Part shown: positions 1 through 60,179 of the stretch, piece by piece
How the letters are laid out: each line of letters opens with the position of its first letter
How positions within the stretch are numbered: position 1 is the first letter of the stretch
Source of the DNA: Candidatus Campbellbacteria bacterium
GTDB taxonomy: Bacteria > Patescibacteriota > Minisyncoccia > Phycocordibacterales > CSBR16-193
Length of the DNA: 60,179 nt
Direction of reading: 5' to 3'
NCBI GenBank assembly: GCA_007117035.1
Contig: SKHG01000018.1
Span: forward strand, 1 to 60,179
Program-made: the position numbers and the translations under genes
The notes under the pieces: generated by a model
Databases searched by the model: none
Told to the model about the DNA's origin: nothing
What the model saw: the letters and a program-made list of their open reading frames with translations, nothing else

Positions 1-355
1 ACTTGCTACCAGCGGTTTGGTAGGTTTTGTCGACTGTTAGTGTGTTGCCTGAAAGTCCTTCATCACCTTCCCAAGAGATAGTGATGTTGTCGCCCCAAGC
101 TCCAGAGTTCCAACGAACTGTGTCACCGGCTTGGACCCTGATATTTAAACTACATTCAGCAACACTTCCACCAGCCATAACTGTAGATAGTGGAGAAGTT
201 AGAACAGGAGAAATTACTGGGAAAACAAAAGCAAGAAATAGCCAAAAAACAAAAATTGCTTTTACAAAAGGAAAAGGTTTTGACACATAAAAAAATCGGT
301 CAGCTTTTGAAGTCTTACTCGGAACCTTAATTAATTTTTTGTATATATTATTCAT
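1..355 (-). CDS. Secreted/surface protein with PKD-like beta-sandwich repeat (partial, runs off left edge; absent from ORF track)
   Basis: Manual translation from ATG at 355: MNNIYKKLIK...KAIFVFWLFLAFVFPVISP (hydrophobic signal/anchor)...NITISWEGDEGLSGNTLTVDKTYQTAGSK. Open to the window edge. The W-x-G-x-x-G-L-S-G...K-T-Y-x-T-A-G pattern resembles PKD domains. Confidence 0.6.
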   Translation of the reverse strand, partial: MNNIYKKLIKVPSKTSKADRFFYVSKPFPFVKAIFVFWLFLAFVFPVISPVLTSPLSTVMAGGSVAECSLNIRVQAGDTVRWNSGAWGDNITISWEGDEGLSGNTLTVDKTYQTAGSK

Positions 356-397
356 AATTTTTAACCCTTCTATACACCTATTTATTTAAGTGAACTA

Positions 398-427
398 AAC
401 TTACACCAACAATATATACTTTGTCAA
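398..427 (-). promoter_or_regulatory. Putative sigma70 promoter of the PKD-like gene
   Basis: TTGACA-18 nt-TAAGTT on the minus strand, about 40 nt upstream of ATG 355. Confidence 0.5.
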
Positions 428-483
428 GTTTTACATTTTATAAAATATGGCTAACATAAGGGATATTTCTAACTTTATGAATT

Positions 484-594
484 TGTCCTTTATAAATAAA
501 TATTGACGTATATTATGCCCTTTATATATGACTTTTTTCGGAATATATATTGTCCTTTATAATGTCCTTTATTAAAAACAATATGTCTTTTATA
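484..594 (+). repeat. Five dispersed direct copies of TGTCCTTTAT(A)
   Basis: Copies start at 484, 516 (TGCCCTTTATA), 551, 563 and 584 (TGTCTTTTATA); a degenerate inverted copy lies at 456-465. Confidence 0.8.
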
Positions 595-623
595 AAAAAA
601 CCCGCAACTTTGTAAGTTGCGGG
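594..623 (-). terminator. Intrinsic terminator of lipoprotein gene
   Basis: CCCGCAACTT-TGT-AAGTTGCGGG hairpin with an A7 run on its left (U-tract on minus strand). Confidence 0.85.
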
Positions 624-638
624 CTTGCTATAACACCA

Positions 639-1058
639 CTACTGTGCTGAAGCAGAGGATGAAGATCCAGAATTAGAACTGGAACTTCCGCCTGAGACAT
701 TCATACCTCGGAGACCGAGGCCTATTGGAATTCCTAGACCCGGACCTCTCATAATAGGATCAAGAATACCTGGGGTTTTCTCAGTTGTCCAACCTTGGAA
801 TTGAACATCCCCAGATTGATCATGTGTCCAAACGGACACAAGTGAGACGTCTCCCCTCCAGAGATTTTTTTGCTCCCAAGCCAAAACTTGTTGACCTGGT
901 TGGTGTGAAATCTCTCCTGTCTCATCATTCTGATGAGACAAGGACTGGAAGTTGACCCCTTGTGGCTCGAATGCTGTTTGCGAGTGAGTGGTGCAACCCA
1001 CCCCCACAAACAACATGATTGCTGACAAAATTGTCAGAATTATCAATTGTTTTTTCAT
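639..1058 (-). CDS. Orphan lipoprotein
   Basis: Start refined to MKKQLIILTILSAIMLFVGVG-C (SPII lipobox-like), preceded by AAAGGGAAACT; Gly-rich hydrophobic segment and Ser-rich C-tail. Confidence 0.7.
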   Translation of the reverse strand: MKKQLIILTILSAIMLFVGVGCTTHSQTAFEPQGVNFQSLSHQNDETGEISHQPGQQVLAWEQKNLWRGDVSLVSVWTHDQSGDVQFQGWTTEKTPGILDPIMRGPGLGIPIGLGLRGMNVSGGSSSSNSGSSSSASAQ

Positions 1059-1074
1059 AGTTTCCCTTTCTCTA

Positions 1075-1151
1075 GTTTTTTGTGTGGTGGATTCTGTGTA
1101 AAAGAACCCGTTAGCTAGCAGTAGAATACATAACAAAAAAGAATATGTCAA
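1075..1151 (-). repeat. Promoter/leader module copy 1 (TTGACA-17-TATTCT, GTTCTTTTACA, A-rich leader)
   Basis: 1099-1151 matches 7154-7206 at 47/53 nt; 1075-1094 matches 7131-7150 at 17/20 nt. Confidence 0.9.
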
Positions 1152-1169
1152 GGGTTTAAAATATTGAAG

Positions 1170-2033
1170 TTAGGATTTTATAAGCTTTTTTAGTCTATCA
1201 ATATTTCTCTTATCTGCTCCTTGATTATCAAATCCTGGGACCTCAGCAATAAATGGTAGTTTTTTGATTTTACGGTGATTTAAAATCAGACGAAAAACCT
1301 CTTTATTAACAAAACCTTCATTAATATTATCGTGTCTATCTCGCAACGCTCCTAGTTCGTCACGACTATCATTTATATGAATCACCTCAAGATTTTCTAA
1401 ACCAATCATTTTTTCAAAACCAAGCAAGAAATTATCTATTTTTTTCTTATTCGACAAATCAAATCCGGCTGCGTGTAGGTGACACGTATCCAGACAAACT
1501 TTTAGTCGAGGATTTTTTATATTTTTTATAATATAAGCAATCTCAGCTAAATCCATTCCAATCTTCCTCATTCCCATATTTTCGATAATTAAAAAAGTTT
1601 CTTTGGGTGTTTTATCTAAAACAATCTTTATATTTTTTAAAAGTAGTTTGTACCTATCTCGTTCTCTAAATGATACGTCTGAGTTTATATTTTTTTTTCC
1701 ATCTTTAAATGAACCGAGGTGGACTACAGTTCCTCTGACTCCAACCTTTCCAGCAGTCTTTAACTCTGAGACCAGCGAATTGATTGATTTCTGTTGGATC
1801 TCTGAACTACCAACAAGGTTTATTAAATACGATGCGTGGAAATATACTGATGAAATTTTATATTGGACACAAGCTTTTTTAAACTTTTGAATTTCTTCCG
1901 ACGACAGATTAGCTACTCGCCAACCGCGAGGTGAAGTCGAGAAGATTTGTAGACAGTTACCTCCAATCTCATGAACTCGACGAACTGCTTCCGAGTAACC
2001 CCCAGCAGTAGATACGTGTGCTCCAATTAACAT
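1170..2033 (-). CDS. nfo: Endonuclease IV (AP endonuclease)
   Basis: IGAHVS, QIF, HASYLINL, HLG, IENMG, CLDTCH, HINDS, DRH and E Zn-ligand motifs. Confidence 0.95.
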   Translation of the reverse strand: MLIGAHVSTAGGYSEAVRRVHEIGGNCLQIFSTSPRGWRVANLSSEEIQKFKKACVQYKISSVYFHASYLINLVGSSEIQQKSINSLVSELKTAGKVGVRGTVVHLGSFKDGKKNINSDVSFRERDRYKLLLKNIKIVLDKTPKETFLIIENMGMRKIGMDLAEIAYIIKNIKNPRLKVCLDTCHLHAAGFDLSNKKKIDNFLLGFEKMIGLENLEVIHINDSRDELGALRDRHDNINEGFVNKEVFRLILNHRKIKKLPFIAEVPGFDNQGADKRNIDRLKKLIKS

Positions 2034-2136
2034 ATATCAATATTCTAACATATTTCTTTATTTGATCTATCACAACCAAACTTCCAAAATATCTGTATTG
2101 TGGCTAGGACATTGTAATAGATAAAACTTGTGTGTG

Positions 2137-2209
2137 TGGACCATAGCGGGGTCGAACCGCTGACCTCGCCCATGCCATGGGCGCGCTCTACCAGCTGAGC
2201 TAATGGCCC
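2137..2209 (-). tRNA. tRNA-Ala(GGC)
   Basis: GGGCCATTAGCTCAGCTGGTAGAGCGCGCCCATGGCATGGGCGAGGTCAGCGGTTCGACCCCGCTATGGTCCA; cloverleaf, G3:U70 identity pair, CCA not encoded. Confidence 0.97.
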
Positions 2210-2398
2210 TAAATAATCTCTTTTTTAAATTATATTCTAGAACAGAAATCCTAACAAACATTTCTATCAACCACAAAATCTATATTACTTATTTTTTTAT
2301 AAATCAAAAAAGCCACATCTGTCAAAATACCTAAACCTCGTCATGCTTAATTTTTAATATATCAACCGAAAGGAGACTTAGATGAAAGTAAATTTTAT

Positions 2399-2938
2399 TT
2401 ATCGAACATCGTATGCCCAGTGCAAAAGAGCTTGGCGCTGTTTAGGACGACAACTCTCATCTCCTGGTCGACAGTTCTTCTCCACCTGAGCAAGATGTCG
2501 ATTCATCTGTCTCCAACGCTTTATTTGTCGCTCATCTTCTTCTGATAAACGTCTTCCAAGATAGTAGCGACAGTACCACTGAAACCAACCATGCGGATCA
2601 TTTTTTTGGTTAATCCAACCTTTAGAAATCCAAACCTCGAGCGACTGACTAGCCTGAAGACCAAAATAATTTAACTCAGCGTGTTTTTCTCCATCCTTGG
2701 AAAGAGCCACTCCATCAAACCAACTTTTGGGTAGATCATCAGGAATCAAACCATCTACTGCTATAAAATATGCTCCGCCGAATACTCCTAATGAGAGCAT
2801 ATCTTTTGGTGTAAGGGTTGGGTTAAACCCTTGTGCAAAATTCTTACCAACAGGTTCAGACAACTCATAAACATAATTTTTTTGAAATCTATCACTGTAT
2901 TTGATCTTCTGTGGGCGTTTGTTGTTTGAATTTTTCAT
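2399..2938 (-). CDS. Conserved protein of unknown function (TPxxMLxLGVFGG...WFQWYCRYYLGRR...RQALLHWAYD family)
   Basis: Trp/Tyr/Arg-rich motifs that look like a conserved family; I cannot assign a function. Confidence 0.75.
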   Translation of the reverse strand: MKNSNNKRPQKIKYSDRFQKNYVYELSEPVGKNFAQGFNPTLTPKDMLSLGVFGGAYFIAVDGLIPDDLPKSWFDGVALSKDGEKHAELNYFGLQASQSLEVWISKGWINQKNDPHGWFQWYCRYYLGRRLSEEDERQIKRWRQMNRHLAQVEKNCRPGDESCRPKQRQALLHWAYDVR

Positions 2939-2939
2939 A

Positions 2940-3386
2940 TTAAATGTGATGAGTAAGGTACCAAACCAGAAGTCCTAATGAACCCCACCAACCAATAAAA
3001 GATACCAGAAAACTAACCGTAATCAATTTTTGTAATTTTTGAGGCAACAACTCTTGCTCTCTCCCCTCTCTTTCCTGTTTTAAAATATACGGACTAACAT
3101 AAAAAGAAAGAAAACAACCGTTTATAATTAAAAACAGCACAATAACTATATGAGTTAATGGAATCCAAGTCAGCGGGTTATTTACATAAAAGAAGAAACC
3201 ACCAACTATTACCAAAGCTATACCAATCCAAATCAAAGGCTTGGTTACCTTATGTGCTCTGATTGTTGCTACGGTCCAGTAAGAAGACCGTCGAGCTAGA
3301 AAACCGTGTAAATCGATAACTGTTACTGCGCCCAGACCTAAAACAAAACCTGCTAAAAATATAAACAAAGCGATTGATGTTGTCAT
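2940..3386 (-). CDS. Four-TM membrane protein, unknown function
   Basis: Four hydrophobic segments; start refined to ATG 3386, which lies 7 nt after TGT-TAAAAT (leaderless pattern). Confidence 0.75.
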   Translation of the reverse strand: MTTSIALFIFLAGFVLGLGAVTVIDLHGFLARRSSYWTVATIRAHKVTKPLIWIGIALVIVGGFFFYVNNPLTWIPLTHIVIVLFLIINGCFLSFYVSPYILKQEREGREQELLPQKLQKLITVSFLVSFIGWWGSLGLLVWYLTHHI

Positions 3387-3473
3387 GGATATTATTTTAA
3401 CAGAAATCAATTTTTATTTCTTTAGTTCATTCAGATAAATAAACTAAATAAAAATATTAAACCCTTTACTCAT

Positions 3474-3504
3474 AAAAAACCACCTTACATAAATGTAAGG
3501 TGGT
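3474..3504 (-). terminator. Intrinsic terminator
   Basis: ACCACCTTACAT-AA-ATGTAAGGTGGT hairpin with an A-run on its left. Confidence 0.85.
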
Positions 3505-3520
3505 GTTCGTATTCGGTTAA

Positions 3521-3967
3521 TTATTTAAATTCATCGCATAGACCGATGTATAATCCAACAACAAGACCCATAAAAAGACATGTTGCTAAACCATAAATAA
3601 AACCCGAGAGAAAACAGGTGAAAACAATAGACATAACAAGACCGACAATAATTCCTAGAACAAGACCCCAAACAAAACCTCTAACAAGATTACTGATTAC
3701 ACCCTCCTCCTCAAATGAATTCAGTGGTTTGAAGATGTTTACTGTAATAATTATTACGATTCCGCTTACGACATAAGACAGGATCGGTATCAAAACCAAT
3801 CCAATCTGTGAGAGGGTCAAGTTTTTTGGCGTTAGATATTGCATACTATCTAAATATGAAATTAGGTATAGATTAATTTCAAACCAAAAAAAACAACCCG
3901 ATATTAAAACCACAAAACCTGTAAACAATCCAAGTGAATAACCTGGAACTCTAAGATTAGCTTTCAT
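3521..3967 (-). CDS. Orphan membrane protein with Gly-zipper-like (GLVxG) C-terminal helices
   Basis: Hydrophobic ORF with AAAAGGAGGAATA-ATG SD, its own promoter and its own terminator. Confidence 0.8.
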   Translation of the reverse strand: MKANLRVPGYSLGLFTGFVVLISGCFFWFEINLYLISYLDSMQYLTPKNLTLSQIGLVLIPILSYVVSGIVIIITVNIFKPLNSFEEEGVISNLVRGFVWGLVLGIIVGLVMSIVFTCFLSGFIYGLATCLFMGLVVGLYIGLCDEFK

Positions 3968-4011
3968 TATTCCTCCTTTTTTGTTTTTAAGAACACTCTA
4001 AGTCAAAAAAT

Positions 4012-4040
4012 ACAATAAGGTAAATTACTGCTAATGTCAA
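4012..4040 (-). promoter_or_regulatory. Sigma70 promoter of orphan 3521-3967
   Basis: TTGACA-17-TATTGT followed by GTTCTTAAAAAC and AGGAGG. Confidence 0.75.
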
Positions 4041-4126
4041 TCTGTCGTTATGGTTCAATAGGATTAATTTTAAAAACCTGCTTTACTTCCCACAAACAAG
4101 GTCTAAATAAATTAAATTCATTTTTT

Positions 4127-5350
4127 TCAGTCCACCTCACCGAAAGAAGGAATTGAGAATCTGGATTTTCTAAATTCTTTTTTATAATCTGAACTTTTCT
4201 TTAACCCTGAACACAGACCAACAACCCCTCTACCAAACCGAAGATTTAAATTATCTATTACTTTGAAAGGAAGACTTATTTCCTGGTGTCTTTCGTTAAA
4301 AAGAACCTGCTGTGTTGACTCTCTGTTTTCTAGACCTGAAAAAATTACACCTGTTGTTCGATACAAAACTCCACTCAAAAAAATACCGTCTAGAATAATG
4401 CGCGCCTGCACAACAGCTATATTGCTCGCATTAGACGGCTGAAAAAACTTAACCTCTTTTTCTTTGTATTTAAAAGTTTGAGTTTTTATAAACACAGACA
4501 TGCACTTGGCTCGAAGATTCATTCTACGAAGATCAAAAGTTGCTTTCTCAATGTGCTCTACTATTTCTTTTAGGAGAAAATCTTTGTTGGCACTAGGAAT
4601 AAAAGTCCTACTAGAACGAATTGATTTTCTAGGTGATAAATTTTCATTACCAAACGGAAAAACTTCTTGACCGTTTAACTCCTGCCATATCGTCTGAAGA
4701 GGTTTATAGAAATCTTTTTGTATTCTTCTAAAATCTTCTGAAACTAAATCAAAGGCATTACGCAAACCAACTTTTTCAAGTTTTTCTGCTGTCCTCTCTC
4801 CAATTCCCCAAACCTTGTTAAGAGGAGTAGCTTTTAAGTAATTTTCTCGATCCTGATCTTTCAAAAAAGTAAAACCGTCTGGTTTGCCCCAGTTAGACGC
4901 AATCTTAGCCAGAACCTTTGTTGATGCTAAACCAACAGAAACAGTAATACCCAACTCCTTTTTTATATCTGATTTTATATTAAAAACTGCACTCTTTACC
5001 TTTCTCTCGAAAAATAATTTACCTTTTTTAAAACGTATAAAAAATTCATCAATACTATACTCCTCTATCTCTTCTCCATACCGACGAGCAATGTCGAACA
5101 TTCTTCTTGAAAAAACCGTGTACAAAAAGAAATCAGAATGGACTACGATAACTTCCGGAAAAAGACGTCGGATTTGTGTAACAGGCATTCCTCTGGTAAC
5201 TCCTAAAACTTTAGCCTCTTTACTCATGGAGGACGCAATACCTCTTTCGGCACCAGTAATAACCGGTCGACTCTTTAAACTTGGATTGATAGACTGCTCA
5301 ACTGATGCAAAAAAAGAATCACCGTCGATATGACCTATGATGTGTGACAT
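4127..5350 (-). CDS. umuC: Y-family translesion DNA polymerase (UmuC/DinB type)
   Basis: HIDGDSFFASVEQ, YSIDE, K(V)LAKIAS, VWGIG motifs; UmuC-like C-tail (IDNLNLRFG); lies 2 nt downstream of the lexA/umuD-like gene. Confidence 0.85.
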   Translation of the reverse strand: MSHIIGHIDGDSFFASVEQSINPSLKSRPVITGAERGIASSMSKEAKVLGVTRGMPVTQIRRLFPEVIVVHSDFFLYTVFSRRMFDIARRYGEEIEEYSIDEFFIRFKKGKLFFERKVKSAVFNIKSDIKKELGITVSVGLASTKVLAKIASNWGKPDGFTFLKDQDRENYLKATPLNKVWGIGERTAEKLEKVGLRNAFDLVSEDFRRIQKDFYKPLQTIWQELNGQEVFPFGNENLSPRKSIRSSRTFIPSANKDFLLKEIVEHIEKATFDLRRMNLRAKCMSVFIKTQTFKYKEKEVKFFQPSNASNIAVVQARIILDGIFLSGVLYRTTGVIFSGLENRESTQQVLFNERHQEISLPFKVIDNLNLRFGRGVVGLCSGLKKSSDYKKEFRKSRFSIPSFGEVD

Positions 5351-5352
5351 GA

Positions 5353-5937
5353 TTATTTGTATTTTCTAATAACCCCAACAACAACAGCAGAAATTTCAAG
5401 ACTCTCTTTCGGATAAATAGGTTTATACTTTTTGTTTGCTGGTTCCAAAAAACTAATCCCGTCTTTCTTTCTTAAATATTTCATTGTCCACTTTCCGTCA
5501 ATTTCAGCGATAACAATACTACCTTCTTTTGGAGTCTTACCTCTTTCAACAACAACAATATCACCTTGCTGTATACCGGCGTCCTTCATAGAATCACCTG
5601 TCACCTTTAGGATAAAACTTGCCTCCCGATTCTCAACCAACCATTCGTCTAGAGTAATAGTATCCAAGAACTGCTCTTCGGCTGATCCTGGAAATCCAGC
5701 CTCAATAGTACCGAGAACTTTGAGTTGACCGAAAAGATTTGTTGGTATGATCCTACCTGTTTTATCTTGTGATATTACACCATCATTAACCAAACTCTTA
5801 ACTAATTTATAAACAGTATTTTTAGATTTAAAACCTAAAAGATTACCTAACTCCGAAAAACTTGGCATTCTTTTTCTTTTTTTATAAAAACCCCTCAATA
5901 TTAAAAGTGTATTTTTATTTTTAATAATTCCAGTCAT
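5353..5937 (-). CDS. lexA: LexA-family repressor with UmuD-like S24 peptidase domain
   Basis: N-terminal wHTH (MPSFSELGNLLGFKSKNTVYKLV), AG cleavage site (IEAGFP), catalytic Ser (GDSM) and Lys (WTMKYL). Confidence 0.9.
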   Translation of the reverse strand: MTGIIKNKNTLLILRGFYKKRKRMPSFSELGNLLGFKSKNTVYKLVKSLVNDGVISQDKTGRIIPTNLFGQLKVLGTIEAGFPGSAEEQFLDTITLDEWLVENREASFILKVTGDSMKDAGIQQGDIVVVERGKTPKEGSIVIAEIDGKWTMKYLRKKDGISFLEPANKKYKPIYPKESLEISAVVVGVIRKYK

Positions 5938-5943
5938 TCTTAA

Positions 5944-5972
5944 AGTATAGTAAACGAACGTTCACCTGTCCA
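5944..5972 (-). promoter_or_regulatory. lexA-umuC promoter with candidate SOS operator in the spacer
   Basis: TGGACA-17-TATACT, ATG 6 nt downstream; GAAC-GTTC-GTTT (GAAC-N4-GTTY) at 5952-5963. Confidence 0.7.
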
Positions 5973-6045
5973 CTCGATTTCAATAAATGGCCGAACGATT
6001 ATCCTATTCCACAATAAGAAAGAGTGTTTTGTGTCATAAATATAA

Positions 6046-6077
6046 AAACCCTACCGTATAAAATACAGTAGGGTTTG
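6046..6077 (-). terminator. Intrinsic terminator
   Basis: AAACCCTACCGTAT-AAAA-ATACAGTAGGGTTT hairpin (one mismatch). Confidence 0.7.
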
Positions 6078-6130
6078 ATGTCTCAGTTTTTTAACATAAA
6101 TTCTGAGAAAGATTTGCACTCCTCCCAAAT

Positions 6131-6388
6131 TTAAATTAAAGGTTTTAGAACTGAGTCATTAGTGTAATGAGCTGTGAGATCTCTTCCGGTCAATAAAAAC
6201 TTAACAGAAAATGTCTCTTCTATCTCATCCAACCTCTCCTTATGAGAAGCTAAATAGAGCGCGACTGATTCATAAATATCAATATTTTTTAAATGATAAG
6301 TATGGTGGCCTGATTGATTATTGTATATCTCATTAGCCAATTCATGTAGTAGAATTTCTACCACATCAATGTTTACATCTTTATTCAT
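6131..6388 (-). CDS. Small orphan protein (85 aa)
   Basis: ATAGGAGGAATT-ATG SD; downstream terminator; GTTCTTTTACA in leader (about 6503-6516). Confidence 0.75.
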   Translation of the reverse strand: MNKDVNIDVVEILLHELANEIYNNQSGHHTYHLKNIDIYESVALYLASHKERLDEIEETFSVKFLLTGRDLTAHYTNDSVLKPLI

Positions 6389-6631
6389 AATTCCTCCTAT
6401 TTAATTTGAGAAGTCTGTTGGGTTAACATAAATAAGAAAACAATAAACTACATTGTTTCATCTTTATTTTTTGGACCATATCATGACCCAAAACAGACCT
6501 TTGTGTAAAAGAACAAAACCCCAACCTGATTATTAGTCGGGGCAACAATGTTAAAATTATATAGTATTTTTCATATAAGTAAAGACCCTGAACTTAAACT
6601 AACTTTTCTATCTGCTTTTATTAATAATAAA

Positions 6632-6657
6632 AAAGAGTGTTGCAAGCAACACTCTTT
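6632..6657 (-). terminator. Intrinsic terminator
   Basis: AAAGAGTGTTGC-AA-GCAACACTCTTT perfect inverted repeat with an A-run on its left. Confidence 0.85.
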
Positions 6658-6673
6658 GTTTTAAAAAACCAAA

Positions 6674-7111
6674 TTAAATTCCTCCCCCGCCAAAAATGGC
6701 TTTGAGAGTTAAGAAAAGGTCTTTATTTGATTGTTCAAAAATAACAACTTTCCAGCCTTGTCGAACTCCAATTGAGACATCAGGACGCCTCGCATCAGGA
6801 AATTCGTCCCTTATCATTTCCCAGAAGATGCTGTCTAGTACGCTCATCTGGTTACTCATTTTTTGAATCTCAATCATCAGTGACAGAGAATCATCTCCAG
6901 AAACAACAAAAAGGTTCCTTTTTAGATCCTCAAATTTCTTCTTACTAGATTCTTTGAAATAAAGAATCCGTGAATACACTGTTTTGGTTCTTTGATTCTG
7001 CAGGATCCCAAGAACAGTTTCTTCTGGATTAACTTCTTTCCTCGGTTCACTAAGTGCTTCAAACTTTCCAGAAAAAATGTCTTCCAGGTGTTTTTCTAAT
7101 TCTTCAACCAT
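6674..7111 (-). CDS. Orphan cytoplasmic protein (145 aa; FWxxIRxEF...IGVRxGWKVV motif)
   Basis: AATAGGAGGTAATT-ATG SD, own promoter module and terminator. Confidence 0.8.
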   Translation of the reverse strand: MVEELEKHLEDIFSGKFEALSEPRKEVNPEETVLGILQNQRTKTVYSRILYFKESSKKKFEDLKRNLFVVSGDDSLSLMIEIQKMSNQMSVLDSIFWEMIRDEFPDARRPDVSIGVRQGWKVVIFEQSNKDLFLTLKAIFGGGGI

Positions 7112-7130
7112 AATTACCTCCTATTTTTTT

Positions 7131-7206
7131 GTTTTTTGTTTGATGAATTCCTTTAAAAGAACTCGTTAACTAACAGTAGAATGCCTAACAAAAAAGAATC
7201 TGTCAA
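7131..7206 (-). repeat. Promoter/leader module copy 2 (TTGACA-17-CATTCT, GTTCTTTTAAA)
   Basis: Near-identical to 1075-1151. Confidence 0.9.
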
Positions 7207-7493
7207 TAGTTCCGTAATATCCCAATAGCTTGGAAAAAGCAAAAAATAAAACCCAAGTATGTTGCATATACAAATCTCAAAAAACAGAAAGAAGTTTGTT
7301 TCTGTTTAGTGACGAACAAACAAACCAAAAAATCATAAAAAGTCTTACTTTTTCCTTTGTAAATCACTACTTTAAAAGTGATCTGGGTTTTGCAGAAAGG
7401 ATAAAATATGTATAATAGGGACTTGTATATTATTATATTTTCATTTTATCCAAACAAGCTTTAAAAATATTCAACGTCAGACATACATATAAT

Positions 7494-9269
7494 ATGAATA
7501 AAGAGAACAGTTTAGGAATCATCACTCGTGTAAGTGGTCCGTTGGTTGAGGCTCGAGGACTCTCAAATGCCAGGATGTATGAAGTGGTCAAGGTCTCAAA
7601 ACACAAACTTCTAGGTGAAATTATAGAACTTAATAATGATAAGGCTTCTATTCAGGTATACGAAGAAACTTCAGGTATTGCTCCTGGTGAACCTGTAGAG
7701 TTAACCGGGCAAACCATGTCAGTTGAATTAGCTCCTGGACTACTTGAATCTATCTACGACGGAATTCAAAGACCGTTAAAAAAAATTGAGGAGATTTCCA
7801 AGAGTCAATATATTACACGCGGAATTGAAACAGATGCTATTGACCTAGAAAGAAAATGGGAATTTAAACCAACCTCTAAAGAACAAACTGAGGTTCAAGG
7901 TGGTGATATTTTAGGTGAGGTACAGGAAACCGAAACTATTACTCACCGAATAATGGTTCCACCAAACATTTCGGGAACTTTAATCTCAGTCAAGTCTAAA
8001 GGAAATTACACAGTTAAAGAACCGATAGCAATTATTAAAACCAAGGATGGAAAAGAAAAAGATATTTCAATGCTACAGTATTGGCCTATTCGAACTCCTC
8101 GACCTAAAAAAGAAAAAATATTCCCTACCGAACCTTTAATTACTGGTGTTCGAATTATCGACAGTCTATTCCCAGTAGCTAAAGGTGGTGCAGCATCGAT
8201 TCCAGGTCCATTTGGTTCGGGTAAAAGCGTAACCCAGCAATCACTAGCAAAGTACTGTGATGCTCAGGTTATTATCTACATAGGTTGTGGTGAACGCGGA
8301 AACGAAATGACTGAGGCTCTAAATGAATTTCCAGAACTACTTGATCCAAACACAGGACAGTCATTAATGAAAAGAACCGTCCTTATTGCCAACACCTCAA
8401 ACATGCCTGTTGCAGCTCGTGAAGCTAGCGTCTACACAGGTATTACTATCGCCGAGTACTACCGAGACATGGGTTACTCCGTAGCCTTGATGGCTGACTC
8501 AACTTCGCGTTGGGCTGAAGCTATGAGAGAAATGTCTGGACGAATGGAGGAGATGCCAGGTGAAGAAGGTTATCCAGCCTATCTGGCTTCTCGAGTCTCA
8601 GAGTTTTATGAAAGAGCGGGTAAAGTAACCTGTATTGGTACTGACGAGAGACAAGGGGCACTTTCTGTAATAGGAGCAGTTTCACCCCCTGGAGGAGATC
8701 TCTCCGAACCAGTTTCTCAAGCCACCTTTAGAGTCACTAAATGTTTTTGGAGTCTAGACGCTTCAATTGCCTACCGAAAGCATTTTCCCGCTATCAACTG
8801 GCTAAACTCATACTCTCTATACATTGATAACATCAAAGATTATTGGGCTAAAAATGTCTCACCAGATTTCTGTCAAATCAGATCTGAAGCTATGGACATT
8901 CTTCAGCAAGAAGCAAAGTTGCTTGAGATTGTTCGGTTAGTTGGAATGGAAGCTCTTTCTGGATATGAAAAACTGATTCTAGAAATCGCCCGATCTATTC
9001 GAGAGGATTTTCTTTTTCAGAACGCTTTTGACCCAGATGATGCTTACACTCCCCTAATAATTCAGTACGAAATTTTGCGTTCAATCATCCACCTCTACCA
9101 CGAACTAAAACCTGAGAGTGAAAACCGGGAAAGAGATTTTTCAGACCTTTCTGGAATTAGTTCATTTGGCAAACTACCTGAACTAAAAAATTACAAAGAA
9201 GTAAAGGAGTTTGAAGATTTTAGAAACATAGTTACAGCTGAGGTTAAATCCTTGCCAGTGATTTCTTAA
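7494..9269 (+). CDS. ntpA: V/A-type ATPase catalytic subunit A
   Basis: GPFGSGKS P-loop, [29 protein letters not shown]; non-homologous insert typical of V-type A; no intein. Confidence 0.97.
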
Positions 9270-9279
9270 CAATAAAATT

Positions 9280-10707
9280 ATGAAAGAAAGTTCTCAAACA
9301 GAAAACAAAACAAATCTTGTAGATAAGTCATATAAAACTCTAGAATCTATTGCTGGTCCAATCATTATTGTCTCTGGAGTAAAAGGAGTTGGTTATGAAG
9401 AACTGGTAGAGATATCAATTCCAGGCGAAGAACAACCTAGGTTAGGTAAAGTTTTGGATGCACTGGAAGATCGTGCGGTAGTCCAAATGTTCAGCCAAAC
9501 TTCTGGTGCCCAACTAAAAGACTCTAAGGCTCGTTTTAGAGGTGAAATAGAGACTATCGGTCTTTCTAAAAACATTTTAGGTCGAATTTTCTCTGGACAA
9601 GGTAAAGCAATCGATGGAGGTGCAGAAATGGTTGCCGAAACTAGACGACCAATTCAAGGTGCTTCTATAAACCCATGGAGTAGACAGTATCCAGACGACT
9701 TTATTCAGACCGGAATATCTTCTATCGATATTATGAATACCTTAGTTCGTGGACAGAAACTACCAATCTTCTCGGGCTCTGGTCTACCACACGCCAAACT
9801 AGCAGCTCAAATTGCCAGACAAGCTAAAGTAGCTATCAAAGACTCCAACGATGGTTCCTCTGGAAACTTTGCGATTGTCTTTGCAACTATGGGTGTAACG
9901 TTTGACGAGGCAGAATTTTTCCGTAAAGAGTTTGAAGAGACTGGTGCTCTCAAAAGATCGGTGTTGTTTCTGAACACTGCAGCTGACTCTGTAGTTGAAC
10001 GAATTGCTACTCCACGAATGGCTTTGACCACTGCTGAATATCTAGCTTTTGAACACAACATGCATGTCTTGGTTATCATGACCGATATGACCAACTACTG
10101 CGAAGCTTTGCGAGAAGTTTCCTCAGCCAGAAAAGAGGTTCCAGGCAGACGTGGTTACCCAGGATATATGTATACCGACTTAGCTTCACTTTACGAGCGA
10201 GCAGGAAGGGTCAAAGGAAAAGAAGGTACCATTACTCAGATTCCAATACTCTCAATGCCTGATGACGACAAAACTCACCCTATTCCCGATTTAACTGGAT
10301 ACATTACAGAAGGTCAGTTTATTATCTCCCGAGAGCTAAACACCAAAGGTATTTTTCCACCAGTAGATGTTCAAGGTTCACTTTCTAGACTTTGGTCAGC
10401 TGGAGTAGGAGAAGGAAAAACCAGAGAGGATCACTCTGCACTAAAAGATCAGCTGTTTGCTTCTTATGCTGTCGGTAAGGACGCTAGAGATTTGGCTGTA
10501 GTTTTAGGTGAGTCTTCCCTTTCCGAAAGTGATAAAGCACATATGAAATTTGCTGAAGATTTTGAAGGAAAGTTTGTTAAACAAGGAGAAAGAGAAAATC
10601 GTGAAGTTACAGAATCTTTAGACCTAGGCTGGTCTTTACTAAAAATGCTTCCACGGGAATCACTAAAGAGAGTTAAGTCAGATTTAATTGATAAATATCT
10701 AAAATAA
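9280..10707 (+). CDS. ntpB: V/A-type ATPase subunit B
   Basis: [44 protein letters not shown]. Confidence 0.97.
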
Positions 10708-10741
10708 AAATTACACGACTCTATCTTCTGAAAATAATTAT

Positions 10742-11362
10742 ATGCAAAAAGTTAGTCCAACTAGAATTAACCTCCTTTCATTGAAAAAGGAACTGAAAAC
10801 AGCTGAGAAAGGATACAAACTCCTGAAAGACAAAAGGGACGGTTTGATTAAGAAATTTATGGAGATTATCAAAGAGACTCGTGATCTTCGTTCAGAGGTT
10901 GAAGAAGAGATTCCTAGAACATTAGTCTCATACATTCGAGCTTCGGCTTCAATAGCAGAAAAGATTAATGAAGCGGCTTTTTTGGTTCCAAACGCTGAAT
11001 TAGAAATAGATGTCAAAACACGATACATAATGTCAGTTCCAATTCCACATTTTGATATAAAAACAAAAGGTCGTGCTTTTTCCTATGGCTTCCTAGAAAC
11101 TAGTGGAGAGTTAGATAACTCAGTTCAAAGAATTGAAAAAATTCTTCCCAAACTCCTACACCTATCAGAACTAGAAAAGACAGTAGAAAATCTAGCAGAA
11201 GAAATCGAAAGAACTCGTCGTCGCACCAGTGCATTAGAAAATGTTAGGATTCCACAACTTAATGTGTCGATTCGATATATCAGAGAACATCTCGACGAAC
11301 AGGCTCGTGATGCAATAGTTAGCACCATGAGAATCAAAGCTATGATTATGGCAAAAGAATAA
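10742..11362 (+). CDS. ntpD: V/A-type ATPase subunit D (central stalk)
   Basis: PTRINL...KGYKLLKDKRDGL, EIERTRRRTSALE. Confidence 0.93.
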   Translation: MQKVSPTRINLLSLKKELKTAEKGYKLLKDKRDGLIKKFMEIIKETRDLRSEVEEEIPRTLVSYIRASASIAEKINEAAFLVPNAELEIDVKTRYIMSVPIPHFDIKTKGRAFSYGFLETSGELDNSVQRIEKILPKLLHLSELEKTVENLAEEIERTRRRTSALENVRIPQLNVSIRYIREHLDEQARDAIVSTMRIKAMIMAKE

Positions 11363-11367
11363 TTTGC

Positions 11368-12096
11368 TTAGGATATTAATGTTCCTTTAAAAGATCTATT
11401 GTTTAGATAATGTTCAAACTGAGCAAGTTTTTTTCCGTTTATAATTGCAACCTCTATTCCCTCTTTCTCAGCCAACTTTGAAGCAACTGGATCGAAAGGA
11501 CTATTTAATCCCGGGTTCCATTTACCATTAAACATTTTCCTAAAATCTTTCCAGGAAATATCCTTAATTGATTTGGCGTCTGGGTTTTCTCTTGGGTCTT
11601 TATCACACACAAAGTCAATATTACTTAAATTTATAACTTTTTTAGAACCTAACATTCGAGCCAGCATAACCGTATCATAATCAGTACTACAACCCGGCTT
11701 CCAACCCCCAGCAATCATAATTTTTTTTCCTTTTGGAAAAATAACCGTCTCTGAGAGATCGGTTAATATTTTCGTGGCGGTTTTTTTACCAAAAATTGTT
11801 CGGATGAGTTGAGCATTTAAATAGGTGCTATATATTCCAAGCCAGTCTAGTTCAGTAGAAGATATGTGACTAACCTTAGAAGCTGCTTTTTGATATTTTC
11901 GACAAACATCACCACCACCAATCACTAAAACGAATTTCTTACCCTGTGCAACATATCCTAGGATACAGCGCTTGAGTGATAGCAAAAATGAGGTATCGAT
12001 GTTTTCTGGAACAACCAAAGAACCGCCGACAGAGATTATAATTATTTCACCACCATCTTTCTTTTTTTTATGCTTAATCGAATTCTCATTTACCAT
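11368..12096 (-). CDS. pyrH: UMP kinase, archaeal-type
   Basis: ISVGGSLVVP, VIGGG, LDWLGI, GGWKPGCSTDYD, LSNIDFVCDKDP, PFDPVASKLA. Confidence 0.9.
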   Translation of the reverse strand: MVNENSIKHKKKKDGGEIIIISVGGSLVVPENIDTSFLLSLKRCILGYVAQGKKFVLVIGGGDVCRKYQKAASKVSHISSTELDWLGIYSTYLNAQLIRTIFGKKTATKILTDLSETVIFPKGKKIMIAGGWKPGCSTDYDTVMLARMLGSKKVINLSNIDFVCDKDPRENPDAKSIKDISWKDFRKMFNGKWNPGLNSPFDPVASKLAEKEGIEVAIINGKKLAQFEHYLNNRSFKGTLIS

Positions 12097-12287
12097 AGTG
12101 TAATATTTAAATAAATTTATAACAAACACTGCACATCATACTGAAATAAGTAGATAGTGACAAATCGCAAGCTGTGGAAAGATGGGCTCTACAAAATATA
12201 TTTTCTGCTTCCGACAAACTGTCTTTTATGATAAGATACTCGCTGTAATTAAATATAGTCTCGTAAGAGAAATTTAGATAATCAAAA

Positions 12288-12602
12288 ATGACCTACATAA
12301 AAACAATATTAAAAACTGAAAGAGAAGCTCTGTCCATAAAGGAAAAAACTGACAAAAAAGCCAAAACAATTCTTGAGCAAAAAAAGGTTCAGTTGGACAA
12401 AGAACTAGAGGACTTTCAAAAAAATCTATTGGTAGAAAGAGGAGAAGAACTCGCAAACCAAAAAAACCGCCTCAAAAAGATATATACCGAAATTATTGAA
12501 GTTGGTAAAAAGCAAAAAAATAAGATGCAGACTACTCTAAACTCAAACAAGGAGAAGTCTGTTAGTTTTATTTTAGAAAAAATAAATCAGAATAATCAAT
12601 GA
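12288..12602 (+). CDS. V/A-type ATPase peripheral stalk subunit G/H
   Basis: 104-aa charged coiled coil overlapping the start of subunit I (ATGA); canonical first position in the operon. Confidence 0.7.
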   Translation: MTYIKTILKTEREALSIKEKTDKKAKTILEQKKVQLDKELEDFQKNLLVERGEELANQKNRLKKIYTEIIEVGKKQKNKMQTTLNSNKEKSVSFILEKINQNNQ

Positions 12603-14533
12603 GCCTACTAGAGATGACTAAAATTAGACTGGTGACTCACAAAGAAAGTGTCGCCAATACTGTAGAAACACTCCAAAAAATGGGGGTTGTTGAACTAACC
12701 GAAATAAAAGATAAGACTGACTTAAAATCACTAGAAAAAACTGTATTCAATATTGATCACACCTCTAGTCGAGTTGATTTTACTGTTTCCTTTTTATCAC
12801 ATTACGAAAGAGCCCCTTTTTTGAAAAAACTATTTGAAGGAGGACGAACTCAGACAACTGAGAAAGAGATGGAAGAAATTATGAAATCGTTTTATTTCGA
12901 AGACGTTGTAAAAAGAACAACTCAGATAATTGAGTCTATAAATACCTCAAAATCTCGACTAGAAGCACTTCAGGAAGAAGAAAGATTATTACTAAATTGG
13001 ACGAGCTGGGAGACACCCTTGTCATTTCCTACCACCACCGAAGAAACTCGGACTTTATTTGTTGAAGGAAAAGAAGAGGATATTACTTCGGCTGAAGAAG
13101 AGATTGCTGACTATCCAAACTATATCTACCAAAGAGTTTCTAATATTTGCTTAGCAGTCACTTGTTTAAAAGGAGACGAAAAAGCTCTGAAAGAAACCCT
13201 CACATCATACAAGCTCGAAGAAATAAAACTTCCAAAAAGATTAGGGACGGTTACTGATGAACTAGAAAGAATTAGGAAAAGTAAAATTAAGAACTTACGT
13301 CTTTTGGATCTAGCTAAACTAAGAGCAAATAGATTAGCTAGTTTCTTACCAAAACTTCGAGTTGTTAGTGACTATCTTCATTGGAGAAAAGAAAGAAACG
13401 ATATTACTTATCAGGCTTACGGAACCAACTCCTGTTTAATATTTGAGGGCTGGGCACCAAAAAAATCTATAGACGAGATTAGTAACAGATTGGTAAAACT
13501 AGAAGACCTTTCAGCAATCGAGGAGATCGAACCAGAAGACGGAGAAGAACCACCGATTGAGATAAGAAATAACAAACTAGTCGCTCCTTTCGAATCAGTG
13601 ACCAGACTCTACGGTCTTCCAGGTAAAAAAGATCTGGATCCAACACCTTATCTAGCAGGTTTCTTTTTTATATTTTTTGGTATCTGTCTATCAGATGCAG
13701 GTTACGGTTTAGTTTTAACAGGACTGACAGCACTAATTCTTTTAACATACAAAGTAACAGGTGCTACCAAACTTTTCATCCAACTCTTTATGTTGGGAGG
13801 TATTTCATCATTTGTTACAGGACTTTTCTTCGGTGGCTACTTTGGTATCGGGCCTGAATTTTTTCCTACTTGGATAGCAAACTTACAATATTTTGACCCT
13901 GTAGCTAATCCACTACCAGTTTTCTACCTAGCTTTAGGACTAGGTGTCTTTCAGATAGTTTTTGGAATTTGTCTTGATATAGTCAGAAGTCATCGTACCC
14001 AAAATCTAAAAGAAGGTCTTCTGGACAATGTTCCGTGGTTGATTTTCTTTGCTTCTGTTATTCTTTGGGGTGGAAGTACTTTAGAAATAATTACTGGCTC
14101 AGAAAACATATACAGTTCAATAGTTTTGTTATCTCTTGTGATGATTACCTTATCTTCGGGTAGAAAATATCCTAAACTTTGGCAGAAGATATCAATGGGG
14201 ATTTTAGGTCTTTACAGTATTGTTGGTTATCTCTCTGACATACTCTCCTACTCTCGTCTCTTGGCTCTAGGTCTTGCTACTGGCGCACTTGCTTTTTCAG
14301 TCAACCTAATAGCAACTATGGCCTACGAAGCAGTACCGTTTGGTGGTATTGTGGTTATGATTATAATTCTAATAGTAGGACATAGTTTTAATCTTGCGGT
14401 CAATTTGTTAGGATCATTTATTCATACAGCTCGTTTGCAATTCGTTGAATTCTTTGGTAAATTCATTAAAGGAACAGGTAGGAATTTTAAGCCTTTCTAC
14501 CGAGAAGAGAGGAACATAATACTGAAGAAGTAA
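12599..14533 (+). CDS. ntpI: V/A-type ATPase subunit I (a)
   Basis: DPTPYLAGFFFIFFGICLSDAGYG, LSDILSYSRLLALGLA (essential Arg), HTARLQFVEFFGKF. Confidence 0.95.
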   Translation: MSLLEMTKIRLVTHKESVANTVETLQKMGVVELTEIKDKTDLKSLEKTVFNIDHTSSRVDFTVSFLSHYERAPFLKKLFEGGRTQTTEKEMEEIMKSFYFEDVVKRTTQIIESINTSKSRLEALQEEERLLLNWTSWETPLSFPTTTEETRTLFVEGKEEDITSAEEEIADYPNYIYQRVSNICLAVTCLKGDEKALKETLTSYKLEEIKLPKRLGTVTDELERIRKSKIKNLRLLDLAKLRANRLASFLPKLRVVSDYLHWRKERNDITYQAYGTNSCLIFEGWAPKKSIDEISNRLVKLEDLSAIEEIEPEDGEEPPIEIRNNKLVAPFESVTRLYGLPGKKDLDPTPYLAGFFFIFFGICLSDAGYGLVLTGLTALILLTYKVTGATKLFIQLFMLGGISSFVTGLFFGGYFGIGPEFFPTWIANLQYFDPVANPLPVFYLALGLGVFQIVFGICLDIVRSHRTQNLKEGLLDNVPWLIFFASVILWGGSTLEIITGSENIYSSIVLLSLVMITLSSGRKYPKLWQKISMGILGLYSIVGYLSDILSYSRLLALGLATGALAFSVNLIATMAYEAVPFGGIVVMIIILIVGHSFNLAVNLLGSFIHTARLQFVEFFGKFIKGTGRNFKPFYREERNIILKK

Positions 14534-14601
14534 TCCGCGATCAGATCCGCGGGTTTGTTAGTTAAGCTTAATTATTCGTTTATTCAATCAATTATTTAAA
14601 T

Positions 14602-15081
14602 ATGGAAATTATTACAATCGGAACCGCATTAGTTTTTGCAGGAGCAGCAATATCAGCAGCCTTGGGTTTTAGTGGGTCAGCAATCGGAATGGGTTACGCT
14701 GGTCAGGCTGCATCAGGAGTTCTGGGCGAGAAACCAAATCTTTTTGGTAAAATGTTATTGATGCAGGCTTTGCCTGGATCACAAGGTATCTACGGCTTCG
14801 TTGGTGCCTTTTTAATTTTGAACTTTGCTGGTATTTTAGGGGGTGAACCAGGAGTAATTATTGAAACCTCAGTTGGTTGGCAGTATTTAATGGCTGGAAT
14901 TCCAATCGGAGTAGCAGGTTTCTTTTCAGGAATGTTTCAAGGAATGGTTGCTGCATCTGGTATCTCCATGATTGCCAAAGATGAAGCGAATATGGGAAGA
15001 GCTATAATCCTCTCAGTTATGGTTGAGACCTGGGCGATCTTTGGTGTATTGATAAGCTTTATCTTGTTGACATCGATGTAA
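14602..15081 (+). CDS. ntpK: V/A-type ATPase proteolipid subunit K (4-TM, NtpK-like)
   Basis: LPGSQGIYGF, SGMFQG, MVETWAIFG; double hairpin with a single Glu in TM4. Confidence 0.95.
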   Translation: MEIITIGTALVFAGAAISAALGFSGSAIGMGYAGQAASGVLGEKPNLFGKMLLMQALPGSQGIYGFVGAFLILNFAGILGGEPGVIIETSVGWQYLMAGIPIGVAGFFSGMFQGMVAASGISMIAKDEANMGRAIILSVMVETWAIFGVLISFILLTSM

Positions 15082-15095
15082 GAAATTATAAATTT

Positions 15096-15674
15096 ATGTC
15101 TATTGAAGCCATAACAGAAAAATTACTTTCCGAAGCTAAATCAGAAAGTCAGAAAACTCTCAAAGAAGCAGAACTCAAAATATCTCAGCTGGAGAATGAT
15201 TTAGAGGAGAAGAAGAGAGATCTTCTTCTTAAAGAAAAAGAATACAGGTCAGCTAACGAAAAGGAAAATACATCAAGGGTTCAGTCCAAAGCTAGTTGGC
15301 AGGTAGAACAAGAAATTGAGAAATTGAAGCGTGAGGCTCTGGACGAAGTTTTTGAAAAAACTCTAACCAAACTAAACTCTCTCGAAAACAATGAATACAA
15401 AAAAGTCTTAACAAAACTTTTGAAAAAAGTTGAGGTAGATATTTCTCAGAAAATCACTGTCTTTATTCCAAAAAACCGAGAGAAAGAAGTGACAGAAGTT
15501 TTAATTGAAAGGTTCGGCAAAGATCATAAATTTGAAATCAAGACAGACACAAACATTTCAGGTGGAGTAATCATATCTGGATCTGAGTTTGAGTACGATC
15601 TTAGCTTCCCTTCTCTTTTACGAAACATTAAGGGTCATGTCGAGCCAGAGATATCTAAAATTTTATTTTCCTAA
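15096..15674 (+). CDS. ntpE: V/A-type ATPase subunit E
   Basis: N-terminal coiled coil, ISGGVII...YDLSF C-domain, operon position. Confidence 0.85.
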   Translation: MSIEAITEKLLSEAKSESQKTLKEAELKISQLENDLEEKKRDLLLKEKEYRSANEKENTSRVQSKASWQVEQEIEKLKREALDEVFEKTLTKLNSLENNEYKKVLTKLLKKVEVDISQKITVFIPKNREKEVTEVLIERFGKDHKFEIKTDTNISGGVIISGSEFEYDLSFPSLLRNIKGHVEPEISKILFS

Positions 15675-15679
15675 AAATT

Positions 15680-16666
15680 ATGCAAAATGGCTATATATAT
15701 GCCGGTACCAGAGTTAAATCTTTAGAAAATTCGTTACTGAACGACGAACAGGTAGATATGTTACTTGCTGGAAAATCCTTTGAGGATAGTTTTTCCACAC
15801 TACATGGAACATTTCTAGGAAGATATATAGCAAATCGAGACAATAAGGACTTGTCATTAGTTTTAGAAGAAGCCATAAATGACTCCAAAAATCTTTTGTG
15901 TCTGATTTCTCCAGAGAAGGATATTTTGGATATTTTGTGGCTCAAGTATGATTTTTATAATCTAAAGGTAATAATCAAAGGATCTATTGCAGGGCTAAAC
16001 GATGAAGAAATTGAAAAGAACTGTTTTGGGTCAGGAAAATATACCCCGCAAGAACTTCTTGAGCACTATCGAGGAAACACTTTGTCTAGAATAAATATCT
16101 TCCTACAGAAAGCTATGGAACAATCTCGATCCTACGAAGAAGTTTCAGAGATTGATCGAGCAATGAACCTTAACTACTTCGAAGCAATAAAATCTATAGC
16201 GTGGTCTAAGAAAAATAAGTTTGCTAAAGATTATGTAACACTTTTGATAGATATTTTTAACATTCAAGCTAACTTAAGAGCACTTTCTTATGGTGAGGCT
16301 CTAGAGACACCAACAGCTCTTTTTGTATCTGGTGGAAGTCTAAAACAGAGTGATCTGGAAAATAAAGATCGTATCCTAGAAAATATTCACAAAATTGGTG
16401 GAAAGGTTGGGACATGGAAAGAAGCGGTCGAGGATTATAAAAAAACTGGGGATTACGTTATTTTGGAAAGAATTAGTGATAACTATCTTGCAAATTTTCT
16501 TAAAGAAAGTAGTTATGATATTTTTTCTCCCGCTTCCCTTTTCTCATACTTTCACGCCCGAAAAAATAATATCCAATTAATCAGAAGTATACTAGTTGGA
16601 AAACAAACAGGTCTTTCAGAATATGAAATTAGAAAAATGTTAAGAAAACTTTATGGCGGAAAATAA
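15680..16666 (+). CDS. ntpC: V/A-type ATPase subunit C (d)
   Basis: YIYAGTRVKSLENSLL, YDFYNLKVII, IDIFNI, IRKMLRKLY. Confidence 0.88.
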   Translation: MQNGYIYAGTRVKSLENSLLNDEQVDMLLAGKSFEDSFSTLHGTFLGRYIANRDNKDLSLVLEEAINDSKNLLCLISPEKDILDILWLKYDFYNLKVIIKGSIAGLNDEEIEKNCFGSGKYTPQELLEHYRGNTLSRINIFLQKAMEQSRSYEEVSEIDRAMNLNYFEAIKSIAWSKKNKFAKDYVTLLIDIFNIQANLRALSYGEALETPTALFVSGGSLKQSDLENKDRILENIHKIGGKVGTWKEAVEDYKKTGDYVILERISDNYLANFLKESSYDIFSPASLFSYFHARKNNIQLIRSILVGKQTGLSEYEIRKMLRKLYGGK

Positions 16667-16985
16667 AAAATACAGCATTGCAGTGATTGGAGATCGTGAT
16701 GTTATCTCGGGTTTTCGAGCTTTAGGTCTAAAAGTTTTTGCTGTGTCTGAAAACCAATCAGCAACAGAACAGATCATAAAAATTAAAGAAAGTGGAGAGT
16801 TTGCCATTATCTTGATTACAGCCTCTGCAAAAAAAACTGTACCCGAGGACCAGTTTCGTAAACTAACCAGAGAACCTCTTCCTACCATCCTGACAATTCC
16901 AGACATAAAAGAAAGTAACACTGGTAGTATCGAACATCTTAAGGATTTAACAGAAAGAGCAATCGGTTTTGACATCCTAAGTTAA
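16653..16985 (+). CDS. V/A-type ATPase subunit F
   Basis: IAVIGDRDVISGFRALG, FAIILIT, PTILTIP, ERAIGFDIL. Confidence 0.9.
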   Translation: MAENKKYSIAVIGDRDVISGFRALGLKVFAVSENQSATEQIIKIKESGEFAIILITASAKKTVPEDQFRKLTREPLPTILTIPDIKESNTGSIEHLKDLTERAIGFDILS

Positions 16986-17090
16986 TTACGAATTATTTTA
17001 AAAAAGGGGTTGTTATAATTTCAAATTTATATTATTCTTTACTCTGTCCCAAAGTTAAATTAGTTTATGAGGGATAAACAAGAAATCAAT

Positions 17091-17164
17091 GGGCCCGTAG
17101 CTCATCTGGCTAGAGCGCCTCACTTGCACTGAGGAGGTGGCAGGTTCGAGTCCTGTCGGGTCCA
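17091..17164 (+). tRNA. tRNA-Ala(TGC)
   Basis: GGGCCCGTAGCTCATCTGGCTAGAGCGCCTCACTTGCACTGAGGAGGTGGCAGGTTCGAGTCCTGTCGGGTCCA; G3:U70; CCA not encoded. Confidence 0.97.
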
Positions 17165-17174
17165 CCCAAATACA

Positions 17175-17203
17175 CCCCATTACGTCTGTAATAGGGGTTT
17201 TTG
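17175..17203 (+). terminator. Terminator after tRNA-Ala(TGC)
   Basis: CCCCATTAC-GTCT-GTAATAGGGG followed by TTTTT. Confidence 0.75.
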
Positions 17204-17256
17204 TTTAGATGTTATCTAGTAGAATATGAATTTTTGAAAAAATACATCCTCTTGCT

Positions 17257-18231
17257 CTAAAACTTATATCTCAAAGCCAGATCAATTACATGTTCAAAAA
17301 AATCTGGTAGCTCCAAACCAGCTTCTTTTAAGGATAGAGGTAGAAGTGAAGTTGGTGACAGTCCTGGTAGTGAATTTGTCTCCAGAAAAAATATACCTCT
17401 TTCTGGATGAATAATAAAATCAGTCCGAGAGTAGTGTTGGAGGCCCAATGTTTGATGGGCTAACACTGAAGCGTTCTGCATTATTTGAATATCATTAACA
17501 GAAAAATCGCCAGGACATATCTCACGACTTTCTCCACTGTATTTAGCTTGGTAATCAAAAAAATTATGATCCACTGGTGGAATAATCTCTACAGGTGACA
17601 ACGGAAATATATTTTTATTCTGAAAACTCTCTAGAACTCCGCAAGTAGCTTCTCTACCTTCTATATACTCTTCAACCATTACCGAACTAGAGTGTTTAAA
17701 TCCTTCCTTGACAGCTTCTTCTAATTCACCAACAGAGGAAACTACACGAACACCTACAGAGGATCCAGACATTACTGGTTTAACTACAACTGGTAGACCT
17801 AATTGATCCAGAACAGAATTTGGGTCAAAAGGTTCCAAGGAATTGGATGACAAAATCACATTTTTAGCAAAAGATACCATTGGAATTTCCAAATAATTTT
17901 TAGTCAGATATTTATTCATTGAAAGAGCAGCCCCAAAACGACCAGGACCGGTGTAAGGAACACAAGCCTCGTCCAGAATTTTTTGAACACCACCATCTTC
18001 TCCAAAGGTACCGTGGAGAGCATTGAAACAAACATCAACCCTAGAGAGAATACTTTGTGGTGAAAGTACTCTATTATTCAAAGACCACTGACCTTCTTTT
18101 GATATCAGAATATCCATTCCCAAAAAATTCTTTGGCAGATTACTCAAAACAACCTCCCCACTCTTTAGCGAAACCTCGTGCTCATTAGAGGGTCCACCCC
18201 TTAAGACTCCAACCACAATATTAGATTTCAT
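17257..18231 (-). CDS. ddl: D-alanine--D-alanine ligase
   Basis: GGPSNEHEVSLKSG, ALHGTFGEDG, VKPVMSGSSVGV, FDYQAKY (Tyr indicates D-Ala-D-Ala type), ETNSLPG. Confidence 0.95.
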   Translation of the reverse strand: MKSNIVVGVLRGGPSNEHEVSLKSGEVVLSNLPKNFLGMDILISKEGQWSLNNRVLSPQSILSRVDVCFNALHGTFGEDGGVQKILDEACVPYTGPGRFGAALSMNKYLTKNYLEIPMVSFAKNVILSSNSLEPFDPNSVLDQLGLPVVVKPVMSGSSVGVRVVSSVGELEEAVKEGFKHSSSVMVEEYIEGREATCGVLESFQNKNIFPLSPVEIIPPVDHNFFDYQAKYSGESREICPGDFSVNDIQIMQNASVLAHQTLGLQHYSRTDFIIHPERGIFFLETNSLPGLSPTSLLPLSLKEAGLELPDFFEHVIDLALRYKF

Positions 18232-18274
18232 TATTTTTATTATATCAAAACACTTTAGGAACTGCGACCTCAAA

Positions 18275-19534
18275 CTATAGACGTCCAAACTGCTGTCGAC
18301 TTCTTAAATTTTTATGATAAGAAATAGCAAATCTGTGAGACTCTGAGTTAACTAGTAAAATCTCTCTCTCTAATCCATCAATAAACTCACGCGGACCTAG
18401 AATCTCTCGAGGTCTATGCCTCTCGTCTTTGACCACAGATACCACTGGTATTTTCAACTTAAATAGCCTCAAAACCTTCTGTACACGCCTTTTTTGCGCC
18501 AAACCACCGTCAACTACCACCAAATCAGGAAAAGGCCATTCAGAGTGATTTAGGCGTCTTGTAAGTATCTCTTCTAATGCGCCCGTGTCATCTGGATTCT
18601 TAACTGTTCGTATCTTAAATTTTTTGTACTGATCAAGTGCCTGGATTCCATCTTCCACAACTGACATTGCGCCGACCATAGCAGATCCCCCAAGGTGAGC
18701 AATGTCATATCCTTCTATTCTGTTCTGAACCCTTTTTTTATTTTCGAAGTCATCTTTGAGGATTGCCACATCCTGAATATGCTGTAGAGAAAAAATCTGT
18801 CTTTTTATAACTTCTGCTTTTTCAAAATTCTGTAGCCGAGCCATGTTGGTCATTTCTTTCTCTAGTGACTTAACTAATTTTTTCTTGTGTCCACGAAAAA
18901 ATTCTGCGATTTTTGAAACAGTTTTCTGGTACTCAGTTTTAGAAACTAACCCTGCACAAACTCCAGGACAAAGACCAATCTGAGTATCAAAACAAGGTTT
19001 ATTATTTTTTAACAAATCTTTAGAGTTAGTTTTTGGAACACATCGATCACGAAACGGAAATATGCGACGCACTACCTTTAATGCCTCTTTCAGGGAGCTT
19101 CCTGATGTAAAAGGACCGAAGGAATACTTAACAGATAAATTACTATTTTTTAAATCCCTTTCCCTTCTAATCAAGATTCGAGGAAAATCCTCTTTAGTAA
19201 TAATGACGTAATTAAAACTTTTATTATCTTTTTCTCGACTGTTATATATCGGCTGAATTCTCTTTATCTCTACTGACTCCAAAATCAAAGCCTCTAAAAC
19301 AGAATCGGTGGTTTGATACTCAACTGTTTCAATTTTTTCCACCATTTTGGCTATAAAAATACTTCGACTTTTTATAAGACCAGAGGAAAAATAACTCCTA
19401 ACTCGACTCTTTAAAGAAGCGGCCTTGCCAACGTACATAATACGCCTTTTTTTATCCTTAAAATAATAGACTCCAGGTTGATCAGGCAAATCCTTTGTTT
19501 TTTGGGTCTTTGTATTTATTCTCGCGTAGTTCAT
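18275..19534 (-). CDS. uvrC: Excinuclease ABC subunit C, short form lacking C-terminal HhH domain
   Basis: GIY-YIG (PGVYYFKD...YVGKAASLKSRVRSYF), Cys-rich region, UVR motif (NFEKAEVIKRQI), RNaseH-like domain (EGYDIAH, VDGG, ESHRFAISYH). Confidence 0.88.
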   Translation of the reverse strand: MNYARINTKTQKTKDLPDQPGVYYFKDKKRRIMYVGKAASLKSRVRSYFSSGLIKSRSIFIAKMVEKIETVEYQTTDSVLEALILESVEIKRIQPIYNSREKDNKSFNYVIITKEDFPRILIRRERDLKNSNLSVKYSFGPFTSGSSLKEALKVVRRIFPFRDRCVPKTNSKDLLKNNKPCFDTQIGLCPGVCAGLVSKTEYQKTVSKIAEFFRGHKKKLVKSLEKEMTNMARLQNFEKAEVIKRQIFSLQHIQDVAILKDDFENKKRVQNRIEGYDIAHLGGSAMVGAMSVVEDGIQALDQYKKFKIRTVKNPDDTGALEEILTRRLNHSEWPFPDLVVVDGGLAQKRRVQKVLRLFKLKIPVVSVVKDERHRPREILGPREFIDGLEREILLVNSESHRFAISYHKNLRSRQQFGRL

Positions 19535-19559
19535 TGTTATGTGATAAAATTATATCAAT

Positions 19560-19763
19560 ATGTTAAGTCAGCTTACAATTACTTTAAAGTGGTGGCAAGC
19601 CGGTCTATACGAACTGGCAATCCTGTCTTTAGGTATTATTGTAGGTACATATTGGCCGGAGGTATTCTCAAACTGGCTCCCACTGTTATGGCTCGCTTTA
19701 ATAGTACCAGGTAGTTACATTATTTTTATCTGGATTAGACAGAACCAAAAACAAAACAGTTAG
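19560..19763 (+). CDS. Small two-TM membrane protein
   Basis: 67-aa hydrophobic ORF filling the gap; TGA-TAAAAT upstream. Confidence 0.6.
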   Translation: MLSQLTITLKWWQAGLYELAILSLGIIVGTYWPEVFSNWLPLLWLALIVPGSYIIFIWIRQNQKQNS

Positions 19764-19809
19764 AGTTGAACAGGTTTTGACTAACATTATTAGTAAATTA
19801 TTAACAAAT

Positions 19810-20577
19810 ATGGAAGATAACCAAGTAGAAAAAAATAGTTCAGTTGAAGCAAATAGTTCTAAAAAACAACCACTAATTTGGGGTGCTATTATAATTATTT
19901 TAGCCTTGGGTGTTATAACTGCACTTATGGTAAGAGATACTGAAAGCGACAAAGTTTTGGCAACAGTAGACAACCACCCTGTTTTAGAAAATGATATAAA
20001 ACAACTAGTCAATCAAATGCTTGGACAGTACAAAGAACAAGGAGTTAATGTGGAAGAAAATCCAGAACTTCTAAACGAAGTTCGAAAAGCAGCTTTGGCA
20101 AGTAAAATTAGACAGAAGATTTTGTTTCAGTATGCTGAACAAAGAGATGTTGTAGTTAACGAGGATTCTGTTGAGGATGAATACCAAAGAATGGTTCTTC
20201 AGTTCGAAGGTGGTGAATCAGACCTACTTCAAGGTCTTAGCCAATACGGTATTACTAAAAAGGATCTTCGAAAAGATATCTTTGAGATGCTTCTTTTGCA
20301 AAAAGTTGCAAACCAGAGAGATGATTTAACTATAAGTGACCAAGAAGTTCAGTCACGATACAACAACATAGTTAGAGATAATCCAGAAACAGAGTTTCCT
20401 CCACTAAGTGAGATAAAGGAAATCTTAGTTTCTGAAATGGAACAAGAGAAAATGGGAGATGTTCTAAGAAAACTATTCGACCAAATCTATCCAGACATAG
20501 AGGTAATAATCCTTGACGAGGATCTAGTAGAGGTTGCAGAATTTCTAGGACGATCAAGCGCTGTACCTGGAATGTAA
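19810..20577 (+). CDS. SurA N-terminal-domain (PrsA-like) membrane-anchored chaperone
   Basis: TM anchor then LATVDNHPV; LFQYAEQRDVVVNEDSVEDEY; YGITKKDLRKDI; no PPIase domain recognised. Confidence 0.75.
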   Translation: MEDNQVEKNSSVEANSSKKQPLIWGAIIIILALGVITALMVRDTESDKVLATVDNHPVLENDIKQLVNQMLGQYKEQGVNVEENPELLNEVRKAALASKIRQKILFQYAEQRDVVVNEDSVEDEYQRMVLQFEGGESDLLQGLSQYGITKKDLRKDIFEMLLLQKVANQRDDLTISDQEVQSRYNNIVRDNPETEFPPLSEIKEILVSEMEQEKMGDVLRKLFDQIYPDIEVIILDEDLVEVAEFLGRSSAVPGM

Positions 20578-20596
20578 ATTTAATATTTTATTCCAC

Positions 20597-20629
20597 AACA
20601 AAACACCCAACTGTGATGGGTGTTTTGTT
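20597..20629. terminator. Bidirectional terminator between convergent genes
   Basis: AACAAAACACCCA-ACTGTGA-TGGGTGTTTTGTT. Confidence 0.8.
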
Positions 20630-20664
20630 TTATAAATAAAAATATTTAAATTTTAAAACTAATA

Positions 20665-21258
20665 CTAAATTCCATCTTTTCCACCCAAAACTTTAGATGC
20701 AGGAGTTTTGTTTTTATGAACACCGTAGAAATTCTCGGTAGCCTTGTCGTGTGAACCTAGAATAATCTTCCTCAAAGAATAAGGCTCTCTAACCTGTTTA
20801 ATTATTATTTCTCTGGTCGCTCCTGCTGTCTGAACATGCACATCGCCAAAACGCAAGAGAGTAGCCAAAATACCACGGACCTCAACTGTTATATCCTGAA
20901 CACGTTCAAAACGTAAACTTTTAACGGAACGGTTGAAAACACTGTGCTGATTTACATCTATCAACCTTCTGTTGGTAACTAACCAAACATCTAGATAGTA
21001 CTCAGTCCACTGCACAAACAAAAAGACTAAAACCAAGACCAACCAAACCAAATAGAAAGCAGAAGCAGCCCATCCAACCTCAGCAGAAAAAGAAATCTGA
21101 CCAAAAAATTCTACCAGAGGTTCAAACCGAACAAAAAACCAAAGAGAAAGAAGTGGTATAACTATCAAAATTATTGAACTTATAATAGGAAAAAGCATCA
21201 CAAACCAATGTCTTCTTATTGCGTGTTCTATGTGTTCTCCCTTTTCAAGTTTAACCAT
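20665..21258 (-). CDS. Bacterial PH-domain (YdbT/bPH_2-like) membrane protein
   Basis: IRRHWF, two TMs, WLVTNRRLIDVNQHSVFNR, VQDITVEVRGILATLLRFGDVHVQTAG. Confidence 0.8.
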   Translation of the reverse strand: MVKLEKGEHIEHAIRRHWFVMLFPIISSIILIVIPLLSLWFFVRFEPLVEFFGQISFSAEVGWAASAFYLVWLVLVLVFLFVQWTEYYLDVWLVTNRRLIDVNQHSVFNRSVKSLRFERVQDITVEVRGILATLLRFGDVHVQTAGATREIIIKQVREPYSLRKIILGSHDKATENFYGVHKNKTPASKVLGGKDGI

Positions 21259-21262
21259 AAAT

Positions 21263-21487
21263 TTAGATTAATAACAAAAATGAAACAGATAAAATTACTA
21301 ACGGAGCAGTGACAGCGAAATATATTATCTGGACGATAGCAATCGCAGGATTACCACCACCATAATTATTCCAGTGATAAGCAAGGATAATACTGAAAGT
21401 TACATATACTATAAAAAATACAGCCCACAGTAGAAAAAATATCCAAGGGTCTATCATAAAAGACTCGTCGTTTAGTAATATTTCCAT
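21263..21487 (-). CDS. Small two-TM membrane protein
   Basis: Hydrophobic ORF; ATG 21487 lies 7 nt after TGC-TATAAT. Confidence 0.6.
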   Translation of the reverse strand: MEILLNDESFMIDPWIFFLLWAVFFIVYVTFSIILAYHWNNYGGGNPAIAIVQIIYFAVTAPLVILSVSFLLLI

Positions 21488-21557
21488 TAAGATAATTATA
21501 GCAAGCAATTAAAAATTATAAAACCCGAACAGGTGTTCATATTTATCTTAAACAAAT

Positions 21558-22328
21558 CTACTCTGTACAGTTATATATTGTAAAATTACCAACCTTCTCC
21601 CTCCAGATATGTAAAGTGGTAGCATCGCAACCGAGTTGAGAGACCAAATCCTCAACCACCGAACGAACAAATGTGCCGTGACCAGCAACCAATTCAAATC
21701 GAGTAATTTTAAACTCATCAAATAATGAAGAATCAAATAATTCTTTCCAAGCTTTTAGAATTTCCTTCTGACGAAAATCACCAGACACACGTGATACTTT
21801 ATCTTCAATTATCTTAAAAAGATTTTCTGGTTTTTCTGAAAAATGAAACACTGGTTCTAAAGACATAATTTGCACGTTTCTAGTAAGAGTTCTTTCTGTC
21901 TCTAAACTGGGACGTACATTTTTTTTAATGTATCGAGAAGAATACAATGGATCATATTGTTTTATCGATCCTTTAAATTTTTTACAAAAATCTAAGACAT
22001 TTTCATCCGAGATATCACATTTTAAAGATGGAAACTTCGGTATACCCAAAACATCAAAACTGTCAGTTGAAGGCCCCCACAGACAATCAAAAGTGTATTT
22101 TTTGGGCAAACTAGTATATCTTTTTTTGTCCAACCTAGTTTCACCTGAAAGTAAAACCAAAACACCTTCTGCCATCGGGTCTAGTCGACCTGCATAAGTG
22201 ACTGGTTCGTCATCTAAAAACAAATCTGAACGAACTCTGTTTAGACACTCTAGAGGAGTCTCCCCTATTTTTTTATAGACAAAGAAGACTTCTTGTTTAG
22301 GTTTATTTGGTTTATTTAATAAAATCAT
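21558..22328 (-). CDS. truB: tRNA pseudouridine(55) synthase TruB-like
   Basis: YKKIGETP, YAGRLDPMAEGVL (catalytic Asp), GTFVRSVVEDL. Confidence 0.8.
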   Translation of the reverse strand: MILLNKPNKPKQEVFFVYKKIGETPLECLNRVRSDLFLDDEPVTYAGRLDPMAEGVLVLLSGETRLDKKRYTSLPKKYTFDCLWGPSTDSFDVLGIPKFPSLKCDISDENVLDFCKKFKGSIKQYDPLYSSRYIKKNVRPSLETERTLTRNVQIMSLEPVFHFSEKPENLFKIIEDKVSRVSGDFRQKEILKAWKELFDSSLFDEFKITRFELVAGHGTFVRSVVEDLVSQLGCDATTLHIWREKVGNFTIYNCTE

Positions 22329-22369
22329 AACTAGTGACATCTAAAGCTATTTTAGGTACAATACAGCGC

Positions 22370-23665
22370 ATGGATAACAACAGCAAGCTCTCAACTCAAC
22401 CGTACAAAGGAGTTCGGGATTTCTATCCCAAAGACATGTCTGTGTTACAACAGATTTTTAATGTAATGAGAAAATCGGTTGAAAAATTTGGATACCTAGA
22501 ATACAACGCCTCCCCCATTGAACCATCTTCAATATATCAAGCCAAGTCCGGAGATGAAATTGCAAATGAACAAACTTACAATTTTCTAGACAAAGCTGGA
22601 CGAAACATCTCTCTAAGACCAGAGATGACACCTACTATTGCCAGAATGATTGCTGGTCGAGACCAAAAAATTTCATTGCCTATCCGATGGTACTCTATTC
22701 CAAACGTCTTTCGTTATGAAAACCCACAAAGAGGCCGTCTACGTGAACACTACCAACTCAATGTTGATATTTTTGGCGGAGAACCTGAAATAGCTAATGC
22801 TGAAATTTTGATGGTAGTCCACGAAATTATGACTGGCTTTGGCGCTTCTACTACTGATTTTGCAATAAAAATAAACGACCGTACTATTCTGGCAGACATA
22901 TATAAAAAATTTGAAGTTCCTAAAGAAAAAATTAAAGATGTTTCCAGACTTCTTGATAAAAAGGAGAAAGTATCTAAAACAATTTTTGATGAGGCACTAG
23001 AATCATTGGTTGGTTCTGAGATTTCTAAACCTTTAGCAGAAATCCTATCTTCTCCAGAATTTATAATTGAAACTTTAGGTATAGATAACCCTGGGATTAA
23101 AAATGTAATCGGTTTAATAGAAAAACTTGAAAACTACGGTGTGACTAACCTAATCTTTGAACCAACACTCGTTCGAGGATTTGATTACTACAATAGTTTC
23201 GTTTTCGAAGTTTTTGACACTGATAGTGAAAATCGGAGATCACTTTTTGGTGGTGGAAGGTACGACTCCCTAACTGGGCTTTTCTCCAACGAAGAGATTC
23301 CTGCAGTCGGTTTTGGTATGGGTGATGTTGTTCTACAGGATTTTCTGAAAACTCACAACATTCTTCCAGAAAGTTTAACACCTGCTGATTTATCAATTAT
23401 TTCTGTTGATCAAAATAGTTACGATGATGTCTATTTAGTCGCCAGAAAAATTAGAGAGTTTGGTCTAAATGTTGATATTGATATCAGTAATAAAAAAGTT
23501 GGTGCTCAGATAAAAAGATCTGTCTCAAACTCTATTCCATTTGCCTTGTTTATTGGAGAAGAAGAGATTCGTAACAAGAAATACAATCTGAAAGACCTGA
23601 GAACCCAAGAAGAAAAACAACTAAACCTAGAAGAAATAGTAGAAGTAGTTAAAAATAGTAAATAA
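22370..23665 (+). CDS. hisS: Histidyl-tRNA synthetase
   Basis: KGVRDFYP, LRPEMTP, FRYENPQRGRLREHYQ, RGFDYY, GGGRYD, anticodon-binding domain. Confidence 0.96.
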   Translation: MDNNSKLSTQPYKGVRDFYPKDMSVLQQIFNVMRKSVEKFGYLEYNASPIEPSSIYQAKSGDEIANEQTYNFLDKAGRNISLRPEMTPTIARMIAGRDQKISLPIRWYSIPNVFRYENPQRGRLREHYQLNVDIFGGEPEIANAEILMVVHEIMTGFGASTTDFAIKINDRTILADIYKKFEVPKEKIKDVSRLLDKKEKVSKTIFDEALESLVGSEISKPLAEILSSPEFIIETLGIDNPGIKNVIGLIEKLENYGVTNLIFEPTLVRGFDYYNSFVFEVFDTDSENRRSLFGGGRYDSLTGLFSNEEIPAVGFGMGDVVLQDFLKTHNILPESLTPADLSIISVDQNSYDDVYLVARKIREFGLNVDIDISNKKVGAQIKRSVSNSIPFALFIGEEEIRNKKYNLKDLRTQEEKQLNLEEIVEVVKNSK

Positions 23666-23679
23666 AAAAACACAAACCT

Positions 23680-24255
23680 ATGAGGAAAATAGTCTTTGAT
23701 ATTGAAACCAAAAATACTTTTAGCGAGGTCAACTCTACGGATGTAACAGATTTAGATTTGTCATTAATTGCCATACACGATTCAGAAACCGAGGAATACT
23801 ATTCATACTTTCAAGAAGATCTTCCTGAACTCTGGCCCAGACTTGAAAAAGCAGACCTACTAATTGGCTATAACTCAGACCATTTTGATATTCCACTTTT
23901 GAACAAATACTACCCTGGAGACCTTACTGCGATAAAGAGTCTGGATATTCTAAAAGAAATTAAAAAATCTATCGGTCGAAGAATAAAGTTAGATCAAGTG
24001 GCTGAAGGTACTCTAAATATTAAAAAATCTGGACACGGTCTAGAGGCGGTTAAATGGTGGAAGGATGGTGAACTCGATAAAATAAAAAAATACTGTCTAG
24101 ATGATGTTAGAATAACTAAAGAGGTTTATGATTTTGCTATAGAAAATGGTCTGTTGAAATACAAAGAAGGTTCTAAGCTTTCTGAGATTAAGTTAGACAC
24201 CTCAAACTGGGAACAGATTAGTAATCAAGCCATGAACCATACTTTACCTTTTTAA
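23680..24255 (+). CDS. DEDD 3'-5' exonuclease (YprB/RNase_H_2-like)
   Basis: VFDIET, GYNSDHFDIP, LDIL, YCLDDV. Confidence 0.85.
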   Translation: MRKIVFDIETKNTFSEVNSTDVTDLDLSLIAIHDSETEEYYSYFQEDLPELWPRLEKADLLIGYNSDHFDIPLLNKYYPGDLTAIKSLDILKEIKKSIGRRIKLDQVAEGTLNIKKSGHGLEAVKWWKDGELDKIKKYCLDDVRITKEVYDFAIENGLLKYKEGSKLSEIKLDTSNWEQISNQAMNHTLPF

Positions 24256-24266
24256 AATAAAAATAT

Positions 24267-25055
24267 ATGTCAAAAATATCACTACCAGTATCTATTGCAG
24301 TTGCCGGATTTTTAGTCGCTAGCACAATGTTAGTAACAACTTTTGATATTAAAGATATTTTTAGCGGTTTGTTTGGTAAGGACAAACAAGCTATTGAAAT
24401 GCCGTTGGTTCAAAAATCCAAAGATCATATTCTTGGAAATCCCGACGCACCTCTTTTTATCATTGAATATTCAGATACCGAATGCCCTTTTTGTCGCGAT
24501 TTTCACAACACAGTAAAGAATATTCTAGAAGACTGGGGACCGACCGGAAATGTCAGTCTAGTCTATAGACACATGGCAACACTAAACAGTAACTCATACA
24601 ATGAAGCTCTTGCGTCTGAATGTGTTGCAGAGATATCTGGGAATCAAGATTTCTGGAAATATATAGCATCAATTTATAACCAAAAATTTGGAATGCAGAT
24701 TGACCCACAAGAACCAAGAGCAAACATTTATCTTCTAGCTACCGATCTTGGTATCCCAGAAGAGGAAATGATTGATTGTGTTGAGAGTGATAGGTTTAAA
24801 GAAAAAGTTGACCGGCAGCTTATTGAGGCTATTTCTGAAGGTGCAAAAGGAACACCATTTATTGTATTAGAATATCGAAAGGGTTTTTCTGAACAAGTTG
24901 ATGATGTTGTTAAAAATATCCAAAAACAAGCAAATGTTGCAATGTACTTCAGCTCTGACAATAAAAAGATAGTGATAGACGGAGCTTTATCATACGAACA
25001 GCTTTCATTACTTATCGATTCAATTTTTACATTACCTATTCCCGAAAATATCTAA
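24267..25055 (+). CDS. DsbA/thioredoxin-fold membrane-anchored oxidoreductase
   Basis: N-terminal TM, DHILGNPDAP, EYSDTECPFC, GAKGTP. Confidence 0.88.
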   Translation: MSKISLPVSIAVAGFLVASTMLVTTFDIKDIFSGLFGKDKQAIEMPLVQKSKDHILGNPDAPLFIIEYSDTECPFCRDFHNTVKNILEDWGPTGNVSLVYRHMATLNSNSYNEALASECVAEISGNQDFWKYIASIYNQKFGMQIDPQEPRANIYLLATDLGIPEEEMIDCVESDRFKEKVDRQLIEAISEGAKGTPFIVLEYRKGFSEQVDDVVKNIQKQANVAMYFSSDNKKIVIDGALSYEQLSLLIDSIFTLPIPENI

Positions 25056-25060
25056 AAACC

Positions 25061-27997
25061 CTACAACCTCGAAGCTCGTCTCAAAGCACAGTCAGAGCAA
25101 TCAGACTCATCGCAATAAGAATTAAACAAGGAGCCAGTCCAAACAGAATCTATTAAAGATTTTATATCATTTTTGATTTCTTCAATCTCATTTTTTTCAA
25201 TCTTTATGGTGACTACTGGACAGCGATCTTTTTGATCCGGAGTTACAAAAACCAAAGATGTTTCGATATTTTTATCTTTAAAACTAAGATTGTCGGATAC
25301 CAGGATTGTATAGAAAACAAGTTGACGGAGTTCATTTCCAGTTGAATTTTTTGTTTTTCCTCTGATAGCATTTTCGGTCATTGGTTTTTTAGTTTTATAA
25401 TCAAAAACCAAAACCTTGTCTTTGTGTTCAACTATAGCATCAAGATTACCGTGAATTGGAATAACTATTTCCCCTTCTCCTTTTATGTCGGTTCGAAACT
25501 CACTTGCTATTCTGCTTTCAGCCTTCACTCGACCCTCTAAAAGAAAATGTGGTGCGAGTTCAGAAGCTACAACTGGAGATTTATCCAGCAAGTCTTTCTT
25601 GGCTGTCTTACTCTCGTTTAAAGGCAAAAAAGAACGTTCGAAGTACTCATTAATGGTTTTTTGAAGTATCTGAATATTATTTTCCTCACTTCTTTTGCTG
25701 GAAGCCCAGATTCTAGCAAAGGCTAAGTGCATAGCATTACCTTTTTCGGCACTAGCTGAAGGTGCTTGAGGTAGTCTAAGAATAGATTGGTATAGAAATC
25801 GATTAGGACAGGTTAAGAAGTTATTCAAAGCAGTTACCGAAAGCCCGCGTTCAATAATCGATCGCTTAACAAAATCATGTAAGGTATTAAAATTTAAATC
25901 ATCTTTAATTGCTTTCTTAGTTAGGACTGAAAACTGATCAGCTGACTTTTCAACTCTTATTTGTTTAATGTGAGCTGAATCTAATTCATCTAAAAATCGT
26001 AGCGGTGTTAATGATCTACCTTGAATATTTTCCTCAGCCCAAAGTACCATAGCTTGCCTACGGGCTCGAGTTAAGGCTACGTAAAAGAGTCTGCGCGCAT
26101 CTTTTGTTTTATCCCCATCTTTTGAGTGACTTGCTAAAATGAAGTACTTATTTTTTCCACGACTTAACCAAGACTGCTCAGTAGCATATGGAATAAAAAC
26201 CCTATCAAATTCCAAGCCCTTACTACTGTGAGCAGTCATAGCCTTTACTTTAGCTTCAACAGATCCTACAGGAATTTTGACGCTTCGGTTCTCAGCTGAA
26301 CGACGATACTCCAAAAGTGCACTTATGAGATTTTGAGGGTCTCTTATATTTCTATCAAAGATTAAGGACTCAGAAAGTTTAAGTACACCACGCCAAACTT
26401 CGATACTAGAAGGGTCTTTAGAGATTATGTTTTGGTATCCGGATAAATCAGCTAGTTTGAAAATAAAATTCAAAGCATTGTCAGTTATGAGTTCATTTCG
26501 AACTAACTCAACTTCAGGTATTTCAGACGCAAGATCCTCTAAACTACCACTTTTAATTTTAGACAAAACCTTAATTGAATTTTCAAAACTAAGACCCCAA
26601 AGTCCAACTGAAACAGTTCGAGCCAATGAATCTAAACGGGTTTGATCGTTAAAAAATTCTAATAGGTCAAAAAATAATGATCCTGCAGGGTGTCGAAATA
26701 TATCTATACTCTTTTCTGATGAAACTGAGATACGAGCCTGCTCCAAAACTCCCAAAACATGTTCTAGCTCACGATTAGTTTTAACAATTATTGCAATGGT
26801 CTGTTGATCGTCCTCTGCAACAAGCTCCTTGAGACGATCAACCATATACAAATCTTGTGAACTAACATCTTCGGCAGAAACAATCTCTACTGGTTCAGCT
26901 AGTAAATCAACAGAACTCTGAAGTCTAGTTCGGAGATCAGAAAATTCACCTTCACTATAATTTTTTTCTATCATAGCAAAACTGGAGTCCAGAATACTTT
27001 GTTGCGACCGGTAATTTTTTTCCAAACGAATAACTTTCATAGAATTCCAAACCTCTTGAAAAGAAATAAAGTTCTCAACAGAAGCACCCTGAAAGCGAAA
27101 AATAGCCTGCTTCTCATCACCAACCACAAATAAATTAGGACTGTCAAAAAAATCAGCGATGACGCGAACAATAGTATTTTGTGCGTCATTGGTATCTTGA
27201 TGTTCGTCAACTAAAATATACAAGAATCGCTCCTGTAAAATTCTAAGTAGAAGTTCATCGTTTTTAAGTGCCTCCACAAGCTCAATCAAAAGGTCGTCGT
27301 AGTCGATTAAGCCTAACTTTTTCTTTACCTCTTCATACTGAGCATATACCTCTGAAAACAAAACTGTCTTTTGATATCTTTCTATTTTCTTCTTTACATC
27401 GGCTTTGATCTGCCCTTTACTTTTACCCCGTGTCGAGATACTACTTTCATCAGATTGAATAAACTCAATCTCTTTTTTTGCGTTCTCAGCGACTTTCTCT
27501 GGCGTGTTCATTTCCCTCTTAGACTCACTGATCGAAGAAACAATTTCTCCAACATACATGTCTGGTTTACCAGCAGGACGTATTTTGACAAAATTCTGGT
27601 CTTCTAAAATTTTACGGATAAGAGTCTCGGCCTCGATATCACTTATCTGTCTGGAACCCGAGAGCTGAACAAAATGCTCAGGAAACTCTCCTATAATCAT
27701 AGAAGCAAAACCGTGGAAGGTATGTATATGAACTTCATCAGCCACCGTACCAATTATCTCTCGCAACTTCATACGCATTGAACGAACTCCAGCTTCAGTG
27801 AAAGTGATAGCTAAAATTCCAGAAGGAGGCGTGTCTGTCTTACGGAGAATGTTAGCAATCCTTAAGGTTAAAATGGTAGTCTTACCAGTTCCTGGACCAG
27901 CTACTACCATTACAGGCCCTTCTATAGTATCGACTGCTTTCTTTTGAGATGAATTTAGGCTTTGGTAGCGTCTTTTAAACTCGCTTTCTTTAATCAT
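25061..27997 (-). CDS. UvrD/PcrA-like SF1 helicase fused to PD-(D/E)xK nuclease (AddA/AdnAB-like)
   Basis: AGPGTGKT, LVDEHQDTN, VGDEKQAIFRFQGA, NYRSQ, TAHSSKGLEF, RRLFYVALTRA; C-terminal GNLDAI...VFDYKT with Cys ligands. Confidence 0.9.
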   Translation of the reverse strand: MIKESEFKRRYQSLNSSQKKAVDTIEGPVMVVAGPGTGKTTILTLRIANILRKTDTPPSGILAITFTEAGVRSMRMKLREIIGTVADEVHIHTFHGFASMIIGEFPEHFVQLSGSRQISDIEAETLIRKILEDQNFVKIRPAGKPDMYVGEIVSSISESKREMNTPEKVAENAKKEIEFIQSDESSISTRGKSKGQIKADVKKKIERYQKTVLFSEVYAQYEEVKKKLGLIDYDDLLIELVEALKNDELLLRILQERFLYILVDEHQDTNDAQNTIVRVIADFFDSPNLFVVGDEKQAIFRFQGASVENFISFQEVWNSMKVIRLEKNYRSQQSILDSSFAMIEKNYSEGEFSDLRTRLQSSVDLLAEPVEIVSAEDVSSQDLYMVDRLKELVAEDDQQTIAIIVKTNRELEHVLGVLEQARISVSSEKSIDIFRHPAGSLFFDLLEFFNDQTRLDSLARTVSVGLWGLSFENSIKVLSKIKSGSLEDLASEIPEVELVRNELITDNALNFIFKLADLSGYQNIISKDPSSIEVWRGVLKLSESLIFDRNIRDPQNLISALLEYRRSAENRSVKIPVGSVEAKVKAMTAHSSKGLEFDRVFIPYATEQSWLSRGKNKYFILASHSKDGDKTKDARRLFYVALTRARRQAMVLWAEENIQGRSLTPLRFLDELDSAHIKQIRVEKSADQFSVLTKKAIKDDLNFNTLHDFVKRSIIERGLSVTALNNFLTCPNRFLYQSILRLPQAPSASAEKGNAMHLAFARIWASSKRSEENNIQILQKTINEYFERSFLPLNESKTAKKDLLDKSPVVASELAPHFLLEGRVKAESRIASEFRTDIKGEGEIVIPIHGNLDAIVEHKDKVLVFDYKTKKPMTENAIRGKTKNSTGNELRQLVFYTILVSDNLSFKDKNIETSLVFVTPDQKDRCPVVTIKIEKNEIEEIKNDIKSLIDSVWTGSLFNSYCDESDCSDCALRRASRL

Positions 27998-28070
27998 TTT
28001 AGTATTTTAACACGAATATCTGTTAGTTGTTATACTTTAATTTTAATACTTTATCTCTACTTTTTGTAAT

Positions 28071-28098
28071 AAAAAACTCTTTCAGAGAAGAGTTTTTT
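28071..28098 (-). terminator. Terminator after rpoD
   Basis: AAAAAACTCT-TTCAGAGA-AGAGTTTTTT. Confidence 0.75.
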
Positions 28099-28124
28099 AA
28101 TGAAAGATACATAGTTTATTTATC

Positions 28125-29450
28125 CTAATAATTTTTTAGCCTTTCTACTTTTTCATGCTGTCTTATCTTTTCGTGAGCCTTGGCTTCTATTTGACGAATT
28201 CTCTCACGTGTTACACCAAACTCACTACCAACTTCTTCTAGAGTATGTGTAATTCCATCCATCAGTCCGTGACGCATTTCGAGAATTCTCCTTTCTTTTG
28301 GTGGTAGATCATCCAAAATATCTTTCACGTGATCTGAGATTATTCTCTGTGATGTTGATTGGTCTGGTGAAAGCATTTTATCGTCAGCAATAAAATTACT
28401 CATAGTGGACTTACCGTCATCACCGTCATCACCAACCGGAGTTTCCAAAGAAACAGTGTTCTGGTCTATTTTTTCAATATGATATATTTTATCAACATCA
28501 ACATCCATCTCAATAGCCACCTCTTCTGGAACTGGGTCACGACCCAAATCCTGAGAAAGTCTACGGACCACCTGTTTATATTTAGCGATTGTCTCAACCA
28601 TATGTACCGGTACTCTAATGGTTCGAGATTGATCAGCTAGAGAACGAGTAATCGCCTGTCTAATCCACCATGTCGCATAAGTTGAAAACTTGTAACCTTT
28701 GGTCCAATCAAATTTATAGACTGCCTTAAACAAACCTATATTACCTTCCTGAATCAAATCAAGAAGAGTCAAGTCTGGACTACGACCAACATATTTTTTA
28801 GCAATTGAAACAACTAAACGTAGGTTTGAACGAGCTAAAATACTTACAGCCTCTTTATCGTCATTTTGTATACGTTTAGCCAACTCTTTTTCTTCCTTTC
28901 CTGTAATAAGTGGATACTGCCCAATCTCACGTAAATACATTTGAATCGAGTCATAAGAAGAAGATTCTCCAGCTGAAATCGCTCTTTGCAGAACATCTTT
29001 TTGTTCCTCAGGAGAGTTCAGAAGACCTCTACTTTCTAAGACATCAATACCGGCTGTAGTTAATTTTTCATAAAGCTCCTCAAGAAGCATAATGTTCTCT
29101 TCAATGGTTGGAAAATATTTTAAAATCTCATCGTATGTTATAAAACCACGACGACGTCCCTTATCAACCAAATCTTCTATCTGAATTTCAATCTCCTGTT
29201 TTTTTTCAGAACGGCTTTTCTTTTTATCAGTGGTTGTTTTTTTATCACTAACCTTTTGAGTAGAAGTTTTTTTAGGAGATGTCTTCTTTTGCACTTTCTT
29301 GTTTGGAGAAGTCTTTTTTACAACGGTTTTCTTTTTGGTTGCAGTTTTCTTTTTAGCCAATTTTTTTGATGGAGTAGGCTTTTTCAACACCAACTTTTTT
29401 TTAGTTGGGCTTTTCTTTTTTGTTGTTTTTTTTCTTTTATTTTTCTCCAT
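28125..29450 (-). CDS. rpoD: Primary sigma factor RpoD with Lys-rich N-terminal tail
   Basis: Region 1.1 ([13 protein letters not shown]), [46 protein letters not shown]. Confidence 0.97.
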
Positions 29451-31176
29451 TTTCTTTTAATTTATTTTTCTTAGTTTCTATTTTTTTAGAGATTTCCTGA
29501 CAAAGCAATAAAAACCGATCAGCCTCTTCACTCTGACCTAGCTTTTCAGCTTTTTTAAGTTTAACCTGAAAATCTCCAAATTCTTTCTCAAGGGTTATTA
29601 TTGTATAATATATTATTAATTCGTCAATAGCTTTTTTTAGATCAACCTGTGTATAATTCGATCGAGGTATTTCCTCAGCAAAAATTTCTTCTTCCTCCAA
29701 ATACTCCTCTCGGGCTAAAACCTGAGTCTGAAGTTCTGGTTCTGAGGACAAAAGAGACACAATTTCTTCTTCAGAAAGGACAGGTTTTTCTGCAGTTTTT
29801 TGCCAAACCAAGATTGCAGAGATTGTCCGAACAATATCCTTACTAGGTTTTTGGAGAAAGCTTGTATCTTTATTTTTTTCCGATTCTTGTTGTCGATCTA
29901 CTAAATTTTTATTTTTATTTTCTGATTGTTCTAAATCAGATATTACTGAACTTTCATCTAAACTCAACCAGTCTGACAACTTAGTGACAAAAAAGGATCG
30001 ATCCATCTTACTAGGCATAGATAGTAATATTGGAAATACTTCCTCCCGAACTGCAACAAGTTGTTTCATCTTATCTGAACTTCTTCGTACAATAAGATTC
30101 GCCCAAAACTCAACTGGATGCACTGCTCCAGAGAGAGCCTTTCTCCATTCAGACACATCACTTGAAATAACATCAGCTGGATCTTTGCCTTCAGGTAAAA
30201 CAGCGACCTTAACCTCCATACCATTTGAAAGGCTAAGTAATATACTTCGATGGGAAGCTTTGATACCAGCTTCATCTGAATCAAAAACAATAACTGTTTT
30301 TTTAGATAGACGACTAAGTCTTTTAATATGTTCAGGAGTCAAAGATGTTCCTGAAACCGCAACAGTGTTTTTCATACCAGATTGGTGTGAAAGGACTATA
30401 TCAAACTGACCTTCTACTATAATCGAGTACTTTGCTTTTCGAATTGCATCCATACCAAAATTAAGACCATAAAGAATCTCTGATTTATTAAAAATCAAAC
30501 TTTCTGGACTGTTTAGATATTTTGGAGCTTGTATTCCTTCTTTCTCAGGAAACAATCTTCCAGAAAAAGCAACTACTCGACCACCCGTATCAAATATCGG
30601 AAAAACAATTCTGTTTCGAAACGTATCGTATTTACGACCTTCTTTTTCTTTTAGGAGGCCAGCGTTTTTGATATCTTTTTCATCAAAATCTTTTGCGAGT
30701 TTTTCAAGAAGAAATCGCCACTCATCAGGAGCGTATCCGATTCTCCATCTTTTTATAGTTTCATTCTTTAAACCTCTTTTTTTAAGGTAATCAATAGCTG
30801 ATTTATTATCTTTTATTTGTTCCTCAAAAAACAGACAGGCTTTTTCCATAACCTTATAAAGTATCTCGTTTTCTTTTTGTGCTTGTCCAGAATATCCAAC
30901 TATCTCAACTCCAGCTTTTTCAGCTAACAACTTTAAAGCACCCGAGAAATCCAAACCCTCGAACTGTTGAACAAAAGAGAAAACATCACCTTTAGCTCCA
31001 CACCCAAAACAGTAATATGTTCCTCGACTTGGTGAGACAGTAAAAGATGGTGTCTTTTCTTGATGAAAGGGACACCGAGCTTTTAGATAACTACCAGCTT
31101 GTTTTAGTTCTACATAAGAACCAACAACATCTTCGATAGCCAGTCGCTCCTTTACCTTTTCTGCAGGAGAGGTCAT
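29437..31176 (-). CDS. dnaG: DNA primase
   Basis: [11 protein letters not shown]...CFGC Zn finger, [22 protein letters not shown] (VEGQFD, FDSDEAG). Confidence 0.96.
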
Positions 31177-31216
31177 TATTTTATATTGATGTGATTTTAA
31201 ATTCCAGAATCCAAAA

Positions 31217-34200
31217 TTAGGAGTCTAGTTTCTGCTTCATATCTTCGATCATCTTGGCTTTTTTGGTTCCAGCCATTCCAGTTCCAGCCGGAATCAACCG
31301 ACCGATAATAACGTTTTCTTTTAGACCAACCAACATATCCTCTTTACCTTTAACAGCTGCGTCAATCAAGATACGAGTTGTGTTTTGGAAGGAAGCAGCT
31401 GACAAGAAACTTTTTCTAGTTAACGAAGCTTCGGTAATACCCATCACAACCATATCAGCTTTAGCTTGCTCTCCACCCTTTTCTTTAACAATTCTGTTTT
31501 GCTGATCAATCTCATTTGCTTCAAGAACATCGTTTCGTGAAAATTCTGTGTCACCAGCAGACTTAATACGACGTCGAGAAAACATCTGTCTTACGACCAC
31601 TTCCACGTGTTTTTTAGAAATAGGTTCTCCTTGAAGTTCATACAACCTACTTATTTCATTAATAATATACTTCTGGGTTACATCTTTTCCTGCGTACTTG
31701 AATAGTTCATCAATATCAGAAGAACCGTCAGACATCACATGTCCTTTTTCTATCTTGTCGCCAACCTTTACTATAATCATACGCAAAGGACTGACAACGT
31801 GCTCAACTTCATTATTACCTTTCTTAGAAGAACTTTTGAGAGGTGTATCAGACAAAACAGTAATAACTTTCTCTTTACCGTTATCTGAAATATCAGTCAC
31901 AGTACCTGTTACTTTACTGATAGCAGATGGATTTTTTGGTTTTCTTTTCTCAAAAACTTCTTCCACTCTGGGTAGACCTTGAGTAATGTCACCACCAACT
32001 GAAGCAGCACCACCAGCATGGAAGGTTCTCATAGTTAACTGAGTGCCTGGCTCACCGATAGCCTGTGCTGCGACTGTTCCAACAGTCTCACCCATCTCCA
32101 CAACCTTGTTATTACCTAGATCAACACCGTAACATTTTACACATACACCACCTTCTGTTTTACAGGTCAGAGGTGATCTAACTGCAACGCTTTCAATTCC
32201 ACTTTTTTCGATTACTAGCGCATCTTCATTTGTTAGGAAGTGTCCTTTCTTAAACAGGGTATTACCCGAGGCATCAGCAACATCTTCAGACAAAACTCGA
32301 CCTTTAATGTGTTTAACAATTGAGGTCTCTATACCTGAAGCAGTTTCTTTTTTAACAACCAAACCTTCTTTGGTCTTACAATCATCTTCAATCACTACAA
32401 TATCTTGAACTGCATCAAACAATCTTCTGGTTAGATAACCAGCTTGAGCAGTCTTTAGCGCTGTGTCGGTCTGACCTTTTCTAACACCATGAGTTGTGAT
32501 GAAATATTCAATAGGACTCAAACCTTCCTTACTACAGGAAAGTACTGGGTACTCCATAATATCTCCTGCACTTTTCTGAATTAATCCTTTCATTCCAGCC
32601 ATCTGAGTTATCTGACTTAGTGAACCTCTAGCTCCAGATTTCCACATATTGTATGCAGAGTCGTTTTCGCTAAATGTAGCTGGAATCAATGATTCAATTT
32701 CATCCTTGGCTTTGTGCCAGATTTCAGTATTTTTTCGAATTCTTTCAACTTCTGAAAGTAGACCTTCATCAAACTGGTCCATAACCTTATTAGACATTTT
32801 CTTAGAATCCTCAATAACAGCATTCTTTCCTTCCGGAACCGTAACATCATCAATTCCCCAAGTTATTCCTGAGTGTGTTGCGTACTTAAAACCAAAAGAT
32901 TTTATTTTATCAATGATAGGAGCAATGTTCTCAATTCCGTATTGTTCGATAAGGTTATCAACAATTACAGCCATCCTTTTTCGATCTACTTCCTCATTAA
33001 CATATGGAAAGTCATCTGGTAAAACACTGTTGAAGAACAATCTACCAACTGTGGTTTCTAACAAACCATCAAAATCTTTAAATTTCCTTTTATCGCCTGG
33101 TAAAACTTTTATGTTAGCTCTAAAACTAACCTCGTTAAAGTTATATATATTCATTGCCTCTTCAGGACTAGAAAACATCATTCCTTCACCTTTCTCACCA
33201 GGAATCATTTTTGTCATCCAATAACAACCCAAAACAATGTCCAACATCTTAGAACTAACAATCGGATCACCACTTCCTGGTTTTAATATATTCTTCTCAG
33301 AAGCCATTATTTCCCTAGCCTCAATCTGAGCCTCTTCAGACAAAGGTACGTGTACCGCCATCATGTCACCATCGAAGTCAGCGTTAAAAGCAGCACAAAC
33401 CAAAGGGTGGACCTGAATCGCACTACCTTCGATCAATACTGGGTGGAAGGCCTGAATACCCAAACGATGCAAGGTTGGAGCTCGGTTTAGAAGTACAGAC
33501 TTATCTTTAATAACATTTTCCAAAATCTCCCAAACCTCAGGAACACCATCTTCAATCAAACGACTTGCTCCTCTAATATTAAAGGCTAACTCTCTTTCCA
33601 AGAGTTTAGAAATAATGAAAGGTCTAAATAGTTCCAGAGCCATAAGCTTTGGTAGACCACACTGATGCAAAGAAAGTTCTGGACCAATCACAATTACCGA
33701 ACGTCCTGAGTAGTCAACTCGCTTTCCCAAAAGATTACCTCGTAAGATACCTCTCTTACCTTTTAGGTTATCAGCTAGGGATTTTAATGGTCTTCTTTGA
33801 GCTTGACTCATAGAAGGTGCAGAACCATGACGCATTGTATTATCAATCAGGGAGTCCACAGCTTCCTGTAGGATTCTTTTTTCATTTCTCAAAATAACCT
33901 CAGGGGCGCCAATATCTTTCAATCTTTTCAGACGATTGTTTCGATTAATAACTCGACGATAAAGATCGTTAACATCTGAAGTAGCATATCGTCCACCATC
34001 TAAAGGAACCATAGGGCGTAAAGCCGGAGGAATAATTGGAATCTTGGTTAGAAACATCCATTCTGGACGGAGACCAGCTCTTATTAATGACTGTACCAAA
34101 GAAATTCTTTTAGTAATTTTGTCTTTTTCAACAGATCCAGCTTTTTCAAAATTTTCTAGTAGTTGTTTTTCAAGTTTTTTTAGATCAATCTTTCTTAAAA

Positions 34201-34873
34201 TATTATGAACAGCCTCAGCACCAACTTCAGCTTCAAACACTGATCCGTATCTAATAGAAAAATTGTGATAAGCAACCTCATCTAAAACTTTACCCTGGAC
34301 TATGCCATCAATCTCCTTCTTTGTTTGAGTTAGGCGTTCTTTAAATTCATCTAATTCTTTTTTCTTTTGACCTTTAACTTTACTCTTGTATTCAGCTTCC
34401 AAATCCTTCAAAAGTCTACTTTTTTCTGACTCATCAACTTCAGTAATTATGTATCCAGAGAAATATACAACTCTCTCTACTTCAGATGCTGGAAGACCTA
34501 ACATTAAACTTATTCTAGATGGTACACCACGCAAAAACCAGATATGAGAAACTGGACTAGCTAAATCAATATGACCCATTCTCTCTCGACGTACTATTGC
34601 TCTAGTAATCTCAACTCCACATTTTTCACAAACAATACCTTTGTAGCGTACACCTCTGTATTTTCCACAATAACACTCGTAATCCTTTTCTGGACCAAAA
34701 ATCTTTTCATCAAAAAGACCACTCTTTTCACTTCTCTGAGTTCGGTAGTTTATTGTCTCAGGTTTTGTAACTTCACCGTAAGACCAATCCTCGATATCTT
34801 CTGGAGAAGCGAGTCGTAGACTCAATGATTTAAAATCTCTACTATTTATGTTTTTATTTGATGCTCCGTTCAT
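31217..34873 (-). CDS. rpoC: RNA polymerase beta' subunit
   Basis: Zn finger CYCGKY...CEKC, NADFDGD catalytic motif, GEPGTQLTMRTFH. Confidence 0.98.
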   Translation of the reverse strand: MNGASNKNINSRDFKSLSLRLASPEDIEDWSYGEVTKPETINYRTQRSEKSGLFDEKIFGPEKDYECYCGKYRGVRYKGIVCEKCGVEITRAIVRRERMGHIDLASPVSHIWFLRGVPSRISLMLGLPASEVERVVYFSGYIITEVDESEKSRLLKDLEAEYKSKVKGQKKKELDEFKERLTQTKKEIDGIVQGKVLDEVAYHNFSIRYGSVFEAEVGAEAVHNILRKIDLKKLEKQLLENFEKAGSVEKDKITKRISLVQSLIRAGLRPEWMFLTKIPIIPPALRPMVPLDGGRYATSDVNDLYRRVINRNNRLKRLKDIGAPEVILRNEKRILQEAVDSLIDNTMRHGSAPSMSQAQRRPLKSLADNLKGKRGILRGNLLGKRVDYSGRSVIVIGPELSLHQCGLPKLMALELFRPFIISKLLERELAFNIRGASRLIEDGVPEVWEILENVIKDKSVLLNRAPTLHRLGIQAFHPVLIEGSAIQVHPLVCAAFNADFDGDMMAVHVPLSEEAQIEAREIMASEKNILKPGSGDPIVSSKMLDIVLGCYWMTKMIPGEKGEGMMFSSPEEAMNIYNFNEVSFRANIKVLPGDKRKFKDFDGLLETTVGRLFFNSVLPDDFPYVNEEVDRKRMAVIVDNLIEQYGIENIAPIIDKIKSFGFKYATHSGITWGIDDVTVPEGKNAVIEDSKKMSNKVMDQFDEGLLSEVERIRKNTEIWHKAKDEIESLIPATFSENDSAYNMWKSGARGSLSQITQMAGMKGLIQKSAGDIMEYPVLSCSKEGLSPIEYFITTHGVRKGQTDTALKTAQAGYLTRRLFDAVQDIVVIEDDCKTKEGLVVKKETASGIETSIVKHIKGRVLSEDVADASGNTLFKKGHFLTNEDALVIEKSGIESVAVRSPLTCKTEGGVCVKCYGVDLGNNKVVEMGETVGTVAAQAIGEPGTQLTMRTFHAGGAASVGGDITQGLPRVEEVFEKRKPKNPSAISKVTGTVTDISDNGKEKVITVLSDTPLKSSSKKGNNEVEHVVSPLRMIIVKVGDKIEKGHVMSDGSSDIDELFKYAGKDVTQKYIINEISRLYELQGEPISKKHVEVVVRQMFSRRRIKSAGDTEFSRNDVLEANEIDQQNRIVKEKGGEQAKADMVVMGITEASLTRKSFLSAASFQNTTRILIDAAVKGKEDMLVGLKENVIIGRLIPAGTGMAGTKKAKMIEDMKQKLDS

Positions 34874-34899
34874 TTTGAAAAATAATTATTTTGATAATT

Positions 34900-37800
34900 C
34901 TATTTTTTTAATTCAACATTCAAAGCCAAACCTCGAAGATTGTGAAGTAAAACATTGAATGAAGCCGGTGTATTAAGTTGAACTATTCTTTCACCCTTAA
35001 CGATCGCATCAAACGCAGCGGAACGTCCTGTTATATCATCTGATTTAATTGTTAACATCTCTCGAAGGTTGTAAGCGGCACCGTAACCCAACAATGCCCA
35101 GACTTCCATTTCTCCAAGTCTCTGTCCTCCGTTCTGAGCTTTTCCACCTAAAGGTTGTTGAGTGATTAGAGAGTAAGGACCAATAGATCGCATATGAATC
35201 TTGTCTTCAACCATATGGTGAAGTTTCAGGATATACATATAACCTACTGCAACAGGCTGATCAAAAGCCTCTCCGTCACGACCGTCAAAAAGCTTAACCT
35301 TTCCACTTCTATCAAAACCAGCTTTTTCTAGCTCATCCTTAACTTCCTTGTCGGTAGCACTTCCAAAAGCTGGAACAATGGCTTGGTAGTTTAATGTACT
35401 TGCTGCCAAACCAAGATGCATTTCCATAATTTGACCAAGGTTCATTCGGCTCGGAACACCTAAAGGAGTTAGAATTATATCAATCGGCGTTCCGTCTGCC
35501 ATATATGGCATATCTTCTTCAGGTAATACTCTAGATATAACTCCTTTGTTTCCATGACGACCAGCTAATTTGTCACCAACTGTTGCGTTTCTAATCTGAG
35601 CAACTTCAATATGAATTCTTTTTATTATACCCGACTCAAGTTTGTCTCCATTTTCTCTAGAGAAAACCTTTACTCTTATAACTCTTCCACGCTTACCACC
35701 CTCAAGTCTTTTAGAGGTGTCTTTTACGTCTCGAGCTTTTTCACCAAACAGAGAACGCAAAAGTCTCTCTTCTGGAGTTAACTGAGTCTCACCTTTTGGA
35801 GTAATTTTTCCAACTAAAATATCACCTGATTCAACCTCAGCACCAACTCTAACAATTCCATCTTCATCTAGATTTTTTAGTCTTCCCTCACCAACATTTG
35901 GAATATCGCAAGTAGTTACCTCTGGACCAAGTTTGGTATCACGCATATAAACAACAAACTCGTCCATATGAATTGTACTGAACTTACTTTCCTTTATTAA
36001 ACGTTCAGAGATAATGATCGCATCTTCATAGTTAGAACCAGACCAAGACATAAAAGCGATTAGAATGTTCTGACCTAAAGCCATCTGACCATTATCACTT
36101 GAAGAGATATCTGCCAACAGCTGCCCTTTTTTAACTTTTTGACCTTTTACCACACTTGGTCTTTGGTGGAAACAAGTAAAACTGTTAGTTTTTGAAAAAC
36201 TTATCAAACGATACTCTTTATCTTTATTATCACTTCCACGAACGACAATTTTTTTAGCATCAACTTTTACAACCTCACCTGCCTCTTCAGCTATGACAAT
36301 TCTACCTGTATCTAAAACAGCTCGCTCTTCCATACCTGTTGCTACCAACGGCGCCTCCGGCAAAATACAAGGAGTAGCCTGCTTTTGCATGTTTGAACCC
36401 ATCAAGGCTCGGTTCGCATCGTTATGATTCAAAAAAGGTATCATTGAGGTTGCAACCGAAAAAGCCTGCATGGTTGCGACATCTATAAAATCAACTTCTG
36501 AAGGATCAACTATTTCATGCGAACCTCTGGTTCTGGTCTCAACTTCATTAGTTGTTATTTTCCCATTAGAGTCGTAACTTGTTGCAGCATGTGCAATCCT
36601 ATATTTTTCTTCTTCCAAAGCATTCATATACTGAATCTCTCCAGTAATTTTTCCGTTTTTGACTTTAGCGTACGGAGTTTCAAGCATTCCAAAATCATTA
36701 ACCTTTGAATAAAGACTCAGACGAAGTATCAATCCAATATTTGGACCTTCAGGAGTCTGGATTGGACACAATCTTCCATAATGAGAAGGGTGAACATCTC
36801 GAACCTCAAAACCAGCTCGTGACCTATTTAGTCCACCAGGACCTAGTGCAGAAAGAGTTCTTAAATGCTCTAACTCTCGCAAGGAGTTCTCTTGTTCCAT
36901 AAACTGTGAAAGCTGACTTGTGGTGAAAAACTCCTTAATTCTAGCCTGAAGTGGTTTAGGACTTATGAAGTTAATTGGAAGAGTTGTGTCGCTTTCAATA
37001 GTGGACATTCGATTTTGAATGTTTCTTTTTATTTGAGCCATTCCAACTCTAAGTTTTTGTTGGAAGGTTTCGTTGAAATATCTAACTCTTCGAGATCCAA
37101 GATGGTCAATATCGTCTCCCTTAGCTTTCGGATCTGCATTTAATCTAGCAATCTCTGATACTATTCTTAATATATCTTCTCTAGAAAGAGATCTTTCTTC
37201 TAAAGCTTTTGCATCAGTACTTTTATCAAACTTTTGGTTAAACAAAAATCTTCCAACTCTTGAAAGGTCGTATCTTTCTTTTGAAAATATAGAGTCTATA
37301 AATTCTCGAGCGTTTTCCGAAGTAGCCAAGTCACCGTCTCTAAGTCTTCTGTATATCTCAATATATGCTTGATCAACAGTTTTAGCTGGATCCTTTTCTA
37401 GAGTTTTTTGAATATGGTCTAAGGTGTTTTCATCTTTAGCAAAAGCTTTTAGAATCTTTTCATTAGTATCAACTCCTAAAACCCTCAACAATGAAGTAAC
37501 AGGGAATTTTCTCTTTCGGTCTATTCGAACATACAAAACACCGTCTGCTTCAGTATCTATCTCAACCCAGACACCTCGAGACGGGATTATTTTTGCGCTA
37601 AAACATTTTTTACCTTTAATAATGTTAGATATAAAAAATACCCCAAAAGAACGAGCAATTTGAGGGACTATTATTCTTTCAATTCCACCAATAACAAATG
37701 AACCGTTTTGGGTCATAATTGGCACATCAGCCATAAATATCTCTTGTTCTTTTTCGGTTCCTTGAACTTTGTTAATTAATTTAACCTTAACTTTAAGTGG

Positions 37801-38079
37801 TGCTTCGTAGGAAAGTTTGCTGTATTTAGCCTCCCATTGATCAAGTTGAGGTGATCCCAACTCAAAACCCAAAAACTCCAACTGGAATTTTTTACCAGAA
37901 AAATCAGTTATAGGTGAAAACTCTTTCAAAACCTCCTTTATACCTTCTTTTATAAAGATATCAAAAGATTTTTTCTGTTCTTCAATTAGGTTAGGAAAAG
38001 GAGTTAGGTTTTCTTTATATGCTGCAAAAGTCTTCTTGTTTAGTGTCCCGACAGTTGGTTTAGAGTATGATTTATCCAT
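34900..38079 (-). CDS. rpoB: RNA polymerase beta subunit
   Basis: HYGRLCPIQTPEGPNIG, GSNMQKQA, GDKLAGRHGNKG, GGQRLGEMEVWAL; start refined to MDKSY. Confidence 0.98.
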   Translation of the reverse strand: MDKSYSKPTVGTLNKKTFAAYKENLTPFPNLIEEQKKSFDIFIKEGIKEVLKEFSPITDFSGKKFQLEFLGFELGSPQLDQWEAKYSKLSYEAPLKVKVKLINKVQGTEKEQEIFMADVPIMTQNGSFVIGGIERIIVPQIARSFGVFFISNIIKGKKCFSAKIIPSRGVWVEIDTEADGVLYVRIDRKRKFPVTSLLRVLGVDTNEKILKAFAKDENTLDHIQKTLEKDPAKTVDQAYIEIYRRLRDGDLATSENAREFIDSIFSKERYDLSRVGRFLFNQKFDKSTDAKALEERSLSREDILRIVSEIARLNADPKAKGDDIDHLGSRRVRYFNETFQQKLRVGMAQIKRNIQNRMSTIESDTTLPINFISPKPLQARIKEFFTTSQLSQFMEQENSLRELEHLRTLSALGPGGLNRSRAGFEVRDVHPSHYGRLCPIQTPEGPNIGLILRLSLYSKVNDFGMLETPYAKVKNGKITGEIQYMNALEEEKYRIAHAATSYDSNGKITTNEVETRTRGSHEIVDPSEVDFIDVATMQAFSVATSMIPFLNHNDANRALMGSNMQKQATPCILPEAPLVATGMEERAVLDTGRIVIAEEAGEVVKVDAKKIVVRGSDNKDKEYRLISFSKTNSFTCFHQRPSVVKGQKVKKGQLLADISSSDNGQMALGQNILIAFMSWSGSNYEDAIIISERLIKESKFSTIHMDEFVVYMRDTKLGPEVTTCDIPNVGEGRLKNLDEDGIVRVGAEVESGDILVGKITPKGETQLTPEERLLRSLFGEKARDVKDTSKRLEGGKRGRVIRVKVFSRENGDKLESGIIKRIHIEVAQIRNATVGDKLAGRHGNKGVISRVLPEEDMPYMADGTPIDIILTPLGVPSRMNLGQIMEMHLGLAASTLNYQAIVPAFGSATDKEVKDELEKAGFDRSGKVKLFDGRDGEAFDQPVAVGYMYILKLHHMVEDKIHMRSIGPYSLITQQPLGGKAQNGGQRLGEMEVWALLGYGAAYNLREMLTIKSDDITGRSAAFDAIVKGERIVQLNTPASFNVLLHNLRGLALNVELKK

Positions 38080-38244
38080 AAATAAATTAATTAACAACAG
38101 AAATTGCACTGGCGCAAAATATTCTGCGTTATTTAGGTATCTTATTAATTTCTATTAAAATAGACGATGACACTTTCTATTAAATGTATCGAAAAAAATC
38201 CTCGTTTCAATCACAACTCAATCGGACAAACAACTTAGTGCTTG

Positions 38245-38289
38245 AGTATACAGACTACTTCTTTTTTGTCAACCGTAATTTTATCCACA
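38245..38289 (-). promoter_or_regulatory. rpoB promoter with adjacent consensus DnaA box
   Basis: TTGACA-16-TATACT (38272-38245, minus strand); TTATCCACA at 38281-38289. Confidence 0.6.
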
Positions 38290-38315
38290 GGTATAAAAAA
38301 GTGATCAAAAATAGG

Positions 38316-38954
38316 CTAATTACCTTCTCGCCAACGGTCAATATCCTTATGATTACCACTTCTAAGCACTTTTGGTACCTTGTAGACTTTACCTTTATAG
38401 CGAATCTCAGCCGGACGAGTAAAGACAGATCGGCTTGATACCCTTCTTTCTTCAATCGAAACATCGCTACCTAGAACCCCTGGCAGTCGTCTGGTAACAG
38501 AATCCAGAATAACCATTGCTGGTAATTCCCCACCAGTTACTACATAAGGACCGACGGAAAGACTCTTACCAGGAAAAACTTTACGGACTCTCTCATCTAT
38601 TCCCTCATATCTACCACAAACCAAAACGATGTGTCGGCTTTTTACTGAAAGATTATCAGCTTTTTTGTTATCAAACTGTTCTCCACCAGGAGAAAGATAT
38701 ATTATTTGAACATCTTTTTTTTGACCTTTAGCTTTAGCAATAGCTCTAATAACAGGCTCCGCTTGCAGAACCATTCCAGGGCCACCACCATAAGGCTTGG
38801 CATCAACTCGAGCAAATCTGTCTTTAGTAAAATCTCTAGGATTGTAAAAACAAACTTTGATAAGTTTACGGCTCTGAGCTCGAGCAATTATTGAACTTTC
38901 TATATAAGAGGTCAGAGACTCCGGAAAAAGTGTAACAATATGAAAAGTTAACAT
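38316..38954 (-). CDS. trmD: tRNA (guanine-N1)-methyltransferase
   Basis: VTLFP, DAKPYGGGPGMVL, CGRYEGIDERV, GPYVVTGGELPA, SGNHKDI. Confidence 0.96.
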   Translation of the reverse strand: MLTFHIVTLFPESLTSYIESSIIARAQSRKLIKVCFYNPRDFTKDRFARVDAKPYGGGPGMVLQAEPVIRAIAKAKGQKKDVQIIYLSPGGEQFDNKKADNLSVKSRHIVLVCGRYEGIDERVRKVFPGKSLSVGPYVVTGGELPAMVILDSVTRRLPGVLGSDVSIEERRVSSRSVFTRPAEIRYKGKVYKVPKVLRSGNHKDIDRWREGN

Positions 38955-39022
38955 AACAGCACTTTACACCACAACAAAACCCCGTACAAGTCGGGGCTTT
39001 GTTTCAAATATTTTATTTTTAT

Positions 39023-39328
39023 CTAAAGGTTGTCTATAGCGTCTCCTGTAACTTTAACCTCAGGATTTTCAAACCTCTTTCCACCTTCTGGTTCATTTAT
39101 CTTTAAGTTAACTCGGGCATTATTTTTCATACCAACAACTCTCAAAAGAGTTCTGATTGCTTTGGCGGTATTTCCACTCCTACCAATGATCTTACCCATA
39201 TCTGCAGAGTTGACGTCGAGAGAAATAAGAACACCCATCTCATCAACTTTTCTTTCAACTTTAACATCGTCAGGATAATCAACTAGCGCTTTTACTACAT
39301 ACCCTAGAAACTCTTGATCTTTTTCCAT
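39023..39328 (-). CDS. khpA: KH-domain RNA-binding protein (KhpA/YlqC)
   Basis: LVDYPDDVKV, DMGKIIGRSGNTAKAIRTLL. Confidence 0.92.
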   Translation of the reverse strand: MEKDQEFLGYVVKALVDYPDDVKVERKVDEMGVLISLDVNSADMGKIIGRSGNTAKAIRTLLRVVGMKNNARVNLKINEPEGGKRFENPEVKVTGDAIDNL

Positions 39329-39485
39329 ATTATACAGATTTTTAATCTTTTAATTCTCACTAAACTATACCGACCTATCTGAAAAACGGTTTGTCCGTAT
39401 TCATTCCTAAATTGTAATAGAGGCTTAAACACAAGTCAACAAAATGTGAACAAGTAAAAATAGGAAAACCTCACTCAAATCTACT

Positions 39486-40007
39486 CTATTTACTTTCTTC
39501 TTCAGACTTAGGTTCTTCTTCTTTTTTATCGATCACTGGACTCTCAGTCGACTGTTCTTCCTTTACGTCTTCAGGTTGCACTTCAGGTTCAACCGGACTC
39601 TCTTCTGCTACCTGCTTATTTTCTTCAACAACAGGTTTCTCTTCCTCAGTTTTTTCTGAAGCATTTTCTTTTGCTTCATTAGAACTTACCTTTGGAGGCT
39701 CAGATTCACCTTCTTCTTTTTCTTTTACGATTGGAGATTTCTTTGGCAAAACATTAATCTTTTTCCCTTCCAATACTCCAGCATCAACCATTAGGTTGTG
39801 AACAGTATCAGAAACTTGTGCACCGTTTGCTAACCAGTGTTTTACCCTATCTTCTTTAAAGTTTAATCGGCTTTCTCGTCTGGAATCATAATCTCCCAGA
39901 ATCTCTATATTCTTTCCACTCTTCGGTCCGGACCTAGAATCGGTTACCACCAATCTAAAAACCGGCTCGTGTTTTCTACCAACTCTCTGTAATCTGATCT
40001 TTAACAT
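39486..40007 (-). CDS. rpsP: 30S ribosomal protein S16 with acidic C-terminal extension
   Basis: MLKIRLQRVGRK...WLANGAQVSDTV; about 75-aa E/K/P-rich tail. Confidence 0.95.
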   Translation of the reverse strand: MLKIRLQRVGRKHEPVFRLVVTDSRSGPKSGKNIEILGDYDSRRESRLNFKEDRVKHWLANGAQVSDTVHNLMVDAGVLEGKKINVLPKKSPIVKEKEEGESEPPKVSSNEAKENASEKTEEEKPVVEENKQVAEESPVEPEVQPEDVKEEQSTESPVIDKKEEEPKSEEESK

Positions 40008-40105
40008 CAAGTTATCTTAACAAACCAAGAAGAAAAGTCAACGTATTACACCCCCATCTAAGATAAGTACTAAAACGAGATTAGAAAATGTGGTACAGTA
40101 GCTCA

Positions 40106-42043
40106 ATGAGTAATAAAAACAAAAACAAAGATTCTCTTAATAGTAGTAAATCCAAAACCTTTAGTGGAGTAATCTCTATCTCTGCTCGTGGTGTTGGATA
40201 CCTTCCCACTACTGAGTTTGAAAAAGATATTAAAATTGAAGAACACGATCTAAACACAGCATTACCTGATGATGAAGTTGAAGTTAGTCTTTTGGCAAAG
40301 AAAAAAGAACTTCTCGGACAGGTTGTGGGTATAAAAAAAAGAGCTAGAGAAACTATTGTTGGGGTTATCGAGAAAAAAGGTAATGTTTGTTTTGTTCTGC
40401 CAGACAACAATCGCTTTTATAGAGACATCCTGATTCCAGAACCACCTAAGGATATAGAAGACGGACACAAAGCGGTTGTTAAGTTTCTACGATGGGACGA
40501 TCCTAAAAAGAATCCAGAAGGACAGATACTGAGGATTCTAGGACTGTCTGGAGAACACGAGGTTGAGATGAACTCAATCATTATTGAAAAAGGTTTTGAA
40601 GTTGATTTTCCGGAAACAGTTGAAAAAGAGGCTCGCAAACTTAAAGAACAAAACACTCCTATTCCACAAAAAGAAATTGAGAGTCGCAGAGATCTACGTG
40701 AGACAACTACTCTAACCATTGATCCAGAAACTGCTAAAGATTTTGACGATGCCCTTTCCTTTAAGGACCTTGGTGATGACAAGTTCGAGATTGGGATTCA
40801 CATTGCCGACGTTGCACACTTCGTGACTGAAGGGTCTGCTATTGATAAAGAAGCTCGTCGTCGCGGGACATCAGTCTATTTAGTAGACCGAACTATTCCG
40901 ATGCTACCAGAGGTCTTATCTAATGACCTTTGTAGTTTAAATCCTGGCGAAGATAAACTAGCCTTTTCAGCTGTTTTCCAATTAAATCGTAAAGGAGAAG
41001 TTTTGGAGAAATATTTTGATCGAACCCTGATACGTTCAGACAAACGTTTTAGTTACAAAGAAGCCGAGGAAGAGATGAAATTAGGAGGAAAATATCAAAC
41101 TGAAATAAAAACACTAAACGAAATAGCAAAAGAACTTCGCAAGAAAAAATCAAGTATGGGGGCAATAGAGTTTGAAAGTGATGAGGTTGCTTTCGAACTA
41201 GACGAAAAAGGTGTGCCAACCCGAGTCTATATAAAAGAGCACTTAGAAACCCACAAACTTATTGAGGAATTTATGTTGCTAGCTAATCGTGAGGTTGCAA
41301 TGTTTCTAGATGATAAAGTCAAAAAACAAAAAGCGATCTATCGTATACACGAAAAACCAAACCCAGATAAACTTGAAGAACTTTTTATTTTTCTAAAAGC
41401 TTTGGGACACGAATTCAATATTAAACCGGATCAGATAACACCTAGAGACATTAATAAAATTTTAGATAGGGTCGAAGGTTGTGACGAGGAACCTTTGGTA
41501 AAGACTGCAACTTTACGTAGTATGTCCAAAGCTATTTACTCTACTAAAAACATCGGACATTTCGGTCTAGCCTTCCGACACTACACTCATTTTACATCTC
41601 CAATACGTCGGTACCCAGATCTAATAGTTCACCGTCTGCTTTGGAAAAAAATTCATAATCAAAAACTAAAACAGGATATAACAGCTACTCTAAAAGCCAT
41701 CTCTCAAGAATCTACAGAAAAAGAAATCAGAGCAACCGAGGCTGAACGAGAGTCGATTAGGATGAAACAAGTTGAGTTTATGGAAAACCATATCGGCCAA
41801 ACTTTTGATGCAGTCATCTCAGGTGTAACAACATGGGGTCTTTTTGTTGAGGAACTCAGTACACTCTCGAACGGTATGATTCGTATCTCAAACATCGGAG
41901 ACGAGTACTTTGAACTTGATGAGAAAAATTACCGACTGATTGGCCAAAAAACTAAAACTACCTACTCTTTAGGACAAAAGGTTAAGGTGAAACTAACAGA
42001 TGCTAATTCGCAACAGAGACAACTGAATTTTGTTTTTGCGTAG
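40106..42043 (+). CDS. rnr: Ribonuclease R
   Basis: TIDPETAKDFDDA, HIADV, IEEFMLLAN, HFTSPIRRYPDL, C-terminal S1 domain; start refined to MSNK, 6 nt after TGG-TACAGT. Confidence 0.95.
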   Translation: MSNKNKNKDSLNSSKSKTFSGVISISARGVGYLPTTEFEKDIKIEEHDLNTALPDDEVEVSLLAKKKELLGQVVGIKKRARETIVGVIEKKGNVCFVLPDNNRFYRDILIPEPPKDIEDGHKAVVKFLRWDDPKKNPEGQILRILGLSGEHEVEMNSIIIEKGFEVDFPETVEKEARKLKEQNTPIPQKEIESRRDLRETTTLTIDPETAKDFDDALSFKDLGDDKFEIGIHIADVAHFVTEGSAIDKEARRRGTSVYLVDRTIPMLPEVLSNDLCSLNPGEDKLAFSAVFQLNRKGEVLEKYFDRTLIRSDKRFSYKEAEEEMKLGGKYQTEIKTLNEIAKELRKKKSSMGAIEFESDEVAFELDEKGVPTRVYIKEHLETHKLIEEFMLLANREVAMFLDDKVKKQKAIYRIHEKPNPDKLEELFIFLKALGHEFNIKPDQITPRDINKILDRVEGCDEEPLVKTATLRSMSKAIYSTKNIGHFGLAFRHYTHFTSPIRRYPDLIVHRLLWKKIHNQKLKQDITATLKAISQESTEKEIRATEAERESIRMKQVEFMENHIGQTFDAVISGVTTWGLFVEELSTLSNGMIRISNIGDEYFELDEKNYRLIGQKTKTTYSLGQKVKVKLTDANSQQRQLNFVFA

Positions 42044-42241
42044 AAAAAATTAAAAATATAAAATCTTGCTTTCCATACCAAACATAGTGAATTTTTTAGT
42101 CCAAACTGTCTCTACTTAGTTCACAACACTATTATTAATTTGAATCGAAATATTTGACACGCATTGTATATTATTATATAGTTGTGAAAGGAAATCAAAG
42201 AATACTTCTTTGACAAATCAATACAAAACAAGGAGGTCATT

Positions 42242-43570
42242 ATGACAACAATATTCATATTAGTAGCTGTAGCTACTTTAATTTATGCAGGATTATCTTT
42301 AGTGGTGATCCTCTTTTTAGCCAAAAGAGGTATATACTTCACTCGAATCGAAAAAGGTAATACTGTGTTCATAAACCGAGGAGATGACATGAGGGTTATC
42401 TGGCCAAATGTAGGCGGGTACCGAATGTCAAGTGATTCGGATCTCGATGGTCGACACTGGTTGATCAAAGATGATGATGAAGAAAAAAGAAATAAGGCGT
42501 TCTTTTATGGGGCTATGTGTGGAACTGTGTGGTTCCAAAAATGGCTCTGGGAGACATTCGGTATTCGTTTTATTTCATGGTTCTGGCCTAACACCAGGGT
42601 TCACACCTTTGGAATAGATCGGAAGAGATATCGAGATAAATCTTCCTCGACTAAAGAGACTCCTCTTAGTGACAGAGTTATTGTTTCTCCGGAATGTCCA
42701 GAAGTCTCTTCACTGAGAGTTATAGTTCCTAGACCTATATACATGTCGGAACTTGAACTACCTGGAGATAACTCCAAAATAAATCTCGTCATTTTGCCGA
42801 CTTTTTGGCAAGTTATACCCTCAATTCCAGTGTACTATTACAAAGGGGACTTCTTCCCTTTCATAGACGCTGCTATCGAGGCTACGATGATCGATTTTGT
42901 GGCAACTCACCGAGTAGCAGTCACAGAAGAAGGTGAATTCCATTCAGATGACTGGAATGCGTTGGGAGATGAAGACAAAAAGAAATACTTCCCAGCTCCA
43001 CTGAACTTCTTTCACTGGATGAAGATTGGAAAAGGTGAAGGTTCAGTAATTGAAAAACGTTTTCGGAACCTTAACGCTAGTAGAAGTTTCTACAACAAAG
43101 TAAGAAGGAAAAAAGGAAATGACGGAAAAAAATCAGAGATATTTAAGGAACTTGAGAGAATAACTCACGGGAAACCGCCTGAAATCTCTGGAAATATAAA
43201 GGGAGAAATCCCACACGGTATCATTCCTCGTTTTGGGTTTTCTTTAGTTAGCATTAAGCTTGCTGACTGGGAAGCTCACGAAGACACTCAAAAACTTGGT
43301 GAGGCTATCCTTACGAAACAGACCGAGCTACACAAAGCCGAAGGTACCCGCCAGGAGGCTATGGGTACTCGAGATGCAATCAAACTGAAAGCATCAGCTG
43401 AATCCGATCGGATTAACATGATTATGCAAAAATTAATCGACCAAGGTGTTCCGGCGGATGAAGCAAACCGAACCGTTCAAGTTATTCTTGAGATGGAGAA
43501 TCTGAAAGAATGGAGCGGTAAGACCTATGTAAGAGGAGGTGGTGGTGTGATGGTCCAAGACACTAACTAA
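42242..43570 (+). CDS. SPFH/band-7-like membrane protein (divergent)
   Basis: N-terminal TM, RFGFSLVSIKLADWE then AEG/EA coiled coil typical of SPFH C-termini; TTGACA-17-TATAGT promoter and AAGGAGG SD. Confidence 0.6.
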   Translation: MTTIFILVAVATLIYAGLSLVVILFLAKRGIYFTRIEKGNTVFINRGDDMRVIWPNVGGYRMSSDSDLDGRHWLIKDDDEEKRNKAFFYGAMCGTVWFQKWLWETFGIRFISWFWPNTRVHTFGIDRKRYRDKSSSTKETPLSDRVIVSPECPEVSSLRVIVPRPIYMSELELPGDNSKINLVILPTFWQVIPSIPVYYYKGDFFPFIDAAIEATMIDFVATHRVAVTEEGEFHSDDWNALGDEDKKKYFPAPLNFFHWMKIGKGEGSVIEKRFRNLNASRSFYNKVRRKKGNDGKKSEIFKELERITHGKPPEISGNIKGEIPHGIIPRFGFSLVSIKLADWEAHEDTQKLGEAILTKQTELHKAEGTRQEAMGTRDAIKLKASAESDRINMIMQKLIDQGVPADEANRTVQVILEMENLKEWSGKTYVRGGGGVMVQDTN

Positions 43571-43590
43571 ACCATCTTGTTCTTTACAAG

Positions 43591-43623
43591 CCGGTATCGC
43601 AATTATGCGATACCGGTTTTTTT
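43591..43623 (+). terminator. Intrinsic terminator
   Basis: CCGGTATCGCA-ATTA-TGCGATACCGG-TTTTTTT. Confidence 0.92.
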
Positions 43624-43787
43624 ATTAAAATTTAAATATGTTCTGTGACATTTCAGTAGTCATTAACTACTAATGTATCAAAAGTATCAGAAGTATTTAA
43701 ACATTAAACAATAAATTTGACTTTTCCTATAATCTGTACTATTGTGTTTACAGGATCAACTAACAACAAAAGAAAGGAGTTCTTTAA

Positions 43788-44528
43788 ATGGAAGAAAAAA
43801 AAGAAAGTCAAAAAGAGATCACAAAAAAACAGAGTAAGAACATTAATGGAAGTATCTGGGTTACACTTATTCTAGCGATATCATTTTTTCTATTGGTGTT
43901 CGGACTGACTATATTAATTAAATACCTAGCTGGTTCCACGGGTGTTTTGATAACCCTTGGAAACATGAAAACAGTTCTTGTAGTACTTATAGCACTACCT
44001 TTAGTGATAGCTGTTATAACCCTACTTGGTCTAGCTTTTAAAAAAAAGTCAGAAAACTCAGACTCGAATAAAAAACCCTCAGGGGTAAATAATTCATCTG
44101 ACCCTGTGAGGAAAACTATGCTTGGACTACTAACAATAGCCTTCATAGCTTCAATTGGTTGGATTACAGTCACAACCTTTCGAGGTCTAGCATCAGCCGC
44201 AGCCAGTGCTGGAGCGAGTGTTGTTGAGGCCCGAGAAGAGCGTCGAGCTTCTCTCAGGCAACAAGCAACCAGAGAAAGATTAGTCTCTGTACCAGCTACA
44301 GGGTGGAGCGAAACGATTGGAATTCCATCTAGACATGAATTCCGTTTCTTCGTAAGCGGTAAGGTTGAGGTTCAACCTTTAGGTGACGGCCATATGTTAA
44401 GGAAAGTAACGGTCGCACCAGACACAACATATTTTGAGTTCCCGCGTGGATTTAAAACTATGGGTTTCCGGTTCCGTTCTTTAACAGGTCAAGAAGAAGA
44501 AGTCTTGTTCGAGATCGAAAGGAGGTAA
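43788..44528 (+). CDS. Orphan three-TM protein with C-terminal beta-rich domain
   Basis: TTGACT-17-TATTGT promoter, AAAGGAG SD, three hydrophobic segments. Confidence 0.75.
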   Translation: MEEKKESQKEITKKQSKNINGSIWVTLILAISFFLLVFGLTILIKYLAGSTGVLITLGNMKTVLVVLIALPLVIAVITLLGLAFKKKSENSDSNKKPSGVNNSSDPVRKTMLGLLTIAFIASIGWITVTTFRGLASAAASAGASVVEAREERRASLRQQATRERLVSVPATGWSETIGIPSRHEFRFFVSGKVEVQPLGDGHMLRKVTVAPDTTYFEFPRGFKTMGFRFRSLTGQEEEVLFEIERR

Positions 44529-44532
44529 ACAC

Positions 44533-44566
44533 AAAGCGCGAGGGTTTTAACCCTCGCGCTTTTTTT
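44533..44566. terminator. Intrinsic (likely bidirectional) terminator
   Basis: AAAGCGCGAGGG-TTTTAA-CCCTCGCGCTTT followed by a T-run, between convergent genes. Confidence 0.9.
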
Positions 44567-44587
44567 CTGTAGTCTACCAAAATCTTA

Positions 44588-44914
44588 TTACATCATCAAA
44601 TCAGGTTCTTGGATTCCAAAAGTAGCCAGAAGTGTGTATATAATTCCGTAAACCGAAAACATTATAACCATTCCAATAACACCCCAGAACATATTTCTCT
44701 TACCTTTCTCTCTCGCTTCTTCATTGTCTTGACCTGAGAGAAACTCTATAATACCCCACATAAACATAACCAATGCTAAGACAAAAAGAAGTAAAATCAG
44801 AGGATTAAGAATAAATTCGTTGATTCTTAAAAGTAACGGCGTTATATCAATCGCCGAATGCTCTTGCGCATGTGCGGTCGATACTAGACTAAATTTTTCA
44901 AACAGAAATCTCAT
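44588..44914 (-). CDS. VirB2/TrbC-like pilin paralog 6
   Basis: Signal peptide AHA-Q, two TMs linked by GQDNEEAREKGK, FMWG/MFWG. Confidence 0.75.
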   Translation of the reverse strand: MRFLFEKFSLVSTAHAQEHSAIDITPLLLRINEFILNPLILLLFVLALVMFMWGIIEFLSGQDNEEAREKGKRNMFWGVIGMVIMFSVYGIIYTLLATFGIQEPDLMM

Positions 44915-44938
44915 TTATAAATTCTAAACCAAACTAGA

Positions 44939-45292
44939 TTAATTATCACCGAATTGTGGTAACCCGCCAACATTAGGATCCTTTTCAAAACCAAGACCAT
45001 CAACAAGGACATTGACAATACCAAAGACTCCCAACATCAAAACAAACGCAATAATTCCCCAAAACATTATTTGTTTTCCTTCGGCTCGAGCTGTTTCATC
45101 ACCGGCAAACAGAACAAACTTGGTTAGACCCCACAAGAAGAACAAAAAGGCTAACGCCATCAAGAGCAGAGACAATGTGTCAATCCAGTTCAAAATTCTA
45201 TACAAAAAAGTTGTTATTTCATCTTCTGCAAAAACCAAAACCGGAACAACCAAAACTAACGCAACTGCACCACCTAAAATATATTTTTTCAT
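44939..45292 (-). CDS. VirB2/TrbC-like pilin paralog 5
   Basis: VFA-E signal, ALAFLFFLWGL...AGDETARAEGKQIMFWG. Confidence 0.75.
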   Translation of the reverse strand: MKKYILGGAVALVLVVPVLVFAEDEITTFLYRILNWIDTLSLLLMALAFLFFLWGLTKFVLFAGDETARAEGKQIMFWGIIAFVLMLGVFGIVNVLVDGLGFEKDPNVGGLPQFGDN

Positions 45293-45442
45293 TTTTTTTT
45301 AACTACTAATAATTATAACCAATTTAACGACTAAGCGACCTTTAACATATAAATTATACCAACAAAGTCGATAAATAGGAAACAATGGGTGTGGAAAAGA
45401 ATTTTTCACAGCCATTGTTTTGTTACATAATGCTGAATTTAA

Positions 45443-45793
45443 TTAAAATATATTACCAAGTAGATTAACAATTCCCCAAAGCGATAACATTACTGTAAAT
45501 GCAATTACACCCCAAATCATAATTCTCTTACCCTCCTCAACCTTTTCCTTTTCACCAGCTTGCAAAATAAAAATTGTTAGGCCCCAGATAAAGAACAAGA
45601 ATGCTAGTGCAAAAACTACAATGATTAAAATATCAATTATATTCAGAATTCTAGAAAAAAAGCCAACAAGACCTGGATCATCAGGATCAGGAGTAGTGCC
45701 CCCCCAATTAATTACATCATAAAACTGTGCATTCAACATAATTGGCCAAGCAGTAAGAGGAAGGAATAAACTGTAATATATTTTTTTTATCAT
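45443..45793 (-). CDS. VirB2/TrbC-like pilin paralog 4
   Basis: LNA-Q signal, ALAFLFFIWGL...AGEKEKVEEGKRIMIWG. Confidence 0.75.
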   Translation of the reverse strand: MIKKIYYSLFLPLTAWPIMLNAQFYDVINWGGTTPDPDDPGLVGFFSRILNIIDILIIVVFALAFLFFIWGLTIFILQAGEKEKVEEGKRIMIWGVIAFTVMLSLWGIVNLLGNIF

Positions 45794-45841
45794 ATATATT
45801 TGTATTATATCTAATAATAAATAGTTTTTAAACTATTATAA

Positions 45842-46219
45842 TTATAATTCAGGTAGAAAAGGAATACCTCCCGAATAAAAATCAAAAGTTCCAGTTATAA
45901 CAGCCAAAATACTGCTTAATGAAAAAAGCACCAGAAAAGCAATCACTCCCCAAACGATCAATCTTTTTCCGTTCTTAATATCCTCATCACTACCTCCCGA
46001 CTTAAGGGCTAGAATAAATTTTGCCAGACCCCAAATAAAAATCAAAAAGGCTAAAGCAAGAAGAACTATGACTAGAACAAAAAGTAGATCTATAATAATA
46101 TCCACAAAACCCTCAACTGTGTCCGTTCCACCATACTGAGAAAAGACAAAACTGGATGGAATTAAAGACAAAACAAACAGACCAGATGAACCAAATAAAA
46201 TTTTTGAAATATTTTTCAT
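45842..46219 (-). CDS. VirB2/TrbC-like pilin paralog 3
   Basis: VFS-Q signal, ALAFLIFIWGL...GGSDEDIKNGKRLIVWG. Confidence 0.75.
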   Translation of the reverse strand: MKNISKILFGSSGLFVLSLIPSSFVFSQYGGTDTVEGFVDIIIDLLFVLVIVLLALAFLIFIWGLAKFILALKSGGSDEDIKNGKRLIVWGVIAFLVLFSLSSILAVITGTFDFYSGGIPFLPEL

Positions 46220-46226
46220 AACAATC

Positions 46227-46613
46227 TTAATAATCAGTTATTTGAATAACCGTACCTTCAATTGCATATGCAATTGCCCATGATCCCAAAAGAACAACAG
46301 CACCAATCGCAGTCCAAACAAAAGCATTTTTAGCCTCCTGAAGTTTGTCTGAATTACCTCGAGCCATCACAAACAAAAAACCTGTATAGATTATCGCAAT
46401 AACCACAATTACAAAACCAATTGGAATCACGATTCCATCAATTATTGCGTATATAAGACCTTCAAAAGAATCAATGCCTGTAAGAGGATTCGGTATACCA
46501 CCACCACCAGTTCCACCACCAGCCTGAGCTAGAACTAAATCAGCTTGAAGAAAAGCAAAAGAAAAGAAGACTAATATCACAGCCGGTAAAATAAACTTAA
46601 ATATATTTTTCAT
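46227..46613 (-). CDS. VirB2/TrbC-like pilin paralog 2
   Basis: VLA-Q signal, IPNPL, IIYTGFLFVMARGNSDKLQEAKNAFVWTAIG. Confidence 0.8.
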   Translation of the reverse strand: MKNIFKFILPAVILVFFSFAFLQADLVLAQAGGGTGGGGIPNPLTGIDSFEGLIYAIIDGIVIPIGFVIVVIAIIYTGFLFVMARGNSDKLQEAKNAFVWTAIGAVVLLGSWAIAYAIEGTVIQITDY

Positions 46614-46671
46614 TGTGTTCCAGTTTAACATAATTTAATTAAAACATTTTAATAAATTTAATAAATTCTTT

Positions 46672-47082
46672 TTATGAGAGGACATCATAAACAGGATGAA
46701 TTCTGGCTGGTGCATCACCTAAATCAATATCCGTCAGAGCAAAAAGAATTAAACTAACTATCAACCAAGCCCCCAATACTATAACCAAACCAATTCCAAC
46801 ATTCAAAAAAAGACTGTGTGCCTGCTTTATCTTATCCTGACTACCGCCTGCAGAAATATAGAGAAAACCAGCCCATGCAAACATTAAGGCCGAAATCGGT
46901 ATGGCTATCCAAATCAAAAAATTAATAGAATTTTTTGCTAACTGGACTAAATCATCCCACCCACACCCCCCGGGACCACAATCTGGCACAATCTGTGCCG
47001 AAGATATCACTGGTATAGCTAGAAAAAAAATACCAAAAAAGAGAATAAGAATTTTATTTTTGTGAAGTTTTAATAATTTCAT
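46672..47082 (-). CDS. VirB2/TrbC-like pilin paralog 1 with CxxxxC motif
   Basis: SSA-Q signal, IVPDCGPGGCG, FAWAGFLYISAGGSQDKIKQAH; start overlaps the SBP stop codon. Confidence 0.8.
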   Translation of the reverse strand: MKLLKLHKNKILILFFGIFFLAIPVISSAQIVPDCGPGGCGWDDLVQLAKNSINFLIWIAIPISALMFAWAGFLYISAGGSQDKIKQAHSLFLNVGIGLVIVLGAWLIVSLILFALTDIDLGDAPARIHPVYDVLS

Positions 47083-48395
47083 AAAATATCCATGAGAGAT
47101 TGGTGTGCTCTTTTAATAGCCGAGTTAACACCCTCACGCCCACCAGTAATCGACTCGATCATCTCACGTATAATTTGGTCTGTCTGGTTCGGATCAGGAT
47201 CAAACCAGGACCTAGAACGGATTGCAGAATCATAGAAAACATCAATGTAAAACTCTTGTCGAGTTCTGTTTGATAACATATCTCTACGAACTGGAGGTGT
47301 TGCAAACTCAGCTTCCAAAACACCAAGAGATTTAGATCCTGTCAAAAACATAATAGCAGACAGTGATCTTTGAATATCTTTGGTTGAACGACTAATTGCC
47401 AAACCTTCCATCTGACCTGTTACCACATTACGAATTCGAGGTTCACTACGACCCTCACGCAAATACGGTAAAGGCGCAACATCAAAGTTTAGGTTTGGAT
47501 TGCGAAGTTGAATCTCCTTAATATCACCTGCTCGTCCAAGATACAAAGCTGATCGCCCTTGAGAAAAATACTCGAGAGAATCCGGTAGGTTCCTGTTCCA
47601 GGAGTAAATCCGACGACTCGGATCTGCAAAGTCAACAAAGAATGATACGGCTGAAACTGCAGGAGGTCTGGTAAAACCAAAATTTTGATCTAGGCCCGAA
47701 CGAACAACACCTCCCTCTTTATAGAAAATATCTCCACCAGTCTGCATAATTAATGTTGAGATAATGTCTTTAGCGTGTCGAATATTACGATACTCACCAA
47801 AAGAAATTGCGCTTCTACTGATTGTGCTATTTTCTCTATTTGTAGCTCTCACAGAAAAATCATCAAGGTCTTCCCAAAACTGTATCGGACCAACGAGACC
47901 AATATCTGAATGTATGTCTCTGTTCCAAAACATTACCAAAGGATCGATTATAACAGGTATAGCACTTATACCAGTTTCTGTTAGATATATATCTGCGTGC
48001 TCAACAAAAGTCGATCGGAAGTTTGACTCAGAAAATCTCTCGAAAGGAATATTGACCACAAACTCACGATAGGTTGAGAGTTGATTATCTGACACGAAAA
48101 AAATATCAGGACCACTACCAACAGCTAACGCTCTAATTAACTCGTTTTCAAAAGTGTTAATATTTTTCTTTTGATACCTCAATGTAATGTTTGTCTGCTC
48201 TTCTAGGCCACTAGCCGAAACCCAGTCTCCAAAAATCTCACTGTCCATAAAACCCCAAACTTGCAAACTGATTGGTTGCGGACCACTCTCAGAAGACCTA
48301 AAGGTTGAAAAAAGAATAATTCCAATTACTAAAAGCGCGCCGAATGTACCCATCACGACTAACTGGAACGGACTCATCTGTGAGATACCTTTCAT
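47079..48395 (-). CDS. Extracellular solute-binding protein (family 1, sugar-type), membrane-anchored
   Basis: N-terminal TM, LQVWGFM, AVGSGPDIF, IPVIIDPLVMFWNRD, FSQGRSALY, NPNLNFDVAPLP. Confidence 0.85.
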   Translation of the reverse strand: MKGISQMSPFQLVVMGTFGALLVIGIILFSTFRSSESGPQPISLQVWGFMDSEIFGDWVSASGLEEQTNITLRYQKKNINTFENELIRALAVGSGPDIFFVSDNQLSTYREFVVNIPFERFSESNFRSTFVEHADIYLTETGISAIPVIIDPLVMFWNRDIHSDIGLVGPIQFWEDLDDFSVRATNRENSTISRSAISFGEYRNIRHAKDIISTLIMQTGGDIFYKEGGVVRSGLDQNFGFTRPPAVSAVSFFVDFADPSRRIYSWNRNLPDSLEYFSQGRSALYLGRAGDIKEIQLRNPNLNFDVAPLPYLREGRSEPRIRNVVTGQMEGLAISRSTKDIQRSLSAIMFLTGSKSLGVLEAEFATPPVRRDMLSNRTRQEFYIDVFYDSAIRSRSWFDPDPNQTDQIIREMIESITGGREGVNSAIKRAHQSLMDIL

Positions 48396-48406
48396 ATAAT
48401 ATAATT

Positions 48407-48955
48407 TTACCTTGCTTTGTTTTTTTTCACAACAAAAATAAATCCGTAGTGATGATCTCCAGGGTGCTCCAACTCCTCCGACAGCTCTGCCCCTTGATCT
48501 ATAAACATTTTTTTAATCAATTCCTTTGAAACCACATCTTCAGGTTGAGGACCAATACCTCCAAACGAATCAAGCCAATCCAAAACCAAGACTCTCCCAT
48601 TATTCTTTATAATTCTGATTGCTTCGGAAACACATTTCTCCTTTTCGTCTATCTGAAATAAAGTGTTAGCTAACACGACAGCATCAACTAAATCTGATGC
48701 TAAACGACTACCGTTTTCTTTTTCTAAATCACCTTGGACTACCTCAACTACATGACCCAAACCTATTCTATCTGAATCCATTCTTATTTTTTCCAAGAGA
48801 CCTGTTTGAATATCAACAGCATACACCTTACCTTTTGGTGAAACGTTCTCAGCTATCGCTAAAGTATAAAATCCCGATCCGCTTCCAAAATCAGCCACCT
48901 TCATACCGGATGATATTTTTAATGTTTTTAAATTTTTTTCCGGATCCGAGAACAT
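48407..48955 (-). CDS. Class I SAM-dependent methyltransferase
   Basis: VADFGSGSG, VYAVDI, GDLE, VDAVVLANTL, GRVLVLDW. Confidence 0.9.
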   Translation of the reverse strand: MFSDPEKNLKTLKISSGMKVADFGSGSGFYTLAIAENVSPKGKVYAVDIQTGLLEKIRMDSDRIGLGHVVEVVQGDLEKENGSRLASDLVDAVVLANTLFQIDEKEKCVSEAIRIIKNNGRVLVLDWLDSFGGIGPQPEDVVSKELIKKMFIDQGAELSEELEHPGDHHYGFIFVVKKNKAR

Positions 48956-48992
48956 AAGTTTATCTTAAATAATATTTTCTAATCCCTAAAGA

Positions 48993-51473
48993 TTATAGAC
49001 ATATGACTGCCGAAGCTGCGTCTCCACTTCGTAGTTTCATTATTCTGACTCCTTGAGTATCACGTCCAAGGCGAGGAATCCCCTCAACCTCCGTTCTGAT
49101 AACGTTTCCGTTTTTAGAAATAGTAATCAACTCTTCCTCGTCTTCTATAACTCGACCGATAATAATCTCTCCAGTCTTATCAGTAACATGTGCAGTCTTT
49201 ATACCACTACCACCTCGTTTTTGAATTTTATATTTTGAAACGCTAGTTTTTTTACCATAACCTTTTTCACTCATGACCAAAACTACTGGATCTTTGTATT
49301 CTTTTTTCGAAACGTCAGCCCAGATAACTCTATCTCCTTTCTGCAATTTCATTGCTCTAACACCTCGAGCAGACCGGCCCATCTCTCTCAAATCACTTTC
49401 TTTGAAATTAATACTTCTACCCTTTGCGCTAGTAACCATCACCGAGTCACCCTTCTTACTAAAGAAAACCGAAACCAGTCGGTCATCTGTAGACAATTTA
49501 ATCGCAATCATTCCACTACGACGAACATCAGCAAAGGAACTTGAGGAAACTTTTTTACCAACCCCAGACTCAGTAACCATCACAACAGAGCATAGGTCCG
49601 AATCCATATCTTTTGGCATCGCTAATACAGAGTTGACCTTCTCATTCTGTTCCATCGGAATAAAGTTCATAATTGACTTTCCTCTGGTTGATCGACGGCC
49701 TTCAGGAATTTCGTACATCTTTCTTTTGTACACCCTTCCGTGGTTTGTGAAGAACAAAATATCACTGTGAGCTGAGGCTGTTAAGAAGGTTGTCACAAAA
49801 TCTTCTTCCTTGGTGTTTAGATCAATCACTCCGATTCCACCACGTTTTTGTTTTTTATATTCATTAGGATTTGTTCTTTTAACATATCCTCCGGAAGTTA
49901 TAACCAAAACTGATTCCTCATCTGCAACCAAATCTTCAACAGAAAGCGTTCGTGCTCCTCCAGAAACCACTTTAGTAAGACGCTCATCACCATACCTATC
50001 TTCAATCTCTTTTAACTCGTCTTTTATTATATTTTTTACCTTCTGGGCACTTTTCAAAATACTTTCCAAATCCTTAATCAATGCTTGAGTTTGAATTAAA
50101 TCTTCCTCAATTTTCTTTCTTTCCAAACCGGCTAATTTTTGCAGACGCATCTCCAAGATAGCTGTAGCTTGTAGATCTGAAAATTTATACTTTTGCTTTA
50201 ATTTACCATGAGCTTCATTAGCATCTTTAGATGATTTTATAAGCTTAATTATTTCATCGATATGATCGAGAGCCTTTTTTAGACCTAGCAAAATATGTTC
50301 ACGCTCTTTGGCTTTACGTAGGTCATACTCTGTTCTTCGACGAATTACATCCTTACGATGTTGAATAAAGGTCTCAAGAATCAGTTTCAATGAAAATGTC
50401 TGGGGTACACCATTTAACAGAGCCACCATGTTTACATAAAAAGTATCTTCGAGTTGGGTGTGCTTGTATATTGTATTTAAGACAGTCTGTGGGTGTGAGG
50501 TATTTTTTAAATCAACCACCACTCTAATATCAGAAGATGACTCGTCTCTCAAACCTTTAATACCTTCAATTTTTTTGTCACGAACCAAGTCAGCAATCTT
50601 CATAACCATATCTGCCTTATTAACTCGATAAGGAACCGAGGAAATAACTATTCGAGAACCACCTTTATCATCGTCTTCAATCTCAGCAAGGCCACGAGTA
50701 ACAATTCCACCACGACCAGTAGCATAGACATGGTGAATATCTTTTTTATTAAAAATAATTCCAGCTGTCGGAAAATCAGGACCCTTAATATACTCTAGCA
50801 AGTCTTCAGTTGTAGCATCAGGCTTATCAATCAAGTGATTAGTCGCACCAAGTACTTCACGTAAATTGTGTGGTGGAATATTTGTAGCCATTCCAACAGC
50901 AATACCTAAAGTACCGTTCAGTAATAGATTTGGTACTCTAGCTGGTAAAACTATCGGTTCTTCTCTAGTACCTTCATAGTTCGGTCTCCAGTCTACTGTC
51001 TCTTTTTCAATATCTGCCAACATCGAAGCAGATATTTTTGACATCTTCGCTTCGGTATAACGAGGGGCCGCAGCATTATCTCCATCAATTGATCCAAAGT
51101 TTCCTTGACCGATAGCTAACGGGTAACGCATCACGAAAGGTTGAGCCATTTTGACCAATGATTCATAAACTGCCACATCACCATGAGGATGATAGTTTCC
51201 TGTTACATCACCGGTAATCTTAGCCGACTTTCTGGTTTTACCACCAGCAACCAAACCTAGTTCATGCATAGTATAAAGAATCCTACGGTGAACCGGCTTT
51301 AGTCCATCTTTTACATCAGGTAGAGCTCGAGATGTAATAACAGACATTGCGTAGTCCAAATAAGACTCTTTCATTTCAGTAACAATACTGTACGGAACAA
51401 CATGAGAGACAAAAGGAGTCTCGTCTTTATTATCTTCAAAATCTTTGTTTTTATTTTTTTTACTTCCAGGCAT
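48993..51473 (-). CDS. gyrA: DNA gyrase subunit A
   Basis: [25 protein letters not shown] (catalytic Tyr), GyrA-box QKRGG in the CTD. Confidence 0.97.
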
Positions 51474-51535
51474 TTGATTTTCTTAAAAATTTACTATATC
51501 ACGAAATCAATATTTTTTGAAAAGTTTTTTCTTAT

Positions 51536-51919
51536 CTACTGCGACGGAAATTCTGGAACATCTCTTGGTCGAGGCGGAATATTTGTCACAGGGTTATCTG
51601 TTTTCTCCAAATAATCATCTTCGTACTCTTCATCACTATCCCAATCCAAACTATCATCAAAACTTTTAAAAATGTTGTCATACACTGACTTGATATCAGA
51701 ACTAAGAGAACTCCAAGAACTACTAATGCTATTTTTTAAAGAAACAGCTGGTGAAGGTGCTGATCCACTCCCAGATCGACTTGTAGACTCTGGATAAAAA
51801 ACACCAACCCCAAGCCAACTTAAAAATATCACGGACGTTACAATCAATGAGATTGACAACGCGACACGACGTCGAAATTTTCCATCTCGCTTTCTTAACC
51901 TTTCAAGGTAAGAGAACAT
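51536..51919 (-). CDS. Single-TM hypothetical protein
   Basis: Basic N-terminus, one TM, Ser/Asp-rich tail; packed 8 nt downstream of the upstream gene. Confidence 0.7.
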   Translation of the reverse strand: MFSYLERLRKRDGKFRRRVALSISLIVTSVIFLSWLGVGVFYPESTSRSGSGSAPSPAVSLKNSISSSWSSLSSDIKSVYDNIFKSFDDSLDWDSDEEYEDDYLEKTDNPVTNIPPRPRDVPEFPSQ

Positions 51920-51927
51920 AATAAAAA

Positions 51928-52551
51928 TTAACTAGAGAGCGCAATAATCTCGCCACTTTTTTGGTCAAGGTCTTTTCTCTTTGCTACAAACTTTTCGTTT
52001 AGTGCAACCTTATCTTCCCCACCTTCATTAAAGAAACGCTTTAGTGTTTCCTGCTTATCATATTGAGCTGGGATAATAACCTTCGGAGCCATTTTAACTG
52101 CAAACTTATAGGCCTCCTCAGCACTCAAAACATCATCGCCACCAATCGGAGTGATTAAAATATCAACTCCAGACAACAGAGCAAGAGTTTCGGTATCAAT
52201 ATCCTTAACATCAGATATTGCACCCAGAATACAGACCTTGATATTATCCAAACTTATTAAATATATTGTGTTGTGTTTCTTACCACTATAAGAAGTTTTA
52301 GTTAAAAAACCACGAATGACAACTCCCTTAACTTCATACTCCCCCGGGCGAGAGATAACAAAAGCTCCGTCCTCCTCAGATTCTTTTTTCAAAATATCTT
52401 CAGAAATAAAATCGGAGTGATGAATGCTTGAGAGAACTATTCCATTATTAAAACGACCCTTACTCTTTAGTGATTCAGCTGGGTTGACCAACACCGAAAC
52501 ATCCCCATGTTGAATCTTAAAGAATTGTTTACCGAAATAAGTGATTATCAT
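51928..52551 (-). CDS. MBL-fold (Lactamase_B_3-like) protein with degenerate metal site
   Basis: ITYFGKQFFKI, PGEYEVKGV, VDILITPIGG, PKVIIPAQY; canonical THxHxDH reads SIHHSDF. Confidence 0.8.
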   Translation of the reverse strand: MIITYFGKQFFKIQHGDVSVLVNPAESLKSKGRFNNGIVLSSIHHSDFISEDILKKESEEDGAFVISRPGEYEVKGVVIRGFLTKTSYSGKKHNTIYLISLDNIKVCILGAISDVKDIDTETLALLSGVDILITPIGGDDVLSAEEAYKFAVKMAPKVIIPAQYDKQETLKRFFNEGGEDKVALNEKFVAKRKDLDQKSGEIIALSS

Positions 52552-52600
52552 AAATTACAAATTAAATCATTGTTATGTTCTTTATTATAACAAATTTTTG

Positions 52601-52645
52601 AACCAAGTTCCATATTCTTTTTTTATAAAAATATGGAACTTGGTT
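52601..52645. repeat. Perfect 16-bp inverted repeat in divergent promoter region
   Basis: AACCAAGTTCCATATT (52601-52616) / AATATGGAACTTGGTT (52630-52645). Confidence 0.9.
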
Positions 52646-52691
52646 ATACTTATCACCTAAATCAAAAACGTCGTAATTTTTGAGTAATTTT

Positions 52692-52813
52692 TTGACAATT
52701 ACGTTATTTTATATATACTAAATGCCAACAAGAGAGTTTTTTATTAATCACCTTTTCAGTAACCCCGTTCTCGCGAACCATGGATGTTAGGAGGGATCGG
52801 AGCTGAAACAGGT
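52692..52813 (+). promoter_or_regulatory. rpsA promoter and structured 5' leader
   Basis: TTGACA-16-TATACT (52692-52719); long nested stem 52750-52813 ending 11 nt before ATG. Confidence 0.65.
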
Positions 52814-52824
52814 CTTTATATTTT

Positions 52825-54006
52825 ATGAATACAAAAACAAGTAGTGCAGTATCGAACGAAGAAGGTTTAGAAACAGAACAAACAGATAGTAAAAAGGACA
52901 TTGGTTACTCTTATAACCAAGAAATAAAAGACAAAAAAGTAAGCGTCGCAATGAGCGACTTATTACAAAAAAGTCAAACACCACCTTCAATCAGCGATGT
53001 TGTTGAGGGTGTGGTTATTGGTAGTGGTACGGGCGGAGTTTATGTTGACCTGTCTCCATTTGGTACAGGTATTATATACGGAAGAGAGTTGATGAATGCC
53101 CGTGACATCATTAAGAGAGTTAATGTTGGAGACACTATTTCTGGTAAAATTGTGGACACCAGCAATGAGTGGGGTTACATCGAGATATCTCTTAAAGAAG
53201 CTCGTCAGGCAGTTGTTTGGGAGGAAGCCGAGAAAGCAGTTAAACTTGGAACAATTTTTGATTTAACAGTTGAAGAAGCAAACAAAGGAGGTCTGCTGAT
53301 GACTTGGCAAGGTGTTCAGGGATTTCTACCTGCTTCTCAGTTGAGCACCAAAAACTATCCAAAAGTTGAAGACAGCGATAAAGATAAGATTCTAGACGAA
53401 CTAAGAAAACTTACTGGCGAAAAACTTTCAGTTAGCATCATCACTGCCCTACCAAAAGAAGAAAAACTAATATTCTCAGAAAAAATACAGGGCCAAACAG
53501 AAAATGACGACAAAGAAAAACAAGTTGAAAAATACTCTGTCGGAGAAGTTGTTGAAGGAGAAGTAACTGGAATTGTTGATTTTGGAATATTTATTAAAAT
53601 CGAAGAAGGACTAGAAGGACTAGTTCACATTTCTGAAATTGACTGGGGTCTTGTTGATGATCCAAAACAGATGTTTAAGGTTGGAGAAAAAATTGAGGTA
53701 AAAATTATTGAAGTAAAGAATGATAAAATTTCACTATCAATCAAAGCCTTGAAAGAAAATCCTTGGAAGGAAGCAGCCAAGAAATACAAAGAAGGTCAAG
53801 AAGTTGAAGGTGTGATCATTAAGTTTAATAAACACGGCGCCTTGGCTAGCATTGAAGAAGGAGTAGCTGGTTTAGTTCATGTTTCAGAGTTTGGCAACGA
53901 AGATCAGCTTCGAGAAACTTTAGAACTTGGTAAGAACTATAAATTTACTATTACACTGTTTGATCCAGTCGAACAGAAGATGACTTTGACCTACAAGAAA
54001 ATATAA
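52825..54006 (+). CDS. rpsA: 30S ribosomal protein S1 (short, four S1 domains)
   Basis: Repeated S1 motifs (GFLPASQL, DFGIFIKI...GLVHISEI, GLVHVSEF). Confidence 0.92.
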   Translation: MNTKTSSAVSNEEGLETEQTDSKKDIGYSYNQEIKDKKVSVAMSDLLQKSQTPPSISDVVEGVVIGSGTGGVYVDLSPFGTGIIYGRELMNARDIIKRVNVGDTISGKIVDTSNEWGYIEISLKEARQAVVWEEAEKAVKLGTIFDLTVEEANKGGLLMTWQGVQGFLPASQLSTKNYPKVEDSDKDKILDELRKLTGEKLSVSIITALPKEEKLIFSEKIQGQTENDDKEKQVEKYSVGEVVEGEVTGIVDFGIFIKIEEGLEGLVHISEIDWGLVDDPKQMFKVGEKIEVKIIEVKNDKISLSIKALKENPWKEAAKKYKEGQEVEGVIIKFNKHGALASIEEGVAGLVHVSEFGNEDQLRETLELGKNYKFTITLFDPVEQKMTLTYKKI

Positions 54007-54115
54007 ACTCGATAACAAAGTCTAAAAAAACAAAAAACCACTCTTTAATTTAGAAGTGGTCTCGCAAGAATCACTCAACATTTGACGTGACTAATATTTT
54101 GATTCCAAAAATAAG

Positions 54116-54694
54116 TTAGTTGTATTTGTTCATAGTTTTCTCTAAACCAAATTTAATTAAACCGTCCAAAACCTCTGAGATTTTGAAGAGTGTTTCTTCT
54201 TCTACCTTTTGCACGCTCAGTACAAAATCTGATGATTCACTTGGTTTGGTCTGCGGACAGACACCTATCCGTAGACGTAGGAAGCCAACAGTGTTAAGAG
54301 AATCAATTATTGACTTAACTCCTTTATGACCACCAGATCCACGACCAAGCGACAGTCTAATCTGCCCTTTAGGTAGGTCAATGTCGTCGTGCAAAACAAC
54401 CAAGGACTCAATTTCCATATTTCCATACGAAATTACAGTATCGACCGACAAACCAGAGAGGTTCATAAAAGTTTGAGGTAGAACTAATACTGTCTGAGAA
54501 CCACTGACCTCACCGATACTTTTAAGTGAGTTTGATTTTTTATCAATTACAAATTCTGGGAAGTTATTTTTCTGAGCAAAGTAAACAACCGCTTCGCGCC
54601 CAATATTGTGCGGAGTGTTTTTGTATTTTTCACCTGGATTACCTAACCCAACTAATAAAAATTTCTTATTTTCTTTTTTTTGTTCTTCTAACAT
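54116..54694 (-). CDS. pth: Peptidyl-tRNA hydrolase
   Basis: VGLGNPG, TPHNIG, PQTFMNLSG, LHDDIDL, GGHKGVKS, RLRIGV. Confidence 0.95.
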   Translation of the reverse strand: MLEEQKKENKKFLLVGLGNPGEKYKNTPHNIGREAVVYFAQKNNFPEFVIDKKSNSLKSIGEVSGSQTVLVLPQTFMNLSGLSVDTVISYGNMEIESLVVLHDDIDLPKGQIRLSLGRGSGGHKGVKSIIDSLNTVGFLRLRIGVCPQTKPSESSDFVLSVQKVEEETLFKISEVLDGLIKFGLEKTMNKYN

Positions 54695-54764
54695 TTTGCT
54701 TTTATTATTTATTATTACTTTATACTTGAAATGTGTCTACATTTGTAATACAATAGCACAACTT

Positions 54765-55310
54765 ATGAAAGATGTTTTAACATTCTTACTCCTAGTTTTC
54801 TTGATAGTGGTGCCAATAAGAATATTTGTAGCCCAGCCATTCATTGTAAATGGTGCTTCTATGGATCCAACTTTCAATACTGGTCAGTATCTAATTGTCG
54901 ATCAGTTAAGTTATAGATTCAACTCACCTAAACGAGGAGATGTGGTGGTCTTTCGATATCCTAATGACCCAAACCAGTTTTTCATAAAAAGAATTATCGG
55001 TCTACCAGGCGAAAAACTCGAGATTCAACAAGGTTCAGTTACAGTTTACAGCAAAGAAAATCCTTCAGGGGTAAAGTTGGAAGAACCCTACATAAAAAAC
55101 AACTCAAAAAACGATAATCTAGTCATAGCACTAAACAAAGACGAGTACTATGTTTTAGGAGATAACCGCTCTGCCAGTTCCGATTCCCGTTCATGGGGTC
55201 CTTTGTCAGCCTCAGAAATAATTGGTCGACCACTGTTCCGTTTAATTCCTTTTAGAACTATCTCAATTTTTCCTGGGAAATATAAAAGTGATTACATAGA
55301 TCCAAATTAA
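54765..55310 (+). CDS. lepB: Signal peptidase I
   Basis: VNGASMDPT (Ser), FIKRIIGLPGE (Lys), GDNRSASSDSR; start refined to MKDVL. Confidence 0.95.
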   Translation: MKDVLTFLLLVFLIVVPIRIFVAQPFIVNGASMDPTFNTGQYLIVDQLSYRFNSPKRGDVVVFRYPNDPNQFFIKRIIGLPGEKLEIQQGSVTVYSKENPSGVKLEEPYIKNNSKNDNLVIALNKDEYYVLGDNRSASSDSRSWGPLSASEIIGRPLFRLIPFRTISIFPGKYKSDYIDPN

Positions 55311-55350
55311 AATAACAGCGAACGGAATTTATAAAATTAACAAAAGTCTT

Positions 55351-56628
55351 ATGATTCAGCAAAAATCCTCAAACATAAAATTGTTAACTGACTACACACC
55401 CAACAATAGTTTCGATGCTTTTCCTTTCGGGTTGTATGAATGTACTCCCGCTGCTGAAATCGCAATGTACTACGGTTTTACATCAGTTCATAGACTAAAA
55501 CCTTCTGACATTGACCCAGAAGCCAATCAGATTGTTGATAGTTTAAATTCTGTTTTTCCTTGTCACGAGTCAGATCAAAAACTTTTTAACACAAAAGAAA
55601 AAGCGACTTTGATAAAAATGTATCGCGAAGGACGCTTTCCTTCCCTACCAAATCCCATAATGCTTTATTATGAAAAACCCTTAACTCAACAAAAATCCAA
55701 ATCAACATACAAACACTCTTGCAGCATAGACATTATCGGAGTAGAAAAGAGTATAAGCGAAGCTTTGGTCATCCAGAGTTCCTTAGCTATTCTTGAGGAT
55801 GCTGGTTTTTCAAACCTAGAAGTTGAGATAAATAACACAGGTGACGATGAATCACGAAATCGTTACGAGAGCGAACTTAAGTTATATATAAAAACCTCCT
55901 TAGGTTTAATGCCCGACAATATGAAAGATGCGTGTCGAACAGATCCGTATATGCTTTTTTCATTTAACAACACTTTGGCAGAAAAATTACAAAACAATGC
56001 TCCAGAACCAATTGCTTATCTTTCAGATAAAAACAGAAAGCACTTCACAGAAATCTTAGAGTACCTTGAGGGTCTTGGTATAGCCTACAGCATTAAAAAT
56101 AATCTTTTAGCTAATCGAAAAGTTCAGTCACAGACAATATTCCGAATCATCTCAAAGGATTTACCCAGCACAAACAGAGAGATAATTTCAGCTCGAGGTA
56201 TGAGATATTCAGCTTTAGGAAGATCACTTGGTTTTAGAAAAGAAATTCCTGCCATGGGAGTTTACCTTTCATATATTGCACCTCTCTCAAATCGAAAAAA
56301 ATCATTAACCAAAAGAATAAATCCAAACTTTTGCTTTGTTCACCTCGGATTTGACGCCAGGCTTAAAAGTCTTAAAATTATTAATGATCTTCGCAAAAAG
56401 AGAATCCCTTTGTGTCATTGCCTAACTCGAGAAAAATTAACACCCCAAATGTCTTTTGCTGGAAAATTAAATCTTCCTTATATGATAATAATTGGACAAA
56501 AAGAAGCTGCTGAAGGTACGGTTATAGTCCGGAGTATTGAAAACCGATCTCAGGAAACAATTCCCCTTACAAAACTCTATGATCATCTTAGGAAGTTAAA
56601 AAGACGAAAAACCAGAGTTATAGTTTAG
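55351..56628 (+). CDS. Catalytically degenerate HisRS paralog (retains anticodon-binding domain)
   Basis: Overall HisRS-like layout (YYGF, DIIG, LEVEIN, RY..L, PYMIIIGQKE...VIVRS) but lacks RPE, the motif-2 Arg and RGxDYY. Confidence 0.75.
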   Translation: MIQQKSSNIKLLTDYTPNNSFDAFPFGLYECTPAAEIAMYYGFTSVHRLKPSDIDPEANQIVDSLNSVFPCHESDQKLFNTKEKATLIKMYREGRFPSLPNPIMLYYEKPLTQQKSKSTYKHSCSIDIIGVEKSISEALVIQSSLAILEDAGFSNLEVEINNTGDDESRNRYESELKLYIKTSLGLMPDNMKDACRTDPYMLFSFNNTLAEKLQNNAPEPIAYLSDKNRKHFTEILEYLEGLGIAYSIKNNLLANRKVQSQTIFRIISKDLPSTNREIISARGMRYSALGRSLGFRKEIPAMGVYLSYIAPLSNRKKSLTKRINPNFCFVHLGFDARLKSLKIINDLRKKRIPLCHCLTREKLTPQMSFAGKLNLPYMIIIGQKEAAEGTVIVRSIENRSQETIPLTKLYDHLRKLKRRKTRVIV

Positions 56629-56688
56629 TAAAATAGAAGACTCAAAGACCCTTGAAAGTTGACTTGGACTATGGTATCTTAAATTCTT

Positions 56689-56937
56689 ATGACAGCAACA
56701 CAAGTTAAAGTAGAAAAAAATAACAACGAGAATACTACATCTCTTATAAGACGCTTTACAAAAAAAGTTCAGGGTTCGGGTTTGGTTCAAAAAGTTCGTT
56801 CAATTCGTTTTCGATCAAGACCTTCCTCTACCCTTAAAACAAAACGAGAAGCTTTGAAGAGAATTGAGAACATTAAGAACAGAGAGCGTTTAGTAAAACT
56901 AGGTAAACTTCCTGAGAATCGATACGGCCGACGATAA
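56689..56937 (+). CDS. rpsU: 30S ribosomal protein bS21-like
   Basis: VKVEKNNNENTTSLIRRFTKKV...RFRSRPS; small and very basic. Confidence 0.75.
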   Translation: MTATQVKVEKNNNENTTSLIRRFTKKVQGSGLVQKVRSIRFRSRPSSTLKTKREALKRIENIKNRERLVKLGKLPENRYGRR

Positions 56938-56960
56938 AAAGCACAGAAACTTAAACACAA

Positions 56961-57392
56961 ATGAATAAAGGAAAACAAGAAGTAAAAACAGATCCCTTAA
57001 ATATTGGGGGTTTGTTTTTTTCTTGGTCTACCAAATCAAAGCCACCCCAATTACCTTACGAAAAAATAAAAGACAGAGTCCTGGGAAAAAAGTACGGATT
57101 GAGTCTGGTTATGATCGGAGAAAAGAAAGCTAAAGACCTTAACCAAAAATATAGAAGCAAAAATTATCCAGCAAATATTTTAAGTTTCCCTTTATCATCG
57201 GACGAAGGTGAGATTTTTATCTGTCTCAAAAAAGTTGAGTCTGAATCTAAGCAATACGAACGAACATATAGACAATGCCTGGCACTTTTTTTTATCCACG
57301 GTTTATTGCATTTGAAAGGTTTGCAACATGGGAGTAGAATGGAGAAAGAAGAAGAAAAAATTTTGAAAGAATTTGGACTTCTACCAAAATAA
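56961..57392 (+). CDS. ybeY: rRNA maturation endoribonuclease YbeY
   Basis: LNQKYRSKNYPANILSF, GEIFIC, IHGLLHLKGLQH. Confidence 0.93.
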   Translation: MNKGKQEVKTDPLNIGGLFFSWSTKSKPPQLPYEKIKDRVLGKKYGLSLVMIGEKKAKDLNQKYRSKNYPANILSFPLSSDEGEIFICLKKVESESKQYERTYRQCLALFFIHGLLHLKGLQHGSRMEKEEEKILKEFGLLPK

Positions 57393-57487
57393 AATCTGAG
57401 AGGTTTTATGTTCGCTGAATCTAAATACGGATTTGCGAAAAAGTAATTTTAATACAAACACTACACATTTTAAGAACTGAGTATTTT

Positions 57488-58666
57488 ATGAGCAGAAATA
57501 TAATCACAGGAATAGATATAGGCACACATCAAATAAAAGTATTGATAATTGAACGTGCTCAGTTAAACAACAGTTTTATTCCAAAAATTTTAGGAGCAGG
57601 TACCGCAGAGTCTAAAGGTTTAAGACATGGGTATATAGTAAACAAAGATGACGCTAAAAAAAATATTCAGGAAGCAATATCTATGGCCGAAAGGTTGGCT
57701 GGTGTTTCAGTAAAAAATGCTTTTGTTTCTGTTGGAGGAGTAGGACTCTCATCAACAAACTCTAAAGGCAAAGTTTCAGTTACTAGAGCTGATATGGAAG
57801 TCACTGAGACTGACATAAAAAATGTAAGCGATGTTGCTGAAATAGATATCCCTACATCAATAACCCTAAACCGAAAAATAATTCACAGTGTTCCTGTTGA
57901 ATATAAACTTGATGGACAGGTTGTTTTAGGAAACCCTGTTGGACTAAAAGGCGCAAGTCTTGAGGTTAAGATGCTTTTCATAACATCCTTAGAACACCAC
58001 CTAACTGATCTTATGGATGTTATTGAATCTCTAAACATCCAGATTGAAGATGTGATTGCTTCACCGATTGCTTCGAGCTTTGTTTCGCTTTCCAAAACAC
58101 AAAAGATTGCTGGTTGTGTATTGGTCAATATAGGATCCGAGACTGTTTCGGCCGTGGTTTTTGAAAACAATTTACCAATTTCTTTAGAGATCTTCCCTGT
58201 TGGTGGTTCAGACATTACCAACGACATTGCTCTTGGCTTCAAACTAACCCTAGAAGAAGCAGAGCAGGTTAAGCTGGGAGGAATTACTCCTAACGATCTT
58301 TCATCTAAAAAACTAGACGAGGTTATAAATTACAGGTTATCTGAAATTTTTAAACTTATTAACAACCACCTCAAAAAAATTAATAGACAAGAACTACTAC
58401 CAGCTGGTGTAGTAATCACTGGTGGAGGTTCTGCTTCAAAAAATATTTTAGATTTGGCTAAAAAAAATACGAACCTCCCCTCTTCAATAGCTCAACTTAA
58501 CCGATCCTCAAAATCTCACCACCTCAAAGACTCTTCCTGGTCAGTTGCGTACGGTCTCTGTATAATTGGTATGACAGAAGGAGGAAACAAAAAAAACAAA
58601 ACAAGTGAAATATTTCGTAGAAACTGGAAACCTGTATCAATCTGGATTAAACAGTTCTTACCGTAG
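57488..58666 (+). CDS. ftsA: Cell division protein FtsA
   Basis: GIDIGTHQI, SKGLRHGYIVN, VNIGSET, GGSDITNDI, VITGGGS. Confidence 0.93.
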   Translation: MSRNIITGIDIGTHQIKVLIIERAQLNNSFIPKILGAGTAESKGLRHGYIVNKDDAKKNIQEAISMAERLAGVSVKNAFVSVGGVGLSSTNSKGKVSVTRADMEVTETDIKNVSDVAEIDIPTSITLNRKIIHSVPVEYKLDGQVVLGNPVGLKGASLEVKMLFITSLEHHLTDLMDVIESLNIQIEDVIASPIASSFVSLSKTQKIAGCVLVNIGSETVSAVVFENNLPISLEIFPVGGSDITNDIALGFKLTLEEAEQVKLGGITPNDLSSKKLDEVINYRLSEIFKLINNHLKKINRQELLPAGVVITGGGSASKNILDLAKKNTNLPSSIAQLNRSSKSHHLKDSSWSVAYGLCIIGMTEGGNKKNKTSEIFRRNWKPVSIWIKQFLP

Positions 58667-58737
58667 TTTGAAGTCCAGTTTTGATTTTGTCTTCTTTTTT
58701 GTTACTATGTTAATGTAATATAATTATTAAAATCAAT

Positions 58738-59913
58738 ATGCCACATATAAAACCAGAAGTTGAAGCTTTCGCAAGAATAAAAGTGTTCGGAGTTGGAGGT
58801 TCCGGAAAAAATGCCGTCAACCACATGGTTGACTCAAAAGTTAAAGGTGTTGATTTTGTAGCGGTAAATACCGATGCTCAAGACCTTCACCACACAAACA
58901 CCAAGAAAAAGATTCATATTGGTAAAAACCTGACCCGAGGACTAGGAACAGGAATGAACCCAGAACTTGGGAAAAAAGCTGTTGAAGAAAACAAAGAAGA
59001 GATTCAAGAAGCAATTAAGGGAGCCGACATGATATTTATCGCAGGTGGAATGGGTGGAGGAACCTGTACTGGTGCTTCCCCACTTATCGCCCGAATGGCT
59101 AAGGAGCTTGGTGTCCTGACAGTAGCAGTTATAACCAAACCTTTTTCTTTTGAAGGTGTGCAAAGAATGCGTTACGCTGAGCAAGGTTTAGAGGAACTGA
59201 AAGCAGCTGTTGACGCTATTATTACTATTCCCAACGATCAGCTTTTCCAAACAATCAGTAAAGAGACAACAGCAAACAATGCTTTTGCAATGTGTGACGA
59301 TATCCTAAAACAAGCAGTTGAGGGAATTTCCGACCTTATCACAAATCCAGGAATCATTAACACAGACTTCGCTGACATTAGATCTATAATGGATAATGCA
59401 GGAACAGCCTTAATGGGAATTGGTAAGGCTAGTGGAGAAAAACGAGCCTCTGAGGCCGCTAATATTGCTATTAATTCCCCACTCCTAGAACTTTCTATTG
59501 ACGGTGCTCAAGGTGTCTTGTTCTCAATCGCAGGTGGAGATGATCTAACTATGTTCGAGATAAAAGAAGCAGCCGACACTATCACCAACTCAGTTGATCC
59601 AAACGCGAAAATAATTTTTGGAACCGTAAAAGATGACAAACTTCGAAAAGGTGAAATCAAGATTACAGTTATTGCTTCAGGCTTCACAGAGGATGCTGTT
59701 CGCAAAAGTCGAAAAAACAAGGCAATGACAGAAATTTCTGAAAATCCTGTAGATAAGAAAAACGAGATACAAAACAAAGCTACCGAAGAAAAGAAGTTAA
59801 GTTTGGACAATAAAACAAAAACTAATCTTATCGATATTGACTCACCAGAGGATGATGACGATTCAGACTGGAGCGCAGTTCCAAGTTTCCTAAGAAGATC
59901 AAAACTTAAGTAA
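58738..59913 (+). CDS. ftsZ: Cell division protein FtsZ
   Basis: GVGGSG, NTDAQDL, GGMGGGT tubulin signature, NTDFADI, C-terminal VPSFLRR. Confidence 0.98.
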
Positions 59914-59964
59914 TAATTACTCAGATAACTAAATCAGCAGTTTTTACTGTGGCCTATTAAATTT

Positions 59965-60179
59965 ATGGATAAAACATACGACCTTGTAATAGTCGGCGGA
60001 GGACCAGCCGGAACTGGAGCCGGAGTCTACGCAGCACGTAAGAAATTAAAAACAGCTCTAATAACTAAAGACTGGGGTGGACAGAGTACAGTCTCACAAG
60101 ATATTCAAAACTGGATAGGAACTATTTCAATATCAGGTGACACATTTGCTAAAAATTTAAAAGAGCATGTTAAGGCTTA
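59965..60179 (+). CDS. FAD-dependent pyridine nucleotide-disulfide oxidoreductase (TrxB/AhpF-like), partial; absent from ORF track
   Basis: Manual translation MDKTYDLVIVGGGPAGTGAGVYAARKKLKTALITKDWGGQ..., open to the window edge. Confidence 0.88.
   Translation, partial: MDKTYDLVIVGGGPAGTGAGVYAARKKLKTALITKDWGGQSTVSQDIQNWIGTISISGDTFAKNLKEHVKA

Follow-up and report, generated by a model that had tools for sequence, protein, structure and literature searches.

The window analysed here is a 60,179-nt chromosomal stretch from a member of the Paceibacteria (Parcubacteria, CPR), which has a small, uncultured genome. Its context genes include rpoD (28125-29450, minus strand), encoding a primary σ70 with Regions 1.1 to 4; thus, TTGACA/TATAAT promoters are of the organism's own type. 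The original prediction singled out six genes of this window, called c1 to c6 below, as self-contained orphan expression cassettes, together with a weaker edge gene, c0 (1-355), and proposed that they form an undescribed class of portable units.

The units c0 to c4 are read on the minus strand. c0 (1-427) is a partial gene, whose CDS (355-1) is cut by the end of the window and contig; it is preceded by TTGACA (427-422), an 18-bp spacer, TAAGTT (403-398), and a weak SD-like GAAGGG. Its product has a membrane anchor at the N-terminus, and no homologue was present in the fetched loci. c1 (598-1151) contains the promoter TTGACA-17-TATTCT (1151-1123), a CDS (1058-639) for a 139-aa protein with a lipoprotein-like signal peptide, and a terminator (626-598). 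Its leader comprises a predicted 5' hairpin (1109-1089) that includes GTTCTTTTACA, an A/C tract, and a weak SD, GAAAGGGAAA. c2 (3479-4040) has the promoter TTGACA-17-TATTGT (4040-4012), followed by GTTCTTAAAAACA, AGGAGG (3977-3972), a CDS (3967-3521) for a 148-aa multi-pass membrane protein, and a two-way terminator hairpin (3504-3479); searches of Pfam, PHROG, PADLOC, and phage sequences gave no match. c3 (6046-6583) begins with a weak promoter, TTTACT-16-TATAAT (6583-6556), and a leader of ~150 nt, in which a terminator-like hairpin (6543-6518) is followed immediately by GTTCTTTTACACA (a 13-nt stretch shared exactly with c1); AGGAGG (6398-6393), a CDS for 85 aa (6388-6131), and a terminator (6076-6046) complete the unit, and an Rfam search gave no significant match. 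c4 (6632-7206) consists of the promoter TTGACA-17-CATTCT (7206-7178), a leader with a predicted 5' hairpin (7164-7145) containing GTTCTTTTAAA and then an A-rich tract, AGGAGG (7122-7117), a CDS (7111-6674) for a soluble protein of 145 aa, and a terminator (6657-6632). The single-sequence AF2 model of this protein is unreliable (pLDDT 47.7).

Both c1 and c4 are singletons, with no homologues among 5.8 billion proteins. However unrelated these two proteins are, the promoters and 5' UTRs ahead of them are homologous, forming a duplicated module of ~95 nt. The GTTCTTT-type motif supplies the 5' arm of the predicted hairpin in each copy, and the hairpin shows one compensatory change. Codon usage is most atypical in the window for c1 and c6, and the GC content of c1 is 46% (versus 36.5%); from these two properties, c1 could be of foreign origin. 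The composition of c2, c3, and c4 is typical of the genome. c1 to c4 have no homologues by which to trace vertical descent.

The remaining two units lie together on the plus strand. c5 (42154-43619) has the promoter TTGACA-17-TATAGT (42154-42182), a 5' hairpin at about 42195-42213 with CTTCTTTGACAAA, AGGAGG (42231-42236), a CDS (42242-43570), and a terminator (43588-43619). The 442-aa product contains an N-terminal transmembrane helix, an SPFH domain, and a long coiled coil. It has no Pfam match of its own; distant members of its family match Band_7, and profiles identify HflC and prohibitin. The AF2 model is of high confidence (pLDDT 93.4), and Foldseek matches it to prohibitin, HflK/C, stomatin, and erlin. 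Thus, c5 is a very divergent SPFH/prohibitin-like membrane protein. It has 186 representative homologues, and its 62 close matches are found in Kaiserbacteria, Vogelbacteria, Minisyncoccia, and Paceibacterota. c6 (43717-44562) has the promoter TTGACT-17-TATTGT (43717-43745), a leader with an A/C tract, AAGGAG (43774-43779), GTTCTTTAA between this SD and the ATG, a CDS (43788-44528) for a 246-aa membrane protein, and a terminator (44533-44562). In six other Paceibacteria genomes (48-56% GC), the same gene order is observed: the c5 homologue, a c6-like gene, a convergent T4SS pilin array, a solute-binding protein, and a methyltransferase. The gene downstream of the c5 homologue encodes a membrane protein of 208-285 aa in 6/6 relatives, with weak sequence links to c6 (L170 versus c6, E = 2e-4). 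An SD precedes the c5 homologue in 6/6 of these loci and the c6-like gene in 5/6, versus 3 of 56 neighbours, and TTGAC(A/T) promoters and the same leader are also present. The SD has therefore been kept on the same orthologous genes across ~45% amino-acid identity, while the neighbours are without it. On this comparison of sequences, c5 and c6 form an ancient pair passed on by vertical descent, whose SDs and promoter have been retained across the class.

The signals reported for the cassettes are largely as predicted. An AGGAG(G) SD occurs in 5 of the 58 window genes, and all five are cassettes: AGGAGG lies 5-9 nt ahead of the ATG in c2 to c5, c6 has AAGGAG, and c1 has its weak SD only. An upstream scan of the ~52 other genes found no 4-5-mer SD. 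Strict TTGACA-N17-YANNNT has four matches in the window, all upstream of cassettes (c1, c2, c4, and c5); with the TTGACT promoter of c6, five of the six have the promoter claimed for them, and that of c3 is weaker. When the terminator hairpins of the 60 kb are ranked by strength, the top six (11-14 bp stems) are those of the six cassettes, and the A/C-rich tract is seen as an upstream A+C fraction of 0.69 for cassettes versus 0.50 for core genes (p = 0.004). Over their initial 40 nt, the 5' UTRs are more structured than shuffled sequences (mean z = -0.79, p = 0.006, n = 24). A GTTCTTT motif, said to be common to all six, is clear in c1, c3, and c4; however, it is degenerate in c2 and c5, and in c6 it falls within the gap between SD and ATG. 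GTTCTTTWA itself occurs 10 times versus 4.5 expected, with 3 copies within the leaders of c1, c3, and c4.

The contrast with core genes, which the original prediction described as a separate grammar, holds for the SD, the A/C leader, the 5' hairpin, and the strong terminator. It does not hold for the promoter, which is the native σ70 type and is common to rpoB, rpsA, and khpA. The rpoB (38245-38272, minus strand) and rpsA (S1; 52692-52719, plus strand) promoters are both TTGACA-16-TATACT (11/12 consensus), with leaders of ~130 and ~100 nt, respectively, and no SD; khpA also combines an equally good σ70 promoter with no SD. Thus, the presence of a leader does not account for the SD. The mRNAs of lexA, rpsP, rpsU (bS21, 56689-56937, with no SD upstream of 56689), and V-ATPase E are plausibly leaderless. 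The frequency of G at -15 to -5 of core genes is 0.085 versus 0.18 genome-wide.

A similar pattern extends across the lineage. In related genomes, a 5-mer SD at -17 to -4 is present in 334/2279 genes versus ~40/2279 in control windows, and a promoter is present in 35/328 genes with an SD versus 57/1951 without. A scan of ~160 loci of these genomes finds the combination of SD and TTGACA promoter enriched in less conserved genes, since only 4/35 such genes are conserved versus 1144/1894 others. However, the grammar is not specific to orphans: it also appears on an annotated decarboxylase-aminotransferase operon (L162) and, among relatives, on an amidohydrolase, an ABC transporter, a GDSL lipase, and a LexA-like protein. 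Within the window, the description "orphan" suits the singletons c1 and c4, but not c5, with its many homologues, and its use for c6 is questionable, given the positional orthologues of that gene. Two true insertions, marked by exact tRNA-end duplications, are located 1-4 kb past the window end; the one examined carries a gene for 511 aa that has neither an SD nor the cassette grammar.

Taken together, these observations make it likely that the six units are native, single-gene transcription units, an SD-dependent minority within a largely SD-free lineage, and probably highly expressed. Each would be transcribed from a σ70 promoter of the organism's own type into a short leader, often opening with a small hairpin that may stabilise the mRNA; the leader would continue as an unstructured A/C-rich stretch to a strong SD, and a strong intrinsic terminator would close the unit. 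For about 90% of host genes, translation would instead start with no SD, behind upstream regions depleted in G and rich in A/T, or possibly on leaderless mRNAs, and it is only for this reason that the cassettes stand out as an SD-dependent minority. Because a CCTCCT anti-SD was detected in just 48% of Parcubacteria (Tsurumaki et al. 2022, PMC9297842), and the 16S rRNA lies outside the window and the fetched loci, we infer rather than observe SD/anti-SD pairing at the cassettes. The strength of the signals suggests high expression, and the claim that the set is maximised for expression is apt insofar as it looks built for this purpose and core genes lack it. The cassette genes most likely need high or separately controlled output; c1 to c4 would be lineage-specific small proteins, with c1 and c4 having received the same promoter-UTR module through local duplication. 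High expression alone leaves the poor conservation of SD-plus-promoter genes in relatives unexplained.

A narrower form of the original prediction would have c0 to c4 as recently acquired or shuffled portable units that brought their own promoter, SD, and terminator from an SD-using donor or mobile element. They would then be similar to the "morons" of phage genomes, in which a gene with its promoter and terminator has been inserted as a complete unit among core genes. The singletons c1 and c4, the deviant composition of c1, the one module ahead of two unrelated proteins, and the enrichment of the grammar in non-conserved genes across relatives all fit such an origin. The region is also non-syntenic in the nearest relatives (e.g., L083), although these share <=72% V-ATPase A identity and are too distant for a real presence/absence comparison. 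However, no flanking repeats, att-like repeats, integrase, transposase, phage or PHROG matches, or defence (PADLOC) matches were found at any cassette, and viral-contig searches were also without a match; c2, c3, and c4 do not deviate from the genome in composition, the promoters are of the native type, and c5/c6, which bear the identical grammar, demonstrably have it by vertical descent. In addition, tRNA-end duplications mark the genuine insertions nearby, of which the one examined is without the grammar. Acquisition is thus quite unlikely. The c1/c4 duplication is a form of shuffling, but a portable mobile class is not supported: c5 and c6, kept in synteny across Paceibacteria with the same signals in each genome, are conserved genes, and nothing was found that requires an undescribed system.

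Somewhat less improbable is a regulon for specialised translation, in which the anti-SD would normally be hidden and the few mRNAs with an SD (those of the SPFH operon and of the small lineage-specific proteins) would be read only by a sub-population or state of ribosomes, so that the SD would be a switch rather than a strength signal. The depletion of SDs and the A-rich, G-poor starts resemble Bacteroidia (PMC7797042, PMC9976891, PMC13000453), bS21 is encoded, leadered core genes manage without an SD, and the same orthologues retain one that their neighbours lack. However, the strong rpsU SD, a hallmark of the Bacteroidia system, is missing, and plain high expression accounts equally well for the strong promoters and terminators. 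Least likely of all, and improbable in our estimate, is that GTTCTTT is a BoxA-like NusB/NusE site and the cassettes a set under Nus-factor control (antitermination or translational control), like suhB and others in γ-proteobacteria. Measured against the published consensus, GYTCTTTAANA (PMC5725501), with the host's own rRNA leader and nusB outside the comparison, c1 and c3 (GTTCTTTTACA) and c4 (GTTCTTTTAAA) match at 10/11 positions and c5 (CTTCTTTGACA) at 9/11. The motif is ~37-51 nt ahead of the start codon in c1, c4, and c5, three of the copies of the enriched GTTCTTTWA fall in ~400 nt of cassette leaders, and similar motifs are found at -43/-44 in the leaders of the L170 gene after the c5 homologue and the L164 c6-like gene. 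Yet the motif is present in 0/29 cassette-type leaders of relatives. Because the leader was duplicated, the c1 and c4 copies are not independent, and their place in a hairpin arm would make them inaccessible as a single-stranded BoxA. The c6 motif lies between SD and ATG, and it is hard to see what antitermination would achieve on genes of only 0.3-1.3 kb that end in strong terminators.

Units of this kind have partial counterparts among known systems. One is the classical high-expression transcription unit whose leader carries a stabilising 5' hairpin, as in ompA of E. coli and aprE of B. subtilis. The cassettes share with such units a consensus σ70 promoter, a 5'-proximal stem-loop, an unstructured leader, a strong SD, an intrinsic terminator, and a single gene; however, those hosts have an SD on most genes, whereas here the architecture is limited to ~10% of genes and expression is probably high. 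Like phage morons and integron cassettes, the units are small genes of unknown function between core genes; the promoter and terminator that each brings along are a further feature in common with morons. Unlike morons, they reside on a bacterial chromosome and phage homologues were not found; unlike integron cassettes, which are usually promoterless, they lack attC/att sites and an integrase; and unlike either, c5 and c6 hold a position conserved across a bacterial class. c5 resembles the SPFH scaffolds (stomatin, prohibitin, flotillin, and HflK/C) in its N-terminal transmembrane helix, SPFH-like domain, long helix, and matching fold, but it is very divergent and constantly linked to the T4SS pilin gene array. 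Its gene always has a neighbour for a small membrane protein, as in SPFH pairs with an NfeD-type partner (e.g., QmcA-YbbJ), except that the partner is downstream rather than upstream of the SPFH gene and has no NfeD match. Gene-specific use of the SD is known from Bacteroidia (Flavobacterium johnsoniae rpsU), in which the anti-SD is sequestered by bS21/bS18/bS6. There as here, nearly all genes are SD-free with A-rich, G-poor starts, bS21 is encoded, and only a tiny set of genes retains an SD that is both strong and conserved in evolution. However, the phylum differs (CPR/Paceibacteria, part of the Parcubacteria being reported without CCTCCT; PMC9297842), and the SD-led genes here are the SPFH operon and small lineage-specific proteins rather than rpsU.

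The expression signals at the six genes designated c1-c6 are real and well organised, and the units themselves are most likely native; what is left over is a selective use of Shine-Dalgarno (SD) sites, an expression module common to c1 and c4, and an SPFH-like protein family encoded beside T4SS pilins. Upstream and downstream regions were inspected for each of the 58 ORFs in the gene list. AGGAG(G) is present 5-9 nt upstream of the ATG in only five of these: c2 (3521-3967, - strand), c3 (6131-6388, -), c4 (6674-7111, -), c5 (42242-43570, +) and c6 (43788-44528, +). All five are on the original prediction's list of self-contained "cassettes", in which five of six genes had been assigned a perfect SD, and the core genes (the other genes of the window) lack an SD, as it had stated. 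The SD of the sixth gene, c1 (639-1058, -), is weak (GAAAGGGAAA). The c2-c6 sites (AGGAGG or AAGGAG) are complementary to the canonical anti-SD; their pairing with host 16S rRNA is putative, and no 16S 3' end or rRNA operon lies within the window or any fetched locus. AGGAGG is not over-represented window-wide (25 copies versus 22 expected); the non-random feature is its placement. Upstream of core genes, the frequency of G at positions -15 to -5 is 0.085, versus 0.18 genome-wide, and the start context is marked by A at -8 (0.70) and T at -1 (0.63). TAT(A/T)(A/T)T abuts the ATG in many core genes (for example, at 7494, 39023, 47079 and 52825), and looks like a lineage-specific, SD-independent start context rather than a promoter.

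Scans of the window also bear out, at the level of sequence, the promoters, A/C-rich tract and strong individual terminators reported for the six genes. TTGACA-N17-YANNNT has four matches in the window, all upstream of cassettes (c1, c2, c4 and c5). Promoter hexamers of c1, c2, c4, c5 and c6 score 9-11 of 12, with TTGACT-17-TATTGT at c6; c3 has a weaker promoter, TTTACT-16-TATAAT. The A+C fraction is 0.69 in the cassette tract versus 0.50 in core upstream regions (p = 0.004). The cassette terminators are also exactly the six strongest terminator-like hairpins found window-wide, with stems of 11-14 bp; each is a GC-rich hairpin with a U-tract: c1, 626-598; c2, 3504-3479; c3, 6076-6046; and c4, 6657-6632, on the (-) strand, and c5, 43588-43619, and c6, 44533-44562, on the (+) strand. 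A further GC-rich hairpin with a U-tract (9 bp, 6518-6543, -) directly follows the weak c3 promoter, 90 nt past the c4 terminator, and could act as an additional terminator for c4, work as an attenuator or stabilise the 5' end of the c3 mRNA.

These promoters do not, however, constitute a grammar distinct from that of the core genes, as had been proposed. Among the genes of the window is rpoD, for a full-length primary sigma factor, and consensus promoters as good as or better than those of the cassettes precede rpoB (38272-38245, 11/12), rpsA (52692-52719, 11/12), khpA (39439-39411) and lexA (5972-5944), all of which lack an SD and have leaders or leaderless starts. Control of the cassettes by LexA was considered and rejected, since SOS-box-like GAAC-N4-GTTC palindromes are found at the lexA promoter and at 21527 and at none of the cassettes. 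The first of these (5952-5967) lies inside the promoter of the apparently leaderless lexA-dinB operon. The second (21527-21538) precedes by ~20 nt an 81-aa ORF that has no Pfam match (21263-21508, -), a candidate SOS-regulated small gene.

The surrounding genes are those of a chromosome segment of an uncultured member of the Paceibacteria (Parcubacteria, CPR) with 36% GC. In ENA the window belongs to the 106-kb contig k141_1240016 of ERZ27301260, beginning ~20 nt from the contig end. Domain scans identify a UvrD/PD-(D/E)XK helicase, nfo, lexA-dinB, a complete V-type ATPase operon, an archaeal-type pyrH, trmD, khpA, rpsP, RNase R, six tandem T4SS pilin paralogues, gyrA, rpsA, pth, signal peptidase, bS21, ybeY, ftsA, ftsZ, rpoD, dnaG, ddl, uvrC and hisS; rpoB and rpoC are short (1069 and 1218 aa). 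The top DinB matches among 185,579 species genomes are Paceibacterota/Parcubacteria MAGs at no more than 43% identity, and metagenomic relatives of the V-ATPase A subunit reach 72%. Near c1-c4, the nearest relatives have only the V-ATPase operon in common with the window. This operon (A, B, D, then I, c, E, C, F; 7494-16985) is split by pyrH (UMP kinase, 11368-12129) in the opposite orientation, an arrangement also seen in the closest relative, L083. The sole Rfam match at gathering threshold is a tRNA. ARAGORN predicts a tRNA-Ala(GGC) at 2136-2209 (-), with a promoter, TTGTTA-17-TATAAT, directly upstream (2257-2229); the Rfam tRNA model is silent there at gathering threshold, so this tRNA may be divergent.

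All six genes had been described as orphans, which is not so for c5. An exhaustive HMMER search with c5 returned 186 cluster representatives (51 below 1e-30), and a word-indexed search returned 62 proteins named from Kaiserbacteria, Vogelbacteria, Minisyncoccia and Paceibacterota. The c5 protein itself has no Pfam match; distant members of its family match Band_7 (E = 1e-6 and 4e-4), and the family profile matches HflC (2.8e-4), prohibitin (3.6e-3), QmcA and stomatin in the PDB. The AlphaFold2 model (pLDDT 93.4, pTM 0.82) has a helix at 2-29, a predicted N-terminal membrane anchor, and a long helix at 347-400, and Foldseek aligns it with probability 1.0 to prohibitin, HflK/C, stomatin, erlin and major vault protein, with flotillin also among the structural matches; the extended shape keeps the TM-scores modest (0.2-0.5). 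The Band_7 domain of distant members, the PDB profile matches and the modelled fold together argue that c5 is probably a membrane scaffold and a divergent member of the SPFH family.

Six c5 homologues with 40-49% identity, encoded in genomes of 48-56% GC, were examined in their surroundings for comparison with the window. At all six loci the position of c6 is taken by a membrane protein of 208-285 aa without Pfam domains, followed, as in the window, by a convergent T4SS pilin array, a solute-binding protein and a methyltransferase. Kaiserbacteria also match on the upstream side, with rpoB ... trmD-khpA-rpsP. The c6-like proteins are joined by a chain of weak similarities (L164 to L170, 1e-10; L167 to L171, 1e-6; L170 to c6, 2e-4) and look like fast-evolving positional orthologues. 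SDs are present on six of six c5 homologues and five of six c6-like genes in these foreign loci and on only 3 of 56 neighbouring genes, and TTGAC(A/T)-N17-TAnnnT promoters with 60-90-nt leaders lie upstream of the c5 homologues and c6-like genes. Since the signals accompany the counterparts of c5 and c6 in these foreign loci and SDs are rare among neighbours, the cassette grammar at this locus is old and vertically inherited. The original prediction of portable, acquired units had named conserved synteny as evidence against itself; for two of the six genes, c5 and c6, synteny with the same signals is found in six genomes. The pilin array comprises six tandem TrbC/VirB2-like paralogues in the window (44588-47082, -), followed by the solute-binding protein and methyltransferase genes; equivalent arrays stand beside the c5/c6 pair in L164, L167, L169, L170 and L171, and the array is kept in all Paceibacteria loci examined. 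c5 represents an uncharacterised, Pfam-less, SPFH-like family constantly linked to Paceibacteria T4SS pilin arrays.

A mobile gene cassette (an integron cassette, a moron or a genomic islet) is not supported as an explanation: c5/c6 keep a fixed position, and the searches below revealed no recombination sites, recombinase or phage homologues. In agreement with the earlier observation that no integrase or att repeats are visible, Pfam/NCBIfam scans and precomputed Pfam annotation revealed no integrase, transposase or recombinase in the window, and a repeat search of 1-7600 and 41900-44700 detected no flanking att/attC-like repeats, its sole finds being the terminator palindromes and the promoter module of c1 and c4. 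Phage tblastn searches with c2 and c4 gave no match, nor did PHROG profiles for any cassette; PADLOC gave only a weak transmembrane-region match, to c6. The composition of c1 is deviant (46% GC). Codon usage was discarded as evidence of horizontal transfer: c5 and c6, which are vertical, are among the most deviant genes, and strand is a confounder of the NNC preference. Genuine insertions in this host genome leave scars. On the same contig, ~0.7-4.8 kb beyond the window end, an exact 32-nt duplication of a tRNA-Val 3' end flanks a 79-aa GIY-YIG gene (L162:12185-12506), and an exact 22-nt duplication of a tRNA-Glu 3' end flanks a 2,041-bp insert with a 511-aa gene (L162:13193-15255; the window coordinate is the L162 coordinate plus 48737). 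Both are likely to be small integrated elements; the 511-aa gene has no Pfam match and no SD, and its insert does not have the cassette grammar. In place of the undescribed portable system first suggested, the evidence describes native transcription units, two of which form a conserved SPFH operon; for annotation they count as native genes of an ordinary kind, and there is no need to posit a new mobile system.

Neither c1 nor c4 matches anything but itself among 5.8 billion proteins, and tblastn with c0 (a partial edge gene, 1-355, -) and c1-c6 against 163 fetched loci matched the source contig alone. None of c1-c4 has a Pfam match; the predicted products are a lipoprotein-like protein (c1), a multi-pass membrane protein (c2) and small soluble proteins (c3 and c4), and a single-sequence AlphaFold2 model of c4 was unusable (pLDDT 47.7). 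The upstream regions of c1 and c4 are homologous from the -35 hexamer to the ATG, with 47 of 53 positions identical across the promoter and first part of the leader (local alignment score of 93, versus a maximum of 27 among 500 shuffles); the two proteins are unrelated, as are the two terminators. The common part contains a predicted 7-8-bp hairpin, with one compensatory change (G-C to A-U), whose 5' arm is the GTTCTTT motif. Between c3 and c1, 13 nucleotides are identical (GTTCTTTTACACA). No third copy of the module was detected in ~70 kb of the contig, in ~160 loci of relatives or in viral contigs, and an Rfam search of 5900-7500 at E <= 1 gave only chance-level matches. The alignment points to a local duplication of an expression module before two different lineage-specific genes. 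This is the one part of the proposed shuffling that stands, no other evidence of shuffling having been found. Four or five ATAAAGGACA-like decamers, which could be protein-binding sites, lie in the c1-c0 intergenic region (484-599), upstream of the c0 promoter.

GTTCTTTWA occurs 10 times in the window (4.5 expected), with three copies within ~400 nt of cassette leaders. The motif resembles BoxA, whose consensus is GYTCTTTAANA in gamma-proteobacteria (PMC5725501). That these are BoxA sites is a minor possibility: c1, c3 and c4 match at 10 of 11 positions and c5 at 9 of 11, but the c1 and c4 motifs represent one duplicated sequence, both are predicted to be base-paired, and the motif is present in none of 29 cassette-type leaders of relatives. 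Two relatives have similar GTTnTTTGACAA motifs, at -43 and -44: L170, in the leader of the gene that follows its c5 homologue, and L164, in the c6-like leader. GTTCTTT is left as an unexplained, genome-local leader motif.

In ~160 loci of relatives, a 5-mer SD is present at -17 to -4 in 334 of 2279 called genes, versus ~40 in control windows, a count that is somewhat inflated because any of the first five start codons could be chosen; SDs appear to be used by a minority of genes. A leadered TTGACA promoter accompanies 35 of 328 SD genes and 57 of 1951 non-SD genes. Homologues in another locus were found for only 4 of the 35 SD-plus-promoter genes, versus 1144 of 1894 others, in all length classes, although this proxy is crude and undercounts conservation, since c5 itself scores as non-conserved. 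A Pfam check was therefore added, and gave a milder contrast (~8-9 of 29 SD-plus-promoter genes with a domain, versus at least 13 of 29 length-matched neighbours). Of the expected enrichment in orphans, what holds is that the grammar is enriched in poorly conserved genes; it is not specific to orphans, because ordinary enzymes share it. The SD-plus-promoter set includes an amidohydrolase, an ABC transporter, a GDSL lipase and a LexA-like protein, and on the same contig (L162) a decarboxylase-aminotransferase operon has the cassette-type layout of promoter, hairpin, A-tract and terminator. A bias of cassette-type genes towards membrane proteins was considered and dropped (36% versus 33% in relatives). 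Structure in the first 40 nt of predicted leaders somewhat exceeds that of shuffles (mean z = -0.79, p = 0.006), which fits 5' stabiliser hairpins as a frequent, not universal, leader element. In SD-plus-promoter leaders of the unrelated genomes represented by L004, L009 and L016, TGGCAGA(A/C)T recurs ~5-8 nt downstream of the -10 element and may be a conserved transcription-start context.

The most economical reading of these sequence patterns is that the cassettes are native genes that would be SD-dependent, strongly expressed and separately terminated in a lineage whose bulk initiation would be SD-independent. An SPFH scaffold such as c5 would be a plausible high-abundance product; known SPFH scaffolds form large multi-copy cages. 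A bolder reading, which we consider improbable, is that two translation-initiation regimes coexist in Paceibacteria, a small conserved set of SD-led mRNAs being served by a distinct ribosome state. That set would comprise the SPFH-like c5/c6 operon beside the T4SS pilins together with fast-evolving, lineage-specific proteins, and new lineage-specific genes would come to be expressed by taking over a copy of a ready promoter/5' UTR/SD module, as at c1 and c4. This arrangement may hold even in lineages reported to lack a canonical anti-SD. Among Parcubacteria, CCTCCT was detected in only 48% (Tsurumaki et al. 2022, PMC9297842). That orthologous genes of seven genomes carry conserved SDs at the correct spacing argues that something reads them. 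The host genome is a clean case of a CPR/Paceibacteria genome that is poor in SDs and keeps perfect ones on a few genes, class-wide at c5/c6, which bears on the reported lack of a detectable anti-SD in many Parcubacteria. Gene callers that rely on SDs will mis-start most genes in such genomes; the SD-led minority can be used as anchors.

The closest precedent is found in the Bacteroidia, in which the anti-SD is sequestered and rpsU carries an SD (PMC7797042, PMC9976891, PMC13000453). As in the Paceibacteria genome described here, SDs are nearly absent there, a conserved SD is kept on few genes, and start regions are A-rich. However, the host rpsU (56689-56937) has no SD, its upstream sequence being ttgacttggactatggtatcttaaattctt; membership in the Bacteroidia scheme fails because this defining SD is absent. 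Directly 3' of rpsU (bS21), a strong 14-bp terminator-like hairpin (56984-57019, +) overlaps the called start of ybeY (56961), so that the true ybeY start may differ or the hairpin may be an attenuator. It is possible that the SD-led genes form a separately controlled set, and they provide a concrete gene set on which to test selective SD use outside the Bacteroidia.

Follow-up and report, generated by a model that had tools for sequence, protein, structure and literature searches.

Two unrelated genes within the 60,179-nt stretch of Candidatus Campbellbacteria DNA analysed here (the window) are preceded by copies of the same module of about 77 nt, which reads as a sigma-70 promoter followed by a conserved 5′ leader of ~40 nt, both promoter activity and start site being predicted from the sequence. 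The best explanation, to which we assign a probability of roughly 60%, is a local duplication of non-coding regulatory DNA that carried the promoter and leader and is now used by both genes. The original prediction had allowed either for duplication of the promoter or for exchange of ORFs behind a fixed one. Duplication is the better supported of the two, by limits of similarity that coincide with the −35 hexamer and the Shine–Dalgarno sequence (SD), by the unrelatedness of the downstream proteins and by the reproduction of both junctions in a second assembly. For exchange, evidence was found neither way: each module copy is followed by its own, unchanged ORF in the two assemblies compared, and the searches gave no sister genome or further copy that could show a swap.

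A repeated predicted promoter and leader

BLASTN aligns the two copies over 77 nt with 84.4% identity, 1 gap and a pairwise E value of 2.3e-20 (Table 1), and a repeat search of the window returned them as an ungapped pair of 58 nt with 86% identity. Recounting the two blocks of identity described in the original prediction gave exactly the same figures, 47/53 positions for 1099-1151 against 7154-7206 and 17/20 for 1075-1094 against 7131-7150, separated by a linker of 4 nt in one copy and 3 nt in the other (the 1-nt indel). Identity runs, as had been described, through the −35, spacer, −10 and leader and stops just before the SD; outside the module, ungapped identity drops to background (10/30 past the −35, 12/30 towards the SD and CDS). 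The 12 differences between the copies are evenly spread, and with only two sequences this distribution does not reveal which positions are selected. Both genes, and with them the promoter reading, lie on the minus strand, a point clarified here.

Table 1. Positions in the window of the two module copies, their predicted promoter and leader elements, and associated genes
Feature	Position	Strand	Basis or remark
Module copy 1, promoter and conserved 5′ leader	1075..1151	-	From 18 nt after nfo stop codon to 17 nt before lipoprotein ATG
Copy 1 −35 hexamer, TTGACA	1146..1151	-	Promoter scan and sequence read
Copy 1 −10 hexamer, TATTCT	1123..1128	-	Promoter scan
Copy 1 predicted transcription start	near 1116	-	Inferred from sigma-70 geometry, 7 nt downstream of −10
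Copy 1 leader hairpin / inverted repeat, GGGTTCT-N7-AGAATCC	1089..1109	-	
Gene for 139-aa probable lipoprotein, orphan	639..1058	-	Start codon at 1058
Weak SD of lipoprotein gene, AAGGG	1064-1068	-	
Terminator-like hairpin downstream of lipoprotein gene	598..626	-	
Module copy 2	7131..7206	-	In 382-nt divergent intergenic region between 145-aa ORF and V/A-type ATPase operon
Copy 2 −35 hexamer, TTGACA	7201..7206	-	Sequence read
Copy 2 −10 hexamer, CATTCT	7178..7183	-	Weaker, below scan threshold
Copy 2 predicted transcription start	near 7171	-	~7 nt downstream of −10
Copy 2 leader hairpin, GAGTTCT-N6-AGGAATTC-type	7145..7164	-	
Gene for 145-aa protein, orphan	6674..7111	-	Start codon at 7111
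Strong SD of 145-aa gene, AGGAGG	7117-7122	-	
Terminator-like hairpin downstream of 145-aa gene	6632..6657	-	
Housekeeping sigma factor, full-length RpoD	28125-29450		In window
lexA	5353-5937		Between the two module copies
Y-family polymerase gene	4127-5350		Between the two module copies

An assembly artefact, which the original prediction had named as a possible undoing of its claim, was looked for and is excluded, because an independent Logan assembly carries both junctions in two contigs. That assembly differs by SNPs elsewhere, and its contigs end at tRNA genes rather than at the module.

The module is unique to these two sites in the sequence searched. A 33-nt IUPAC pattern of the bases common to both copies matches nowhere else in the window with up to three mismatches allowed, and has 0 matches in 100 dinucleotide shuffles. 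No third copy was found in the window by nhmmer with all filters off or by tiled local alignment, and a 10-kb part of the parent contig beyond the window holds none. A 13-nt match (GTTCTTTTACACA, 6494-6506) examined as a further copy scored within the background of unrelated tiles. Over the ~70 kb of the genome covered the copy number is two, and the other genomes searched gave no accepted copy. The copies lie 6055 nt apart on the same strand; a single pair at this distance in ~70 kb favours a local duplication over a dispersed family.

Among GTDB representative genomes, pattern TCTACTGNTAGNTAACGNGTTCT matched only Desulfuromusa kysingii, inside signal-peptide coding sequence; we took this match as chance, the expectation for 20 specified bases being ~1 match. 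Pattern TTGACANATTCTTTTTTGTTANNNATTCT had 0 matches in JGI metagenomes, neither pattern matched IMG/VR, and blastn found no module match in plasmids and phages. Exact-protein look-up for sister genomes returned the same strain only. A metagenome scan with the Y-family polymerase yielded 80 loci of distant relatives (at most 61% identity); none of the 80 is syntenic past lexA-polymerase, and none contains the module or homologues of the orphan genes.

Consistent with a sigma-70 promoter, both copies have hexamers near TTGACA/TATAAT upstream of a gene, with a spacer in the usual range of 16-18 nt. Copy 1 (TTGACA-17-TATTCT) agrees with the consensus at 10/12 positions and is among the best matches of the scan; copy 2 (TTGACA-17-CATTCT) agrees at 9/12 and falls below the scan rule because of its −10 alone. 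The −10 hexamers are mediocre (4/6 in copy 1 and 3/6 in copy 2), and sigma-70-like matches in the AT-rich region show no excess over shuffles (23 found, 23.4 expected). The same architecture, as TTGACA-17-TATAcT, is found in the lexA promoters of the window and of relatives. We also considered a plus-strand promoter at copy 2 (TTAAAA-18-TAGAAT) and rejected it: at copy 1 it would run antisense into nfo, and its −35 position there reads GTAAAA.

Downstream of the predicted start, both copies retain a 7-bp leader hairpin, in which one pair is G-C in copy 1 and A-U in copy 2, a compensatory difference. A search of Rfam gave no match to the module, whether at the gathering threshold or with E values relaxed to 5, and its folding energy is no better than that of shuffles (z −0.2 to −0.9).

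Two orphan genes behind the module

Both downstream genes are monocistronic, each with its own SD and terminator-like hairpin, and both ORFs score as coding in their own frame only. The probable lipoprotein has a signal peptide ending in ...FVGVG-C (lipobox) and a Ser/Gly-rich tail, and its gene has a G+C content of 46%, against 36% for the window. The 145-aa protein is predicted to be cytoplasmic and mostly helical. Our searches found no relatives of either protein, leaving both as orphans. HMMER matches examined as homologues of the lipoprotein were traced to a perfect tandem-repeat protein and are artefactual.

In line with the original prediction, the two proteins are unrelated: the best BLASTP E value between them is 2.3, and their coding sequences lack nucleotide similarity. 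Predicted secondary structure also differs, with beta strands in the lipoprotein and helices in the 145-aa protein (low confidence). Remote homology between the two, which the prediction had acknowledged would reduce the repeat to a simple gene duplication, was therefore detected neither by BLASTP and nucleotide comparison nor in the predicted secondary-structure class, the last with low confidence. Single-sequence AlphaFold models of the two proteins (pLDDT 48 and 51) are too poor for a fold search.

Under a local duplication, the segment copied to a same-strand site 6 kb distant would have comprised a sigma-70 promoter and the first ~40 nt of the 5′ untranslated leader, and the copies would be paralogous pieces of regulatory DNA, each now preceding a monocistronic, lineage-specific gene unrelated to the other. 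Carrying the housekeeping sigma factor, RNA polymerase would initiate ~7 nt past each −10, and both mRNAs would share a 5′ end consisting of the small hairpin and then an A-rich tract. Similar transcription of the lipoprotein and the 145-aa protein would be the outcome, possibly with similar mRNA stability or control; the module probably gives both genes the same expression signals. The hairpin or inverted repeat may have a role of its own, and the duplication, whose direction and age are likewise inferred, may be recent, or older and held by selection.

Alternative explanations for the similarity

The alternative that survives best, though we consider it unlikely, is that selection has kept the two regions alike, the module bearing one or more operators for a transcription factor and the two genes forming part of a small regulon with its other members beyond the sequence covered. 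Possible operator sites would be the inverted repeat of the leader (GTTCT...AGAAY) or the (A/G)TTCT motif, repeated directly three times. The inverted repeat is retained in both copies with one double change, tandem tetramers at the predicted start have changed in parallel (GCTA-GCTA versus GTTA-GTTA), and the spacer is conserved too, though RNA polymerase alone does not constrain it. An operator, however, would not require 77 contiguous conserved bases; no sub-motif of the module is enriched elsewhere in the 60-kb window, no weaker copy of the module was found, and LexA, the one regulator nearby, has a box that the module lacks. Selection on an operator could act on duplicated DNA as well, and to that extent this explanation overlaps with the best one.

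Considerably more doubtful is a portable promoter-leader that this poorly sampled lineage of small genes would employ again and again to switch on new or acquired orphan genes (promoter capture on the way to gene birth or domestication) or, equivalently, one that tags a genome-wide set of orphan genes under one regulator. The 46% G+C of the lipoprotein gene would fit an acquired gene supplied with a resident promoter, and further copies could exist elsewhere in the genome if the module were such a portable unit or regulon tag.

We give little credence to the leader being a cis-regulatory RNA (a riboswitch, thermometer, sRNA or protein-binding leader) that moved along with the promoter. Conservation does extend over ~40 nt of the predicted transcript, ending before the SD, the small hairpin is common to both copies, and there is precedent, as part of the published putative mobile promoters proved to be riboswitches (PMC3575422). 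Yet a ligand-binding aptamer would not fit into so short a conserved stretch of transcript, and the failure to match any Rfam family even at permissive E values, the unexceptional folding energy and the absence of the module from every other genome searched all speak against it.

Still less credible is the idea that the module belongs to, or is left over from, a miniature mobile element (MITE, Correia or REPIN-like) with an outward-facing promoter. Elements of this type are known promoter carriers (PMC3575422), and the module contains an imperfect inverted repeat of 8-10 nt, TTTTTTGT(T)...ACAAAAAA, seen as a self-antisense match and as the outer stem of the fold. This repeat, however, is a low-complexity A/T run and is not terminal, the conserved block having its left end elsewhere. 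The module flanks show no sign of a target-site duplication, there are just two copies in ~70 kb, and plasmids, phages, IMG/VR, GTDB and JGI gave no accepted match.

The two remaining explanations are very improbable. Control of both promoters by LexA (SOS) is suggested by their bracketing of the lexA/Y-family polymerase operon and by letters that the module sequence AACG(G/A)GTTC has in common with the lexA operator. The LexA box of the clade is GAAC-N4-GTTC in the promoter spacer, present as GAACGTTCGTTT at 5952-5963 in the lexA promoter of the window and found in 22/49 lexA upstream regions of relatives; GAAC-N4-GTTY is absent from both module copies on either strand, and the AAC/GTT halves in the module are 2 nt apart rather than 4. 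We rejected SOS control of the module given this absence of a canonical (Cheo-box type) LexA box from both copies. Equally remote is a gene duplication with coding parts diverged past recognition, or else chance or an assembly artefact, for which there is the repeat itself only: the upstream DNA is 84% identical while the adjoining coding DNA has no similarity at all, the reverse of the usual order of decay, which argues against gene duplication, and the two proteins differ in predicted character (low confidence), with a signal peptide, lipobox and beta strands in one and a helical, cytoplasmic chain in the other. The 0 shuffle matches and the pairwise E value of 2.3e-20 exclude chance, and the independent Logan contigs, whose breaks fall at tRNA genes rather than in the module, exclude an artefact.

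Promoter reuse in other bacteria and its significance

Similar upstream regions ahead of unrelated genes have been catalogued as putative mobile promoters by Matus-Garcia, Nijveen and van Passel (2012, as summarised in PMC3575422), with more than 4000 families in 1362 genomes, mostly pairs, and a mean identity of 92%. As in that catalogue, the upstream DNA described here is non-coding, alike over at least 50 nt at no less than 80% identity, and lies before non-paralogous genes of one genome; it overlaps no flanking gene and, like most of the families, forms a pair without a known mobile element or RNA family. It is less conserved than the catalogued mean (84-86% identity), its copies lie only 6 kb apart, both genes are orphans and the lineage is uncultivated. 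The original screen considered positions −150 to −50 relative to the start codon (at least 80% identity over at least 50 nt), and the module lies at −17 to −95; within the screened interval BLASTN aligns 43 nt at 88%. The module fits the concept, yet lies too near the start codon to have been caught by the published screen.

Promoter capture is known to activate silent or new genes, as in E. coli Cit+ of the long-term evolution experiment and Lactococcus ldhB (cited in PMC3575422). The present case resembles these in that a resident promoter is predicted to have been copied ahead of another gene, supplying expression. The Cit+ and ldhB captures, however, arose by tandem amplification or IS insertion and were experimentally shown; the module has neither an IS nor a tandem structure and is read from sequence. 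With Correia, ERIC and REPIN elements it has in common a short intergenic repeat able to carry a promoter and some internal inverted symmetry, but families of that sort number tens to hundreds of copies, end in defined terminal inverted repeats and duplicate their target; the ~70 kb searched and the module flanks showed none of this for the module.

In horizontal regulatory switching of intergenic regions, reportedly described by Oren et al. in 2014, the promoter of the same gene is replaced between strains. There, as here, regulatory DNA evolves or moves apart from the gene it controls; here, by contrast, one promoter-leader serves two different genes inside one genome. The concept is also mentioned in PMC5890482.

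Though genuine, the module is unremarkable as an instance of promoter reuse, which has been documented at scale before, so that it opens no new question. If the duplication reading is correct, it would be a clean natural example of regulatory DNA copied apart from coding DNA, with sharp limits at the −35 and the ribosome-binding site, and would illustrate how new or acquired genes can gain expression signals. The module is also a candidate native promoter/5′UTR part for a lineage without genetic tools.

A predicted promoter-leader module ahead of two genes

BLASTN aligned the regions upstream of the lipoprotein gene (copy 1) and the 145-aa gene (copy 2) as a single 77-nt match with 84.4% identity and one gap (pairwise E 2.3e-20). 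The original prediction had described two blocks – 47/53 identical (1099-1151 vs 7154-7206) and 17/20 identical (1075-1094 vs 7131-7150) – offset by a 1-nt indel; our recount gave exactly these figures and placed the indel in the inter-block linker (4 nt in copy 1, 3 nt in copy 2). A repeat search of the window recovered an ungapped 58-nt pair (86% identity), and a 33-nt shared-base pattern with up to three mismatches matched the window at the two module sites only, with 0 occurrences in 100 dinucleotide shuffles. The copies lie 6055 nt apart on the same strand and have 12 evenly spread differences; tandem tetramers at the predicted start site differ in parallel (GCTA-GCTA vs GTTA-GTTA). As had been claimed, identity runs from the -35 to just before the SD, and the boundaries are sharp at both ends: in the flanks, ungapped identity is 10/30 past the -35 and, toward the SD and coding sequence, 12/30.

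Features of the two module copies and their neighbourhood
Feature	Sequence or detail	Coordinates	Strand
Copy 1 -35	TTGACA	1151-1146	minus
Copy 1 spacer	TATTCTTTTTTGTTATG, 17 nt		minus
Copy 1 -10	TATTCT	1128-1123	minus
Copy 1 leader	ACTGCTAGCTAACGGGTTCTTTTACACAGAATCCACCACACAAAAAAC, then gene-specific AGAGAAAGGGAAACT	ATG at 1058	minus
Copy 1 hairpin	7 bp	1089-1109	minus
Copy 1 SD	AAGGG, weak		minus
Lipoprotein ORF	139 aa	639-1058	minus
Copy 2 -35	TTGACA	7206-7201	minus
Copy 2 spacer	GATTCTTTTTTGTTAGG		minus
Copy 2 -10	CATTCT	7183-7178	minus
Copy 2 leader	ACTGTTAGTTAACGAGTTCTTTTAAAGGAATTCATCAAACAAAAAAC, then AAAAAAATAGGAGGTAATT	ATG at 7111	minus
Copy 2 hairpin	7 bp	7145-7164	minus
Copy 2 SD	AGGAGG, strong		minus
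145-aa ORF	145 aa	6674-7111	minus
lexA promoter	TGGACA-GGTGAACGTTCGTTTAC-TATACT, 17-nt spacer	5944-5972	minus
LexA box in lexA spacer	GAACGTTCGTTT	5952-5963	
Candidate second LexA site	GAACAGGTGTTC	21527-21538	
nfo	endonuclease IV family	1170-2033	
nfo upstream region	TAGAAT	2034-2060	minus
tRNA-Ala(GGC)	ARAGORN	2136-2209	minus
tRNA-Ala(TGC)		17090-17168	
Four ORFs near lexA-polymerase	179, 156, 148, 85 aa	2399-3967 and 6131-6388	minus
V/A-type ATPase subunit D		10742-11362	
Amino-acid kinase family	PF00696	11368-12129	minus
104-aa and subunit I genes		12288-14533	
Six-gene tandem array	108-136 aa each	44588-47082	minus
Solute-binding-protein gene		47079-48395	

All relevant features of both copies are on the minus strand; a plus-strand promoter was rejected, since transcription from it would enter nfo in antisense at copy 1, and its -35 is not conserved. 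A consensus scan ranked copy 1 among the top sigma-70-like sites (10/12). Shuffled sequence, however, contains matches of this kind at least as often as this AT-rich region does; the case for a promoter is therefore made by position and context and not by the scan. Two points of context support it: a full-length RpoD is encoded in the window, and lexA promoters, both here and in relatives, have the same TTGACA-17-TATAcT geometry. With transcription predicted to start ~7 nt past the -10 (near 1116 and 7171), 5' leaders would be ~58-60 nt long, the first ~40 nt common to both. The hairpin lies in this common part and is retained by both copies; between the two, one pair is altered on both sides (G-C to A-U), though two sequences are too few to establish covariation, and stability is not above that of shuffled sequence (z -0.2 to -0.9). 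An operator common to both copies, or a 5' hairpin with a stabilising role, is possible. Downstream of each copy come a separate SD, a single ORF and a terminator-like hairpin; we therefore read the loci as two monocistronic units whose common part is promoter and leader only.

Distribution, assembly and the downstream genes

The 60-kb window holds two copies and the next 10 kb of the parent contig none; module sub-motifs are not enriched elsewhere in the window, and a 13-nt match at 6494-6506 was dismissed as a further copy, its score being within background. Exact-pattern scans found nothing real among GTDB species representatives – the single match lies inside a Desulfuromusa coding sequence – and no match in JGI metagenomes or IMG/VR; plasmids and phages likewise gave none. 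The 80 loci that a metagenome scan by Y-family polymerase yielded are all distant, at 35-45% full-length identity, and the module is absent from every one. What they conserve is the lexA-polymerase pair alone, in 61 of the 80; the flanking genes are not conserved. Within the public data searched, the module is thus specific to this lineage. Past the window end, positions 12236-17691 of the parent-contig stretch L089, just beyond ftsZ, carry a GIY-YIG/T5orf172 ORF (79 aa), then 511- and 341-aa ORFs with no Pfam match on record; the stretch may be an insertion.

An assembly artefact, named beforehand as a refuter, is excluded. The window corresponds, in reverse complement, to one end of ENA contig ERZ27301260:k141_1240016 (106,426 bp), and Logan contigs from run SRR7083930 reproduce both junctions: nfo-module-lipoprotein in L004 (100% over 2101 nt) and 145-aa-module-V-ATPase in L006 (99.95% over 14,957 nt). 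The assemblies differ at eleven SNPs and are thus not byte-identical copies; both modules and both orphan genes are free of these SNPs. The Logan graph is intact at the module and breaks at two tRNA-Ala genes, exactly at tRNA-Ala(GGC) and tRNA-Ala(TGC). The former scored 58.5 bits (gathering score 29) in a permissive Rfam scan of 600-7600; the whole-window gathering-threshold scan missed it, apparently because of a filter.

The 139-aa protein has a Ser/Gly-rich tail and a signal peptide ending FVGVG-C, consistent with the PROSITE lipobox rule; the 145-aa protein lacks a signal peptide and is predicted to be mostly helical. Each ORF scores as coding only in its own frame and negatively in every other. 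The dissimilarity first noted between the two proteins was borne out, their coding sequences sharing nothing at the nucleotide or protein level. Neither matched Pfam, NCBIfam, PHROGs or PADLOC, and tblastn found neither in the 80 loci. The 145-aa protein had no relative among 5.8 billion clusters, nor the lipoprotein among 1.84 billion representatives (full HMMER), its weak HMMER matches being the same 23 residues, eight times, against one perfect tandem-repeat protein. AlphaFold models made from single sequences are poor (pLDDT 48 and 51) and suggest different classes – helical vs small beta sheet. Remote homology, the other named refuter, was thus not detected at this level of comparison.

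Origin of the repeat and the LexA question

With the repeat confirmed, the genes unrelated and no artefact, the proposal that the promoter was duplicated is supported as far as testable: most likely, the promoter-plus-leader segment was copied locally. Its sharp boundaries could mean that the duplicated unit had precisely this extent, or that selection has kept the functional part only; two copies with 12 evenly spread differences cannot separate these. The lipoprotein gene is richer in G+C than the window (46% vs 36%), which would, speculatively, agree with its having been acquired and having then captured a promoter already resident.

Exchange of ORFs behind a fixed module, the other possibility first raised, is so far unsupported. 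A miniature transposable element is an unlikely reading: the ~70 kb covered hold just two copies, the flanks show no target duplication, and the internal TTTTTTGT/ACAAAAAA symmetry is a stretch of low complexity in a non-terminal position. A known RNA family was excluded, with no Rfam match to the module. SOS control of both promoters is the obvious idea, because lexA and a DinB/UmuC-type polymerase gene lie between the copies, but we reject it, as the module has no GAAC-N4-GTTC box on either strand.

The window's lexA is bona fide (TIGR00498 above cut-off), and the clade's LexA operator is such a Cheo-type box in the promoter spacer. The lexA promoter of the window has this architecture, which recurs in 22/49 lexA genes adjoining Y-family polymerase genes in distant metagenomic relatives (loci L012, L014, L019, L024 and L027 among them). 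A perfect Cheo-type palindrome, intergenic and just downstream of truB, is a candidate second LexA site. The lexA -10 ends just 6 nt ahead of the ATG, so its mRNA is probably leaderless; that of nfo may be too, since TAGAAT ends ~8 nt before its ATG with no SD. The module's ~58-nt leader with SD contrasts with both neighbours.

Four more ORFs near the lexA-polymerase pair had no match in Pfam, NCBIfam, PHROGs or PADLOC; among the 80 loci, only the 156-aa ORF had a marginal tblastn match (23% identity, E 3e-4, L052). The cassette sits within a block of lineage-specific genes. Elsewhere, an amino-acid kinase family gene lies in opposite orientation within the V/A-type ATPase cluster, between subunit D and the 104-aa and subunit I genes. 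Directly downstream of the solute-binding-protein gene, six paralogous genes in tandem (20-35% identity to the first) each encode a signal peptide and two hydrophobic segments, resembling pilin or TrbC/VirB2-like proteins in shape.

Relation to putative mobile promoters

Putative mobile promoters, as Matus-Garcia, Nijveen and van Passel named them (PMC3575422), are sequences of 50 nt or more, at least 80% identical, that precede non-paralogous genes within a single genome. Those authors counted more than 4000 such families from 1362 genomes, the majority pairs, with a mean identity of 92%, and gave the mobilisation mechanisms as unknown. The module pair resembles these in identity, length, unrelated genes and the absence of flanking-gene overlap. 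Unlike the published families, it has only 43 nt inside the -150..-50 window of that screen and would therefore have escaped it. The pair is a further case of this already described kind – one in which two unrelated orphan genes would now have their transcription signals and mRNA 5' end in common.

Follow-up and report, generated by a model that had tools for sequence, protein, structure and literature searches.

The stretch of DNA analysed here (the window) comprises 60,179 nucleotides of a contig from a Candidatus Campbellbacteria bacterium. On its minus strand lie, in order, a promoter with an operator, a LexA-type gene and a Y-family DNA polymerase gene, and every element that an earlier sequence-only reading had described for this locus was recovered where that reading had placed it. 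The transcription unit and its upstream boundary consist of the following features.

4127..5350, minus strand: Y-family DNA polymerase gene, 407 aa, with IMS, IMS_HHH and IMS_C domains
5353..5937, minus strand: lexA-type gene, 194 aa, with a winged helix-turn-helix and an S24 autopeptidase domain
5944..5972, minus strand: sigma-70-type promoter, -35 TGGACA (5972-5967), 17-nt spacer, -10 TATACT (5949-5944)
5950..5965, minus strand: candidate LexA operator GTGAACGTTCGTTTAC, a 16-mer filling the spacer (phylogenetic footprint and PWM)
6046..6076, minus strand: intrinsic terminator of the gene upstream of lexA

The polymerase ATG follows the lexA stop codon by 2 nt (TAA, then TC, then ATG), which bears out the spacing claimed earlier. 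Since a terminator closes the gene upstream, the lexA promoter opens a separate transcription unit. This promoter matched 10 of 12 consensus positions in a consensus scan, and its layout is kept in orthologous loci. Because the -10 element ends only 6 nt ahead of the ATG, the lexA mRNA is probably leaderless. Elsewhere in the window, a 58-nt repeat occurs at 1099-1156 and 7154-7211; it bears no relation to the lexA promoter.

The GAAC-N4-GTTT operator proposed to sit in the promoter spacer was found at 5963-5952, as the core of the 16-mer, whose own form (GTGAAC-N4-GTTTAC) has a single mismatch to the palindrome GTGAAC-N4-GTTCAC, of the Cheo-box type. In many other genomes, orthologues are preceded by the palindromic site at the same promoter position, and a PWM scan of the 813-kb assembly returned the window's operator as the sole strong match (22.1 bits versus at most 16.8 bits for the next best). 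Because it both recurs in the promoters of orthologues and stands alone in the genome, the operator is not a chance match. The weaker matches all lie inside open reading frames and were rejected as sites; four of the five are on short, high-GC-looking contigs that are possible contaminants. The genome possesses a recA gene, with no strong operator upstream of it in the PWM scan. No second strong site that would indicate a wider SOS regulon was found in the assembly, from which roughly 3% of the genome is missing. The LexA regulon in this organism thus seems to be the operon itself, and LexA is predicted to be autoregulated, with an operator in its own promoter that is conserved across orthologous loci.

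The LexA-type gene was also the only LexA/UmuD-like gene in the 813-kb genome, where PF00717 otherwise matched signal peptidase I alone, in agreement with the claim that no separate umuD exists. Likewise, PF00817 matched this polymerase alone, making it the only Y-family polymerase, and YolD was absent from the same 813 kb. The regulatory half of the system, a self-repressed pair of genes with one operator, in a genome that encodes one S24 protein, is well supported.

The LexA-type protein carries the following features, and the peptides quoted from it in the sequence-only reading (AGFPGSAEEQ..., VTGDSM and IVIAEIDGKWTMKYL) are all present.

5743..5931, minus strand: N-terminal winged helix-turn-helix, residues 3-65 (AlphaFold2 model and Foldseek)
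5674..5700, minus strand: cleavage site Ala80-Gly81 and arm GFPGSAEE, from alignments; A80 and G81 invariant in 40 relatives
5590..5592, minus strand: catalytic Ser116 (GDSM), invariant in 40 relatives, aligning with LexA Ser119 and UmuD Ser60
5479..5481, minus strand: catalytic Lys153 (TMKY), invariant in 40 relatives, aligning with the catalytic Lys of LexA and UmuD

In the AlphaFold2 model, three helices (residues 3-21, 27-34 and 39-51) and a beta-hairpin (55-65), with a pLDDT of about 90, precede the S24 barrel, and the segment around the cleavage site (77-94) is disordered. Over its full length, Foldseek matched the model best to E. coli LexA bound to DNA (3jso; E = 3e-14). Thus, a LexA-type winged helix-turn-helix is present, as had been proposed, although Pfam LexA_DNA_bind scored 19-21.5 bits, under its cut-off of 23.7. 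Pfam Peptidase_S24 matched with an E value of 1.6e-26. The protein scored 126.7 bits with the NCBIfam lexA equivalog model (TIGR00498) and so exceeds the cut-off of 110.95, which some close relatives narrowly miss (e.g., P0063 at 109.2 bits); relatives carry the LexA annotation in NCBI and JGI. With 194 residues, of which 79 form an N-terminal region with the winged helix-turn-helix, the protein does not have the approximately 140-aa, HTH-free form of UmuD. The invariant cleavage site and Ser/Lys dyad suggest that it undergoes RecA-stimulated self-cleavage.

The C-domain had been read as UmuD-like, and several comparisons agree with this. The NCBIfam UmuD model (NF007621) scored 110.0 bits over residues 79-190, against a cut-off of 110; relatives scored 112 to 120 bits, compared with 85.4 for E. 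coli LexA and 163.3 for E. coli UmuD. In phmmer searches the C-domain reached 65.7 bits to UmuD' versus 58.4 bits to the LexA C-domain alone, and Foldseek TM-scores were 0.84-0.89 for UmuD' versus 0.70-0.78 for LexA C-domains. The phylogeny proposed as a check places the domain neither way: in an S24 C-domain tree (41 sequences, 123 columns) with a weak backbone, the best topology paired the Patescibacteria (CPR) sequences with UmuD at 57/0, and a tree constrained to join them to LexA gave a p-AU of 0.52 and so was not rejected. The scores above E. coli LexA, together with the arm motif described below, speak for a UmuD-like character of the domain.

The residues that follow the cleavage site differ between relatives that adjoin a polymerase and those that do not. 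In polymerase-linked relatives (n = 32) they read G[F/W]PS[P/A]A, the motif that UmuD' has in its N-terminal arm, with a family consensus of GFPSPAEEE, the first six residues being GFPSPA or GFPSAA. Stand-alone LexA relatives (n = 31) have residues of the ordinary LexA kind. In the alignment, reference UmuD arms read GFPSPA and reference LexA arms G.P(I/L)LA; the window's own arm, GFPGSA, matches GFPSPA at four of six positions, with two departures. An aromatic residue at +2 was found in 32/32 polymerase-linked versus 16/31 solo proteins (Fisher P = 2.5e-6), and P, A or S at +5, a criterion picked after inspection of the data, in 31/32 versus 7/31 (P = 3.6e-10); both traits were combined in 31/32 versus 4/31 (P = 1.7e-12). 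Across the tree, polymerase linkage switched a minimum of 4 and a maximum of 11 times, and the arm motif shifted in the same direction, with four well-supported independent contrasts for which the sign test P value is at least 0.125, short of significance.

The polymerase retains intact catalytic motifs (DGDSFF at residues 9-14 and SIDEFF at residues 99-104), and three further elements were recognised toward its C-terminus.

4298..4312, minus strand: putative beta-clamp-binding-type motif QQVLF, residues 347-351, aligned to the UmuC QLNLF segment
4220..4267, minus strand: RecA-NT-like/DUF4113-like motif FKVIDNLNLRFGRGVV, residues 362-377, from alignment with UmuC
4130..4162, minus strand: conserved C-terminal tail RFSIPSFGEVD, family motif R..(I/L)P.(F/L)LGE(V)

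Calling this polymerase UmuC-type, as the sequence-only reading did, overstates its affinity. It scored 161 bits with the NCBIfam UmuC model (NF002955), against a cut-off of 431, and failed all Pol IV models (the best gave 200 bits where 371 are required). In a Y-family tree built without YqjW or UvrX references, the Patescibacteria polymerases formed a clade of their own (99/97) that is sister to, and outside, the UmuC clade (100/100); the two were joined at 99/99, and seven diverse DinB sequences were set apart (97/95). The QQVLF motif lies well ahead of the C-terminus, a UmuC-like placing. The motif downstream of it resembles the RecA-NT motif defined previously (PMC6511836), and Pfam DUF4113 scored 17.3 bits there, under its cut-off of 24. 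The tail motif is unlike the UmuD'-binding UmuC tail (SP.YTT.W). LexA-linked polymerases carry it, and four polymerases lack it, two of which come from LexA-free genomes and two of which are unlinked to the LexA of their genome. The C-terminus thus appears to combine a UmuC-like layout with a conserved tail of its own.

The lexA-polymerase cassette is common in Patescibacteria. Among 61 relatives, a lexA-like gene adjoins 18 of 19 polymerase orthologues, mostly 1-4 nt apart or overlapping; in two of these 18 cases it is truncated. One truncated copy (G010), which has stop codons and whose open reading frame no longer contains the serine, looks like the remains of a decayed gene and was set aside as uninformative. 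Intervening open reading frames in a few relatives (one MazF/PemK-like, one transposase-like and one nuclease-like) are unrelated insertions, and a third subunit encoded between lexA and the polymerase was rejected. Conversely, about half of the LexA-bearing genomes (21 or more) encode an orthologous LexA without any polymerase.

One related clade has no DNA-binding domain. Its S24 proteins, of 138-142 aa, retain the Ser/Lys dyad, and each of their genes overlaps an orthologous polymerase (440-445 aa) by 8 nt. A GTGAAC-N4-GTTCAC operator lies upstream of each, in most cases within the spacer of a TTGAC(A/T) promoter, and the genes are under strong purifying selection (pN of 0.10-0.20 versus pS of 0.63-0.87). 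In the one genome of this clade that was checked (G028), a separate solo LexA accompanies the short copy. Solo LexA proteins with a relaxed arm and HTH-less, polymerase-linked copies look like two roles split between copies: where a stand-alone LexA exists, either the arm would have relaxed, in the solo genes, or the polymerase-linked copy would have lost its DNA-binding domain, in the short clade.

These observations can be assembled into a mechanism. LexA dimers on the single GTGAAC-N4-GTTTAC operator would silence the probably leaderless lexA-polymerase transcript; this is the firm part. RecA on single-stranded DNA would then stimulate Ser116/Lys153 self-cleavage at Ala80-Gly81, as expected from the family, and both genes would be derepressed. 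The released C-fragment, starting with GFPGSAEE, would probably act like UmuD': its arm would insert into the cotranslated, UmuC-related polymerase, and the conserved tail at the C-terminus of that polymerase would be where the fragment docks. A single cleavage event would in this way turn the operon on and at the same time provide the accessory subunit. The sequence-only reading had proposed that one protein is both repressor and activator. Its repressor side holds on the strength of the operator, the operon and the single S24 protein, and its activator side draws comparative support from the post-cleavage arm, which has the UmuD' motif and tracks polymerase linkage, from C-domain scores with the UmuD model above that of E. 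coli LexA, from the affinity of the polymerase to UmuC rather than DinB in the Y-family tree and from the HTH-less clade that still overlaps the polymerase under purifying selection. Together, these comparisons point to, but do not prove, a role for the cleaved half of a LexA repressor in helping the adjoining error-prone polymerase. Against such a role stand the S24 tree that fits either placement, the small number of independent contrasts, the two departures of the window's arm from GFPSPA, a polymerase tail unlike that of UmuC, the LexA orthologues that occur without a polymerase, the many Y-family polymerases predicted to act with RecA alone and the lexA-polymerase operons of Geobacter and a Methylophaga plasmid, where LexA is a regulator only. 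We somewhat favor the view that the locus is an SOS mutagenesis operon of a Patescibacteria (Paceibacteria-type) bacterium that is self-contained and represses itself, and in which the cleaved C-fragment also serves the polymerase.

The protein might instead be an ordinary LexA that functions solely as the SOS repressor, next to a polymerase that needs no partner or just RecA and the clamp ("PolY-RecA" type); the UmuD-like C-domain and arm would then stem from shared S24 ancestry and the needs of RecA-stimulated cleavage, not from polymerase binding. This is a substantial possibility, if one we judge less likely than not. It accords with the LexA equivalog score, the annotation of the relatives, the full-length fold, the LexA orthologues without a polymerase in 21 or more genomes, the compatibility of the S24 tree with a LexA placement and the wide occurrence of lexA-polymerase operons. 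The RecA-NT-like motif in the polymerase fits as well, since many Y-family polymerases are predicted to act with RecA alone, and no type of complex is predicted more often than PolY-RecA (PMC12926913). What a pure repressor leaves unexplained is why retention of the GFPSPA arm is tied to polymerase linkage, why an HTH-less copy that overlaps the polymerase is kept under purifying selection despite a separate LexA and why LexA-linked polymerases have a specific C-terminal tail that orphan ones miss.

As another alternative, the C-fragment and the short HTH-less form could be regulators rather than polymerase subunits, for example by forming mixed dimers with intact LexA that tune derepression, by competing for RecA filaments or by acting as a checkpoint brake on the polymerase like uncleaved UmuD2C of E. 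coli. S24 domains do dimerise, and the short forms, which retain their Ser/Lys dyad, are preceded by a LexA operator. UmuD of E. coli has inhibitory and checkpoint roles too, and UmuD and RecA lower DinB mutagenesis (PMC6511836). The strict gene overlap and the conserved polymerase tail suggest a physical partnership instead, and we regard a purely regulatory fragment as very unlikely, although the evidence does not distinguish activation from restraint of the polymerase.

If the cleaved fragment does serve the polymerase, this would be the smallest complete SOS mutagenesis circuit known, composed of one operator, one protein that is sensor, repressor and activator, and one polymerase, in genomes of about 0.8 Mb. 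If it does not, the locus is an ordinary autoregulated lexA-polymerase operon of a kind already described. A bolder extension, for which we would claim little confidence, is that polymerase-linked LexA of Patescibacteria represents a living bifunctional stage between LexA and UmuD, and the short clade the birth of a UmuD-type protein after a second LexA took over repression; if true, Pol V-type systems generally could descend from such lexA-polymerase cassettes. Long bifunctional-looking copies, solo LexA with a relaxed arm and HTH-less copies form a natural series that lets the divergence of LexA and UmuD be tested.

Among known systems, canonical LexA and the lexA-imuA-imuB-dnaE2 and Geobacter lexA-imuB-C-polY cassettes share with the window a self-regulated repressor cotranscribed with error-prone polymerase genes, a GAAC-N4-GTTC operator and a protein in which a winged helix-turn-helix is combined with an Ala-Gly site and a Ser/Lys dyad. 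LexA has been taken there for a regulator and nothing more, and it has a G.P(I/L)LA arm, whereas the window's arm is UmuD-like and its regulon is seemingly the operon alone. The LexA arm of a Methylophaga plasmid lexA-polymerase operon is likewise not UmuD-like. A LexA regulon and SOS network of Patescibacteria were reportedly treated by Sanchez-Osuna, Barbe and Erill in 2017. In the Geobacter lexA-polymerase operon, LexA is a regulator only (PMC6511836). In B. subtilis, YqjX/YolD with YqjW/UvrX resembles the window in having, ahead of a UmuC-like polymerase, a small accessory gene whose N-terminal arm should, by prediction, insert into that polymerase (PMC12926913); YolD belongs to a different family, not S24, and is not encoded in the window's genome.

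The E. coli umuDC operon (Pol V, UmuD'2C-RecA-ATP) likewise has an S24 gene directly upstream of a Y-family polymerase under a LexA operator, a GFPSPA-like arm and a polymerase that, as predicted for the one in the window, has a clamp motif and a RecA-NT-like motif along with a conserved tail at its C-terminus. Unlike the window's protein, UmuD lacks a DNA-binding domain, its N-terminal arm spans 24 residues and its repressor is a separate LexA, and the window's polymerase fails the UmuC model and has another tail motif. An experimental precedent is UmuDAb (UmuD1389) of Acinetobacter, a single S24 protein with an extra N-terminal DNA-binding part that represses error-prone polymerase genes, cleaves at Ala-Gly after damage and, once cleaved, joins UmuC2015 in a Pol V that is active in mutagenesis (PMC13062779; PMC4807011). 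The sequence-only reading cited it as a partial precedent; the precedent stands, but "partial" no longer fits, as UmuDAb has since been reported to serve as a repressor and also as the precursor from which an active subunit of Pol V is made (PMC13062779, 2026). UmuDAb is described as a UmuD turned repressor, in a genus without LexA; it requires the corepressor DdrR, recognises an atypical SOS box and is encoded away from its umuC partners. In contrast, the protein encoded in the window scores as a LexA with the equivalog model and has a LexA-type winged helix-turn-helix, its predicted box is of the Cheo type (GAAC-N4-GTTC) and its gene is translationally coupled to a noncanonical UmuC relative. 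If the fragment does assist that polymerase, the Patescibacteria operon would be a second, evolutionarily independent design, after UmuDAb, in which one protein is both repressor and Pol V subunit.

The window lies on contig C2 of an assembly of 813 kb in 81 contigs (96.6% complete, 40.9% G+C), in which the lexA-type repressor gene and the polymerase gene are laid out as follows.

6076-6046, minus strand: terminator of the upstream gene
5972-5944, minus strand: promoter, TGGACA-17-TATACT
5937-5353, minus strand: repressor ORF, 194 aa, TAA stop
5350-4127, minus strand: polymerase ORF, 407 aa, beginning two bases past the repressor TAA

The locus as described by the sequence-only reading was borne out in full, with ORFs, promoter and putative operator all present and a single polymerase. 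Because the TATACT -10 element is only 6 nt from the lexA ATG and no Shine-Dalgarno sequence precedes that ATG (window 5935-5949), the lexA-polymerase mRNA is probably leaderless; short -10-to-ATG spacing (5 to 9 nt) recurs in many orthologous loci. Either side of the region lies a 58-nt direct repeat (1099-1156 and 7154-7211; copies 86% identical, 6 kb apart), which was considered as a promoter/leader module and found to be unrelated to the lexA promoter.

In Patescibacteria/Parcubacteria-type bacteria (Taylorbacteria, Nomurabacteria, Paceibacterota), proteins closely homologous to the repressor carry the annotation LexA. Pfam returned Peptidase_S24 at an E value of 1.6e-26 and a LexA_DNA_bind match below threshold, and the protein passed the NCBIfam LexA equivalog (126.7 bits versus 110.95). 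In an AlphaFold2 model computed from an alignment of 40 relatives, residues 3-65 formed three helices and a beta-hairpin (pLDDT about 90), residues 77-94 were disordered, and the S24 barrel was also modelled; the top full-length Foldseek matches were LexA structures (3jso, E 3e-14). Ala80-Gly81, Ser116 and Lys153 do not vary across the family.

The putative operator, GTGAACGTTCGTTTAC, sits in the promoter spacer, and GTGAAC-N4-GTTCAC or near variants, TAGAAC-N4-GTTCTA and TCGAAC-N4-GTTCGA among them, occupy the equivalent position upstream of orthologues in many genomes. When a matrix derived from these upstream sites was run over the whole genome, the window's promoter site was the sole high-scoring match; the remaining matches were intragenic, several on short contaminant-looking contigs, and recA had no site. 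The regulon seems to consist of the lexA-polymerase operon alone. Four short contigs (C10, C14, C43 and C62) have open frames overlapping on both strands, look G+C-rich against the 41% of the genome and are probably contaminants of the bin, for which a contamination of 3.5% is stated. A genome search with PF00717 recovered the repressor gene and signal peptidase I and nothing else, which upheld the claim that there is no separate umuD; PF00817 recovered the window's polymerase and no second one, and YolD was not found in the genome.

The polymerase has IMS, HHH and IMS_C domains with intact DGDSFF and SIDEFF motifs and fell under every NCBIfam cut-off (best Pol IV model, 200 bits; UmuC, 161 bits). 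In a maximum-likelihood tree with eleven UmuC-type references (ten of them neighbours of a short S24 gene or an annotated umuD), seven diverse DinB, two ImuB and one plasmid polymerase beside a LexA, and without Gram-positive YqjW/UvrX references, the Patescibacteria polymerases formed a single clade (support 99/97), with the UmuC clade as its sister (99/99 for the two together) and DinB apart (97/95). The C terminus is laid out as in UmuC, with a motif of clamp type (QQVLF), a motif resembling RecA-NT/DUF4113 (17.3 bits, under cut-off) and a conserved tail; whereas the UmuC tail is SP.YTT.W, that of the Patescibacteria polymerases is R..(I/L)P.(F/L)LGE(V). One relative has a second kind of Y-family polymerase (locus L065, G037:C40), whose last residues, FVSPEYTTSWEGIL, are the canonical UmuC tail; the order therefore contains true UmuC-type polymerases as well.

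Polymerase orthologues were present in 19 of 61 relatives, and a lexA-like gene adjoins in 18 of the 19 (truncated in G010 and on contig C9 of G028), typically with a gap of 1 to 4 nt or an overlap. An even sample of the class (401 genomes) had LexA in 41 and the polymerase in 21, which makes roughly every second LexA gene solo, without an adjoining polymerase. The genomes of two orphan polymerases (L062 in G014, L069 in G439) have no LexA, and these proteins end ...L(N/D)RDLLFL without the family tail IP.LGEV. Unrelated inserted genes split the pair in three relatives (L024, L074 and L079), the ORFs being MazF/PemK-like (131 aa), transposase-like (215 aa) and nuclease-like (272 aa). In G010, where the lexA beside the polymerase is a truncated remnant, a stretch (G010:C2:114516-114800) within a 1325-aa open frame shares 48% identity with residues 16-110, in the N-terminal domain of LexA, and the frame may encode a large protein to which a LexA winged HTH has been joined.

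By several measures, the repressor C-domain is intermediate between the LexA and UmuD families, leaning to UmuD. The UmuD model scored 110.0 bits for the repressor, 112 to 120 for its relatives and 85.4 for E. coli LexA, and NCBI names one relative "polymerase"; phmmer gave the C-domain 65.7 bits to UmuD' versus 58.4 to the LexA C-domain alone, and TM was 0.84 to 0.89 to UmuD' versus 0.70 to 0.78 to LexA C-domains. The sharpest UmuD-like signal is in the arm, the residues directly after the Ala80-Gly81 cleavage site, and it gains importance from published Pol V models. References read GFPSPA after (A/C) in UmuD and G.P(I/L)LA after A in LexA. Among 63 LexA-family genes, the arm was typically G[F/W]PS[P/A]A in the 32 polymerase-linked genes and G[F/I/L/M]P[S/T][L/V/T]A in the 31 solo genes. 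An aromatic residue at arm position +2 was found in 32/32 linked and 16/31 solo genes (Fisher P = 2.5e-6); P/A/S at +5, a criterion set after the data were seen, in 31/32 and 7/31 (P = 3.6e-10); and both traits in 31/32 and 4/31 (P = 1.7e-12). The family tree intermixes linked and solo genes, with 11 linkage changes, at least 4 forced by well-supported branches; in the well-supported contrasts the arm motif moved with linkage in 3.4 of 4 and the opposite way in 0.1, four pairs being too few for significance.

In G028, which also carries a normal solo LexA on a different contig, the polymerase is preceded by a gene for only 138 aa without an HTH; this gene begins just before ...HAGKTVGFPNPSEEE, shares 8 nt with the start of the polymerase gene and is served by a separate promoter, TTGACT-GTGAACGATTGTTCAC-TAAAAT. 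Database searches returned several distinct relatives of 137 to 142 aa (69 to 84% identity to the G028 protein) and 197-aa sisters that retain the winged HTH. At the loci of four short relatives, where neighbouring genes all differ, the S24 gene overlapped a 440-aa polymerase ending NIPYCGYV in 4/4, and the putative operator was present in 4/4. Since differences per site were 0.10 to 0.20 (non-synonymous) and 0.63 to 0.87 (synonymous, saturated), dN/dS is at most about 0.15. Selection therefore maintains the S24 domain beside the polymerase even in copies unable to bind DNA. Judged by sequence, these copies represent a putative natural separation of functions, with the solo LexA and its relaxed arm as the complementary state. 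A divergent SRAP (SOS-response-associated peptidase) gene (L113, 804-1469) adjoins one short-S24/polymerase operon.

The proposal that one protein is a LexA-UmuD hybrid, both repressor and Pol V activator, held in part: the tracking of linkage by the arm and the selected HTH-less copies speak for it, and the S24 tree does not decide, as Patescibacteria plus UmuD had support of 57/0 and a forced grouping with LexA was not rejected (p-AU 0.52). On balance we lean, by a little, toward a dual function in which the repressor would also serve the polymerase via its cleaved C-fragment. A plain LexA beside a UmuD-independent polymerase is a serious but less probable reading; if repression were the sole job, an S24 domain under selection beside the polymerase when HTH-less would be hard to explain. 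That the C-fragment is regulatory and non-activating seems improbable.

The SOS network of Patescibacteria was reportedly analysed in 2017. LexA-polymerase operons are already known and common, among them plasmid lexA-Pol IV pairs, lexA-imuA-imuB cassettes and Geobacter's lexA-imuB-C-polY operon (PMC6511836). The idea of one protein as repressor and Pol V subunit precursor is now experimentally backed for Acinetobacter UmuDAb, where the highest MMS-induced mutagenesis came from the full-length protein combined with UmuC2015 (PMC13062779). Unlike UmuDAb, the window protein is a predicted winged-HTH repressor of genuine LexA type rather than a UmuD with an added N terminus; moreover, it has its translation coupled to that of its polymerase, seems to regulate itself alone, and belongs to a family that shows both separated states.

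Follow-up and report, generated by a model that had tools for sequence, protein, structure and literature searches.

Organization of the Locus

We find that the minus strand of the window, the 60,179-nucleotide stretch of Candidatus Campbellbacteria DNA that was analysed, carries nine genes in the order gyrA, a methyltransferase (MTase) gene, a solute-binding protein (SBP) gene and six small open reading frames (P1 to P6), all at the positions recorded in a previous sequence-only reading of the same DNA (Table 1). The genes are closely packed: gyrA and the MTase gene are 37 nt apart, 11 nt separate the MTase gene from the SBP gene that follows it, and the SBP stop overlaps the P1 start by 4 nt (ATGA). 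The hairpin at 44533–44562 is a predicted strong bidirectional terminator serving the pilin operon and a convergent gene; its folding energy is -31.8 kcal/mol (z -7.3) when read from the minus strand and -23.5 kcal/mol (z -6.8) when read from the plus strand. We show a single operon that combines a cytoplasmic SAM MTase, a membrane-anchored MalE-fold protein and six VirB2-like pilins.

Table 1. Genes and sequence elements of the locus, with positions in the window.
Feature	Position	Strand	Description
gyrA	48993–51473	-	Annotated DNA_topoisoIV/DNA_gyraseA_C; upstream context gene, possibly co-transcribed
MTase gene	48407–48955	-	Cytoplasmic product of 182 aa; leads the conserved cassette
SBP gene	47079–48395	-	438 aa; membrane-anchored MalE-fold (family 1) solute-binding protein
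Pilin P1, type A	46672–47082	-	PF18895, 34.8 bits
Pilin P2, type B	46227–46631	-	PF18895, 31.3 bits; PF04956, 31.1 bits
Pilin P3, type C (middle, variable-copy class)	45842–46219	-	PF18895, 25.9 bits
Pilin P4, type C (middle class)	45443–45793	-	PF18895, 36.3 bits
Intergenic break, 150 nt	45293–45442	-	Hairpin and extended -10-like box; candidate internal attenuator/promoter
Pilin P5, type C (penultimate)	44939–45292	-	PF18895, 44.6 bits
Pilin P6, type C-last	44588–44914	-	PF18895, 41.8 bits; array end
Strong GC-rich hairpin flanked by A/T runs	44533–44562	.	From terminator scan

Six VirB2-Like Pilins in a Fixed Order

The products of the six small ORFs are 108–136 aa long, and all match the Pfam HMM PF18895 (T4SS_pilin), at E-values between 1e-5 and 1.5e-11. 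Five exceed the gathering score, P3 falls just below it (25.9 against 26.6), and P2 also passes the threshold of the TrbC/VirB2 family PF04956. Precomputed Pfam calls in public data agree with the pilin assignment, and six neighbouring matches to one Pfam family cannot be due to chance. Each protein opens with a signal-like helix bearing an AXA-type site, from which signal peptide cleavage was called by eye, and continues with two hydrophobic helices with a G-(D/E)-rich...GK loop between them. In the AF2 model of P1 the signal helix spans residues 3–29, and the hairpin is built from helices 42–77 and 82–119. The VirB2/TrbC-type topology, namely a size of ~100–140 aa, a signal peptide and two helices with a short charged loop, is therefore present, and the family HMM bears out the sequence-only reading, which had assigned all six proteins to this type. 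In structural comparison the P1 hairpin gave no Foldseek match in the PDB better than E = 1, and a profile search of PDB sequences with the pilin found no pilin and made no link to the VirB2/TraA structures. To our knowledge, no PF18895 pilin has been experimentally shown to build a pilus.

The six pilins had been divided into two subtypes, and the division is real: P1 and P2 differ from P3–P6, and P1 carries a Cys pair. Related loci contain arrays of 4 to 8 pilin genes, and in the 59 complete arrays from which class and position were counted the order is a Cys-loop type A, a type B, one to five copies of type C and a distinct terminal type C. The best match of P1 occupies the first position in 55 of these 59 arrays, and that of P2 the second position in 50, while the P6 subcluster, found in 66 loci, comes last in 57. 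The type A cluster spans 63 loci, and 62 of its 63 members have at least two Cys; two conserved Cys enclose a variable loop of 3–38 aa directly after the signal peptide. Type B has a Gly-rich N-terminus, with an NPL motif in 39 of 79 members. P3 clusters with type C and its position differs among loci, whereas P4 and P5 share a small lineage-specific subcluster and are paralogues. Identity to P1 within the array is 15–26%, and neither recent repeats nor signs of gene conversion were seen in the array DNA. The description of the pilins as variable therefore holds for the middle copies, which differ in number, but not for the first, second and last genes, which are positional orthologues present once per genome. 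The fixed order of classes appears to be new.

A Conserved Gap Upstream of the Two Final Pilin Genes

Across the 59 arrays the gap preceding the penultimate pilin gene has a median length of 100 nt, compared with 5–13 nt for all other gaps. At the present locus the corresponding 150-nt break contains a hairpin (45380–45420; -15.1 kcal/mol, z -3.7) and an extended -10-like box, TGGTATAAT, at ~45353–45361. Of 49 gaps before the penultimate pilin, 39 contain a TA[TAC]AAT box, against 23.2 ± 3.2 in shuffles, and in many of these gaps a TTG -35 element lies at a spacing of ~17 nt. We suggest that the break is a candidate internal attenuator and promoter for P5 and P6; a conserved internal gap with such a promoter-like element also appears to be new.

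The Solute-Binding Protein and the Methyltransferase

The SBP matches the Pfam family SBP_bac_8 at 38.9 bits (threshold 27), and its AF2 model (pLDDT 93.5) shows a two-lobe SBP domain after an N-terminal TM helix. A sugar-binding protein had been proposed, and three comparisons confirm that the fold is that of the sugar SBPs (MalE-like): Foldseek with the model gave sugar SBPs and MalE as the best matches (E = 1e-23), a profile search of the PDB gave 4r9f at 3.6e-22, and hhalign against MalE gave 95% probability over 350 columns. In the latter alignment Glu111 of MalE stands opposite Asp151, which is invariant in the SBP family, whereas conservation does not extend to the remaining ligand residues of MalE; the family has conserved W/Y/D/N residues as well. 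The family comprises 879 clusters at 50% identity (E ≤ 1e-30), all of ~430 aa. Inspected by eye, the N-termini of 40 members begin with a short stretch containing Lys, followed by a TM helix in which F-Q is conserved; they show neither a conserved [KR]G cleavage motif nor a Glu at +5, the marks of a class III signal peptide. No ABC permease or ATPase for the SBP was found in the contig region read or among the genes examined in 80 related loci. The SBP may serve as an extracytoplasmic carbohydrate-binding accessory.

The MTase matches Methyltransf_31, Methyltransf_11 and Methyltransf_25, the first at E = 8e-16, and among solved structures it is closest to 3dh0 (E = 1.8e-19), a SAM MTase that is itself uncharacterised; no equivalog-level match was found in NCBIfam. 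By these matches it is classed as a SAM-dependent methyltransferase of class I. In 21 of 70 related loci a 4-nt stop–start overlap joins the MTase gene to the SBP gene. The MTase had been suggested to modify the SBP, and the tight coupling of the two genes would fit; however, the gene is absent from 9 of 79 related loci and its divergence follows that of gyrA, not that of the pilins, and the suggestion is not supported. The MTase would be co-expressed with the SBP and the pilins.

Conservation of the Cassette and Distance From T4SS Genes

The closest relatives of the locus are all MAGs of Paceibacteria (Parcubacteria). In 76 of 76 SBP loci with downstream sequence the pilins follow the SBP directly and nothing is inserted before the first pilin, and public gene calls with Pfam annotation independently confirm the MTase–SBP–pilin synteny. 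A lack of conserved gene linkage had been named as grounds to refute the earlier proposal; this test does not refute it, as the MTase–SBP–pilin order persists at virtually all related loci. The MTase–SBP and SBP–pilin junctions are short or overlapping even at 34–40% SBP identity. The gyrA gene lies upstream in nearly all related loci, at -38 to 2985 nt from the MTase gene, and the surrounding block is broadly syntenic, with MBL-gyrA upstream and rbfA-infB downstream. Since the neighbourhood is generally syntenic, the conservation may partly reflect genome stability rather than function. The divergence of the SBP co-varies with that of the pilins beyond the species signal taken from gyrA (partial r 0.30, 0.23 and 0.20; p 0.001 to 0.013), values to be read with the knowledge that partial Mantel tests are liberal with related sequences. 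Rate shifts of this kind may be common to all secreted proteins. The cassette recurring in Paceibacteria appears to be new.

That transporter and T4SS genes are lacking nearby was noted before and holds over a longer distance: neither the window nor the 10 kb past its far end yielded a VirB4, VirD4, relaxase or ABC permease, VirB6 was likewise not found in these ~70 kb of contig, and searches within ±10 kb in 80 related loci found no VirB4, VirB6 or VirD4. This distance is no proof of a filament independent of a T4SS, the sense in which the locus had been called non-conjugative, as published pilin genes are often far from virB4. VirB4 is present in 2417 of 3035 assemblies, often distant from the pilin genes; a pilin gene is near virB4 in only 1135 of 1948 assemblies, and virB4 of Paceibacteria is usually near dnaA (Quinonero-Coronel et al., 2025; PMC12102498).

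The proposal of an undescribed appendage is likewise only partly right, given that VirB2-like arrays of 2–11 genes have been published for Patescibacteria (PMC12102498; PMC10633639). With six genes, the present array falls among these tandem, strongly diverged PF18895/PF04956 arrays of Patescibacteria, which in the survey are most abundant in Microgenomatia and Saccharimonadia. It departs from the published definition in one part, proximity to VirB4 (the array ring of the survey is defined as "near virB4"; PMC12102498), and instead adjoins gyrA. In Southlakia epibionticum six PF18895 pilins, counted by Pfam annotation (SEML1_0014–0019), follow VirB6 in the T4SS cluster, and the predicted pilin subunits are reported to be essential (Wang et al., 2023; PMC10633639). 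Term searches of both papers found no mention of an MTase or SBP with pilin arrays; a sugar-binding partner of these arrays appears to be new.

Discussion

The array resembles those published for Patescibacteria in its Pfam family, phylum, pilin size and topology, number of diverged tandem paralogues (around six), chromosomal location and lack of a relaxase (PMC10633639; PMC12102498). It differs in that an MTase and a MalE-fold SBP lead the array, in its fixed class order and internal promoter-like element, and in its position next to gyrA, tens of kb or more from any T4SS gene, whereas the published arrays are described as adjoining virB4/virB6. With the conjugative pilins (VirB2/TrbC/TraA of the T-pilus, RP4 and F) it shares small proteins that have a long signal peptide and, linked by a short charged loop, two hydrophobic helices, and P2 scores above the TrbC HMM threshold. 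Gram-negative T4SSs have a single major pilin within the T4SS operon, matured by cyclisation (TraF) or N-acetylation (TraX). The present locus has several ordered classes in a monoderm-type organism, yielded no structural match to those pilins, and contains no maturation enzyme of the TraF or TraX kind.

We favor, at a probability of about 0.6, the interpretation that the locus is a pilin module with an SBP accessory, belonging to a chromosomal, non-conjugative Patescibacteria T4SS that is encoded elsewhere. In Paceibacteria the pilin module would then be a neighbour of gyrA and distant from the VirB4 ATPase cluster. Sec would insert the pilins and signal peptidase I would cleave them, leaving two-helix subunits in the membrane, which the VirB4/VirB6 machine encoded elsewhere would extract and polymerise into a short heteromeric pilus or conduit. 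Because they appear to have a promoter of their own, P5 and P6 could be the bulk subunits, with types A and B as low-copy specialised subunits, and the hypervariable disulfide loop of type A would be a likely contact surface. The SBP, whose translation appears to be coupled to that of type A, may bind a glycan of the host envelope for adhesion or triggering, or alternatively capture sugar at the contact site.

The same genes could also work without a T4SS, the SBP and the two-helix proteins forming a membrane complex of their own that needs no VirB4, either a binding-protein-dependent device for uptake or sensing or a self-assembling surface structure. The strict SBP–pilin linkage and co-variation, the absence of T4SS genes at every locus examined and of an ABC permease nearby, and the conserved F-Q in the SBP helix, which hints at an intramembrane partner, would agree with this. 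We nevertheless consider it unlikely, as PF18895 proteins lie inside an essential T4SS cluster in Saccharibacteria, the cleavable signal peptides and VirB2-like loop are what T4SS pilins typically show, the module would be left with no energy source, and arrays of 4 to 8 genes are odd for a fixed channel. Equally improbable to us is a gene order kept with no functional link, in which an ordinary sugar ABC receptor with its permease and ATPase elsewhere, a housekeeping MTase and the pilins merely sit in a stable block. Synteny of the whole region, an MTase that diverges with gyrA, and the complete MalE-type fold of the SBP are what such a block would show, but the overlapping or near-abutting junctions persist in distant relatives although the gyrA–MTase distance and the downstream genes vary, the SBP and first pilin are never separated by an insertion in 76 loci, and residual SBP–pilin co-variation is left.

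The VirB2 paralogues of Bartonella and Anaplasma phagocytophilum likewise form chromosomal tandem arrays of diverged copies in host-dependent bacteria. They are interpreted as variation repertoires, and by analogy the pilins could be alternatives for antigenic or host-range variation, one or another serving each host. The low identity within the array, the variable number and lineage-specific duplication of middle type C copies and the Cys-bounded loop of type A fit such a repertoire. In the present arrays, however, the order and the orthology of three single-copy positions are conserved across species, which suggests distinct structural roles; the array DNA shows neither recent repeats nor signs of gene conversion, and the Southlakia pilins, being reported as essential, are unlikely to be redundant (PMC10633639). 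We regard a repertoire as very improbable.

The preferred reading, a T4SS pilin module with an SBP accessory, concerns an ultra-small bacterium of a phylum in which tandem pilin arrays are already known, while their sugar-binding partner and fixed order have been undescribed so far. In the Sulfolobus bindosome, the pilin-like Bas system places sugar-binding proteins on the cell surface; these SBPs have class III (type IV pilin) signal peptides, and the machinery resembles that of type IV pili. SBPs are also tied to transfer systems in PrgZ of pCF10, a family-5 peptide binder, and in ChvE-VirA of Agrobacterium, where ChvE is not encoded with pilins. As in these systems, a sugar- or ligand-binding SBP would here be functionally tied to a pilin-like or T4SS apparatus and not simply to an adjacent ABC permease, but in contrast to the bindosome SBPs it has an ordinary N-terminal TM anchor without the conserved [KR]G motif. 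A doubtful further step, to which we give only a small chance, would be a bindosome-like device in which a T4SS-type pilus or conduit touches the host and the tethered MalE-fold protein captures carbohydrate derived from the host at its base, or in which an SBP bound to host glycan gates pilus assembly. If true, it would couple a secretion-system pilus to an SBP for uptake or sensing, an arrangement with no described precedent.

A methyltransferase-SBP-pilin operon downstream of gyrA

The window covers part of the core chromosome of a Patescibacteria genome of low GC (~36%), with rpoB/rpoC, dnaG, sigA, RNase R, trmD, S16 and gyrA as well as ftsA/ftsZ, hisS, ddl, uvrC and a V/A-type ATPase operon. 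A class I SAM methyltransferase (MTase), a MalE-fold solute-binding protein (SBP) and six small proteins (P1 to P6 in gene order) are encoded there as one operon, which we refer to as the cassette. The gaps are 37 nt between gyrA and the MTase gene and 11 nt between the MTase and SBP genes, the SBP and P1 genes overlap by 4 nt (ATGA), and the successive pilin genes are separated by 40, 7, 48, 150 and 24 nt. An Rfam search of the region gave no credible match.

Features of the window and of related loci (coordinates refer to the window unless a locus is named)
Feature	Position	Strand	Remarks
gyrA	48993-51473	minus	directly upstream of the cassette
SAM methyltransferase	48407-48955	minus	182 aa
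Solute-binding protein	47079-48395	minus	438 aa; TM anchor in residues 1-35
Pilin ORFs P1 to P6	46672-47082 (P1) down to 44588-44914 (P6)	minus	108-136 aa
GC-rich hairpin	44533-44562		closes the operon, also serves the convergent gene; -31.8 kcal/mol, z -7.3
Downstream convergent genes	42242-43570, 43788-44528	plus	442-aa protein, 246-aa variable membrane protein
MBL-fold gene and small Ser-rich membrane protein	51536-51919, 51928-52551	minus	upstream of gyrA; Ser-rich protein 127 aa
DsbA/Thioredoxin_4-type protein	24267-25055	plus
V/A-type ATPase operon	7494-16666	plus	subunits A, B, D, I, C/AC39 and small ORFs
Y-family polymerase after Peptidase_S24 gene	4127-5937	minus	IMS/DinB-like, 407 aa; LexA/UmuD-like, 194 aa
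Protein with Ig-like, cadherin-like, PKD and fn3 repeats	L040:9747-16259	plus	2170 aa
Diversity-generating retroelement signature	L086:3202-4585; L088, same coordinates		bAvd accessory protein and reverse transcriptase

By HMM and topology the six small proteins belong to the T4SS pilin family. Pfam T4SS_pilin (PF18895) matches all six, five of them above the curated threshold, and P2 additionally scores above threshold for TrbC/VirB2 (PF04956); matches to the NCBIfam Mycoplasma ICE pilin-like family fall below its cutoff. In the alignment each protein begins with a signal-like helix that carries an AXA-type site, followed in all six by two hydrophobic helices linked via a G-(D/E)-rich...GK loop. 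The AF2 model of P1, built from a 13-row alignment and thus of moderate confidence only (mean pLDDT 78), is the expected helical hairpin. Foldseek and PDB profile searches with the pilin were uninformative, matching no pilin structure. The sequence-only reading had described six tandem small ORFs with pilin-like topology, two subtypes and a Cys pair in P1, and HMM, alignment and AF2 model confirm each of these points. The predicted signal-peptidase sites of P1, P3, P4 and P6 leave an N-terminal Gln, and an 'A-Q' at the predicted cleavage site is conserved in the consensus of the type A and B pilins described below, so the mature pilins may begin with pyroglutamate.

Conservation of the cassette in Paceibacteria

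At 50% identity the SBP family forms 2607 clusters at E<=1e-3 and 879 at E<=1e-30. The members of the latter 879 are all ~430 aa, a uniform architecture, and the nearest non-self member of the family has 42% identity. A scan of genome contigs with the single SBP sequence found no relative, whereas an alignment-based scan with one genome per species found 589. The best 80 of these 589, whose genome regions are the related loci considered here, all come from Paceibacteria/Parcubacteria MAGs at 33-40% identity, and include Kaiser-, Wolfe-, Yonath-, Zambryski- and Taylorbacteria.

The cassette is conserved in these loci. Searching their ORFs with an HMM made from P1 to P6 placed same-strand pilin ORFs downstream of the SBP gene in all 76 loci with downstream sequence, the first pilin starting about -73 to +137 nt from the SBP stop, with one exception at +746 nt. 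Of 79 loci, 70 have the MTase gene upstream of the SBP gene; in 21 of those 70 the MTase stop and the SBP start share 4 nt, and most of the remaining gaps are below 30 nt. The spacing from gyrA to the MTase gene lies anywhere between -38 and 2985 nt, and the genes beyond the array vary among loci. Public gene calls and precomputed Pfam assignments for a closer relative give the series MBL, gyrA, MTase, SBP and seven pilin-type genes. In a closer relative (loci L086 and L088) a diversity-generating retroelement signature stands directly upstream of the MBL-gyrA-MTase-SBP-pilin block, adjoined by two large unannotated ORFs that are possible targets.

Ordered pilin classes and a promoter-like element

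Clustering of 415 pilins from the related loci gave three main classes, whose order in the array is fixed. Type A (P1-like) occurs once per array in first position, which is also where the best match of P1 lies in 55 of 59 complete arrays. The type A signal peptide is immediately followed by two nearly invariant Cys, which bound a loop of 3-38 residues of unconserved sequence. Type B (P2-like), in which an NPL motif is frequent, is second in 50 of 59 arrays, and type C takes all other positions. A P6-like subgroup of type C is present in 66 loci and comes last in 57 of 59 arrays; the number of middle type C copies differs from array to array, and some of them, P4 and P5 among them, are duplicates specific to a lineage. 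A complete array has 4-8 pilins, most commonly six.

One reading of such an array is that the pilins form a repertoire for variation. The varying number of middle copies could be read in this way, but the fixed class order fits distinct structural roles, like those of major and minor subunits, better than a pure variation repertoire, and it is consistent with the pilin series of Southlakia epibionticum, which is published as essential. Recent duplication or gene conversion among the pilin genes was rejected, since in a repeat comparison the type C genes are only 62-77% alike at the DNA level. In L040, one of the related loci, a 2170-aa adhesin-like protein is inserted within the array, after four pilins and with one more pilin gene beyond it. 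The DsbA/Thioredoxin_4-type protein of the window is a candidate oxidase for the conserved type A disulfide loop.

The gap ahead of the penultimate pilin is wide (median 100 nt, IQR 72-121, in 59 arrays; 150 nt in the window), and all other array gaps have medians of 5-13 nt. A TA[TAC]AAT box is found in 39 of 49 such gaps against 23.2 +/- 3.2 in shuffled sequences (maximum 34 across 2000 shuffles); it mostly stands 40-60 nt before the start codon, and in many gaps a TTG -35 element accompanies it at a spacing of ~17 nt. The box in the window is an extended -10 element, TGGTATAAT, with a hairpin of -15.1 kcal/mol upstream of it. As no conserved RNA structure was found in these gaps (median z ~0), we dropped a riboswitch or attenuator and prefer a promoter. 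We infer from the sequence pattern an internal promoter that would raise expression of the last two pilins, which would then likely be the bulk subunits.

The solute-binding protein and the methyltransferase

In the structure model of the SBP (pLDDT 93.5) a short linker joins an N-terminal TM helix to a two-lobe domain; structural and profile searches group the protein with the MalE-type carbohydrate SBPs. An invariant Asp151 aligns to MalE Glu111; the remaining MalE ligand residues are not conserved. A conserved F-Q motif lies in the TM helix, which begins with S-x-F-Q-(L/I)-(I/V) across 40 family members, a pattern uncommon in passive signal anchors. The SBP may in fact begin at Met7, since this is the position at which many homologues start. 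A prepilin-type signal peptide was rejected, as no such cleavage motif is present.

A mirror-tree test of 37 loci, controlled for gyrA distances, gave partial correlations for the SBP of 0.30 with pilin A (p 0.001), 0.23 with pilin B (p 0.006) and 0.20 with the last pilin (p 0.013), and of 0.47-0.48 for pilin A with pilin B or the last pilin (p 0.001 for A-B). The test is a liberal one, and rates may shift jointly in secreted proteins for unrelated reasons; it lends weak support to a functional tie between SBP and pilins. Between MTase and SBP the value was 0.14 (p 0.08), and between MTase and pilins -0.05 to 0.06 (p 0.72 for pilin A), which gives no support to a functional tie between MTase and pilins. 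The MTase had no equivalog-level match, and its nearest solved relative is an uncharacterised enzyme.

Relation to published pilin arrays and to the T4SS

A pilin array as such is of a known kind. The T4SS cluster of S. epibionticum contains six PF18895 genes (SEML1_0014-0019) after virB6, and its predicted pilin subunits are called essential for epibiotic growth (PMC10633639). A survey of Patescibacteria T4SS reports VirB4 in 2417 of 3035 genomes and VirB2-like pilins in 1948 VirB4-positive assemblies, only 1135 of them near virB4; its 441 arrays comprise 2-11 pilin genes each, at 25% mean identity (PMC12102498). The array ring of that survey is defined as "near virB4", its array-rich classes are Microgenomatia and Saccharimonadia, and Paceibacteria virB4 is placed near dnaA/dnaN (PMC12102498). 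The accessions of our examined loci had no match in the T4SS paper's supplement. The searched literature text and supplements contained no mention of an SBP or MTase partner of pilin arrays. Since arrays are already published, the sequence-only reading of an undescribed appendage was only partly right. As far as the searched literature shows, what is undescribed is the MTase-SBP-pilin cassette by gyrA, with its fixed class order and putative internal promoter.

We found no VirB4, VirD4, VirB6, relaxase, ABC permease or ABC ATPase in the 60-kb window and 10 kb past its far end (part of a 106-kb metagenome contig), and no VirB4-like ATPase within ±10 kb in any of the 80 related loci. Eight other large ORFs scanned in the related loci, including every singleton with a Walker A motif, encode SMC-like, ABC-F-type, LeuRS-type, GlmS, MurJ or LigD proteins, or a giant adhesin. 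It could be argued from this that SBP and pilins form a T4SS-independent membrane device, but with pilins near virB4 in only 1135 of the survey's 1948 assemblies, the lack of a nearby VirB4 is no evidence of independence. A further rival holds that the synteny has no functional meaning. The conserved block exceeds the cassette, as an MBL gene is found upstream of gyrA in most related loci and the small Ser-rich protein in a subset, which calls for caution in reading synteny as function; the SBP-pilin correlations point weakly the other way. Of the convergent pair downstream of the array, the 442-aa protein has relatives with an SPFH/Band 7 domain. An SPFH-like gene recurs after the array, in convergent orientation, in at least 18 of the 48 loci whose flank is long enough (one cluster covers 18 loci, and a second cluster that also matches Band_7 adds 7); it may encode a membrane-scaffold partner or reflect synteny alone.

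On the best-supported reading, the array supplies the pilins of the chromosomal Patescibacteria T4SS; in Paceibacteria this pilin module would be separated from the ATPase cluster and have a conserved, putatively carbohydrate-binding SBP as accessory. In such a module the pilins would be inserted via Sec and cut by signal peptidase, and a distant VirB4/VirB6 machine would polymerise them. The classes would split into major and minor roles, the loop of type A would determine specificity, and the SBP could act as a glycan-binding factor for adhesion, trigger or capture. A 2025 review speculates that the pilus may be a conduit for uptake from the host.

Significance and other observations

A large share of uncultivated bacteria are Patescibacteria, which depend on hosts. 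In the sole genetically tractable species, both the T4SS and its pilin array are essential. A strictly conserved, putatively carbohydrate-binding partner in Paceibacteria is a concrete biochemical handle, as are the pilin class order and the putative separate promoter for the last two pilins; together they hint at major versus minor subunits, at specificity in the Cys-bounded type A loop and at a ligand to seek. Surveys anchored on virB4 overlook this conserved pilin locus in the most species-rich class. Its interest is moderate to good for those working on Patescibacteria and T4SS.

Elsewhere in the window, a V/A-type ATPase operon stands instead of an F-type ATP synthase and may be of archaeal-type or laterally acquired origin. 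The Y-family polymerase and Peptidase_S24 genes look like an SOS-type mutagenesis pair in a reduced genome.
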